DNA of 36,013 nucleotides from Candidatus Parcubacteria bacterium (lineage in GTDB: Bacteria > Patescibacteriota > Minisyncoccia > Phycocordibacterales > PALSA-1337): assembly GCA_034666165.1 (NCBI GenBank), contig JAXDMJ010000012.1:1-36013 (forward strand), written 5' to 3'. The position numbers and the translations under genes were made by a program. The number at the start of each line of letters is the position of its first letter. Positions within the stretch are counted from its first letter, which is position 1. A model generated the notes under the pieces. It was not told where the DNA came from and did not search any database. It was given only the letters and a program-made list of their open reading frames with translations. Positions 1-36,013 of this stretch are shown here, in pieces.

Positions 1-744
1 CTCTGGCCTCTGTTTAAAGCGATCTTCACCAAAGCGGACCACATCCAGACGATATCCACGTTTCTGGCGAAGTGGGCGAGGAAAATGGGAGCAACCTGTC
101 CGATCACGGTCGTGCCGAATGCCGCCGATTTCGCGCTCTTTTCAAAACAAGTCTCCTGGGCAGATTCCGAGGCCTTGAGGCAGAAATTCGACAGGAAAGA
201 AGGCGATGTCTTCCTGATCACTACTTCGCGCTTGGTCGTCAAGAATGCCGTCGGAGACGTCATCGAATCTCTCCGCCATCTTCCGCAGAACGTCAAATTC
301 CTGATTCTCGGAGAGGGCTATGAAGAAGGCAAGCTCCGGGAAAAAGTCGCAGCGCTCGGACTTGCCGGCCGGGTCCATTTTGCCGGTCATGTCGCTCATA
401 AGGACATGCCGGCGTTTCTGGGGATTTCCGATATCTTCGTGCGGCCGGCCCTCTCCGAGGGTCTGGGCAATTCATTCCTCGAGGCCATGGCCGCCGGCAT
501 TCCCGTCATCGCCACGCCGGTCGGCGGCATTCCCGACTTTTTGAAAGACGGGGAGACCGGACTTTTCTGCGAGGTCGGCAATCCGCGGAGCATCGCCCAG
601 AAAGTGGAGAAGCTCGTCAAGGACCGCGAATCGCGGGACTACATCGTCCGAAACGCCCGCGCCATGGTCAAAGAGAAATATGAGTGGCGGCGCATCGCCG
701 AGTCGATGAAAAAAATCTTCGACTCTCTGCCGTATAGGTTATAA
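1..744 (+). CDS. GT-B glycosyltransferase (GT4/Glycos_transf_1 type), C-terminal part; 5' end lies outside the window
   Basis: Frame 1 is open from nt 1 (LWPLFKAIFTKADHIQTISTFLAKWARKMGA...), so the ORF-track start at 85 is internal. Classic GT4 C-terminal motif SEGLGNSFLEAMAAGIPVIATPVGGIPDFLKDGETG (E-x7-E). Confidence 0.85.
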   Translation, partial: LWPLFKAIFTKADHIQTISTFLAKWARKMGATCPITVVPNAADFALFSKQVSWADSEALRQKFDRKEGDVFLITTSRLVVKNAVGDVIESLRHLPQNVKFLILGEGYEEGKLREKVAALGLAGRVHFAGHVAHKDMPAFLGISDIFVRPALSEGLGNSFLEAMAAGIPVIATPVGGIPDFLKDGETGLFCEVGNPRSIAQKVEKLVKDRESRDYIVRNARAMVKEKYEWRRIAESMKKIFDSLPYRL

Positions 745-753
745 TAAGCTGTC

Positions 754-1773
754 ATGAGAATTTTGATCGCTTCCGGCATTTATCCGCCCGATATCGGAGG
801 GCCGGCGCAATACGCGCGCAATCTCTTCGAGACCTGGAAAGCGGCCGGTCACGACGTCAAAGTGGCGGCCTACCGCTGGGAACGGGCCTTTCCGCCGCTC
901 GTCCGCCACTTTCTCTATTTCTTGAAGATCGTCCGCAAAGGCTTCAAGGCCGATCTCATCTTGGTGCTCGATACCTGGTCGGCGGCCGTGCCGACCATGT
1001 ATGCCTGCTCGCTTTTGGGCAAGAAATATATCACCCGGACGGGAGGCGATTTTCTCTGGGAATCATACGTCGAACGCACCGGCGACCTCGTCTTGTTCAA
1101 AGATTTCTACCGGACGCGCTTGAACCGGCTCTCGGCCAAGGAAAAGATGGTCTTCAAGCTGGGCGGCGCATCCATGCGCAGGGCGGCGGCCGTGATCTTC
1201 AGCACGGAGTGGCAGAGAAAGATCTTTATCCCGGTCTACAAGCTCGACGGCAGACGCACCTTTATCGTGGAAAATTTCTGCGGCGCGCGCGAAGAGCCGG
1301 CCGAGCCGGAGAATCGCGCTTTTGTCGCCGGCACGCGCACGCTCAAATGGAAGAACGTCGACGTCCTCAAGATGTCATTCGAGCTGGCGCGCCAAAAAGC
1401 CAAGGCGCTCGGCTTGCCTGACATCGAGCTTGATTGCGGAAAAGCCGTCTATGACAGCTTCGTCGCCAAAGTCCGCCAATCATACGCGGTCGTCTTGGTT
1501 TCTCTGGGCGACATCAGCCCGAACATGATCTTCGACGCCATCCGCGTCGGTACGCCTTTCATTCTGACCAGAGAGACCGGCATTGGGGAGAGGGTCAAGA
1601 CCTGCGCGATCTTCGTCGATCCCGAGGACCCGAATGATATTTCCGAGAAGATCGTCTGGCTCTCGGATGCCAAGAATCGCTCGCTCTTGGCCGACAAGGT
1701 CAGAAGATTCGGGTGGGTCCATACCTGGAGCGAGATCGGGGATGAGATCCTCCGCATATCGAAGAGAACATGA
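754..1773 (+). CDS. GT-B fold glycosyltransferase-like protein (GT4-like N-terminus, divergent C-terminal half)
   Basis: N-terminus MRILIASGIYPPDIGGPAQYARNL is typical of the GT4 N-domain. Its stop overlaps the next start (ATGA at 1770-1773). The C-terminal nucleotide-sugar motif is weak (DISPNMIFDAIRVGTPFILTRETG). Confidence 0.65.
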   Translation: MRILIASGIYPPDIGGPAQYARNLFETWKAAGHDVKVAAYRWERAFPPLVRHFLYFLKIVRKGFKADLILVLDTWSAAVPTMYACSLLGKKYITRTGGDFLWESYVERTGDLVLFKDFYRTRLNRLSAKEKMVFKLGGASMRRAAAVIFSTEWQRKIFIPVYKLDGRRTFIVENFCGAREEPAEPENRAFVAGTRTLKWKNVDVLKMSFELARQKAKALGLPDIELDCGKAVYDSFVAKVRQSYAVVLVSLGDISPNMIFDAIRVGTPFILTRETGIGERVKTCAIFVDPEDPNDISEKIVWLSDAKNRSLLADKVRRFGWVHTWSEIGDEILRISKRT

Positions 1774-2897
1774 AGCCGAATATCCATGTGCTCTCGTTTT
1801 CCACTGACACCTCCATATTTGAGGAAGGCAGCGCCGTCCGGGCGCGGATGGAACACTTCGGATCTCTGGTCGCCGGCATGGATATCATTTCCTTCGGCAC
1901 CCGCTATGGGCCGGTCACTCTCGCGCTCAAGAATAACGTCGTCGTCCACCGCGCTTGGGGCAGATCGAAGATCGGAGCGGCCGTCGGAGGCCTGCGCCTA
2001 GCCAGACGATTCGCCAAGCCCGAGACGGTCATCGTTTCGCAGGACCCCTTTGAGCTCGGGCTATTGGCCGTCCTCGCTTCGTGGCTCACTAAGCGTCCGC
2101 TCCATATCCAAGTGCATATCGATTTCATGAACCCATATTTCCGGCAGGAATCATGGCGGCGAAGGTTCCAGGCCGTTCTGGCTGTCTTCACTCTGGCTCG
2201 CGCCCGAAGCATCAGAGCCGTTTCGGCCAAGATCGCCGCCTATATCCGCGAAGAAATCGGCATCAGCGCCAAAAAGATCACCATCGCGCCGATTTTTGTC
2301 GACCACAAAGCGGTCATCGAAAAGCCGATCACAGTCAATCTCCACGAGCAGTTCCCCCAGTTCGATTGGATCTTTCTCCTGGCCTCGCGGTTCGTCAAGC
2401 AAAAGAATATTCCTTTGGCCATCGAGGCTTTTGATCTGTTCAGGAAATCGCGTTCCAAGGCCGGCTTGGTGATCGTCGGCTCCGGCCCCGAAGAGCCGGC
2501 GATCAGGCAGGCCATCGAGGAACGGGAGCTCGGGTCATTGGTGAAATTGGGCTCTTGGACGCATGAATTCGCTTCGTGCATGAAGACGTCCGATGTCTTT
2601 CTCTTGTCGTCGGATTATGAGGGCTGGGCGATGACGGTCATCGAAGCCGCGGCTCTCGGCAAATCCATCGTCATGACCGATGTCGGCTGCGCCGGCGAAT
2701 TCCTGATCCATCAAAAGAACGGCCTGGTCGTGCCGGCGCGGGACCGGAAGGCTCTGGCCGATGCCATGGAAAGATATTACGGCAATCGGGCTTTTGCCAA
2801 GAACATGGCCGAAGCGGCCGAGCGCGAGGCGGCGACCTACATGACCCGCGAGGAAAGCGACCAGCTCGTCCTTAAATCGTGGCAGAGCGCCCTATGA
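1770..2897 (+). CDS. Glycosyltransferase family 4 (GT-B)
   Basis: SDYEGWAMTVIEAAALGKSIVMTDVGCAGEFLIHQKNGLVV matches the E-x7-E Glycos_transf_1 signature. ATGA start/stop overlap with the upstream gene. Confidence 0.85.
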   Translation: MKPNIHVLSFSTDTSIFEEGSAVRARMEHFGSLVAGMDIISFGTRYGPVTLALKNNVVVHRAWGRSKIGAAVGGLRLARRFAKPETVIVSQDPFELGLLAVLASWLTKRPLHIQVHIDFMNPYFRQESWRRRFQAVLAVFTLARARSIRAVSAKIAAYIREEIGISAKKITIAPIFVDHKAVIEKPITVNLHEQFPQFDWIFLLASRFVKQKNIPLAIEAFDLFRKSRSKAGLVIVGSGPEEPAIRQAIEERELGSLVKLGSWTHEFASCMKTSDVFLLSSDYEGWAMTVIEAAALGKSIVMTDVGCAGEFLIHQKNGLVVPARDRKALADAMERYYGNRAFAKNMAEAAEREAATYMTREESDQLVLKSWQSAL

Positions 2898-2927
2898 ATC
2901 AGACTTCAGCATGAATCGAAACGCCTT

Positions 2928-3965
2928 ATGAAATTGCTCGTCTTCACGCAGAAAGTCGATCTGGACGACACCGTCCTCGCTTTTTTCCATCGCTGGATCC
3001 TCGAACTGGCCAAGCACTGCGAACGGCTGACGGTCGTCTGTCTCTATAAGGGTCGGCATGAATTGCCTCCGGCCGTCAGGGTTTTTTCGCTGGGCAAAGA
3101 AACGGGAAGATCCCGCGTCAAATATGTCCGGAATTTCTTCCGCTCGGCGAGCCTGCTCAAGGACGATTATGATTCGGTCTTCGTGCATATGAACCAGGAA
3201 TATGTCTTGCTCGGCGGCTTCTATTGGAAGTCTCTCGGCAAAAAGATATTCATGTGGAGGAACCATTACGCCGGCAGCCTGCTGACCGATGCTGCCGCGC
3301 TTTTTTGCGACAAGGTTTTCTGCACCTCGAAATATTCATATACCGCGAAGTACGCCAAAACCGTCCTCATGCCCGTCGGCGTCGATACCGAGGTTTTTAA
3401 GCCGATTGAGGGCGTCAGGCGGATGGAGCATTCCATCCTCTCGCTTGGCCGCATTTCGCCTTCAAAAAAAATCGAGCAGCTGATCGAAGCGCTGGCAATC
3501 CTAAAAAAACAGGGAAGCCGATTCGTCGCTTCTATATATGGAGATGCGCTACCTCCTGACGCCGGCTATTACCGCATGCTTAAAGAAAAAGCGCGTGAAC
3601 TCGAGCTTGACGACCGGCTGTCCTTCAAGCCCGGCGTGCCGAATCGGGCGACACCGGCGATATACAGCGCGCACGACATATTCGTCAATCTGAGCCCGAG
3701 CGGCATGTTCGACAAGACGATCTTCGAAGCGATGGCCTCCGGGACGATCATCGTATCCTCGAACCGAGATCTGGCCGACAAGATAGATGCCGAGTATCTA
3801 TTCGAGGAAAATGACGTCGGCGGCCTGGCGGCGCGGATTTCCGGCCTGCTCGCCATTAGGCGTGAGGAACGCGATGCGCGCGGAGAGCGGCTGAGGAAGT
3901 ATGCCGCGGAAAATCACGGCCTCGGTTTGCTCGCCAAACGTCTGGCTCTCGAAATGAGCGCCTGA
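2928..3965 (+). CDS. Glycosyltransferase family 1/4 (GT-B)
   Basis: N-terminus MKLLVFTQKVDLDDTVLAFFHRWILELAKH. C-terminal SPSGMFDKTIFEAMASGTIIVSSN motif. 345 aa, a typical GT-B size. Confidence 0.8.
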   Translation: MKLLVFTQKVDLDDTVLAFFHRWILELAKHCERLTVVCLYKGRHELPPAVRVFSLGKETGRSRVKYVRNFFRSASLLKDDYDSVFVHMNQEYVLLGGFYWKSLGKKIFMWRNHYAGSLLTDAAALFCDKVFCTSKYSYTAKYAKTVLMPVGVDTEVFKPIEGVRRMEHSILSLGRISPSKKIEQLIEALAILKKQGSRFVASIYGDALPPDAGYYRMLKEKARELELDDRLSFKPGVPNRATPAIYSAHDIFVNLSPSGMFDKTIFEAMASGTIIVSSNRDLADKIDAEYLFEENDVGGLAARISGLLAIRREERDARGERLRKYAAENHGLGLLAKRLALEMSA

Positions 3966-3971
3966 AAATGC

Positions 3972-5162
3972 ATGAAAACGCCTCTTTCACTGTTCATGAT
4001 CAACTACGACTGGCGGGATATTTTCCGAACGTCGTTTGTCGAGCTTTACGACAAGCTTTCGCGCGATCAGCTCGACCCGGCCGGCAACGACTTTTTCTTT
4101 TTTTCCTGGGCCAACACGTCGTATGATGGCCAGAACGGCAGGATGCGGACGGTCCATCGAAAGACACGCTTGTATCCTTTGAAGCCGCTGCTCGATTTCT
4201 TGACGGCCATCCGGGTCCTATTGGTCGCGAAGAAATACGAACTGCGTCCGGATGCATGGCTCACATACGATTTCGGCATGCTGCCGGCCCTGTGGCTCGC
4301 GAAGAAGCTCTTCGGCGGCGCGATCGTCCTTATCGTGTCCAGCCAGCCGCGCGTCTATTCCAAGACGAGGAGATTCGGCGGCATCAAATCTTTCTATTCG
4401 TGGGCGACGGAAAAGCTCTGGTGGCGGCTGGCAGATCATTTCTTCACGATCAATCAGAATATGAGGACCTATTTGAAGAACATCGGCATTCCCGAAGAAG
4501 ACATCACGGTTTTTTACGTGAATACCATCGACCGCGACCTGTCATTCATCTCCCGAGCCCGAAGAGGGATCATCAAGTCGCGGCATTCGATTCCGGCAGA
4601 GGCAAAGGTCATTTTGACGGTGGCTCGGCTGGAGTCTGAAAAAAACTATCCGCGGCTGCTCGAATTGTTCGCCGGGCTCGGTCCGGGGCACATTTTGATC
4701 TGTCTCGGCCGCGGCAGCCTGCTCGGCTCCCTCACGGAAAAGTCGCGGAAGCTCGGGATCGCAGACCATGTCATTTTTCCCGGCTTCGTCCATCGCGATC
4801 AGATCTGGAATTATTATGCCGATGCCGACGCTTTCGTACTCCTGTCAAAAGCCGAAGCGCTCGGCTTGGCCTTCTGGGAAGCCATGCATATGCACGTGCC
4901 GGTCGTCGGGAGCGAAGCTGACGGCATCGTTGAGACGATCGGCCGAGACGGCGACCGCGGGCGGATCTGGCGCGAGGAGGACGGGCTAACAGGTTTCAAC
5001 GAATCCATGCGCTTCTGCCTCGCGCCGAGCCCCGAAAGAGATGCTATGCTCTTACGAGCCGCGGAATACGTGAGGATCCAGCGGGGGAATAAGGCGACAT
5101 TCAACGATCTGCCGATATTCAAAAAAAGCCAGAGCAAACATGAAAATAATCGCCGGAAATAA
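3972..5162 (+). CDS. Glycosyltransferase family 1/4 (GT-B)
   Basis: C-terminal half has LTVARLESEKNYPRLLE...LLSKAEALGLAFWEAMHMHVPVVGSEADGIVE (GT1 motif). 7-nt gap to the upstream gene. Confidence 0.8.
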   Translation: MKTPLSLFMINYDWRDIFRTSFVELYDKLSRDQLDPAGNDFFFFSWANTSYDGQNGRMRTVHRKTRLYPLKPLLDFLTAIRVLLVAKKYELRPDAWLTYDFGMLPALWLAKKLFGGAIVLIVSSQPRVYSKTRRFGGIKSFYSWATEKLWWRLADHFFTINQNMRTYLKNIGIPEEDITVFYVNTIDRDLSFISRARRGIIKSRHSIPAEAKVILTVARLESEKNYPRLLELFAGLGPGHILICLGRGSLLGSLTEKSRKLGIADHVIFPGFVHRDQIWNYYADADAFVLLSKAEALGLAFWEAMHMHVPVVGSEADGIVETIGRDGDRGRIWREEDGLTGFNESMRFCLAPSPERDAMLLRAAEYVRIQRGNKATFNDLPIFKKSQSKHENNRRK

Positions 5163-5778
5163 TTTTAAGCCTTCATTTCCGTTCATGCTCGGGAACCGTC
5201 TCCGTGGCCGGAGTTTTCTATTCGAATTCTATTTCAAGGGGAAGAGGACGCTGGATGTCGGCTGCGGCGAGGGTGAATTCATGAAGCATGATAAGGAGCT
5301 CGTCACCGGTTTCGATCCCAATCGAAGGGTCATCGACCGCCTCAAGGCGGAAGGATTCAAAGCCGTCACGGCCGACGGGACGGCCATGCCGTTTGCGGAC
5401 GGGGAATTCGAGATGGCGCATTGCCATAACGTCATCGAACATCTCGATGTTCGGACGGCCTATGCGATGCTCAAGGAAACCGCGCGCGTGCTCAAGCCGG
5501 GCGGCTCCCTGGTCTTGAGTTCCGAGACAGTCAACAAAAAATTCTGGGAGACGTTCGGCCACGTCAAGCCATATCCGCCCGCGGCCGTAATCAAGCTTTT
5601 GCGTCCGGACAGCCGGGAAGAGTTCGAGGGCCTTAATGATTTCGAACCTGTCGGGCTGTTCTACATCGGCGATCTTTTCAAGAACCGGCTGGCCTATTTC
5701 CTGTCATTCACGGTCGGCCACTTTACTCCGTTCTTCCGCCGCGAATATTTTCTGGTCCTCCGGAAGCGACAGTCATGA
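5140..5778 (+). CDS. Class I SAM-dependent methyltransferase (Methyltransf_11-like)
   Basis: Motif I LDVGCGEGEF, then FEMAHCHNVIEHLD and LKPGGSLVL. Start is uncertain: ATG 5140 overlaps the upstream gene by 23 nt, and the alternative ATG 5185 lies after its stop. Confidence 0.8.
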   Translation: MKIIAGNNFKPSFPFMLGNRLRGRSFLFEFYFKGKRTLDVGCGEGEFMKHDKELVTGFDPNRRVIDRLKAEGFKAVTADGTAMPFADGEFEMAHCHNVIEHLDVRTAYAMLKETARVLKPGGSLVLSSETVNKKFWETFGHVKPYPPAAVIKLLRPDSREEFEGLNDFEPVGLFYIGDLFKNRLAYFLSFTVGHFTPFFRREYFLVLRKRQS

Positions 5779-6821
5779 AAGTCCTATATCTCTTGAACAA
5801 GGTATCTGGCAAGGTGATCGAAGATGCCAGAAAAGGAAAAGGGCATGACAGCTGGCTTTACGGCATGCTGCGCCTGCCGAAATACGGCATTGAAACGGAA
5901 TTGCTCGAGATCGAGCAGTACATCCCTTCGGCTCTGGCGCGTTTTCTGCGGCGGCATATATTGACCATGCACTACGCCCATCTGCCGCTCTTCCCGCTTT
6001 TCTTCAGATACGATATCGTCTTTACGTCCACGGCCTACGCATCGCTTATCTTGAAAGCGATCCTGCGCGTCAGGAAGTTCAAATGGGTCATCCTTGATTT
6101 CAACGTCTTGGGGACGATCGGCGAGCGGAAGACCATTCGCCAAAAGATATATGCCTGGGCGGTGTCGAAAGCCGACGGAGTAGTGACGATTTCGGAGGCC
6201 GCCTCTCGCGCCATGGAGAAGCGATTCCCTCATCTCTCGGATAAGATCATTTTCCTCCATGAGGCCACCGACACGGATTATTTCAAGCCGCGGCCTCTCG
6301 TCAAAGAGACGAACTCGATCATTTCAGTCGGCAATTTCGGGCGCGACTTCGAGACGGCCATCGAGGCCACCAAAGATCTGGGCGTGGCGCTCCATCTGGC
6401 CACAAAACTGATTACGCCTGAGCTTGCACGGGTTTTGCCGCCGCACGTTTCAGTCAGACTTTATGATCACGGAGAGATCGTCCGGGCGTATGCCGAAGCT
6501 AAAATAGCCCTGGTGACGCTCGCTCCCAGAGACGACTATTATGATTCGGTCGGCACTTTTGCGGTCGGCGAAGCCATGGCCATGGGCAAAACCGCGATCG
6601 TCACCCATACGAAGAGCATGGAATCATACGTGACCGACAGCGTCACGGCTTTTTTCGTGCCGCATCAAAATGCTATGGCCCTGAAGGCACGGATCATCGA
6701 GCTCTTGAGAAATAATGAATTGAGGCATAGGATAGGAGAACAGGCCCGAACGTTCGCCGTCGAGAATCTCGATCCCGAACGGTTTGCGCGCCGCTTGGCG
6801 GCCTATTTCAGGACATTATGA
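5775..6821 (+). CDS. Glycosyltransferase family 1/4 (GT-B)
   Basis: C-terminal DSVGTFAVGEAMAMGKTAIVTHTKSMESYVTDSVTAFFV motif. ATGA overlaps at both ends (5775-5778 and 6818-6821). Confidence 0.75.
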   Translation: MKVLYLLNKVSGKVIEDARKGKGHDSWLYGMLRLPKYGIETELLEIEQYIPSALARFLRRHILTMHYAHLPLFPLFFRYDIVFTSTAYASLILKAILRVRKFKWVILDFNVLGTIGERKTIRQKIYAWAVSKADGVVTISEAASRAMEKRFPHLSDKIIFLHEATDTDYFKPRPLVKETNSIISVGNFGRDFETAIEATKDLGVALHLATKLITPELARVLPPHVSVRLYDHGEIVRAYAEAKIALVTLAPRDDYYDSVGTFAVGEAMAMGKTAIVTHTKSMESYVTDSVTAFFVPHQNAMALKARIIELLRNNELRHRIGEQARTFAVENLDPERFARRLAAYFRTL

Positions 6822-7759
6822 AAATCTCCATCGTTCTTCCCATTTATAACGAACAGGAAAATATCGCCATTCTGTATAAAGAGTTGGTTAAAGTCTTCAG
6901 CAAGGAAAAAAACGACTACGAGATCATCGCGGTCGATGACGCCTCGAAAGACGGCAGTCTCACCGTCCTAAAGAAGATCGCGGCGGAGGACAAGAGGGTC
7001 AAGGTCATCAGTTTCCGTTTCAACTCCGGACAGACGGCCGCCATGTCGGCCGGCATCAAACAGGCGAGCGGAGAGATCATCATTCCGATGGACGCCGACT
7101 TGCAGAATGATCCGGCTGACATTCCCAAATTCCTCTTCAAGATCGCCGAAGGATATGACGTCGTTTCCGGCTGGCGACAAAAGCGGCAGGACGACATGCT
7201 CATGCGCAAGATCCCTTCGGCGGCCGCCAACTGGCTCATCCGCACCATGACCGGCGTTCACATCCACGATTACGGCTGCTCGATGAAAGCCTATCGCCGC
7301 GGGATCATCCAAGGCATCAATCTCTACGGCGAGATGCACCGTTTCATTCCTGCCTATGCGGCCTGGCATGGCGGCAAAGTCACGGAGATCATCGTCCACC
7401 ATCGCGCCCGCGTCCACGGCCGGACGAAGTACGGAATTTCACGGACGTTCAAAGTCCTGCTCGACCTCGTTGTGGTGAAGTTTTTGGCCAAGTACATGGA
7501 CCGCCCTATGCACTTTTTCGGCGGTATCGGTTTTATCTCGCTCGGGCTCGGATTGCTCGCCGGTCTCATCGCTATTTATCTGAAGCTCGCGCACATCCGC
7601 GATTTCGTGGCCACGCCTCTGCCGATCTTCTCGGCGCTGTTCATCATCGTCGGCGTAGAGCTCGCGGTCATGGGCGTGATCGCCGAGATGATCATGCGCG
7701 TCTATTACGAGTCGCAGAACAAGCTGCCATACCAGATCTCCGAGACCGTGAACATTTAA
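6818..7759 (+). CDS. GT2 polyprenyl-phosphate glycosyltransferase (DPM1/GtrB/ArnC-like) with two C-terminal TM helices
   Basis: MKISIVLPIYNEQENI...AVDDASKDGS...MDADLQNDPADIP...HDYGCSMKAYRR...YGEMHRFIPA. C-terminal hydrophobic helices FFGGIGFISLGLGLLAGLIAIY and PIFSALFIIVGVELAVMGVIAEMI. This is the family architecture that loads a sugar onto a lipid phosphate carrier. Confidence 0.85.
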   Translation: MKISIVLPIYNEQENIAILYKELVKVFSKEKNDYEIIAVDDASKDGSLTVLKKIAAEDKRVKVISFRFNSGQTAAMSAGIKQASGEIIIPMDADLQNDPADIPKFLFKIAEGYDVVSGWRQKRQDDMLMRKIPSAAANWLIRTMTGVHIHDYGCSMKAYRRGIIQGINLYGEMHRFIPAYAAWHGGKVTEIIVHHRARVHGRTKYGISRTFKVLLDLVVVKFLAKYMDRPMHFFGGIGFISLGLGLLAGLIAIYLKLAHIRDFVATPLPIFSALFIIVGVELAVMGVIAEMIMRVYYESQNKLPYQISETVNI

Positions 7760-7760
7760 C

Positions 7761-9629
7761 ATGTGCGGGATCAGCGGCTACAGCGGCAGGGGAGACGCGG
7801 CGATTCTCCGCAAGATGAACGAAACGCTGCGCCACCGCGGTCCCGATGATGCGGGCGAGCGGATCTGGAATACCACAGGTTTCGCTTTCCGCCGGCTCGC
7901 GATCATCGATCTTTCAGTCGCCGGCCACCAGCCGATGAGCAATGAAGACGGCACGGTCTGGGTCATTTTCAACGGCGAGATCTACAATTTCGCCGAATTG
8001 AAAGACATGCTCGTCAAGCGGCACTCATTCAAAAGCGCCACCGACACCGAAGTCATCATCCATCTGTATGAAGAGATCGGCACGGAAGTCTTCTCGAAGA
8101 TCCAAGGCATGTTCGCCATCGCCCTCTATGACACGAAGAAGGACCGCCTCATCTTGGCTCGCGACCGCTTGGGCAAAAAACCTCTGTACTGGGGGATCCA
8201 TGACGGCACATTTCTATTCGGTTCGGAGCTGAAGTCCTTGATGGCTCATCCGTCATTCAGCAAAGAGCTTGACCTCGAATCGCTCAATAAATATTTCCTT
8301 TATGAGTATGTGCCGACGCCGCGGAGCATCTTCAAGAACGTTTCGAAATTGGAAGCCGGCACGTTCTTGATCTGGAATGGCCGCGAGGCCGCAAAGGAAG
8401 CGTATTGGAAGCCGACATTCATGCCGAAAGAATCGTCGTTCGCTGATTCTTTGGTCAAGCTCGATCGCTCGCTCGAGGCCGCCGTCGCCGACCGGCTGGT
8501 CGCAGACGTGCCCTTGGGCATCTTTCTTTCGGGCGGGATCGACAGCTCCGCCGTCGCCTATTATGCGGTCAAGGCCAACCGCGGCCCGGTGAAGACGTTC
8601 TCGATCGGTTTTGAGGAGCCCTCTTTCGACGAATCCGGATATGCCCGGCGCGCGGCTCGCGCTCTCTGCACCGAACATCATGAAAAGATCCTTTCGGTCA
8701 AGGATTGCCTCGAGCTTATTCCCGAGATCGGCGAACGGCTGGACGAGCCGATGGCTGATGCTTCATTGGTGCCGACATACCTGCTTTCGAAATTCACGCG
8801 CGAGCACGTGACCGTGGCCCTGGGCGGCGACGGCGGCGACGAGCTGTTTTGCGGCTACGATACGTTCTTGGCGCACCGGCTGGCCGGTCTCTATGGAAAA
8901 ATTCCCGCCTTCATCCGCACGGCGATCATCGAACGCGCCGCCCTGGCAATGCCCACCTCCCACTCGAACATGAGCCTTGATTTCAGGATAAAGAAATTCG
9001 TCAGCGGCTTCGAGGGCGACCGCGACTTCCGCAATCAGCGCTGGCTGGGAGCCTTCGACCGCAAGGAACGGCAGGCTCTATTTTCCGCCGCGGTCTCTGA
9101 CGCAGTCTCGCGGCAAAATGAATTTGACGATATCGAGCGGCTCATCCGCGGCTCCGATTCGCGGGATTTCTACGATCGCTTGGGCCTCGTCTACGAGCGC
9201 ATGTATATGATGGACGATATCCTGGTCAAAGTCGACCGCGCCAGCATGATGAATTCCCTTGAAGTCCGTGCCCCGTTCCTCGATACGCGCGTGGTCGATC
9301 TGGCCAACCGCATGCCGACCTGGTTCAAGTTCAGGGGATTAGAGCGGAAATACATTCTCAAAAAATTGATGGAAGACAAATTGCCGCGCGACATCATCTA
9401 TCGCAAGAAAAAAGGATTCGGCATGCCCGTCGCAGAATGGCTGCGAGGCGGCCTAAAGCCCCTCCTCTTGGATGTTTTGGGCAGGGAATCGCTCGGTCGC
9501 ATGGGTCTCTTCAGCTCCGGATATGTCGGGCAACTGCTTGACAAACATTTTTCCGGCTCCAAAGACAACCGCAAGCAGATCTGGACGCTGTTCATGTTCG
9601 CTCTCTGGTGGAGGAAGTGGATGGCTTAG
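7761..9629 (+). CDS. asnB: Asparagine synthase (glutamine-hydrolysing) family amidotransferase
   Basis: N-terminal nucleophile MCGISGY (Ntn class II glutamine amidotransferase). PP-loop SGGIDSS. 622 aa, the typical AsnB length. Its position inside a glycan operon suggests a glycan-amidating role (inference). Confidence 0.88.
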   Translation: MCGISGYSGRGDAAILRKMNETLRHRGPDDAGERIWNTTGFAFRRLAIIDLSVAGHQPMSNEDGTVWVIFNGEIYNFAELKDMLVKRHSFKSATDTEVIIHLYEEIGTEVFSKIQGMFAIALYDTKKDRLILARDRLGKKPLYWGIHDGTFLFGSELKSLMAHPSFSKELDLESLNKYFLYEYVPTPRSIFKNVSKLEAGTFLIWNGREAAKEAYWKPTFMPKESSFADSLVKLDRSLEAAVADRLVADVPLGIFLSGGIDSSAVAYYAVKANRGPVKTFSIGFEEPSFDESGYARRAARALCTEHHEKILSVKDCLELIPEIGERLDEPMADASLVPTYLLSKFTREHVTVALGGDGGDELFCGYDTFLAHRLAGLYGKIPAFIRTAIIERAALAMPTSHSNMSLDFRIKKFVSGFEGDRDFRNQRWLGAFDRKERQALFSAAVSDAVSRQNEFDDIERLIRGSDSRDFYDRLGLVYERMYMMDDILVKVDRASMMNSLEVRAPFLDTRVVDLANRMPTWFKFRGLERKYILKKLMEDKLPRDIIYRKKKGFGMPVAEWLRGGLKPLLLDVLGRESLGRMGLFSSGYVGQLLDKHFSGSKDNRKQIWTLFMFALWWRKWMA

Positions 9630-9646
9630 AGTATAATGCCCAAATT

Positions 9647-10468
9647 ATGGCCACAGATACAGCTACGGCTGAAGCTTTTGCCGCCTCCTGGAACAGCCTG
9701 CCAGAAGGATCGATCTATACGAAGGAACAATTCGAGGATTGGCTCTCGCCAGTCGACGAAAAAGACGTGAGAGGCAAGCGCGTGCTCGAACTCGGTTGCG
9801 GCAATGGGAGCCTTATGGTGCATTTGTCCGGCTGGAATCCGGGGTATCTTGAAGGCGTCGATCTGGGCTCCTCGGTCATTTCAGCAAGGAAAAATCTTGG
9901 ATCGCTGCCGTTCAAGAATTGGGAAGTGACCAAAGGAGACATGACTTCGTTTACAAGTCCAGGATTTGATCTCGTCTACTCGATCGGCGTTCTCCATCAT
10001 TTGAAGGATCCGCGCCGCGGTTTCGAGTCGGTCATCCGCAATACCAAAGCTGGCGGCCGTTTCCACTGCTGGGTCTATGCCCGGGAGGGCAATGCGGCCG
10101 TCAGATATCTGGTCGATCCGATCAGAAATGTCGTTTCGCATCTGCCGTGGCGGTTCACCAAATATTTCGTGGCCACGCCGCTGGCCATTCCTTTTTTCAT
10201 ATATGCCAAACTCGTCGCTTCGATCAAACCAACTCTCTTGGCGAAGAAACTGCCTCTCTACGAATATTCGCGCTGGATCGCCAAGCGCGAATTCGCCTTC
10301 TTTCGCCATGTGGCCTTCGATCAGCTGGTCACGCCGCAAACGACCTATATTCCACGATCGACGCTCGAAAAATGGCTGGCCGGTTCGGACCGCGTCGCTC
10401 CCCAGTCTGCATATATCATCATGAGGAATGGCAACTCATGGAAATTCGGCGGCACGATCAAATCATGA
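9647..10468 (+). CDS. Class I SAM-dependent methyltransferase
   Basis: Motif I VLELGCGNGS, then FDLVYSIGVLHHLKDP and KAGGRF. Hydrophobic C-terminal region. Start is uncertain: the ORF opens at GTG 9608 overlapping asnB, and ATG 9647 is the first start after the asnB stop. Confidence 0.75.
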   Translation: MATDTATAEAFAASWNSLPEGSIYTKEQFEDWLSPVDEKDVRGKRVLELGCGNGSLMVHLSGWNPGYLEGVDLGSSVISARKNLGSLPFKNWEVTKGDMTSFTSPGFDLVYSIGVLHHLKDPRRGFESVIRNTKAGGRFHCWVYAREGNAAVRYLVDPIRNVVSHLPWRFTKYFVATPLAIPFFIYAKLVASIKPTLLAKKLPLYEYSRWIAKREFAFFRHVAFDQLVTPQTTYIPRSTLEKWLAGSDRVAPQSAYIIMRNGNSWKFGGTIKS

Positions 10469-11610
10469 AGATCATCATCCTCAATTATGAGTTTCCGCCG
10501 CTCGGCGGTGGCGCCGGCAATGCGAGCGCCAATATCTCCAAAGAATTGGCCCGGCTCGGCCACCGGGTTACGGTCGTAACGACATGGTTCAAGGATCTGC
10601 CGGGAAAGGAAAATGTCGACGGTTATACGGTCATCAGACTGCATTCTCGCCGCCATAAGCGGGACCGGTCCAACGTTGCCGAGATGTTCCATTATGTCCT
10701 GCTCGCCGCGCGGGAGTGCGCTCGGATCTTAAATGATGATCCGCACGACCGCTTGATTTCATTTTTTGCGTTGCCGACGGGGCTTTGCGCCTGGTACCTC
10801 AAAAGAAAATTCAACATTCCATATATCCTCTCATTGCGCGGCGGCGATGTGCCCGGTTTTTTGCCGAAGAGCTTGTGGCTCTACCACGCGCTCTCTCTGC
10901 CTCTCGTGCGCCCTGTCTGGAAGAATGCCAAATACATCGTCGCCAACAGCCGGGGGTTAAAGACATTGGCGGAAAGGACAGCGCGCAGGCTGGGCAGACA
11001 AGTCATCATGATTCCAAACGGGGTCGATGCGCAGATTTTTTCGCCGGCCGAACATTCCGCCGGTAACGACGCCGAAAAAGACTTTCCGATTTTGTTTGCA
11101 GGCCGCTTGACCGAACAAAAGGGCGCGACATATCTGTTAAAAGCCCTGGCCGAGATCAAACACGCCGATCGGCCGGCTTTTCGATCGATCCGCTGCAGCG
11201 TGATCGGCGACGGTCCCTTGCGAGCCATGCTTCTGCACGAGGCGCGGAGTCTCGGTATTGCCGAGCATGTCGAATTTTTGGGGTGGGTGGATCGCCGTTC
11301 TCTGCCGGAGCTGTATCGCCGGCATGCCGTGTTCGTCCTGCCGTCTTTCGAAGAGGGCATGCCGAATGTCATGCTCGAAGCCATGGCTTCGGGACTGGCC
11401 GTCGTGGCGACCGATATTCCCGGAAACAACGAGCTCATCCGAAATGGCGTTTCCGGCGTCTTGGTCAAAAAAACCGCTGACTTGCCGCAAGCGATCCTCG
11501 AGATCTATCATCATCGGGAAAGAATAAGGAAGTATGGCGAAGCCGCCAGGCAATCGGCGATCAAAAGAGGTTGGGCCGAGATCGCCCGCCAGTATGCTAA
11601 TCTATTCTGA
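10465..11610 (+). CDS. Glycosyltransferase family 4 (GT-B)
   Basis: MKIIILNYEFPPLGGGAGNASANISKELARLGHRVTVVT is a typical GT4 N-terminus. C-terminal PSFEEGMPNVMLEAMASGLAVVATDIPGNNELI. ATG 10465 forms an ATGA overlap with the upstream stop. The ORF-track start at 10147 is an out-of-frame overlap artefact. Confidence 0.85.
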   Translation: MKIIILNYEFPPLGGGAGNASANISKELARLGHRVTVVTTWFKDLPGKENVDGYTVIRLHSRRHKRDRSNVAEMFHYVLLAARECARILNDDPHDRLISFFALPTGLCAWYLKRKFNIPYILSLRGGDVPGFLPKSLWLYHALSLPLVRPVWKNAKYIVANSRGLKTLAERTARRLGRQVIMIPNGVDAQIFSPAEHSAGNDAEKDFPILFAGRLTEQKGATYLLKALAEIKHADRPAFRSIRCSVIGDGPLRAMLLHEARSLGIAEHVEFLGWVDRRSLPELYRRHAVFVLPSFEEGMPNVMLEAMASGLAVVATDIPGNNELIRNGVSGVLVKKTADLPQAILEIYHHRERIRKYGEAARQSAIKRGWAEIARQYANLF

Positions 11611-12371
11611 TGAGCCGCGGTCCGGACAACAGACAGATCTATGACGAGACATGGGCGGACTGGGTAGACATGAAAAAATACGGGCCCGCCAGCCGCTGGC
11701 TGCGAAGCCTGATCGACCGGCACCTCTCGACCTTGAAGTCGGATCTCCGGCAACCGATCGTCTCGGTCCTCGACGTCGGCTGCGGAGAAGGCACGATCAC
11801 GGACCTTATCGCCGATGAACTGCCGAAGGCGCGAGTCACCGGCATCGATTTTTCAGAAACGGGCATACGTTGTGCCAAGCGGGCCTATGCCCGCGACAAT
11901 CTGGAATTCATCAAGGACGAAACGTCCGCGCATCTCAAGAATACCCATGACCTCGTCACGGCCTTCGAGGTGCTCGAACATATTGACGACTGGCAGCAAT
12001 TTCTCGGCCGCCTGGCCGCTTCTTCGCGGAGATACCTGATGCTTTCATTTCCGACGGGACGGATGAGGCCCTTTGAAGTCACGGTCGGGCATTACCGAAA
12101 TTACGGGAAGGGACAGATCGAAGCGTTCTTGAAGGCCAGGGGATTCGTTCCGGTCGAGGTCTTCTACGCCGGTTTTCCGTTCTATAATCCGCTCTATCGG
12201 GAGTTCTGCAACTTGACGAATTCCGGCAGCAATTCATTCACCAAAGGGAGATACGATTGGCGCCAGAAAACTCTCGGCTGGATCGTCTATTTCTTCTTTA
12301 ATTTTCTCTCGACGCGGCGGCATTTAGGCGATCAGTTTTGCGGTCTCTTCGTCCGCCGGAACTTTGCATGA
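11610..12371 (+). CDS. Class I SAM-dependent methyltransferase
   Basis: Motif I VLDVGCGEGT, then HDLVTAFEVLEHIDD. TGATG 1-nt overlap with the upstream stop. Confidence 0.8.
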   Translation: MSRGPDNRQIYDETWADWVDMKKYGPASRWLRSLIDRHLSTLKSDLRQPIVSVLDVGCGEGTITDLIADELPKARVTGIDFSETGIRCAKRAYARDNLEFIKDETSAHLKNTHDLVTAFEVLEHIDDWQQFLGRLAASSRRYLMLSFPTGRMRPFEVTVGHYRNYGKGQIEAFLKARGFVPVEVFYAGFPFYNPLYREFCNLTNSGSNSFTKGRYDWRQKTLGWIVYFFFNFLSTRRHLGDQFCGLFVRRNFA

Positions 12372-12408
12372 TTGCTTGGCTGCCTGTCTCTTTGAGGAAG
12401 AAACCTTT

Positions 12409-13368
12409 ATGACGAAAATTCCGAGGTCGGCATATACGATCACATTCAAACTTCTCGTTTCAGCCGTGCTGATCTGGCTGGTCTTGAGGAATAGCTCATT
12501 TTCCTCGGTCATCTTCTTCTTCAGTCTATATTCACTTTCGACGGTCGGCACCATTGCTCTCCTTCTCGCCGCGGGTTTGCTGATCGCCGCATTCCGATGG
12601 AAGCTCCTGCTGCCCGACGTCGGATTTCTGAAGATACTGAAATTCACCGTCATCGGCCAATTCTATTCGTTGGTCTTGCCCGGCCAATTGACCGGCGAAG
12701 CCGCCAAAGCCTATCGATTGAGCTCTGAACAATCGGGCGCAGGCAGCCGGATATCGGCTTCGGTGGCAGTCGACAAGATCATCGGTCTGATCGGCCTGCT
12801 GATGCTCGCGCTAATCGGACTTTTCAATACGCGGGAGCCGGCGGGAACAGAGCTTATATCCACGGTCGTCGTTTTGCTCTGCGGGCTTTCTCTGACATTG
12901 TTCATTCTCGGCAATTCGCGGCTTCAAGAGTTCATTCTGGATCGACTGGCCCGTATCAAAGGCAGATATCCGATTTCGGCCCGGATAGCCGATTTCCTTG
13001 GCCGCGCCGCCGGGCACTACGGTTCTTTTTCAAAGCGTCTGAAAGTCATTGCCGCCAGCCTCATCCTCGGCATTGCATATCAGCTGTCGGCGGTCTTCAT
13101 CACGGCGGTGTTCGCTCATGATCTTGGCCTCAACGTCGGGCTCGTCGAATGGTTCTGGATATTCGGCGTGATCTCGGTAGCCGTCGTCCTGCCGGTTACG
13201 ATCGCCGGCATCGGAGTACGGGAAGGTCTTTTCGTTTATTTTCTCGCCGGCTTAGGCGTGAGCCATGAAGCGGCTATCGCCCTTTCGCTCTCCGTATTGG
13301 CTGCGCAGTGCCTGGCGGCTCTCGCCGGCGCGCTCATCGAATTGACCGAATTCATCCGGAAGCGCTAG
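12409..13368 (+). CDS. Flippase-like integral membrane protein (LPG_synthase_TM / UPF0104 family)
   Basis: About 8 hydrophobic helices. LVLPGQLTGEAAKAYRL and VVLPVTIAGIGVREGLFVYFL resemble the lysyl-PG-synthase transmembrane (flippase) region. ATG 12409 is preceded by GAGGAAG (12393-12399). The ORF track opens at TTG 12364. Confidence 0.7.
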   Translation: MTKIPRSAYTITFKLLVSAVLIWLVLRNSSFSSVIFFFSLYSLSTVGTIALLLAAGLLIAAFRWKLLLPDVGFLKILKFTVIGQFYSLVLPGQLTGEAAKAYRLSSEQSGAGSRISASVAVDKIIGLIGLLMLALIGLFNTREPAGTELISTVVVLLCGLSLTLFILGNSRLQEFILDRLARIKGRYPISARIADFLGRAAGHYGSFSKRLKVIAASLILGIAYQLSAVFITAVFAHDLGLNVGLVEWFWIFGVISVAVVLPVTIAGIGVREGLFVYFLAGLGVSHEAAIALSLSVLAAQCLAALAGALIELTEFIRKR

Positions 13369-13407
13369 ACTTTAGCCGGCCATAAACTGGTGGCCGGCCA
13401 TAAACTC

Positions 13408-15075
13408 ATGGATAATAAAAAAACCACCAAATTAACCGCGGCGGCGGTCGCGCTCTGCATAGTCTGGATGGCTCTCCATATCCCCGGCATCGTTTACGGG
13501 ACGAGCGACACGCCGCTCCACGTCTCATATATGACGGCCGATGAGCAGTCTCCGGTAAACGGAGCGCTCCACATTTTGGAAACCAAAAATCCTCTCGAGT
13601 TGCGAAATATCACTACCCTTTATTACGGGCCGGTTTTCGCGCTTATCGCCATACCGGCGACCATCCTTGACTTCGCGGTCCGGCTCATTTCGGGGGCCGT
13701 CTCGGGTCCGTTGTCGTACAAGGATTTCGTCGTCTGGAATTGGGGCGGCATCCTCATCTGGGGCCGGATCATCGCGGTCATCTCCGGCTTTACGGGAATG
13801 TGGGCGACATATCTATTATTCAAGACGAAAACTTTCAATCCGTCGGGCGCGAAATGGCTCGCGACCGCCGCCGCCGTTATGGTCGGCTTGAATTACCTCT
13901 ATTTCGAATATATGAATTTTTTCAGGCATTGGGCGTTCATGCTGCCGATCCTGATCTGGCAGATATATCTGCTCGTGCGGATCATGGAAACCGAGCGCGG
14001 CCGGGCCAAATATTGGGTCGGGCAGGCTCTGCTCACGACGGCGATTTTCGGCATCAGCTATTTGAGCATCATCTTTCAAGTCATCTGGCTGCCGGCCATA
14101 GTCAGATGGGTCAGGAAAAAGGATCGGATCCGCTTCCGGGAATTATGCTGGTACGTCCTCGGCGCCGCGATCGGCATGGCCCTCATCGTCTGGTGGTATC
14201 CCTACGGATTCATGAGGACGGTGAGCATCGCTGGTATCGGCGCGCCGCCGGCCAATAGCCAAGGGGTGGTCCTCGACGTACCCTCGACAGGCTGGGCTTC
14301 GGGCCATTCATTCGTCTTCTACGCCGAAACGATATTGGTCAATGACTTTCTATTGATCGTTGCCGGATTGATCCTTCTGGCGGCCATTTTCTCGCGCAAG
14401 CGGATCTTCGCGCAATACTGGTTTTGGGTCCTCATACTTCCGGCAGCGGCGAATTATCTGCTATTCGGAGATCTCACACATCATGAGACCAGATATGTGC
14501 TGCCGACCCTCGTCTGCTTAGTGCTGTTGGTCATGGCTCTGTACTCGGCTGCTTTCGCCGAATGGCGCTATGACCGGCCGTCCGCCAGGCTCGCCGGCTT
14601 GTTGCTCGGTCTGTCGCTCTTGCTCAATGTCGTGCAAATCGCCGGCTGGGAGAGGATGATCATCGCTGGACCGCCGGAGAGGAGAGCGATCGTCCCAGAG
14701 CTCATCGCCTGGCAGAAAGCCGATCCCCGGGCGAAGACATTGGCCATCAAGAATTGGCCCTTCGGCTACGTGCATTCTGCACCCGCCTACGCCGAATACG
14801 TAGCCACTCACCAGAAATCCACATACGATCTTTGGAATTATATTTTGACTTTGCCGCCGCCGTCGAATGTCACGCCGATCAACGTTTATTACGAACCGGT
14901 AGGCAGCTTCGTCACGGCCGCTGACAAAAAAGCATATGACCACATCGTCGTCTGGAATCCCGCGTCGATCGACAGCGACTTGGCGGATGTCAGTCCGAAC
15001 GATGAGTTCGATTGGAAGCCTTGGACGGTCTGGAATTATTCGGCCTATCAGGAATCATTCAAGATCATTAAATAG
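13408..15075 (+). CDS. GT-C fold membrane glycosyltransferase-like protein (ArnT/PMT_2-like) with a soluble C-terminal domain
   Basis: Many hydrophobic helices over ~400 aa. An acidic motif in the first loop (YMTADEQSP) sits where GT-C enzymes carry their catalytic D/E. C-terminal ~150 aa are hydrophilic. Assignment rests on architecture and context rather than a strong motif. Start could be GTG 13390 or ATG 13408. Confidence 0.55.
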   Translation: MDNKKTTKLTAAAVALCIVWMALHIPGIVYGTSDTPLHVSYMTADEQSPVNGALHILETKNPLELRNITTLYYGPVFALIAIPATILDFAVRLISGAVSGPLSYKDFVVWNWGGILIWGRIIAVISGFTGMWATYLLFKTKTFNPSGAKWLATAAAVMVGLNYLYFEYMNFFRHWAFMLPILIWQIYLLVRIMETERGRAKYWVGQALLTTAIFGISYLSIIFQVIWLPAIVRWVRKKDRIRFRELCWYVLGAAIGMALIVWWYPYGFMRTVSIAGIGAPPANSQGVVLDVPSTGWASGHSFVFYAETILVNDFLLIVAGLILLAAIFSRKRIFAQYWFWVLILPAAANYLLFGDLTHHETRYVLPTLVCLVLLVMALYSAAFAEWRYDRPSARLAGLLLGLSLLLNVVQIAGWERMIIAGPPERRAIVPELIAWQKADPRAKTLAIKNWPFGYVHSAPAYAEYVATHQKSTYDLWNYILTLPPPSNVTPINVYYEPVGSFVTAADKKAYDHIVVWNPASIDSDLADVSPNDEFDWKPWTVWNYSAYQESFKIIK

Positions 15076-15099
15076 TCAAAGTGTGATAGGCTATGCCTC

Positions 15100-15765
15100 A
15101 TGGGCAAAGTGATCGACGAATATTCGAAGCGGAATGATAAGATCGTCGGAGGCATCGGGCTGTACGGCAGGGAAAGGGGCGAGTTGTTCCGCTCGCTCAT
15201 CGGCAGAGGCAAGAAAATCCTCGATCTCGGCGCCAACCACGGCGCCTTGACGCAATTTTACGCCGAAGGCAATGACCTGACGGCCGTAGATTTCGACAAG
15301 AAGAACCTGGAGATCCTCTCGAAGCGCTTCGGGGCGAAAGTCATTCCGTTCGATTTGAATGAGGACGTGGCCGTTCTGGGAAACGGCTCATGGGATGCCG
15401 TCGTCATGAGCGAGGTGTTGGAGCATCTCTATTTTCCCGACAGGAAGATGACCGAGCTCGCCAAGCTCATAAAGCCCGACGGCGCCTTCATCGGTTCCGT
15501 GCCGAACGGATTTTCCCTGAAGAATCGCCTGCGTTATCTTTTTAACAGGCCGGAAGGGACGACCATGGCCGAGCCGACCCACATCACTCATTTCAGCTAT
15601 AAGCGCATAAAGAGGCTGCTTGAAAAAAATTTCCGCCGCGTCAATATCATCCCCATCCAGCAAAAGCGCTTCCTTCCTCTGGCCCAATTGTCACCGAACT
15701 TCTTTGCTTTCATCCTGGCTTTCGAATGCCGCGAACCGATCCATGCCGACGCCTTGGAGAAATAG
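15100..15765 (+). CDS. Class I SAM-dependent methyltransferase
   Basis: Motif I ILDLGANHGALT, then WDAVVMSEVLEHLYFP and IKPDGAFIGSVP. Confidence 0.8.
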   Translation: MGKVIDEYSKRNDKIVGGIGLYGRERGELFRSLIGRGKKILDLGANHGALTQFYAEGNDLTAVDFDKKNLEILSKRFGAKVIPFDLNEDVAVLGNGSWDAVVMSEVLEHLYFPDRKMTELAKLIKPDGAFIGSVPNGFSLKNRLRYLFNRPEGTTMAEPTHITHFSYKRIKRLLEKNFRRVNIIPIQQKRFLPLAQLSPNFFAFILAFECREPIHADALEK

Positions 15766-16357
15766 ATTGTATAAGGAAATCAGCGCTCTCACGCTGGACG
15801 GCGCGATCCTCGACTTGGGCGGCTCGCGCAAATCCGGTTATCACGAATTGATGGCTGGGAAACACTCGATCACGGTCGTCAATATAGACGATGCGGCCGA
15901 ACCCGACCTCCGATTTGATCTGGAAAAGGCATTTCCTCTCCAAGCATCCTCGTATGATTCGATCTTGGCATTCAACGTCTTGGAGCATATCTTTGAATAT
16001 CAGAATTTTCTCAAGGAGAGCAACCGCGTTCTTCGATCGGGCGGTGCTCTCGTCATCGGCGTCCCGTTCTTGATCAATGTGCATCCGTCGCCCCATGATT
16101 TTTGGCGTTACAGCGGGGAAGCTCTGGAGAAGATCCTCGCATCGGCCGGTTATTCGCATGTCGCGGTGAAAGCACTCGGCGAAGGTCCTTGTCTGGCTTC
16201 GGTCCAGCTTTTTTCCACGGTCATTCGGATCGCTCCGATCCGGGCGATATTCGAATGGCTCGCGTTTTTTTTCGACTGGCTCCTCTCGTTCGTCGTCCCG
16301 GGGAAGACGCTCGTCGCGAGATTCCCCTTGGGCTATTATGTCATCGCCCGGAAATAG
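15743..16357 (+). CDS. Class I SAM-dependent methyltransferase (degenerate motif I) with a hydrophobic C-terminal tail
   Basis: AILDLGGSRKSGY, YDSILAFNVLEHIFEYQNFLKESNRVLRSGGALVIGVPF. C-terminal IFEWLAFFFDWLLSFVVPG. Start uncertain: ATG 15743 overlaps the upstream gene by 23 nt, and TTG 15767 follows its stop directly. Confidence 0.65.
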   Translation: MPTPWRNRLYKEISALTLDGAILDLGGSRKSGYHELMAGKHSITVVNIDDAAEPDLRFDLEKAFPLQASSYDSILAFNVLEHIFEYQNFLKESNRVLRSGGALVIGVPFLINVHPSPHDFWRYSGEALEKILASAGYSHVAVKALGEGPCLASVQLFSTVIRIAPIRAIFEWLAFFFDWLLSFVVPGKTLVARFPLGYYVIARK

Positions 16358-16358
16358 T

Positions 16359-17429
16359 ATGGCAAAAACCGTCTTATATTTCGGCATCTTTGACCCGAAT
16401 TTCTCGCGCAATAGAGTTTTCGCGGCCGGTTTGAAGGCGAACGGCATCAATGTGATTGTCTGCACGGATACGAGTCCCGGGCTACTCAAATATTGGCGCC
16501 TTTTTCGCAAGCACCGGACGGTGCGTGACCAGTACGACGCGGTCATAGTCGGTTTCCCCGGCTATGCGGCGGCGCCTTTGGCGAAATTGATCGCTCGGCG
16601 CGGGCGGCCGGTCATCTTCGACGCGCTCTGTTCGTTCTACGAGACGCAGATCATTTCGCGAGACGCCTATCGGGGCAATCCCCTTCGGATCCCGTACGTG
16701 CGCTCGATCGACTGGCTCGCCGCGCGATCAGCGGATTTCATTTTGGTTGAGACGGAACGTCAGAAGGAATATTTCGCGGAGGAACTCGGTGTGCCGCGGG
16801 GGAAATGCGTCGTCGTTTACACCGGCGCGGACGATTCGGTCTTTCATCCCGACGATTCGGTCAAGAAGCGCGAGCGGTTCACCGTGCTCTTCCGCGGGCG
16901 CATCACGCCGGAGGCCGGCGCCATTCATGTTCTCGGGGCCGCCAAGCTTCTCGAAAATGAAGACATCGATTTTCTGGTCATCGGCTTCGGCTGGGGCTCT
17001 GTCATGGAAAAATTCGACGCGGCTCTCGCGTCGCTCAAGCTTAAGAATATCCGGCATATCCGCGAACAGATCCCGATCGAGGAACTGCGGAAGCTCTCGC
17101 TCGGATGTCATGTCAGCCTCGGGCAATTCGCATTCTGTGAACGGCTCAAGCGGACCATTCCGCATAAGGCCTTTGAGTCCATGGCCATGAAGATCCCCTA
17201 TATCACGGCCCGCGCCGGAGGCGTCGCCGAGATCTTCTCCGATCGGGAGAACTGCCTCATGGTCGATCCGGCCGACCCGGCCGACATTGCCGCCAAGATC
17301 ACGATGCTTAAAAATGACGCCGCGCTAGCCCATCGTCTGGCAGACAACGCTCTCGCGCTCTATCAAAGCCGGTTCACGCCGCAAAAGATCGTTAAGCCGA
17401 TCATCGGACTCTTGACTCGTCCTCTATGA
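16359..17429 (+). CDS. Glycosyltransferase family 1 (GT-B)
   Basis: MAKTVLYFGIFDPNFSRNRVFAAGLKANGINVIV N-terminus. C-terminal IPHKAFESMAMKIPYITARAGGVAEIFSDRENCLMV. ATG 16359 is 1 nt after the upstream stop. Confidence 0.75.
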   Translation: MAKTVLYFGIFDPNFSRNRVFAAGLKANGINVIVCTDTSPGLLKYWRLFRKHRTVRDQYDAVIVGFPGYAAAPLAKLIARRGRPVIFDALCSFYETQIISRDAYRGNPLRIPYVRSIDWLAARSADFILVETERQKEYFAEELGVPRGKCVVVYTGADDSVFHPDDSVKKRERFTVLFRGRITPEAGAIHVLGAAKLLENEDIDFLVIGFGWGSVMEKFDAALASLKLKNIRHIREQIPIEELRKLSLGCHVSLGQFAFCERLKRTIPHKAFESMAMKIPYITARAGGVAEIFSDRENCLMVDPADPADIAAKITMLKNDAALAHRLADNALALYQSRFTPQKIVKPIIGLLTRPL

Positions 17430-18268
17430 AGAAATTGCTAAAAGCAATCGTACCGAAGACTCTCTGGGAATTTGTCCGCAGAATGCTCTTTAGAGTGCCG
17501 GCCGCCTTCGAGCATCTCGGTCCCTACGAGAGGCACATGAGGTATCGCGGCTTTAAACTGCATTACGCCCGTGGCGATTCGATCGTCAAGCGGCTGCGGC
17601 GCGAGCCCGTCTTTGAGGAAAAAATGTGCCAGGACATCGTACATGAACTGAATAAGTCCCAGTCGCCCGTTTTTCTGGACATCGGCGCCAATATCGGCCT
17701 CATCAGTTTATATGTTGCCGCCGCGGCGCCCGCGGCAAAGATCTATGCCTTCGAGCCTGGTCCGGTCCAGGCAGGCATGCTCGAGAAAACTATCGAATCG
17801 AATAAGCTTACAAGCCGCATTGAACTCACTATCGCGGCATTGTCAGACTCTGCCGGCCGGCGAAAATTCCATATTCACCCCGCGCATGACATGTCGAAGG
17901 ACGGTCTTCGGGATACGGGCAGGGGAGAAAAGGCCATGGTCGCCGAAGTGGACACCCTCACTCTCGATGACTGGTGGGAAAAGACGGGTTCGCCGCGGAT
18001 TAACGTAGTCAAGATCGACACGGAAGGCGCGGAACTCTTGATCCTTCGCGGGGCCAGATTTTTCCTGGCAAAGGCCCGCCCGGTCGTCTATCTCGAGATA
18101 GAACGGAGCAATCTCAAAGCCTATCCGTATTCGGCGGGAGATATTCTCTCCTTTCTGGGAGATATGGGCTATAGCCTGTCCTCGCTCCAGGGAGAGCGCG
18201 CCGACGCGGAGAATCTCAATGACCTCCTCCGCACGGGCGACACATTCCGCGCCGCGCCTCTGCCCTAG
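17426..18268 (+). CDS. FkbM-family SAM methyltransferase
   Basis: FLDIGANIGLISLY...IYAFEPGP...VKIDTEGAELLIL are FkbM (Methyltransf_21) hallmarks. ATGA overlap with the upstream gene. Confidence 0.85.
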   Translation: MKKLLKAIVPKTLWEFVRRMLFRVPAAFEHLGPYERHMRYRGFKLHYARGDSIVKRLRREPVFEEKMCQDIVHELNKSQSPVFLDIGANIGLISLYVAAAAPAAKIYAFEPGPVQAGMLEKTIESNKLTSRIELTIAALSDSAGRRKFHIHPAHDMSKDGLRDTGRGEKAMVAEVDTLTLDDWWEKTGSPRINVVKIDTEGAELLILRGARFFLAKARPVVYLEIERSNLKAYPYSAGDILSFLGDMGYSLSSLQGERADAENLNDLLRTGDTFRAAPLP

Positions 18269-18981
18269 TCCGTCTTATAGAGACCGCGCCGGCTGAAGAT
18301 CGAATCCTCGAATAATATCTCGCCTGTTTTCGGGTGCCGTTTGCTTTGCAAGCTTCCGTGATATTCAAATCCTTTTTCTGCGAGCGTGCGATATATGCCG
18401 TCGAACAGGATTTGTCCGGCATAGAGCGGGTAAAATGACGTCTCGGCGATGATGACGGAAACATCGGCGAGCAGGCGCTCCGCGCCGCGAAGCACCCGGT
18501 CCTCGTAGCCCTGCACGTCGAGCTTGAGCAGGATGTTTTTTTCAAGCTTTTGCGCGGACAAGACGGAATCCAGCGTCCTCGCCTCGACCTCGTCTTTGGC
18601 GGTTTGGCCGACATGGGGGAACGCTTCTTCGAGCAAGGCGGTATTCTTAAGCAGAGAAGAACTCGGCGAGTACTCGTTCTTATTGATCACGAACATGCCG
18701 GCTCGGTCTCCCAGCGCGAAATTATACGGACTGAAATGCCGGTCCCCTCGCCGTGAAGCGACCAGTTCGAGAAAGCACTCCTTGATCGGCTCAAAGGAAT
18801 GGATATGCGCTTCCGGCAGCACCCGACGGATGTCATGCGCGAATTGGCCGGCATTGGCGCCGACGTCGATCGCAGTCCGGATGCCGAAGTGCCGCAGGAA
18901 ACCAAGGGGTTCGATCCTATCGCGAGTGCGGACTATATCGATGCCGGCGGCGCGGAAAGCCCGTCTAAGATGCTCTTTCAT
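18265..18981 (-). CDS. FkbM-family SAM methyltransferase (opposite strand)
   Basis: AIDVGANAGQFAH...IHSFEPIKE...LLKLDVQGYEDRVL. Its stop shares the palindrome CTAG (18265-18268) with the stop of the convergent plus-strand FkbM gene. Confidence 0.85.
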   Translation of the reverse strand: MKEHLRRAFRAAGIDIVRTRDRIEPLGFLRHFGIRTAIDVGANAGQFAHDIRRVLPEAHIHSFEPIKECFLELVASRRGDRHFSPYNFALGDRAGMFVINKNEYSPSSSLLKNTALLEEAFPHVGQTAKDEVEARTLDSVLSAQKLEKNILLKLDVQGYEDRVLRGAERLLADVSVIIAETSFYPLYAGQILFDGIYRTLAEKGFEYHGSLQSKRHPKTGEILFEDSIFSRRGLYKTD

Positions 18982-18988
18982 TGATCAG

Positions 18989-18997
18989 ATTTTAGCA
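18989..18997 (-). promoter_or_regulatory. Extended -10 promoter element TGCTAAAAT, 7 nt upstream of the ATG at 18981 (leaderless configuration)
   Basis: Minus-strand reading of 18997->18989 is TGCTAAAAT (TGn + TAAAAT). Only 18988-18982 separates it from the start codon. Confidence 0.4.
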
Positions 18998-19002
18998 TCC
19001 GG

Positions 19003-19031
19003 TTGACGTTTTAGTTAATACATACTAGCTT
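19003..19031 (+). promoter_or_regulatory. Sigma70-like promoter TTGACG-17 nt-TAGCTT for the 19062 gene
   Basis: TTGACG at 19003-19008, 17-nt spacer, TAGCTT at 19026-19031. The -10 overlaps tandem 11-mers TAGCTTGTATC/TAGTTTGTATT (19026-19047). AAAGG lies 6 nt before the ATG. Confidence 0.35.
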
Positions 19032-19061
19032 GTATCTAGTTTGTATTGAGAAAGGTACGTT

Positions 19062-19751
19062 ATGAAGACTATTGATCCGGTCGTCCAGAAGCACATTGCG
19101 GAGATCAAGGCTGCCGGCGAAAGCGCGTATCGCGAGGGCGCTGTCACGCTCTTCGGCGGCTTTCCGGAAAGCCTGAAGCACCGCGCGGTCGTCGCGGCCT
19201 TCGGAGTGATCGAACAGAGCCCCGTTCGCTGGGAAATCATGAGGATGATCGAGACGGATGACATGGCGGTCATCGCCGACAAAGATTTTCCGCTTCACGC
19301 TCTTTTATTCGAGGCTGACTCTGATCCGGACCGATGGCAAAGCCTCGATGCTCTCTGGCGGGACATAGACCGCTATTTCATGACCAATGAGGATTGTGCG
19401 CGCCTGACCGTCGGTTCCGAGCTCCATTTCACGGAGATCGTGGCAGATGCTTCGGGTGATGTCCTCTTGCTCGCCGGCGAGATCGCCGAGAATGTGCGCG
19501 CCATGCGCTCCGATCTGGCTGGCCTGTTCGGAAAATATGGGCTCCACGTCCGGCCGCTCGACCATGTCCTCGCGGTCACGCTGATCAAGCTTAAGTCATG
19601 GTCCGCTCGAACCGTTCCCGACGCCTTGAGGGCGTTCCGTGAAAATCTGGAAGCCGTGGCGGATCGAACCCGCACCCAGCCGGTGTCCATGAAAGTGACC
19701 AGATTTTTCAGAGGTTCGGCTTTCGAAATGCTCACTAGAATGTCCTTCTAA
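19062..19751 (+). CDS. Hypothetical protein (229 aa, soluble, no family recognised)
   Basis: Clean ORF with a plausible RBS, followed by a hairpin + T-tract terminator. No signal peptide or TM segment and no motif I can name. Confidence 0.6.
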   Translation: MKTIDPVVQKHIAEIKAAGESAYREGAVTLFGGFPESLKHRAVVAAFGVIEQSPVRWEIMRMIETDDMAVIADKDFPLHALLFEADSDPDRWQSLDALWRDIDRYFMTNEDCARLTVGSELHFTEIVADASGDVLLLAGEIAENVRAMRSDLAGLFGKYGLHVRPLDHVLAVTLIKLKSWSARTVPDALRAFRENLEAVADRTRTQPVSMKVTRFFRGSAFEMLTRMSF

Positions 19752-19767
19752 GGACGTCGCTTTCCTC

Positions 19768-19793
19768 GCCGGGCTGCCCGGCTTTTTATTTTT
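19768..19793 (+). terminator. Rho-independent terminator
   Basis: GCCGG-gctgc-CCGGC hairpin (19768-19782) followed by TTTTTATTTTT (19783-19793), between convergent genes. Confidence 0.6.
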
Positions 19794-19799
19794 CCGGAA

Positions 19800-21074
19800 T
19801 TATTCCGGAGCTCTGGCCGGATTCCTCATCTCGGCGCGCAGCATAAAATAGGCGATGCCGACGTTTATATATGAAGCGGCGATTCTCGCGAGACAGACGC
19901 CGAAGAGCCCCCAGAGATATGCCGCCGGCACGAGCGCCAGGATCTGGAAGAGCGAACCGATGATCGTATACTTTGCCAGCTCCTTCTCTTTTTTCTGCGC
20001 GACGAAGACGGACGATGGGATCATGGCGAGCGAAGACAGGATCATCAAAGCCAAAAGCCGCGAAAAGAAGACGGATTCAGGGTACTTCGGAAAGAAAATC
20101 GAATACAGGAACGGAGCGAGGATTATGTAACCAAGCGTGATGGCGACGACCAGAGCCAAGAGTTGCAGCGCTTTCCGGCGCAGCGAAAGCGCTTCTCCGG
20201 CGGCGCTTCTCTCTGTGAATTTGGGGACCATGAGCGTGTTCAAGTTCTTGAGGACATTGCGTATCTGATCCGGAAAGGCTGTGGCAAAGCCGTAGACGGC
20301 CAATTCGACCGAACCGAGAAATGAATAGACGATGACCTTGTCAATGTTGGCGGCGACGATGCCGATCACATTGAGGACGCTCAACTTTTTGCTGTAGCTC
20401 TCGAGTTCCGGATCGGCGGCAGCGCCCGGTCTGAAGGCCGAGAGAGTCCGTTCATAGAGGACGTAGCCCATCAGCGTGTTGGCGGCGAAATAGACGAGCA
20501 CGAGATAAATGACCCGGTCGGTGAGAAAGATCGCGCCGAAGACGAGCAAGGCGGGAACGACATTGTCGATGACGGTGTATATGCTCAAGCGCTTGAAATC
20601 TTTTTTTCCGTTGATGAAGCCGACAAACAGGCCCCAACTGTTCATAAGCGGCGCAGCTAAAGAAATGATCAAAAGCGAGAAGCCGAGGAACATGTTCCCA
20701 TGGGTGAAATAATAGGCCGAACCGGCCAAGGCGCCGGCGACCATGAGGCCGCTCCAGCGCATGGCCAGCCGGAAACCCTGCCGCAATGAACCTTCAAAGC
20801 CGCGCGCCACCGACTGGATGATAGCGGTATTGAGGCCGGTCAGGGAAAAGGCCGAGAGGACGGCGAAGATCGACAGGACGTAGCGATAATCTCCATAGAC
20901 GCTCTTCGGCAGGAAATAGGCGAAGCCGACGGAAATGAAGAAATTCGCGGCGGTCGTGAGGACCTGCCCCGAAATCAGCCAGAAGCCGCCGTGCGTCAGG
21001 TAGACCATGTCCGTCTTGGTATATCGTTCGGTCCAGCGGAGAAATTGATATCCAAGCCGCTTGAGCTTTCGCAT
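19800..21074 (-). CDS. Oligosaccharide/polysaccharide flippase (Wzx-like, MOP superfamily)
   Basis: 424 aa, about 12 hydrophobic helices. The basic N-terminus MRKLKRLGYQFLRWTERYTKTD followed by TM bundles is typical of the Polysacc_synt family. Glycan-locus context supports the call. Confidence 0.75.
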   Translation of the reverse strand: MRKLKRLGYQFLRWTERYTKTDMVYLTHGGFWLISGQVLTTAANFFISVGFAYFLPKSVYGDYRYVLSIFAVLSAFSLTGLNTAIIQSVARGFEGSLRQGFRLAMRWSGLMVAGALAGSAYYFTHGNMFLGFSLLIISLAAPLMNSWGLFVGFINGKKDFKRLSIYTVIDNVVPALLVFGAIFLTDRVIYLVLVYFAANTLMGYVLYERTLSAFRPGAAADPELESYSKKLSVLNVIGIVAANIDKVIVYSFLGSVELAVYGFATAFPDQIRNVLKNLNTLMVPKFTERSAAGEALSLRRKALQLLALVVAITLGYIILAPFLYSIFFPKYPESVFFSRLLALMILSSLAMIPSSVFVAQKKEKELAKYTIIGSLFQILALVPAAYLWGLFGVCLARIAASYINVGIAYFMLRAEMRNPARAPE

Positions 21075-21080
21075 GAAGTA

Positions 21081-21086
21081 ATTCTA
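21081..21086 (-). promoter_or_regulatory. -10 hexamer TAGAAT, 6 nt upstream of the flippase ATG (21074)
   Basis: Minus-strand reading is TAGAAT-tacttc-ATG, which leaves no room for a leader or SD. Confidence 0.3.
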
Positions 21087-21128
21087 TGGCAAGCGCCCGC
21101 TTTCTGCTAGCCCTTTTTCACGGCGTTA

Positions 21129-21137
21129 TGCTATAGT
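21129..21137 (+). promoter_or_regulatory. Extended -10 promoter element TGCTATAGT upstream of the Wzy_C-TPR gene
   Basis: TGCTATAGT sits 19 nt before ATG 21157. The identical 9-mer recurs at 23404-23412. Confidence 0.4.
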
Positions 21138-21156
21138 ATCGTCCACTCATATTTCC

Positions 21157-23352
21157 ATGCCCATCAAAAAGATCGCATACTATATTTCGCTGGCGGCCTT
21201 ATTCGTCATTCCTGCTTTCCCGCTGATCGTCGCCAATTCTTTGTTCTTTCCTTTCATCACCGGCAAAGCTCTCTACTTCCGCTTTCTGGTCGAGATCGCT
21301 TTTGCCGCCTGGCTGATCCTCGCATTTCTTGACGCGCGATATCGCCCGAAATTGAAACCCCTTTCCGTGGCTGTCTGCCTGTTCGCGCTCGTCACGCTCG
21401 TCGCCGATCTCTTGGGCGTCAATCCGATGAGGAGCCTCTGGTCGAATTTTGAGCGCATGGAAGGGTGGATCACCATCATCCATCTCTCTGCATTCTATAT
21501 AGTGGCTGCGTCCATATTCGGTTCGAACCATGAGGACAAACGCCTCTGGCATCGCTGGCTCAACGTCGCGTTATTCGTGGGATTGATCGTGGCTATTTAC
21601 GGATTGTTCCAGCTTTTCGGGCTGGCGGCCATCCATCAGAGCAGCTCCCGTCTCGATGCTTCGCTTGGCAACTCGGCCTATATGGCGGTTTACATGCTTT
21701 TCCAGGTCTTCATCGCGGCCTACATGTTCTTCGTCGCCCGGGGTAAAAGGATCGGCAACTATGCTTTTTTGCAATTTGCATATCCGATCCTGGCAATCCT
21801 GTATTGTTTCATCATCTTTGAAACGCAGACCCGCGGCACGATCCTGGGCCTTTTGGGCGGCATCATGCTGGCGCTGTTCCTGTACGCGGTTTTCGGCAAA
21901 GGGCAGGCTGAGAAATGGCGCCTGACGTCAGCCGGCATTCTGGTCTTCATCATCCTCGTTGGCGCAGTCTTTTGGCTTAACCGCGGCGCCGCCTTCATCC
22001 AGCGCGACCCTGTTCTCGGACGCCTGGCGACGATTTCCTGGAGCGATGCCAGCAATCAGGCCCGCCAGTATATCTGGCCGATGGCCTTGAAGGGCGTCGC
22101 CATCCGCCCTATCTTCGGCTGGGGCCAGGAGAATTTCAACTATATCTTCAACGCCGATTATGATCCCGCCATGTATGCTCAAGAGCAATGGTTCGACCGC
22201 GCCCACAGCGTTTTTCTCGACTGGCTGGTAGCCTCCGGCTTCGTCGGTCTGCTTTCATATCTTTCCCTCTACGTGCTCTTTCTCTTAGCTCTCTGGAAAT
22301 CATCCTTGTCAGTCGCAGAAAAAAGCGTTTTGACCGGACTTCTCGCCGGTTACGCCATCCATAACGTTTTCGTTTTCGACAATCTGGCCAGTTACGCCCT
22401 GTTCTTCGCCGTTCTGGCCTTTGCCAGTTCGCTCCAAAAAGGGAGAGAGACCTCTTTGTTCGGCACGAAGCCGGTACGCACCGACGTGGTCGAATATATC
22501 GGCGCGCCGATCGTCGTGATCGCCCTCGTTTTCGCTGTCTATTTCTATAACGTCAGGACCTTGCGGGCCAACCGGGATCTGATCCTGGCCCTCTCGGCCT
22601 GCAGTTCGGCGCCCGATACGGCGCTCTTCGAGAAAGCTTTGGGCGTTCACGCCTCCGTGGCTGATCAAGAGATCAGAGAACAGCTCATGTCGTGCACCGG
22701 ACGCGTCGTCGGTAACCAGCGCGCGCCCGTCGGCCTCAAGCAATCGTTCTTCGCTCTGACCATGAATGAGGTCCAAGCTCAAGCTTCCAGCACGCCGCTC
22801 GACACCCGCATCTATGCCTTGGCCGGTTCGCTCTTGAACGGCGCCGGCCAATTCGTGACCGCTTTGCCGTATCTGGAAAAGGCCCATCTGCTTTCACCGG
22901 GCAAGCAGACCATCGATTTCGAGCTGGGTACGGCCTATTTGAATACCGGCAAGACCGACGACGCCCTGGCGCTCCTTAAGGGCGCCTACGAATCGGCCCC
23001 CGCTTACTATCAGGCAAAAGCTTCATACGCCACGGCCTTGGTGCTTTCCGGCAAAGAGGCCGAGGCCAGGAAGATCTTCAACAATGATCCGGCTATTTTT
23101 GAGACCGATCTTATGGGCCAAGTCTACGCCAATCTGAAACAATACGATAAAGCGCTGCCGATATTCAAGAAATTGGCGGCGACACAGCCGACTGACGTCA
23201 ACGCGCAGGCCCAATATGCCCAAGTGCAATATGCCGCCGGGATGGTGACGCAGGCGATAGCCACGATGCGCGGCGTCGAAAAAGATCATCCCGAGCTCAC
23301 GGCCTCGATCGAAGCCGCCATCAAAGACGTGCAAAGTCAGGCCAATAAATAG
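21157..23352 (+). CDS. O-antigen ligase family (Wzy_C domain) polytopic membrane protein fused to C-terminal TPR repeats
   Basis: N-terminal ~450 aa have about 12 helices, including the Wzy_C-type segment FETQTRGTILGLLGGIMLALFLY and a large loop. C-terminal ~230 aa are TPR-like (ALPYLEKAHLLSPGKQTIDFELGTAYLNTGKTDDALALLKGAYESAP...). Confidence 0.8.
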   Translation: MPIKKIAYYISLAALFVIPAFPLIVANSLFFPFITGKALYFRFLVEIAFAAWLILAFLDARYRPKLKPLSVAVCLFALVTLVADLLGVNPMRSLWSNFERMEGWITIIHLSAFYIVAASIFGSNHEDKRLWHRWLNVALFVGLIVAIYGLFQLFGLAAIHQSSSRLDASLGNSAYMAVYMLFQVFIAAYMFFVARGKRIGNYAFLQFAYPILAILYCFIIFETQTRGTILGLLGGIMLALFLYAVFGKGQAEKWRLTSAGILVFIILVGAVFWLNRGAAFIQRDPVLGRLATISWSDASNQARQYIWPMALKGVAIRPIFGWGQENFNYIFNADYDPAMYAQEQWFDRAHSVFLDWLVASGFVGLLSYLSLYVLFLLALWKSSLSVAEKSVLTGLLAGYAIHNVFVFDNLASYALFFAVLAFASSLQKGRETSLFGTKPVRTDVVEYIGAPIVVIALVFAVYFYNVRTLRANRDLILALSACSSAPDTALFEKALGVHASVADQEIREQLMSCTGRVVGNQRAPVGLKQSFFALTMNEVQAQASSTPLDTRIYALAGSLLNGAGQFVTALPYLEKAHLLSPGKQTIDFELGTAYLNTGKTDDALALLKGAYESAPAYYQAKASYATALVLSGKEAEARKIFNNDPAIFETDLMGQVYANLKQYDKALPIFKKLAATQPTDVNAQAQYAQVQYAAGMVTQAIATMRGVEKDHPELTASIEAAIKDVQSQANK

Positions 23353-23403
23353 TCGCAAAACAACTGCATAAGGCCAGATACATATTGCGTTTTATTCTAA
23401 TCA

Positions 23404-23412
23404 TGCTATAGT
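23404..23412 (+). promoter_or_regulatory. Extended -10 promoter element TGCTATAGT in the ligase-murB spacer
   Basis: Same 9-mer as 21129-21137. No ORF with a plausible start follows it. Confidence 0.35.
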
Positions 23413-23418
23413 CTGGCC

Positions 23419-23482
23419 GTGAGTACCCGTGTGGGCACTCTCCAATAAATGTCTCGCAAAGCGGCCCTTCGGGCCTTTTTGC
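23419..23482 (+). ncRNA. Candidate small RNA (~60 nt): 5' hairpin, A/U-rich linker, terminator hairpin
   Basis: Predicted TSS is ~7 nt after the -10 at 23404-23412. Hairpin GAGTACCC-gtgt-GGGCACTC (23421-23440, 7 of 8 pairs), linker TCCAATAAATGTCTCGCAAAGC, then GGCCC-ttc-GGGCC + TTTTT (23463-23480). Not assignable to any known RNA family by eye. Confidence 0.25.
23463..23480 (+). terminator. Rho-independent terminator (short GC stem + T5)
   Basis: GGCCC-TTC-GGGCC followed by TTTTT. It could terminate the ligase transcript, the candidate sRNA, or both. Confidence 0.5.
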
Positions 23483-23522
23483 GTTCCCAGATCTTTTGAT
23501 CAGGGGCATTTTTCGCATTCAC

Positions 23523-23550
23523 TTGCCAGGCAGAGAACCCAGGTTATAAT
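23523..23550 (+). promoter_or_regulatory. Near-consensus sigma70 promoter TTGCCA-16 nt-TATAAT upstream of murB
   Basis: TTGCCA at 23523-23528 and TATAAT at 23545-23550. This predicts a ~100-nt murB leader. Confidence 0.5.
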
Positions 23551-23656
23551 GACCACAGATTGTACCAAATGACGGCGACGGCTGTACTCATAAAACTAGA
23601 CAGTTATTTGGAGCTCACACCCGTCGCCATCATTGGGTGCAATATGGAAATCCAAT

Positions 23657-24700
23657 ATGGAAATCAAAGAAAACATACCTCTTTCTTCGTATACGACTTT
23701 CAAGATCGGCGGGCCGGCCAGGTATTTTTGCATAGTTGCCGATGAGACGGAATTGATCGAAGCCCTCGAATTTGCCCACGGCAAGAAACTGCCCGTCTTC
23801 GTCCTCGGCGGCGGATCGAATATCCTCGTTTCTGACGAAGGATTTTCCGGCTTGGTCGTCAAAATAGAGATGAAGGGAATCTCATACAGAACGGACCGTG
23901 CGGGCAAAAAAGGCGCCGATGCCGAATCATGCCTAGTCGAGGCGGCGGCCGGTGAAGTCTGGGATGAATTTGTCGAGAATACCGTTTCCCGAGGTCTTTA
24001 CGGTTTGGAAAATTTGTCTGCCATCCCGGGAACGGTCGGGGCGGCGCCCGTGCAGAATATCGGCGCCTATGGCGCCGAACTGTCGGAAAATATCGTTTCG
24101 GTGCGGGCCTTGGATACCGCAACGAGGAGCTATGTCACGCTGTCGCCGGCCGATTGCCATTTCGATTATCGCGACAGCATTTTTAAGCACCGGAAAGGCC
24201 TGTATGTGATCACCCGCGTCGATTTTCGGCTGTCAAAAAATGGCAAAGTGAACGTCAGCTACCGGGACTTGCAAGACTATTTCGCGAAAAGAGGCGCCAG
24301 CCGGCCGTCTTTGAAAGAAGTGCGGGATGCCGTCATCGAGGTGCGTGCCAATAAACTGCCGGATCGGAAACGCTGGGGCACGGCCGGTTCCTATTTCAAG
24401 AACCCGATCGTCCCTTTGGAGCGGTTCATCGGCCTTAAAAAGAAGTACGGCGAGCTCCCGGGTTATGTCGAGCCGGACGGACGCATCAAGCTCTCGCTCG
24501 GCTGGATCTTGGATAAGATCTGCCGAGTCAAGGGTTTCTCCGTCGGCCATGCCTCCACCTACGAAAAGCAGGCCCTGGTGGTCGTGGCCCACCCGGGAGC
24601 GACGGCCGCCGACGTCATCGGGCTCAGCCATGAACTGACGAAGCGCGTCAAAGACGCGACCGGCGTCGATGTCGAAGGAGAAGTGGAATGGGTCAATTAG
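23657..24700 (+). CDS. murB: UDP-N-acetylenolpyruvoylglucosamine reductase (UDP-N-acetylmuramate dehydrogenase)
   Basis: MEIKENIPLSSYTTFKIGGPARYF, FAD-binding VLGGGSNIL, later AGSYFKNP and SxxHA-type motif (GHASTYEKQALVVVAH). I chose ATG 23657; the ORF track opens at 23633. Confidence 0.9.
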   Translation: MEIKENIPLSSYTTFKIGGPARYFCIVADETELIEALEFAHGKKLPVFVLGGGSNILVSDEGFSGLVVKIEMKGISYRTDRAGKKGADAESCLVEAAAGEVWDEFVENTVSRGLYGLENLSAIPGTVGAAPVQNIGAYGAELSENIVSVRALDTATRSYVTLSPADCHFDYRDSIFKHRKGLYVITRVDFRLSKNGKVNVSYRDLQDYFAKRGASRPSLKEVRDAVIEVRANKLPDRKRWGTAGSYFKNPIVPLERFIGLKKKYGELPGYVEPDGRIKLSLGWILDKICRVKGFSVGHASTYEKQALVVVAHPGATAADVIGLSHELTKRVKDATGVDVEGEVEWVN

Positions 24701-24760
24701 GCTATAGCGGAGTTATAAACAGAGATATCAACATAGTCGCGGCGCAGCCGGACTCGCTCG

Positions 24761-24769
24761 TGCGATAAT
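24761..24769 (+). promoter_or_regulatory. Extended -10 promoter element TGCGATAAT, 9 nt upstream of ATG 24779
   Basis: TGc + GATAAT. Only GGCGGTGCA separates it from the start codon, so the leader is predicted to be 0-3 nt. Confidence 0.35.
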
Positions 24770-24778
24770 GGCGGTGCA

Positions 24779-26578
24779 ATGCCTGTTTATATGAAGCCCA
24801 TGAATCGCGGGCAGATATTCTCTCGAAGAAACGCCCTGGCCGCGGCGCTCCTGTGCTTTTTTGTCCTTTGTTCGTCACCGTATCTTGCAGAGGCTGCCTA
24901 TGATTTCGGACTGACATGGGGCTGGGGTGTGCTCGACGGAACAAATGCTTGGCAAATTTGCACGAATACTTCGTCGTGCCAGATCGGCTTAGAAGGCACA
25001 GGTAACGGAGAGTTCAATGATGCCCGCGGCATGGCCATGGATTCCCCCGGTAATTTCTATGTGGTTGAAGCAGGCAATGATCGCGTCCAAAAATTTAACT
25101 CCGCCGGCGCATATATAACCAAGTGGGGCAGCTTCGGTACAGGCAATGGGCAGTTCGACCGTCCGGAAGGCGTTGCCGTGGATTCATCCGGTAATGTCTA
25201 TATTCTTGATACGCACAACAACCGCGTCCAGAAATTTGACTCCGCCGGAGGATATATACTCCAGTGGGGAAGCGAAGGCTCCGGCAACAATCAGTTTGAA
25301 ATTCCACGCGGCATCGGCGTGGATCCCTCCGGCAACGTCTATGTGGCCGACGAGGGCAATGATCGCATCCAAAAATTTACATCTTCCGGTGTATATGTGG
25401 GCCAGCTGGGAAGCTCCGGTAGCGGCAATGGACAGTTTCTCGGTCCACTGGCCATAGCTTTCGATTCCTCCGGCAATGCATATGTGCTTGACTCTGGACA
25501 CCTCCGCGTCCAAAAATTCGACCCGTCAGGCGCATACGTGACCAAATGGGGAAACGTTGGCTCCGGCAACGGAGAGTTTTTCTCAATGTTCGATATAACT
25601 GTCGATTCTATCGGCAATGTCTACGTGGCTGACTCGGGCAATAGTCGTATCCAAAAATTTACCTCATCCGGCGCATACATCAGCCAGTGGGGAAGCTTCG
25701 GTACCGGCAACGGACAGTTTTATAATCCAACGGGCATTGCCTTGGATTCCTCGGGCGATTTCTACGCTGTTGACGCGTCCCAAAACCGTATCGTGAAGTT
25801 CATTCATCGGCTCCTGCCGACTCTCTCGACCGACGCTGCGTCCGCCATTACGTCTATTTCCGCTACGCTTAACGCGACCATATCGGACGCTGACGGAGCG
25901 AATGTCTCGGCCCGCGGTTTTGCTTACGGCACGACGACCGGTTATGGCGCTACCACGACCGAATCGGGCTCCTTCACCACCGGCTCATTCACAGCCGACC
26001 TTTCGTCCTTGGCTTGCAATACCGCCTACCACTTTAACGCATATGCGGCGACCTCCGCCGGCACCTCGACGGGTGCTGACCAGAGCTTCACGACTGGCGA
26101 CTGTCCTGTCCCCGTCACGCCGCAAACTCCCGAAATCCAGTCTTCACAAGTCAGCCATTCAAGGTCTGGAGGCCGAGTGTCTCTCACTAGGCTCTCCGCC
26201 ATTCTTGTTCCAGGCGCGGCAACCGACGCCTACCTCAGTTCCCTGGCGCACTCCGGAGCAAACTGCGCACCCGATGACTGCATGCCAACCGCCGGTTCGT
26301 CGTCTCCGATGTTCTCTGCACCGGTCGCGACTTCAACAGCATTTATGAGATCTCTCAAGTTGGGAGACACGGGATCCGATGTCAGACTGCTCCAGGTATT
26401 CTTGAACACTCACCACTCGATCATCTCCGACACCGGCCCCGGCTCTCCCGGCCGGGAAACCGGCAGTTTTGGACCAAAGACCAGAGCAGCCGTCATCATA
26501 TTTCAGAAGGACCACGGCATACCCGCGACAGGCTTCTTCGGGCCGCTGACGAGGGAATATGTTAACGCGCATCGATAA
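24779..26578 (+). CDS. Secreted six-bladed NHL-repeat beta-propeller protein with an Fn3-like domain and a C-terminal peptidoglycan-binding (PG_binding_1) domain
   Basis: Signal-peptide-like N-terminus (RRNALAAALLCFFVLCSSPYLAEA). Six ~47-aa repeats of type GNGQFxxPxGVAVDSSGNVYVxDxxNxRVQKF. The segment ATLNATISDADGANVSARGFAYGTTTGYG looks Fn3-like. C-terminal LKLGDTGSDVRLLQVFLN...GSFGPKTRAAVIIFQKDHGIPATGFFGPLT is the PG-binding signature. Confidence 0.85.
   Translation: MPVYMKPMNRGQIFSRRNALAAALLCFFVLCSSPYLAEAAYDFGLTWGWGVLDGTNAWQICTNTSSCQIGLEGTGNGEFNDARGMAMDSPGNFYVVEAGNDRVQKFNSAGAYITKWGSFGTGNGQFDRPEGVAVDSSGNVYILDTHNNRVQKFDSAGGYILQWGSEGSGNNQFEIPRGIGVDPSGNVYVADEGNDRIQKFTSSGVYVGQLGSSGSGNGQFLGPLAIAFDSSGNAYVLDSGHLRVQKFDPSGAYVTKWGNVGSGNGEFFSMFDITVDSIGNVYVADSGNSRIQKFTSSGAYISQWGSFGTGNGQFYNPTGIALDSSGDFYAVDASQNRIVKFIHRLLPTLSTDAASAITSISATLNATISDADGANVSARGFAYGTTTGYGATTTESGSFTTGSFTADLSSLACNTAYHFNAYAATSAGTSTGADQSFTTGDCPVPVTPQTPEIQSSQVSHSRSGGRVSLTRLSAILVPGAATDAYLSSLAHSGANCAPDDCMPTAGSSSPMFSAPVATSTAFMRSLKLGDTGSDVRLLQVFLNTHHSIISDTGPGSPGRETGSFGPKTRAAVIIFQKDHGIPATGFFGPLTREYVNAHR
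24998..25800 (+). repeat. Six tandem ~141-bp coding repeats (NHL blades)
   Basis: Recurring DNA blocks such as cgcgtccaaaaatttaactccgccggcgcatatata / cgcgtccagaaatttgactccgccggaggatatata / cgcatccaaaaatttacatcttccggtgtatatgtg at about 141-bp spacing. Confidence 0.8.
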
Positions 26579-26610
26579 GTTCTCCGGCCATTCTCTGTCT
26601 ACCTCAAATA

Positions 26611-26619
26611 TGCTAAAGT
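26611..26619 (+). promoter_or_regulatory. Extended -10 promoter element TGCTAAAGT, 12 nt upstream of the secA ATG
   Basis: TGc + TAAAGT. The predicted leader of ~5-6 nt has no SD. Confidence 0.35.
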
Positions 26620-26631
26620 GCCAGTTATTCT

Positions 26632-29259
26632 ATGGCATTTTTAGAGAAATTATTCGGCGCGGCGCACACCAAAGGGCCAAAAAAATTCGAACCGGCAGTC
26701 CGCACGATCAACGAATTGGAGCAACGCCTGCGGGCGCTTTCCGATGAGGAATTGAAGGCCAAGACAGCGGAGTTCCGGGAGACTCTCTCGAATGGAGCGG
26801 CGAGTTCGGCGAACCGCACGGAAGCGGAAGTTCTCGGCGAAATTCTGCCTGAAGCCTTCGCGGTTGTCCGCGAAGCGGCGAGGCGGACTCTCGGTCAGAG
26901 GCATTTTGACGTGCAACTCTTGGGCGGCATGGTCCTTGATTCGGGAGCGATTTCTGAAATGAGGACCGGTGAAGGCAAGACCCTTGTCGCCACCCTGCCC
27001 GCCTATCTGAACGCGCTTAGCGGAAAAGGCGTCCACATCGTCACCGTGAACGACTACCTCTCCGCCCGCGACGCCGTCTGGATGGGCCAGATCTACGATT
27101 TTTTGGGACTTTCCGTCGGGGTGATCAATCATGAAGCCAGCTATTTGTATGACCCGAAGCACCGGCCAGAAGATGATCCGCTGGACAAAGAACGCGATCA
27201 AACCGGCGCGTTCAAAGTCGTCCATGAATTTCTGCGGCCAGCCTCCCGCCGCGAGGCCTATGCTGCGGACATCACCTACGGCACCAACAATGAATTCGGC
27301 TTCGATTATCTGCGGGACAACCTCGAATACAGCCCAGAGCGGCTGAGGCAGAGGGATTTCAATTACGCCATCGTGGACGAGATCGACTCGATCCTGATCG
27401 ACGAGGCGCGCACACCGCTCATCATCTCTGCGCCGACCCGCGATGCCGAAGGGACGTATCGCCAGTTCGCCTCAATGGTCGGCGCCTTTAAAGACGGCGA
27501 AGATTATACCGTCGAAGAAAAGCATCATTCTATTTCGCTCACGGCCGCGGGCATCACCAAGGCCGAAAAGATCCTGGGCATAGACAATATATATACGGAC
27601 CGCGGCATCAAGTCCGTCCATCATCTGGAAACGGCCATCAAAGCCAAGGCGCTGTATCGCCGAGACAAGGAATATGTCGTCAAGGACGGACAGATCGTGA
27701 TCGTCGACGAATTCACTGGGCGCTTGCAGCCGGGACGGCGCTGGTCGGACGGTCTGCATCAGGCCGTCGAGGCCAAGGAGGGCGTGCCCATCCAGCAGGA
27801 ATCGCGGACTTACGCCTCGATCACGTTCCAGAATTTCTTCCGGATGTATCCGAAATTATCGGGCATGACCGGCACGGCCGCTACCTCGGCGGAGGAATTC
27901 TTCAAAGTCTACGGCTTGGAGGTCTATTCGATCCCGACAAACGTTCCCGCCATCCGCCAGGACCAGAACGACCAGATCTTCCGCACTGAGCTCGGCAAGT
28001 ACAAGGCCATAGCGCGGAAAGTCAAAGAGCTCAATCAGAAAGGCCAGCCCATCCTGATCGGCACGGTCTCGATTGAAAAGAACGAAGTGCTCTCGCAATT
28101 CCTCAAAGCCGAAGGCGTGAGGCACGAGATCCTGAACGCCAAGAATCACGAGCGCGAAGGCGAGATCATCGCCCAAGCCGGCAAAGAGGGCGCGGTGACG
28201 ATCGCGACCAACATGGCCGGCCGCGGCGTGGACATAAGACTCGGCGGCAATCCCAACACGGCTGATTCGTATCAAGCGGTCAAGAAGGCCGGCGGTCTTT
28301 TCGTCTTGGGCACCGAACGCCATGAAGCCCGCCGCATCGACAATCAGCTGCGCGGCCGTTCCGGCCGGCAGGGCGACCCGGGAGAGACGCAATTCTTCGT
28401 CTCGCTCGAAGACAGTTTGATGCGGATCTTCGCCTCCGACACGTTAAAATCGATGATGGGACGCCTCGGCATGCCGGAAGACGAGGCCATCGAGCACAAG
28501 ATCATTTCGCGGGCATTGGAATCGGCCCAGCAGAAGATCGAAGGCTTCAATTTCGATTCGCGCAAGCACGTGCTTGAATTTGACGATGTCATCAATCATC
28601 AGCGCCGCTCCATGTACGGCAGGCGCCGCAAGCTCTTGCTCGGCACGGTCGATGACGTGGAGAACGCATTGACGGAAATCGTTCCCGAAGCCGCCGAGAC
28701 GATCGAGAAAAAAATCGCGGAATTCGGCCGAGAGCCTTTTTTGCAAGCTGTACGGATCATATTGCTTCAGACCATCGATATGTACTGGGTGGAGCATCTG
28801 GAGGTCATGGACTATACGCGCTCAAGCGTGAATCTTCGCGCCTATGGGCAACGCGACCCCTTGGTCGAATACAAGAAAGAAGGCCTGCGCCTCTTTAAGG
28901 AAATGCAGGGCGCCGTGAAAGAACAAGTCCTGAAAATTCTGGAGCATGTCGTGCCGGTCGTGAACGGCATGCCGGTCGCCGCTCAATCCGCCGGCCCGTC
29001 GCAGGGACAAACCGAAAGCCGAGGAGATCGGGACATCCGCGCCGAGCTCAAGGAAGTCCATGAGAGCGCGCAAATGATCGGCGCGGCCGACGGATCGAAG
29101 GGTCCGATGGGCGCAGGGGTGCCCGCTCTAGCTCGCGGGGAACGAGAACTCGGCCGCAATGATCCGTGCTGGTGCGGGTCAGGCAGGAAATATAAGAATT
29201 GCGGCCTGAAAAACACACCGGAGCACCAAAAACTCGCGGCGGCGAAAAATCAATCATGA
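26632..29259 (+). CDS. secA: Preprotein translocase ATPase SecA
   Basis: LGQRHFDVQLLGGMVLDSGAISEMRTGEGKTLVATLPAYLNAL (Walker A region), DEIDSILIDEARTPLIIS (DEAD-like motif), TNMAGRGVDIRLGG, C-terminal zinc-binding tail CWCGSGRKYKNCG. Confidence 0.97.
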   Translation: MAFLEKLFGAAHTKGPKKFEPAVRTINELEQRLRALSDEELKAKTAEFRETLSNGAASSANRTEAEVLGEILPEAFAVVREAARRTLGQRHFDVQLLGGMVLDSGAISEMRTGEGKTLVATLPAYLNALSGKGVHIVTVNDYLSARDAVWMGQIYDFLGLSVGVINHEASYLYDPKHRPEDDPLDKERDQTGAFKVVHEFLRPASRREAYAADITYGTNNEFGFDYLRDNLEYSPERLRQRDFNYAIVDEIDSILIDEARTPLIISAPTRDAEGTYRQFASMVGAFKDGEDYTVEEKHHSISLTAAGITKAEKILGIDNIYTDRGIKSVHHLETAIKAKALYRRDKEYVVKDGQIVIVDEFTGRLQPGRRWSDGLHQAVEAKEGVPIQQESRTYASITFQNFFRMYPKLSGMTGTAATSAEEFFKVYGLEVYSIPTNVPAIRQDQNDQIFRTELGKYKAIARKVKELNQKGQPILIGTVSIEKNEVLSQFLKAEGVRHEILNAKNHEREGEIIAQAGKEGAVTIATNMAGRGVDIRLGGNPNTADSYQAVKKAGGLFVLGTERHEARRIDNQLRGRSGRQGDPGETQFFVSLEDSLMRIFASDTLKSMMGRLGMPEDEAIEHKIISRALESAQQKIEGFNFDSRKHVLEFDDVINHQRRSMYGRRRKLLLGTVDDVENALTEIVPEAAETIEKKIAEFGREPFLQAVRIILLQTIDMYWVEHLEVMDYTRSSVNLRAYGQRDPLVEYKKEGLRLFKEMQGAVKEQVLKILEHVVPVVNGMPVAAQSAGPSQGQTESRGDRDIRAELKEVHESAQMIGAADGSKGPMGAGVPALARGERELGRNDPCWCGSGRKYKNCGLKNTPEHQKLAAAKNQS

Positions 29260-30197
29260 AGAAGAAAAAAATCATAGTGACTGGCGGCGCCGGTTTTATA
29301 GGATCGAATCTGGTCGATGCGCTGATCGAGCGCGGCCATGAAGTACACGTCATCGATAATTTGGTCGGTGGCAAAAGGGGAAATGTGAACCGTCGAGCCA
29401 AGCTCTATGTCAAAGACATCACGGATTTGAAGGCCATTGAGCCGCTATTCAAGGGGGCCGAATACGTCTTCCATCTGGCGGCCCTGCCGCGAGTGCAATT
29501 TTCTATCGAGCATCCGGCTTTGGCACATGATGCCAATGTCAACGGGACCCTCAATGTCCTCATTGCTGCTCAAAAGGCCAGGGTCAAGAGGATAATATAC
29601 TCGGCTTCGAGTTCGGCTTACGGAGATCAGAAATCCATGCCATTGGTCGAAACCATGGGCGCGATGCCAAAAAGCCCCTATGGATTGCACAAATATATCG
29701 GCGAGCTCTACTGCCGCGTCTGGAGCGAGGTTTACGGAATCCCTACGGTCTCGCTGCGCTATTTCAATGTCTACGGTCCACGCAACAGTTCCGAAGGGGC
29801 CTATGCCTTGGTCATCGCGAAATTCATCGATCAAAGGCGCAGGGACCGGACCCTCACGATCACGGGCGACGGAAAACAGACGAGGGATTTTACCCACGTA
29901 AGGGACGTGGTCAAGGCCAACCTTCTCGCCATGAAAAGCCGCAATGTCGGCAATGGGGAAGCATTGAACATCGGCGCGGGGAGGAATGTCTCCATTAATG
30001 CCGTCGCGAAGCTTATCGGCGGTCCGGTCAAGCATATCCCCGCCCGCTTCGAGCCGAAGAATACGCTGGCCGACAATTCTCTTGCCAGAACGCTTCTGGG
30101 CTGGAAGCCGCGCGTATCGATCGAAGAAGGCATCAGCGAGCTCAAGAAACTCGCCGGCATCATTCATAGAGCGAACATTAATGCCGGAAGAAGATAA
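29256..30197 (+). CDS. NAD-dependent sugar-nucleotide epimerase/dehydratase (extended SDR, UDP-hexose 4-epimerase-like)
   Basis: MKKKKIIVTGGAGFIGSNLV Rossmann motif and catalytic SASSSAYG...YGLHKYIGE (S/YxxxK). ATG 29256 forms an ATGA overlap with the secA stop. The ORF-track start at 29199 lies inside secA. Confidence 0.85.
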   Translation: MKKKKIIVTGGAGFIGSNLVDALIERGHEVHVIDNLVGGKRGNVNRRAKLYVKDITDLKAIEPLFKGAEYVFHLAALPRVQFSIEHPALAHDANVNGTLNVLIAAQKARVKRIIYSASSSAYGDQKSMPLVETMGAMPKSPYGLHKYIGELYCRVWSEVYGIPTVSLRYFNVYGPRNSSEGAYALVIAKFIDQRRRDRTLTITGDGKQTRDFTHVRDVVKANLLAMKSRNVGNGEALNIGAGRNVSINAVAKLIGGPVKHIPARFEPKNTLADNSLARTLLGWKPRVSIEEGISELKKLAGIIHRANINAGRR

Positions 30198-30339
30198 AAA
30201 AGGGAACAGATCGATCGAGGAACTCGGGCATTTCAGCTGTCGCGAGTGCGAAAAATGGTGGAGCATCGGAGATGCTCCGGAAAGCAAGCGTGACTGGTTT
30301 TGTCCATGGTGCGGGGAGGAAAACACCTATGATGCCTAG
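30181..30339 (+). CDS. Small zinc-ribbon protein (52 aa), overlapping both neighbours
   Basis: MPEEDKKGNRSIEELGHFSCRECEKWWSIGDAPESKRDWFCPWCGEENTYDA has CxxC-17 residues-CxxC. It overlaps the epimerase 3' end by 17 nt and the Nudix 5' end by 11 nt. No clear SD. It may be a chance ORF. Confidence 0.45.
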   Translation: MPEEDKKGNRSIEELGHFSCRECEKWWSIGDAPESKRDWFCPWCGEENTYDA

Positions 30340-30820
30340 TCCGAAGAAGATCATGACGCTCGCGCTTGTCCACCGTCATCCGCAGATATTGCTTGGCCTG
30401 AAAAAAGAGGGGTTTGGCGCCGGCCGCTGGAACGGCTTTGGCGGGAAAGTCGAAGAAGGGGAGAGCATCGAAGAAGCGGCTCGCCGGGAAGTCCGGGAAG
30501 AATGCGGCATCGAATGTGATCGTCTCGCCAAGCTCGGCCTCCTCCGATTCGAATTCGAGGACGATCCGCTCGCCTTGGAAGTCCATGTCTTCAAAGCGAC
30601 CGAATACCGCGGTGAGCCGGTTGAGACCGCGGAGATGAAGCCGCAGTGGTTCATGGTCGACGATACCCCTTTCAAAGATATGTGGCAAGATGATGTCTAC
30701 TGGATGCCGCTCTTTTTGAAAGGCCGGAAGTTTCAGGGGCGATTTCTGTTCGATAAGGATCATAACCTCTTGAACCGTGAGGTGCGTGAAGTGACGGATG
30801 AGAGCTCGTGGGCCAGATGA
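30329..30820 (+). CDS. Nudix hydrolase, MTH1/NUDT1-like (oxidised purine nucleoside triphosphate pyrophosphatase)
   Basis: Nudix box [24 protein letters not shown]. Flanking [14 protein letters not shown] and C-terminal [27 protein letters not shown] closely resemble my recollection of animal NUDT1. ATG 30329 chosen; the ORF track opens at 30272. Confidence 0.85.
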   Translation: [163 protein letters not shown]

Positions 30821-30826
30821 GATAAT
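30818..30826 (+). promoter_or_regulatory. Extended -10-like element TGAGATAAT overlapping the Nudix stop codon
   Basis: TGa + GATAAT, 35 nt upstream of ATG 30862. Confidence 0.25.
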
Positions 30827-30861
30827 TCACAAAAACACAAAGCCGTGGTAACGTGTGAGGA

Positions 30862-31941
30862 ATGAACTCCCGCATCTCCTCCTATTTCTTCTTCGTGCTT
30901 TTGCTCTGCGCGGTCGTCGCGGCCATCGTCATTTTTCTGCCTTTTCTCACTCCTGTCGTCCTGGCCGTGGCTGTCGCTGTTCTGGTATATCCGATCTATC
31001 GCTTCTTCTGCCGCTTGTTTGGACCGAAGAAATGGGGTTCAAGCCTGGCGTCATTTTTGACGGTCCTTGTGATAGCGATCGTCATCATGATCCCGCTCTT
31101 CTTTTTCGCGGCCAGGCTCTACGATGAGATCCATGCGCTCTACGGCATGCTCACCGACGAGTCGGGCAGATCGGAGCTTATCAGATCTTTAAATTCATTG
31201 TCGGCCGCCCTCTCGGACCGGCTGTTCAATCTCTTTCCGGCATATTCCTTCGATTCCTTCAACATCACCGAATACTTCAAGAGCGCCCTTCAGTGGATAT
31301 TCAGCAATCTGAACGCCATTTTCAGCGGTTTTGCCAAGGTCGTCGCCTTTTCCTTCGTGTTCCTGATCGCCCTCTTTTATTTTCTGCGCGACGGCGAGGC
31401 CATCAAGAGGAAGTTCATATCGTGGAGCCCGCTTCTCGATCATCATGATGAGTATATTACGGCCACGCTGCGGCGCGCCATCCAGTCGGTTTTTGCCGGC
31501 ACGATCGTCGTCTGCATCATCCAAGGCATCCTGACCGGTCTCGGTTTCTTGTTTTTCGGCATTCCGGCTCCGGCGCTCTGGGGCTCGGTGGCCGCTTTGG
31601 CCGCTCTTGTCCCCGGCATCGGCACCAGCCTCGTCCTCATTCCGGGCATAATTTACCTCATTGTTTCAGGCAATATCCCTTATGCCGTCGGTTTGGCGAT
31701 CTGGGGAGCTTTGGCCGTCGGCACGGTAGATAATATCCTTGGACCATATTTGGTCAATCGGGGCATTCAGATCCATCCCTTCCTGATCCTGGTCTCGGTC
31801 TTAGGCGGCTTGGCCACGTTCGGACCGATCGGTTTCGTCTTTGGACCACTGATCATTTCTTTCTTATTCGCCCTACTCGAAATCTATCGAAAGTCTTTTG
31901 GCCAAAAGAATGCGGATGCCGCGGCGGAAGCGAAGCCGTGA
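30862..31941 (+). CDS. AI-2E family transporter (PerM/UPF0118-type permease)
   Basis: 359 aa with about 8 helices. Typical family segments FLRDGEAIKRKF and VGTVDNILGPYLVNRGIQIHPFLILVSVLGGLATFGPIGFVFGP. Confidence 0.85.
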   Translation: MNSRISSYFFFVLLLCAVVAAIVIFLPFLTPVVLAVAVAVLVYPIYRFFCRLFGPKKWGSSLASFLTVLVIAIVIMIPLFFFAARLYDEIHALYGMLTDESGRSELIRSLNSLSAALSDRLFNLFPAYSFDSFNITEYFKSALQWIFSNLNAIFSGFAKVVAFSFVFLIALFYFLRDGEAIKRKFISWSPLLDHHDEYITATLRRAIQSVFAGTIVVCIIQGILTGLGFLFFGIPAPALWGSVAALAALVPGIGTSLVLIPGIIYLIVSGNIPYAVGLAIWGALAVGTVDNILGPYLVNRGIQIHPFLILVSVLGGLATFGPIGFVFGPLIISFLFALLEIYRKSFGQKNADAAAEAKP

Positions 31942-31968
31942 TCGAAGCGAAGCCGTCATAGATCTACC

Positions 31969-32940
31969 ATGGCCTTTATCGATGAAATAAAATTTCACGG
32001 GCAGGCCGGCGACGGCGGCATGGGCGTAGTGCGCTGGCGTCATCTGAAGGGCAAGCAATTTTCCGGAGCGGCTGGCGGCAACGGCGGCAAAGGCGGCGAC
32101 GTCCTCGTGCGGGCCACCCGCGATTTGAGCATCCTCTCGCGGCATAAGTCCGTAAAAAAATTCGTGGCAGGCAAGGGCGGCGCTGGACAAGCCGACAGCC
32201 GTCACGGGAAAAATGGCGAGGATAAAGTCATTGATCTGCCGATCGGCTCAGTCGTGACTAATCTTTCGACCGGACGCACGGTCGAGCTTCTGGTTGATGG
32301 ACAGACGGAGCTCATCCTTCACGGCGGCTCGGGCGGGCTCGGTAACGAATACTTCAAGGCTTCGACCAATGTGAAGCCGGAGCAATCGACGCGCGGCCGA
32401 ACGGGCGAGTCGGCGGAGTTCACCGTCGAATTGAATCTGATCGCCGATGCCGGTCTGGTCGGTCTGCCAAATGCCGGCAAGTCGAGCCTGTTGAATGCGC
32501 TCACCAATGCGGATGCCAAAGTCGGCAGCTATGCCTTCACCACCCTCGACCCCAATCTCGGAGCGATCCGCGGATATGTCATCGCCGACATCCCCGGACT
32601 GATCGAGGGCGCCTCGGAGGGCAAAGGTCTCGGCCATAAATTTCTGCGGCACATCAAGCGCACGAAGATGATCCTGCATCTGATCTCGCTTGAGAATGAA
32701 GATATCGAATCGGCCTACTTCGTCATTCGCCGCGAGCTCCAAAGATACGGTCGCGGCCTGCCGGAAAAAAGGGAGACGATAATCTTGACTAAGACGGATC
32801 AGGTCGACGCTCGTGCGATTCGGACGGCGCGAGATATCCTAAAAAAGCACGATAAAGATATCTTGGAAGTGTCCGTACTGGACGACCGCGCAGTCAAAAA
32901 ATTGGCAGAAGCGATCGTCAGGCGACTCCAAAAAGAGTGA
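31969..32940 (+). CDS. obg: GTPase Obg/CgtA (short form: Obg fold + G domain, no C-terminal extension)
   Basis: MAFIDEIKFHGQAGDGGMGVVRWRHLKGKQFSGAAGGNGGKGGDV (glycine-rich Obg fold). G1 GLPNAGKSSL, G3 DIPGLIEGA, G4 TKTD. Confidence 0.92.
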   Translation: MAFIDEIKFHGQAGDGGMGVVRWRHLKGKQFSGAAGGNGGKGGDVLVRATRDLSILSRHKSVKKFVAGKGGAGQADSRHGKNGEDKVIDLPIGSVVTNLSTGRTVELLVDGQTELILHGGSGGLGNEYFKASTNVKPEQSTRGRTGESAEFTVELNLIADAGLVGLPNAGKSSLLNALTNADAKVGSYAFTTLDPNLGAIRGYVIADIPGLIEGASEGKGLGHKFLRHIKRTKMILHLISLENEDIESAYFVIRRELQRYGRGLPEKRETIILTKTDQVDARAIRTARDILKKHDKDILEVSVLDDRAVKKLAEAIVRRLQKE

Positions 32941-33019
32941 CATCCTGCGCGGGGCAGGGGAGAGAAAATTTATAAGCTTTCGCTTCCTCGACGCGGATCT
33001 TTTTCTCCTTTAGTAATGA

Positions 33020-34453
33020 TTATGAAAGTTTTTCTATGAGCAGTTTTCTCGCTATTTCCGGATTCGCTGCTCCTTTCGTCATTTTCATGACTTGGCCGAT
33101 GAGATATTCTAATGACGTCGTTTTGCCTTTCTTGTACTCCGCCACGACGCTCTTGTGGTCGTCAATGACTTTCTGGACTGCCGGCCAGAGATCGGCTGAA
33201 TCGCTTTTCTGGATCAGTCCGTGCGCGGGGGCGAGAATGGGCGGCAGGGCGTCCTTTTCGCTGATAAGCAAGCTCAAAAGATCTTTCGCCCCGCGCGAAG
33301 AGATTTCGCCGCGGTGGATCATGCCGATCAGATCGGCGAACGACGCCGCGGGGATCGCGTTTCCCGGGTCGGCCCTGAGCTTAGAGAGATAATCAGTCAG
33401 CAGATAATTTATCGTCAATCTGACTTTGGCCTCGTCCTCGCGGTACATGACGATGATCAATTCGAAATATTCGGCGATCTCGGGCAGCTCGATCATCACG
33501 GCCGCTTCCTTGTCGGTCATATTGAAATCGCGCTTGAAACGCATGCGCTTGACCCAAGGCAATTCGGGGATTTCTTTTTCGAGGGATCGCGATCTAAATT
33601 CCGCGATCTCCGAAAGCCTGACTTTCGGGATATCGGGCTCTGGAAAGTAGCGATAGTCATCACTCGTTTCTTTGGCGCGCTGCGAAAATGTTTCTCCGGC
33701 GCGATCGTCCCAACCGCGCGTCTCTTGGAGAAGAGAGCCGCCGCTCGCTAAGAGGGAAGTCTGCCGCGCGGTCTCGAAGATGATCGCTCGCTCGATCGAG
33801 TTGAAGGAATTGAGATTTTTTATTTCGATCTTCCGTCCCAAGATTGTTTTCTCGGCGTCGCCTGGCGTCGAGACGGAAATATTCGCCTCGATGCGCATCT
33901 GGCCTTTTTCCATGTTTGCCTCGCCGGCATTCAGATAGCGTAAAAGTAGTTGCAGCTCTTTTGCGAATGAGACAGCCGTGCCGGCGTCATGGATGACGGG
34001 CTTGGTCACGAGCTCTAAGAGCGGCAGTCCGGCACGATTGAAGTTGATCAGGCTTTTTTGATGCGTATCGTGTGTGAGCTGCGCGGTGTCCTCCTCGAGA
34101 TGGATGCGCTCGATCGGCACCGAGGCGATTGACCCGCCATTAATCAGCGGATGTGCATACTGGCTGATCTGGTAGCCCTTGGGAATATCGGGATAGAAAT
34201 AATTTTTCCGGTCCCACTCAGTGAAGTCGGCCAGTGTACCGCCCGCGACCAGCCCGATTTTAAGGACGTGCCTGACGGCCTCCATATTTAGGACGGGCAG
34301 CGTGCCCGGATGCCCGAGACAGATCGGGCAGATGTTCAAGTTCGGCGTCTTTTCGTGGGGATCATTCTTGCATGAACAGAACATTTTGGAAGCCGTCTTC
34401 AGCTCCACGTGTATTTCGAGTCCGATCGTCGCAATATATTTGTTCTCAGCCAT
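33020..34453 (-). CDS. gatB: Asp-tRNA(Asn)/Glu-tRNA(Gln) amidotransferase subunit B
   Basis: IGLEIHVELKTASKMFCSC...PNLNICPICLGHPGTLPVLN...RKNYFYPDIPKGYQISQ...NRAGLPLLELVT. C-terminal YqeY-like tail LIGQVMKMTKGAANP. Confidence 0.95.
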   Translation of the reverse strand: MAENKYIATIGLEIHVELKTASKMFCSCKNDPHEKTPNLNICPICLGHPGTLPVLNMEAVRHVLKIGLVAGGTLADFTEWDRKNYFYPDIPKGYQISQYAHPLINGGSIASVPIERIHLEEDTAQLTHDTHQKSLINFNRAGLPLLELVTKPVIHDAGTAVSFAKELQLLLRYLNAGEANMEKGQMRIEANISVSTPGDAEKTILGRKIEIKNLNSFNSIERAIIFETARQTSLLASGGSLLQETRGWDDRAGETFSQRAKETSDDYRYFPEPDIPKVRLSEIAEFRSRSLEKEIPELPWVKRMRFKRDFNMTDKEAAVMIELPEIAEYFELIIVMYREDEAKVRLTINYLLTDYLSKLRADPGNAIPAASFADLIGMIHRGEISSRGAKDLLSLLISEKDALPPILAPAHGLIQKSDSADLWPAVQKVIDDHKSVVAEYKKGKTTSLEYLIGQVMKMTKGAANPEIARKLLIEKLS

Positions 34454-34465
34454 TGTATTGACGTA

Positions 34466-34474
34466 AGATTAGCA
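34466..34474 (-). promoter_or_regulatory. Extended -10 promoter element TGCTAATCT, 12 nt upstream of the gatB ATG
   Basis: Minus-strand reading of 34474->34466 is TGCTAATCT, then 12 nt, then ATG at 34453. Same spacing as secA. Confidence 0.35.
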
Positions 34475-34517
34475 GAAAAGGGAGCGATTAGAAATGAAAA
34501 GAGCAATGAAGATTCAG

Positions 34518-34778
34518 TTAATCGGTCAAATGCTGGACGATCAGCTTCTTCACCTGATTCTTCGTCGGCCTCTTACCTTTACTCTCTTCTATGTCCATGA
34601 CGAGCTTCTCAACGTCAGATAGCTTATAAACGCGATAATTATTGATCGGGTGGCGAGATGCGCAAAACTTGCCACTATTATCCCAATTACGCAAAGTTAA
34701 CGGCGTAACTCCCAGAATTTGGGCGGCCTTCTGAATGGTTATGAGTTTCGGCAATGAATGGTCCATGTAATCAGACAT
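34518..34778 (-). CDS. Small MerR/excisionase-type helix-turn-helix DNA-binding protein (86 aa)
   Basis: LITIQKAAQILGVTPLTLRNWDNSGKFCASRHPINNYRVYKLSDV matches the MerR-type HTH pattern. Its GC content is visibly lower than the neighbouring genes. Confidence 0.7.
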   Translation of the reverse strand: MSDYMDHSLPKLITIQKAAQILGVTPLTLRNWDNSGKFCASRHPINNYRVYKLSDVEKLVMDIEESKGKRPTKNQVKKLIVQHLTD

Positions 34779-34877
34779 TTATATACATTGATAACCCTTA
34801 TAAATTGGAGAGTATATCCAGTTCAATTCTATGCATATTTTTTAAGATGTATTAAGCACATATAATTTTTAATTCTT

Positions 34878-34899
34878 CTCGTGAATATTATATCACGAG
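34878..34899. promoter_or_regulatory. Perfect 7-bp inverted repeat CTCGTGA-N8-TCACGAG in an AT-rich divergent intergenic region (candidate operator)
   Basis: CTCGTGA (34878-34884), atattata, TCACGAG (34893-34899), located between two divergently oriented HTH genes. Confidence 0.35.
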
Positions 34900-35152
34900 G
34901 CGATCACGTTGCATGTGCATAAGTCTGTCAATTGTTCGTAAAAAGATAGGCTTTAGAATATATTTTGGCCGCGTAACGTACGCATTTTGGCATGGATTTG
35001 CACCTGGGGCATTTTAACGCTCCTGGCGGTGTCCGGATCATGCCGACAATTAGATCGTTCCAGACATCTCTTTCAATCCGTGCCTTTTTCAGAGGGGATG
35101 TGGTGCCGTTTTATTGTCCACAGATTTGCCGAAATTATGACGAAAAGACCGC

Positions 35153-35158
35153 TATAAT
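35153..35158 (+). promoter_or_regulatory. Consensus -10 hexamer TATAAT, 15 nt upstream of ATG 35174
   Basis: gcTATAATtatatgtaagaaattATG. The short leader carries no SD. Confidence 0.3.
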
Positions 35159-35173
35159 TATATGTAAGAAATT

Positions 35174-36013
35174 ATGAATGATAGTTTCAAAATAGAAGGA
35201 AGGTATTACATCTCGGCTAAGCGAGCTTCCGAAATATCGGATTATTCCGCTGATTACGTCGGTCAGCTTTGCAGAGGTAAGAAGGTTGATTGCCGGCGTA
35301 TCGGGCGCTCTTGGTATGTGACCGAGGAGTCTCTTAATCATCACATCGAGTTGGTATTGCAAGACGAAGTATATCGAAATCGCGTGATTAATTTGCGCGG
35401 CGGTAGGAAGGCGTTGGATTCTCATAAGAGGCGTGAGGCGTCAGGCGATGAGGCTTCGATCACATATGAAAGTGATCATCGCGATCTCTTGCCTCTGCTC
35501 TCGAATGTTCGTGATGAAACTAGAAAGCCGGAACGCGAATATGAACCGCTCGTGACTGTTCCCGAGCTTCCTGAGAGCGGGCGCTCGATTGTCTTGCGCC
35601 GTGTCGGCACCGGCGTCTTTGCGGTACTGCTTATTGTTGGCATCGTTCTGGCATCTTCATATGCGACTGGTCGGGTAAAGGAGATTGTGGCAGTTAATGC
35701 GCAATCAGCGGGAGTCTATGAAGTCGTGCAATCTATCGGTTCGTACTTCCGTCGCGGATATGAATCAGTCATCACGTTCTTCAGTCGCGGGCGGCCGCTG
35801 GCGAAGAACATTCCTGAAGCTGTTCCGTCGCCGGTAGCGGGAAGAGCGGCCCAGGGAGAGGGCATAGCTATTTCGCCGACAACCGGATCGGCCGGCAGCG
35901 ATGATCTGGCGAAGCAAAAGATCCGTGATTCGTTCTCCGATGCGGTCGATATCCGTCCCGACCAGAGCGGGACCACCGGCGTAATCACGCCGATCTTCAG
36001 GCAGGCTCGCGGC
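35174..36013 (+). CDS. Membrane-anchored helix-turn-helix protein (N-terminal excisionase/HTH_17-like domain, one TM helix, extracytoplasmic C-terminal region); 3' end lies outside the window
   Basis: Absent from the ORF track because it has no stop. I translated 280 codons by hand with no stop: MNDSFKIEGRYYISAKRASEISDYSADYVGQLCRGKKVDCRRIGRSWYVTEESL (HTH), a charged linker, TM GTGVFAVLLIVGIVLASSYA (about nt 35603-35662), then ...GIAISPTTGSAGSDDLAKQKIRDSFSDAVDIRPDQSGTTGVITPIF. Confidence 0.7.
   Translation, partial: MNDSFKIEGRYYISAKRASEISDYSADYVGQLCRGKKVDCRRIGRSWYVTEESLNHHIELVLQDEVYRNRVINLRGGRKALDSHKRREASGDEASITYESDHRDLLPLLSNVRDETRKPEREYEPLVTVPELPESGRSIVLRRVGTGVFAVLLIVGIVLASSYATGRVKEIVAVNAQSAGVYEVVQSIGSYFRRGYESVITFFSRGRPLAKNIPEAVPSPVAGRAAQGEGIAISPTTGSAGSDDLAKQKIRDSFSDAVDIRPDQSGTTGVITPIFRQARG

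Follow-up and report, generated by a model that had tools for sequence, protein, structure and literature searches.

We analysed the surface-glycan genes on a contig from an uncultured ultra-small bacterium of the Patescibacteria (Parcubacteria/Paceibacteria). The window analysed is the entire 36,013-bp contig. Pfam searches bore out the gene content given by a first-pass annotation: eight GT-B enzymes, one GT2, one AsnB-type amidotransferase, six methyltransferases, a flippase-like protein and a GT-C enzyme (see below) in 18 consecutive plus-strand genes (1 to 18268); a further methyltransferase (the seventh), an ORFan, Wzx and a Wzy_C-TPR protein come next, in that order. The locus is a genuine, uncharacterised cell-surface glycan cluster of known enzyme types, in line with its earlier description as an envelope-glycan locus. 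We consider it moderately probable that it is a replaceable surface-glycan cassette at a Wzy_C-TPR anchor, working by the mechanism outlined below.

Features of the glycan locus and its downstream border
Feature	Position	Strand	Evidence
g01, GT4 glycosyltransferase	1..744	+	Glycos_transf_1 1.5e-40; EX7E present; partial gene
g02, divergent GT-B (weak GT4)	754..1773	+	Glyco_transf_4 28.9 bits, barely over cutoff
g03, GT4 glycosyltransferase	1770..2897	+	Glycos_transf_1 1.6e-31; EX7E present; ATGA overlap with g02
g04, GT4 glycosyltransferase	2928..3965	+	Glycos_transf_1 1.4e-19
g05, GT4 glycosyltransferase	3972..5162	+	Glycos_transf_1 6.1e-26; EX7E present
g06, class I SAM methyltransferase	5140..5778	+	Methyltransf_11 6.3e-17
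g07, GT4 glycosyltransferase	5775..6821	+	Glycos_transf_1 5.1e-13
g08, GT2 polyprenyl-phosphate glycosyltransferase (ArnC/GtrB/PgfS/DPM1 type)	6818..7759	+	Glycos_transf_2 3.5e-33
g09, AsnB-type glutamine amidotransferase	7761..9629	+	Asn_synthase 1.1e-96 plus GATase_7
g10, class I SAM methyltransferase	9608..10468	+	Methyltransf_12 2.3e-13; start possibly ATG 9647
g11, GT4 glycosyltransferase	10465..11610	+	Glycos_transf_1 4.7e-37, Glyco_transf_4 5.7e-19; EX7E present
g12, class I SAM methyltransferase	11610..12371	+	Methyltransf_12 2.2e-15
g13, MprF-flippase-domain-like membrane protein	12364..13368	+	LPG_synthase_TM 6.7e-33; TIGR00374 flippase-like domain
g14, GT-C-fold glycosyltransferase, 11-TM	13390..15075	+	AF2/Foldseek fold; no Pfam/NCBIfam match; start probably ATG 13408 (555 aa; whole ORF 561 aa)
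g15, class I SAM methyltransferase	15100..15765	+	Methyltransf_23 7.6e-15
g16, class I SAM methyltransferase	15767..16357	+	Methyltransf_11 1.5e-08; likely start TTG 15767 with GGAGA ahead (ORF opens at 15620)
g17, GT4 glycosyltransferase	16338..17429	+	Glycos_transf_1 2.2e-16
g18, FkbM-family methyltransferase	17426..18268	+	Methyltransf_21 1.2e-20
g19, FkbM-family methyltransferase	18265..18981	-	Methyltransf_21 4.6e-19
g20, ORFan, 229 aa, soluble	19062..19751	+	No Pfam/NCBIfam match
Intrinsic-terminator-like hairpin	19768..19782	+	GCCGGGCTGCCCGGC then T-run, between convergent g20 and Wzx
g21, Wzx-type (MOP family) flippase	19800..21074	-	Polysacc_synt 5.9e-14 and Polysacc_synt_3
g22, Wzy_C (WaaL/PglL-type) membrane enzyme with C-terminal TPR domain	21157..23352	+	Wzy_C 6.4e-21 plus TPR
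Terminator-like hairpin, end of g22 unit	23463..23475	+	GGCCCTTCGGGCC then T-run
murB, first housekeeping gene of conserved backbone	23633..24700	+	FAD_binding_4 plus MurB_C

ORF layout and junction sequences agreed with the earlier account of a tightly packed plus-strand run: the widest gap is 30 nt, and starts and stops overlap as ATGA at 1770, 5775, 6818, 10465 and 17426 and as TGATG at 11610. Such packing is unremarkable on its own, because overlapping stop and start codons are common in clusters of this kind (PMC2943079). In consensus scans, neither internal promoters nor internal terminators were in excess (16 vs 10.1±3.2 and 28 vs 22.7±4.4), and the first convincing plus-strand terminator, which ranked top on this strand in both scans, is the hairpin between g20 and Wzx. 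These results are compatible with one long transcript without proving it. Promoter-like sites lie upstream of murB (23523-23550, TTGCCA-16-TATAAT, 11/12 matches) and at 19018-18989 for g19, which converges on g18 with a 4-nt tail overlap.

Where a phylum-level name was given, homologues of the cluster proteins came from Patescibacteria, Parcubacteria, Taylorbacteria or Paceibacterota, the sole exception being a MAG labelled Gammaproteobacteria (L019). To our knowledge, Patescibacteria are monoderm-like and have no LPS. A classical LPS O-antigen is unlikely, and the taxonomy of the homologues upholds this part of the first-pass view that the glycan is linked to wall or protein. The other argument for that view, the nearby murB and PG-binding protein, did not hold, as both are backbone neighbours outside the glycan pathway; the NHL/PG-binding gene is not found at this position in relatives.

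The cassette, which spans 1-21074 (g01 through Wzx), is one version among several that can replace each other upstream of a conserved backbone of chromosomal genes, headed by Wzy_C-TPR and including murB, secA, obg and gatB. Cassette exchange at this backbone is documented by the two loci of this kind that were inspected, L027 and L028. Both keep the order Wzy_C-TPR-murB-secA, with 71-72% identity to the window for SecA, 55-58% for MurB and 53-58% for Wzy_C-TPR; neither has Wzx beside Wzy_C-TPR, and their upstream glycan genes are unrelated to those of the window, comprising PMT_2/GT2/epimerases in L027 and Wzm/Wzt with Wzt_C plus methyltransferases and AsnB in L028. L018 keeps Wzy_C-TPR-murB, and L022 has Wzy_C-TPR followed by secA, with no match to murB. 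The gene order of the cassette itself was found again in many Patescibacteria genomes, the recurring arrangement being GT2-AsnB-(MT)-GT4-(MT)-flippase-like-GT-C-(MT)-GT4-FkbM-FkbM(-)-Wzx(-)-Wzy_C-TPR(+). L022 is nearly collinear with the window, and L004 and L010 are its two closest relatives.

Wzy_C proteins acting as ligase, O-oligosaccharyltransferase or polymerase are indistinguishable by sequence alone (PMC3643930), and the place of g22 next to Wzx suggests a polymerase. Against this, g22 has homologues in at least 4916 clusters, the top 120 of them at 52-66% identity, and the Wzy_C-TPR gene also adjoins the unrelated cassettes of L027 and L028, one of which is of the Wzm/Wzt type. An enzyme that is encoded in the conserved backbone and works with Wzx-type as well as ABC-type cassettes is expected to be a ligase or oligosaccharyltransferase rather than a repeat-unit polymerase. 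Ligases use 'different donors, same acceptor', while polymerases show maximal diversity (PMC10920833), and the wide conservation of g22 matches the former pattern. WaaL (7tpg, TM 0.63) was the sole membrane protein among the 50 Foldseek matches listed for the AF2 model of g22 (pLDDT 86). R226, R289, R303, H350, G361 and G364 are invariant, and this R/R/H set agrees with the R-R-H triad of WaaL and PglL (PMC3643930); no PglL-specific motifs came up in the Pfam search of g22. Hence, g22 appears to behave as a conserved ligase or O-oligosaccharyltransferase with a WaaL fold and not as a Wzy polymerase. As no credible Wzy polymerase is present, a polymer is a poorer fit than a long defined oligosaccharide; the first-pass annotation had allowed for either such an oligosaccharide or a repeat unit.

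Going past family and fold assignment, we infer an order of steps that would begin at the cytoplasmic face, where up to eight GT4-type GT-B enzymes (g01, g02, g03, g04, g05, g07, g11 and g17, by Pfam) would assemble a defined oligosaccharide with polyprenyl diphosphate as its carrier. Half of them (g02, g04, g07 and g17) do not show the canonical EX7E motif at its usual place, so fewer than eight may be active. g01 is 5'-truncated at the contig end and retains only its C-terminal half; full-length orthologues (~410 aa, 65-72% identity) open the cassette in L004 and L010, in the former after a TrwB-like gene, and both loci also encode g02 orthologues (64-74% identity). Another assembly split the contig at 6254-6281 inside g07, and the join is sound because L011 keeps the order g05-g06-g07-g08-g09. 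Most related loci also have g17 located downstream of their GT-C gene.

Pfam found neither a Bac_transf/WecA-type primer nor Wzz nor an ABC exporter in the window, as noted before. g01 runs off the left contig end, so absences to the left are not readable from the window alone. The L004 and L010 cassettes start at the g01 orthologue, and in 17 related loci the stretch of ±10 kb around the GT-C gene contains no primer gene; the primer is therefore truly outside the cassette, and the priming phosphoglycosyltransferase would be encoded elsewhere in the genome. The same holds for WecA and the O-antigen loci of E. coli, and a primer is commonly missing from O-antigen loci. The earlier remark that initiation is lacking thus stands for the cassette, but the locus is cut at its left and the arrangement is ordinary rather than 'non-standard'. 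With no priming transferase found, assembly on a diphosphate carrier is an assumption.

The sugars of the glycan would be methylated by the five class-I and two FkbM methyltransferases of the cassette. g06 has orthologues in L004 and L011 (77-81% identity), g15 has one in L004 (80%), and g19 keeps its position and strand in L014, L019, L020 and L022. The AsnB-type g09 comes closest, among NCBIfam models, to the EPS-associated amidotransferase TIGR03108 (564 bits, under its cutoff) and probably amidates a uronic acid of the glycan; the GT2-AsnB pair is kept in 11 related loci. The lipid-linked glycan would then be flipped by Wzx (g21), the final gene of the variable cassette. A crude scan of g21 gave 13 overlapping hydrophobic windows, or roughly 9-10 distinct segments, and its position and strand are kept in 10 related loci. 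g20 is not present in related loci and matched only itself among 5.8 billion proteins; its in-frame codon usage is gene-like, and it is probably outside the conserved pathway.

In parallel, g08 would place one sugar on polyprenyl monophosphate. It matches ArnC over its full length (204 bits, 7-312/316) and PgfS (170 bits), with a DAD motif (DXD) at residues 92-94 and three hydrophobic segments, all in the C-terminal third (C-terminal TM helices). Orthologues with 55-79% identity occur in 12 related loci, mostly with AsnB immediately downstream. The claim that sugar activation is lacking fails here, since g08 is a lipid-phosphate sugar-activating enzyme of the ArnC/PgfS/GtrB type. We propose that g13 moves the polyprenyl-P-sugar across the membrane and that g14 would attach the sugar to the glycan at the outer face. 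A g13-type gene directly precedes the GT-C gene in L014, L016, L017, L019 and L022, is separated from it by one methyltransferase in L015, and lies near a GT-C gene in L007 and L011. A natural LPG_synthase_TM+GT-C fusion (P0194) and GtrA+GT-C fusions (P0172, P0186 and P0039) link the flippase-like protein with GT-C and imply that the donor is a polyprenyl-P-sugar. The GT-C assignment of g14, already suspected, was confirmed by its AF2 model (pLDDT 92.4): the top 24 Foldseek PDB matches are all GT-C enzymes (probability 1.0, TM 0.44-0.51), with ALG12, ArnT, ALG9, AftA, Pmt4 and PglB as neighbours. The invariant D45 and E46 follow the first helices, where a non-helical stretch (residues 30-43) leads into helix H44-59. 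With 41 clusters, 360 representatives among 1.84 billion proteins and distant relatives in PMT_2/GT22, g14 belongs to a small Patescibacteria-restricted family that has no Pfam or NCBIfam model. Together, g08, g13 and g14 would make up a module of three components that glycosylates outside the membrane. Finally, g22, with its TPR domain outside the membrane, would move the finished glycan en bloc onto a conserved acceptor. The likeliest candidate for this acceptor is a surface protein (S-layer protein or pilin), or else a wall or lipid component.

The nearest described analogue is the S-layer O-glycosylation cluster slg of Paenibacillus alvei, which, like the window, combines an AsnB homologue (wsfA) with a Wzy_C protein carrying C-terminal TPRs (PMC2943079). 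The addition of a sugar at the outer face by g08, g13 and g14 can be likened to the Gtr, CsbB/GtcA/YfhO, Pgf and WsfH/WsfD systems.

The layout of the glycan locus, described in the first-pass annotation as a coupled operon of 18 genes with four further genes behind it, was borne out by the ORF map and the junction sequences. Eighteen successive genes lie on the plus strand from 1 to 18268, the widest gap between them is 30 nt, and all the start/stop overlaps that had been listed (ATGA at 1770, 5775, 6818, 10465, and 17426, and TGATG at 11610) are present. Pfam searches returned exactly the claimed inventory: eight GT-B glycosyltransferases of the GT4 type, one GT2 enzyme, an AsnB homologue, six methyltransferases (five class I and one FkbM), a flippase-like protein of the LPG_synthase_TM family, and a polytopic protein without a Pfam family. 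They also agreed on the genes that follow, namely a minus-strand FkbM methyltransferase, a family-less ORF, a minus-strand Wzx flippase (Polysacc_synt, 52.6 bits against a cutoff of 28.2), and a protein with Wzy_C and TPR domains, and as stated in the first pass they found no Wzm/Wzt exporter in the window. A check for pseudogenes and missing catalytic residues showed every ORF to be intact, with the canonical EX7E motif in four GT4 enzymes and a DXD motif in the GT2 enzyme. Overlapping stop and start codons are normal for such glycan clusters (PMC2943079), and a single long transcript across the 18 genes appears plausible. Consensus scans for internal promoter-like and terminator-like sites gave counts not above shuffled expectation, which therefore neither prove nor disprove the operon model; the individual hairpins are included in the table. 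Rfam and tRNA scans across the whole window detected no RNA genes.

Coordinates of individual features in the window and in the related locus L007
Feature	Position	Strand	Remark
Break in the JGI assembly of the same sample	6254-6281		inside GT4 gene g07; ~28 bp overlap of the two pieces
g20, ORFan of 229 aa	19062-19751	+	gene-like in-frame codon usage
First good plus-strand terminator-like hairpin	19768-19782	+	best plus-strand site in either scan; directly after g20
Terminator-like hairpin after g22	23463-23475	+	followed by an 11/12 promoter match before murB
NHL-repeat β-propeller with C-terminal PG_binding_1	24779-26578	+	between murB and secA
SDR/NUDIX islet	29199-30820		61-nt overlap between the SDR and the end of secA
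GC dip (0.45)	34454-36013		around a small MerR/HTH gene
Small MerR/HTH gene	34518-34778	-	
Partial ORF	~35174-36013		runs off the right contig end
Fused GT4 and neighbors in L007	4036-7556 of L007		cluster of a distant relative

The window is the entire 36,013-bp contig, and its left end truncates gene 1. In the JGI assembly the contig is split into pieces of 6.3 kb and 29.8 kb. A chimeric assembly at this point was rejected: the related locus L011 keeps g05-g09 in the same order, so the join within g07 is sound. The break probably reflects strain variation or a paralogous GT4 sequence in the community.

Three of the genes appear to act together. The GT2 protein g08 matches ArnC, the undecaprenyl-phosphate Ara4FN transferase, with 204 bits over model positions 7-312 of 316, and PgfS end to end with 170 bits, in both cases below the equivalog cutoff; it has a DAD (DXD) motif and C-terminal hydrophobic segments or TM helices. 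Because of the end-to-end ArnC/PgfS match and these segments, g08 is predicted to be a polyprenyl-phosphate glycosyltransferase and not a chain-building GT2, which goes against the first-pass statement that sugar activation is missing. For the polytopic protein g14, Pfam and NCBIfam gave no match and a PDB search with the family profile no hit, so that only fold comparison was informative; accordingly, these searches placed g14 in no described sequence family (PMT_2, GT22, ArnT, and others). Its AlphaFold2 model, built from 41 homologues, is of high quality (pLDDT 92.4, pTM 0.92), and the best 24 Foldseek matches in the PDB are all GT-C enzymes, including ALG12, ArnT, ALG9, AftA, Pmt4, PglB, and DPY19 (probability 1.0, TM 0.44-0.51). 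By its predicted polytopic membrane fold, g14 belongs to the GT-C superfamily. D45 and E46 are invariant in the 41 sequences and lie past the first helices, in the region that runs from a non-helical stretch into the start of helix H44-59; this site is assumed to be extracytoplasmic, as in the GT-C fold. The g14 family is small: of 1.84 billion cluster representatives, 360 match it at E<=1e-3 and 58 at E<=1e-30, and PMT_2 or GT22 domains are carried only by its distant relatives (E 1e-26 to 1e-10).

Fusions within the g14 family connect it to the third component. Three members (P0172, P0186, and P0039; 658-695 aa) are GtrA+GT-C fusions, and one (P0194, 867 aa) joins an LPG_synthase_TM domain to the GT-C part. 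These fusions tie the flippase-like protein g13 to g14 and imply a flipped polyprenyl-P-sugar donor. Pfam identified no GtrA domain in the window, where g13 is of the LPG_synthase_TM type instead, and the alternative fusions suggest that g13 and GtrA are functionally equivalent, with MprF-flippase-like domains and GtrA as interchangeable polyprenyl-P-sugar carriers. The genes g13 and g14 are adjacent, g08 lies in the same operon-like block, and their co-occurrence was seen again in related loci. Hence, g08, g13, and g14 would represent a three-component system of the Gtr/CsbB-GtcA-YfhO/Pgf kind, with an MprF-type flippase domain in the place of GtrA.

We then considered g22, the Wzy_C-TPR protein. 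It contains a Wzy_C domain (75 bits in Pfam), and of the 50 Foldseek matches listed for its AF2 model (pLDDT 86) one alone is a membrane protein, WaaL (7tpg_B, TM 0.63); a PDB sequence search with the membrane domain gave nothing useful. R226, R289, R303, and H350 are invariant. R226, either R289 or R303, and H350 could be paired by position and order, not by structural alignment, with the Arg-Arg-His triad of WaaL (R215/R288/H338) and PglL (R224/R298/H349) (PMC3643930). The model has 12 WaaL-like helices and a 13th; given the WaaL topology, the TPR domain would then face the outside together with the catalytic loop. No PglL_A or PglL_B motif was present in g22, for which Pfam at E<=0.01 returned only Wzy_C and TPR families, and membership in PglL itself was rejected for this reason. 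PilO also has no PglL motifs yet is an O-oligosaccharyltransferase, and ligases and O-oligosaccharyltransferases are not decidable from sequence (PMC3643930); the absence of the motifs is therefore no bar to such a function for g22.

Homologues of g22 also revealed how the locus is embedded in the chromosome. Two loci selected through them, L027 and L028, have murB and secA downstream of Wzy_C-TPR in the same order as in the window, followed in L027 by AI-2E-obg-gatB(-)-merR(-), and their proteins are 71-72% (SecA), 55-58% (MurB), and 53-58% (Wzy_C-TPR) identical to those of the window. The glycan genes upstream are unrelated to the window's in both. L027 has PMT_2, GT2, epimerases, a C-methyltransferase, and FkbM, and L028 (1-9874) encodes Wzm, a Wzt with the Wzt_C glycan-cap-binding domain, three class-I methyltransferases, FkbM, AsnB, GT2, and GT4; the Wzt_C-bearing cassette points to chains with a methyl cap, like those of E. 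coli O8/O9a and of Geobacillus S-layer glycans. The pattern in these two loci with different cassettes is that of a variable glycan cassette at a fixed Wzy_C-TPR-murB-secA anchor. Since Wzy_C-TPR serves both Wzx-type and ABC-type cassettes, it would be a ligase or an oligosaccharyltransferase (OTase) rather than a repeat-unit polymerase.

This bears on the alternative that the GT4 enzymes build a large methylated repeat unit, which Wzx flips and Wzy_C-TPR polymerizes into a capsule or a secondary cell-wall polysaccharide, to be attached to peptidoglycan by an enzyme encoded elsewhere. In favor of such a pathway, Wzx and the Wzy_C-domain protein form a divergent gene pair that is conserved in L010, L018, and L022, murB is next door, and some Wzy_C proteins are polymerases (PMC10920833). 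The sole candidate for a cassette-specific Wzy polymerase is g22. However, polymerases are the most diverse class, while ligases, with 'different donors, same acceptor', are moderately conserved (PMC10920833), and the best 120 of at least 4916 homologous clusters of g22 share a ~730-aa architecture and 52-66% identity. Its conservation with the backbone and its company with an ABC-transporter type cassette, which needs no Wzy, appear to argue against a polymerase, as do WaaL as its single membrane-protein neighbor in the Foldseek comparison and the lack of a Wzz/PCP gene in the window and the related loci. We consider this polymer unlikely.

We analyzed the order of the cassette genes by BLAST of the window proteins against the ORFs of 19 related loci. 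The best relatives of the cluster, at 33-81% protein identity, come from uncultured metagenome-assembled genomes (MAGs), and no near-identical cluster that has been characterized, which by the first-pass annotation would count against its reading, was found. The recurring order is GT2-AsnB-(MT)-GT4-(MT)-flippase-like-GT-C-(MT)-GT4-FkbM-FkbM(-)-Wzx(-)-Wzy_C-TPR(+), with MT for methyltransferase. L022 is near-collinear with g08-g22 of the window, with secA next, and keeps this cassette order even though its backbone is more distant (36% identity for Wzy_C-TPR). Orthologues of the left GT4 block, g01-g07, are present in L004 and L010 (53-77% identity), where the g01 orthologue opens the cassette, after a TrwB-like gene in L004 and after an unrelated family-less ORF in L010. 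The window is therefore probably short of only ~160 codons of g01 and of no further cassette genes. Accessory genes in the relatives encode GtrA, PMT_2, nucleotidyltransferases, carbamoyltransferase, and UDP-glucose dehydrogenase.

Patescibacteria genomes are densely packed, and overlaps in dense genomes are weak evidence of co-function. Unrelated sugar-modifying genes that act independently and yield no single product, including genes for cytoplasmic synthesis of a polymethylated polysaccharide, might thus simply have become neighbors. Indeed, the left block and the right block (g08-g18) occur apart in some relatives, L004 and L010 have neither AsnB nor the flippase-like gene, and L016, L017, and L022 have no left block within the ±10 kb fetched. 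Such a chance assembly is nevertheless very improbable, as gene order is kept in relatives with only 33-68% protein identity to the window, the block is exchanged in its entirety at a fixed anchor, fusions join flippase-like and GT-C parts, and three membrane translocation/transfer components point to an extracytoplasmic product. A cytoplasmic polysaccharide like the mycobacterial MMP/MGLP was rejected in view of Wzx, the flippase-like protein, the GT-C protein, and the WaaL-like enzyme.

Searches of the window, and of ±10 kb around the GT-C gene in 17 related loci, turned up no initiating phosphoglycosyltransferase (Bac_transf/WbaP/PglC or MraY/WecA) and no Wzz/PCP protein. The first-pass observation that initiation and chain-length genes are lacking thus extends to the relatives, but for initiation this is an ordinary situation, as priming genes outside glycan clusters are common and WecA is encoded elsewhere for E. 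coli O-antigen loci. A primer to the left of the truncated end was rejected: the L004 and L010 cassettes start at the g01 orthologue, and no related locus has a Bac_transf or Glycos_transf_4 match. No primer would be needed if the product were a lipoglycan resembling PIM/LM/LAM, because the GT4 enzymes would act directly on a membrane lipid anchor; the intermediate would be flipped and then extended outside by the GT-C protein with polyprenyl-P-sugar from the GT2 enzyme. The combination of GT4, GT2 polyprenyl-P-sugar synthase, and GT-C follows the logic of PimA/PimB, Ppm1, and PimE/Mpt, and some NCBIfam matches of the cassette protein g11 are glycolipid-anchor GT4s, all below cutoffs. Yet the GT4 matches to glycolipid synthases fall far short of these cutoffs, and the locus has a Wzx flippase and a WaaL-fold enzyme whose conserved Arg pair binds the Und-PP donor diphosphate in WaaL, making a lipoglycan rather improbable.

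From the families, folds, synteny, cassette replacement, and fusions observed, we infer a different pathway as the most likely one, including its carrier, step order, acceptor, and sugar identities. The GT4 enzymes, methyltransferases, and AsnB would assemble a defined oligosaccharide, methylated and probably also amidated, on a polyprenyl-diphosphate carrier whose primer is encoded elsewhere, and Wzx would flip the lipid-linked oligosaccharide. On the outside, g08, g13, and g14 may add a sugar from a polyprenyl-P donor, and the conserved Wzy_C-TPR enzyme would transfer the product to a conserved acceptor, which could be a surface protein, the wall, or a lipid. To our knowledge, Patescibacteria have no LPS and no lipid A-core, so the acceptor of WaaL is unlikely to apply to g22, and no lipid A genes are present in the window. 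An LPS O-antigen, already judged unlikely in the first pass, was rejected on the taxon and the conserved monoderm-type backbone. Homologues of g14 and Wzy_C-TPR come from MAGs; those that bear a name at the phylum level are labeled as Patescibacteria, Parcubacteria, Taylorbacteria, Paceibacterota, or (automatic label) Saccharibacteria, with the MAG of L019, labeled Gammaproteobacteria, as the sole exception; the nearest g14 relative, at 57% identity, is from a Candidatus Taylorbacteria MAG. The GC content (0.51-0.58) is even over the glycan cluster and the housekeeping genes and hence gives no compositional sign of recent import.

Several other features were noted in the window and in single relatives. 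A search of 5.8 billion proteins with the ORFan g20 recovered g20 alone; it matches no Pfam or NCBIfam model and is absent from every related locus. The NHL/PG_binding_1 gene occupies its place between murB and secA only in this lineage and is absent there in L027 and L028; it has the lowest codon-usage score in the window (0.077 vs 0.31-0.51). It may have been inserted recently, or it may encode a surface protein and thus a possible target of glycosylation. After secA, a GalE/TviC-like SDR epimerase is followed by a 52-aa ORF and a NUDIX hydrolase, an islet that might provide the cassette with a nucleotide sugar or modify one for it; L027 has a cytidylyltransferase-like gene in the corresponding place. 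The partial ORF at the right end has a giant protein of 2202 aa as its positional counterpart in L027. In L007, one protein of 602 aa combines a GT4 with a class-I methyltransferase domain, and a second GT4 (571 aa) has weak to faint P-loop (AAA-family) Pfam matches; immediately upstream, still within the glycan region, is a RelB/YafQ toxin-antitoxin pair.

Overall, nearly all parts of the locus come from known enzyme classes, its logic is that of known surface-glycan systems, and the enzymology is otherwise conventional. New are the Patescibacteria-only GT-C family, its MprF-type flippase partner, the fixed Wzy_C-TPR-murB-secA anchor with exchangeable cassettes, and the unusual load of methyltransferases. 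We tentatively raise the possibility of a general surface glycosylation system in Paceibacteria (Parcubacteria), in which the phylum-conserved Wzy_C-TPR next to murB-secA would attach glycans to S-layer proteins, pilins, or the wall, as an O-oligosaccharyltransferase or a ligase, and serotype-like cassettes exchanged between lineages would set the glycan. The cassette described here would then give a heavily O-methylated, amidated, and branched oligosaccharide by way of a lineage-specific GT-C and an MprF-type flippase. If this reading is true, no glycosylation machinery would have been defined earlier in the Candidate Phyla Radiation (CPR), and the system would probably help to determine host attachment and phage specificity; all cultivated Patescibacteria that we know of are episymbionts on other microbes. 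Patescibacteria genomes are typically ~1 Mb, and if this one is too, ~21 kb spent on a glycan cassette is a large investment. A study of the Saccharibacteria pilus called the glycosylation processes of the group 'unexplored' (PMC11623550). The locus supplies specific parts and, upstream of Wzy_C-TPR-murB-secA, a fixed place in the genome at which surface-glycan diversity can be catalogued. Of wider use are the small GT-C family without a matching Pfam or NCBIfam model and the fusion evidence that MprF-flippase-like proteins can replace GtrA in polyprenyl-P-sugar delivery. We see its value as a lead for CPR envelope biology rather than as a new principle.

The g08-g13-g14 module resembles GtrA/GtrB/GtrC of Shigella phages, CsbB/GtcA/YfhO, ArnC/ArnE-F/ArnT, and PgfS/PgfM1/PgfM2, in which a GT-C-fold transferase is likewise encoded together with a small polytopic translocator and a GT2 that ends in TM helices, and the GtrA-fused members of the g14 family follow the same logic as Gtr-type systems. 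It differs in its translocator, which has an MprF-flippase domain (LPG_synthase_TM) and is neither GtrA nor EmrE-like, in a transferase without a Pfam family or a sequence-level match to solved structures, and in the AsnB gene conserved directly after the GT2. With WaaL and PglL/PilO, and thus with the WaaL/Wzy_C ligase family (CAZy GT121-like), g22 shares the Wzy_C domain, the WaaL fold, the invariant Arg/Arg/His set, and a conservation independent of the donor cassette. It adds a TM helix and a TPR-repeat domain of ~200 residues (Pfam TPR matches ~534-713), and it lacks the PglL_A motif of PglL.

The rfb loci of E. coli and Salmonella are similar in that the glycan cassette varies but its place in the chromosome is fixed, Wzx- and ABC-type versions occur in related genomes, and the primer (WecA) and ligase genes lie outside the variable part; here, it is the replacement of the cassette that we observed. 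In contrast to rfb, the host is not known to have an outer membrane or LPS, the cassette has no Wzz or nucleotide-sugar synthesis genes and probably no Wzy polymerase, and the ligase-like gene directly adjoins it.

Among described systems, the locus comes closest to the S-layer glycan (slg) cluster of Paenibacillus alvei CCM 2051T (wsfA-wsfH, wsfP), with which, as with that of Geobacillus stearothermophilus NRS 2004/3a, we compared it by published description. The P. alvei cluster encodes an AsnB homologue (wsfA), cytoplasmic glycosyltransferases, and a Wzy_C O-oligosaccharyltransferase with C-terminal TPR (WsfB), and its branching sugar is added by the lipid-P-glucose GT2 WsfH and the membrane transferase WsfD (PMC2943079). 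The window has the same architecture, with a Wzy_C protein with TPR, an AsnB homologue, genes for methylation of the glycan, and a predicted branch system that uses a lipid-P-sugar, and it shares with the slg clusters a monoderm-type envelope, tight packing with overlapping stop and start codons, and cytoplasmic glycosyltransferases. Unlike these clusters, it has no initiating WsfP/WsaP gene in the cassette, and Pfam detected neither an initiating Gal-1-P transferase nor an S-layer structural gene in the window. A dedicated MprF-type flippase-like gene is present here and not in P. alvei, the GT-C is from a different, Patescibacteria-only family, and the methyltransferases, seven in all, are many more. 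Wzm/Wzt and a methyl cap are further features of the Geobacillus cluster (PMC2943079), which the ABC-type variant in L028, with its Wzm/Wzt and methyltransferases, resembles.
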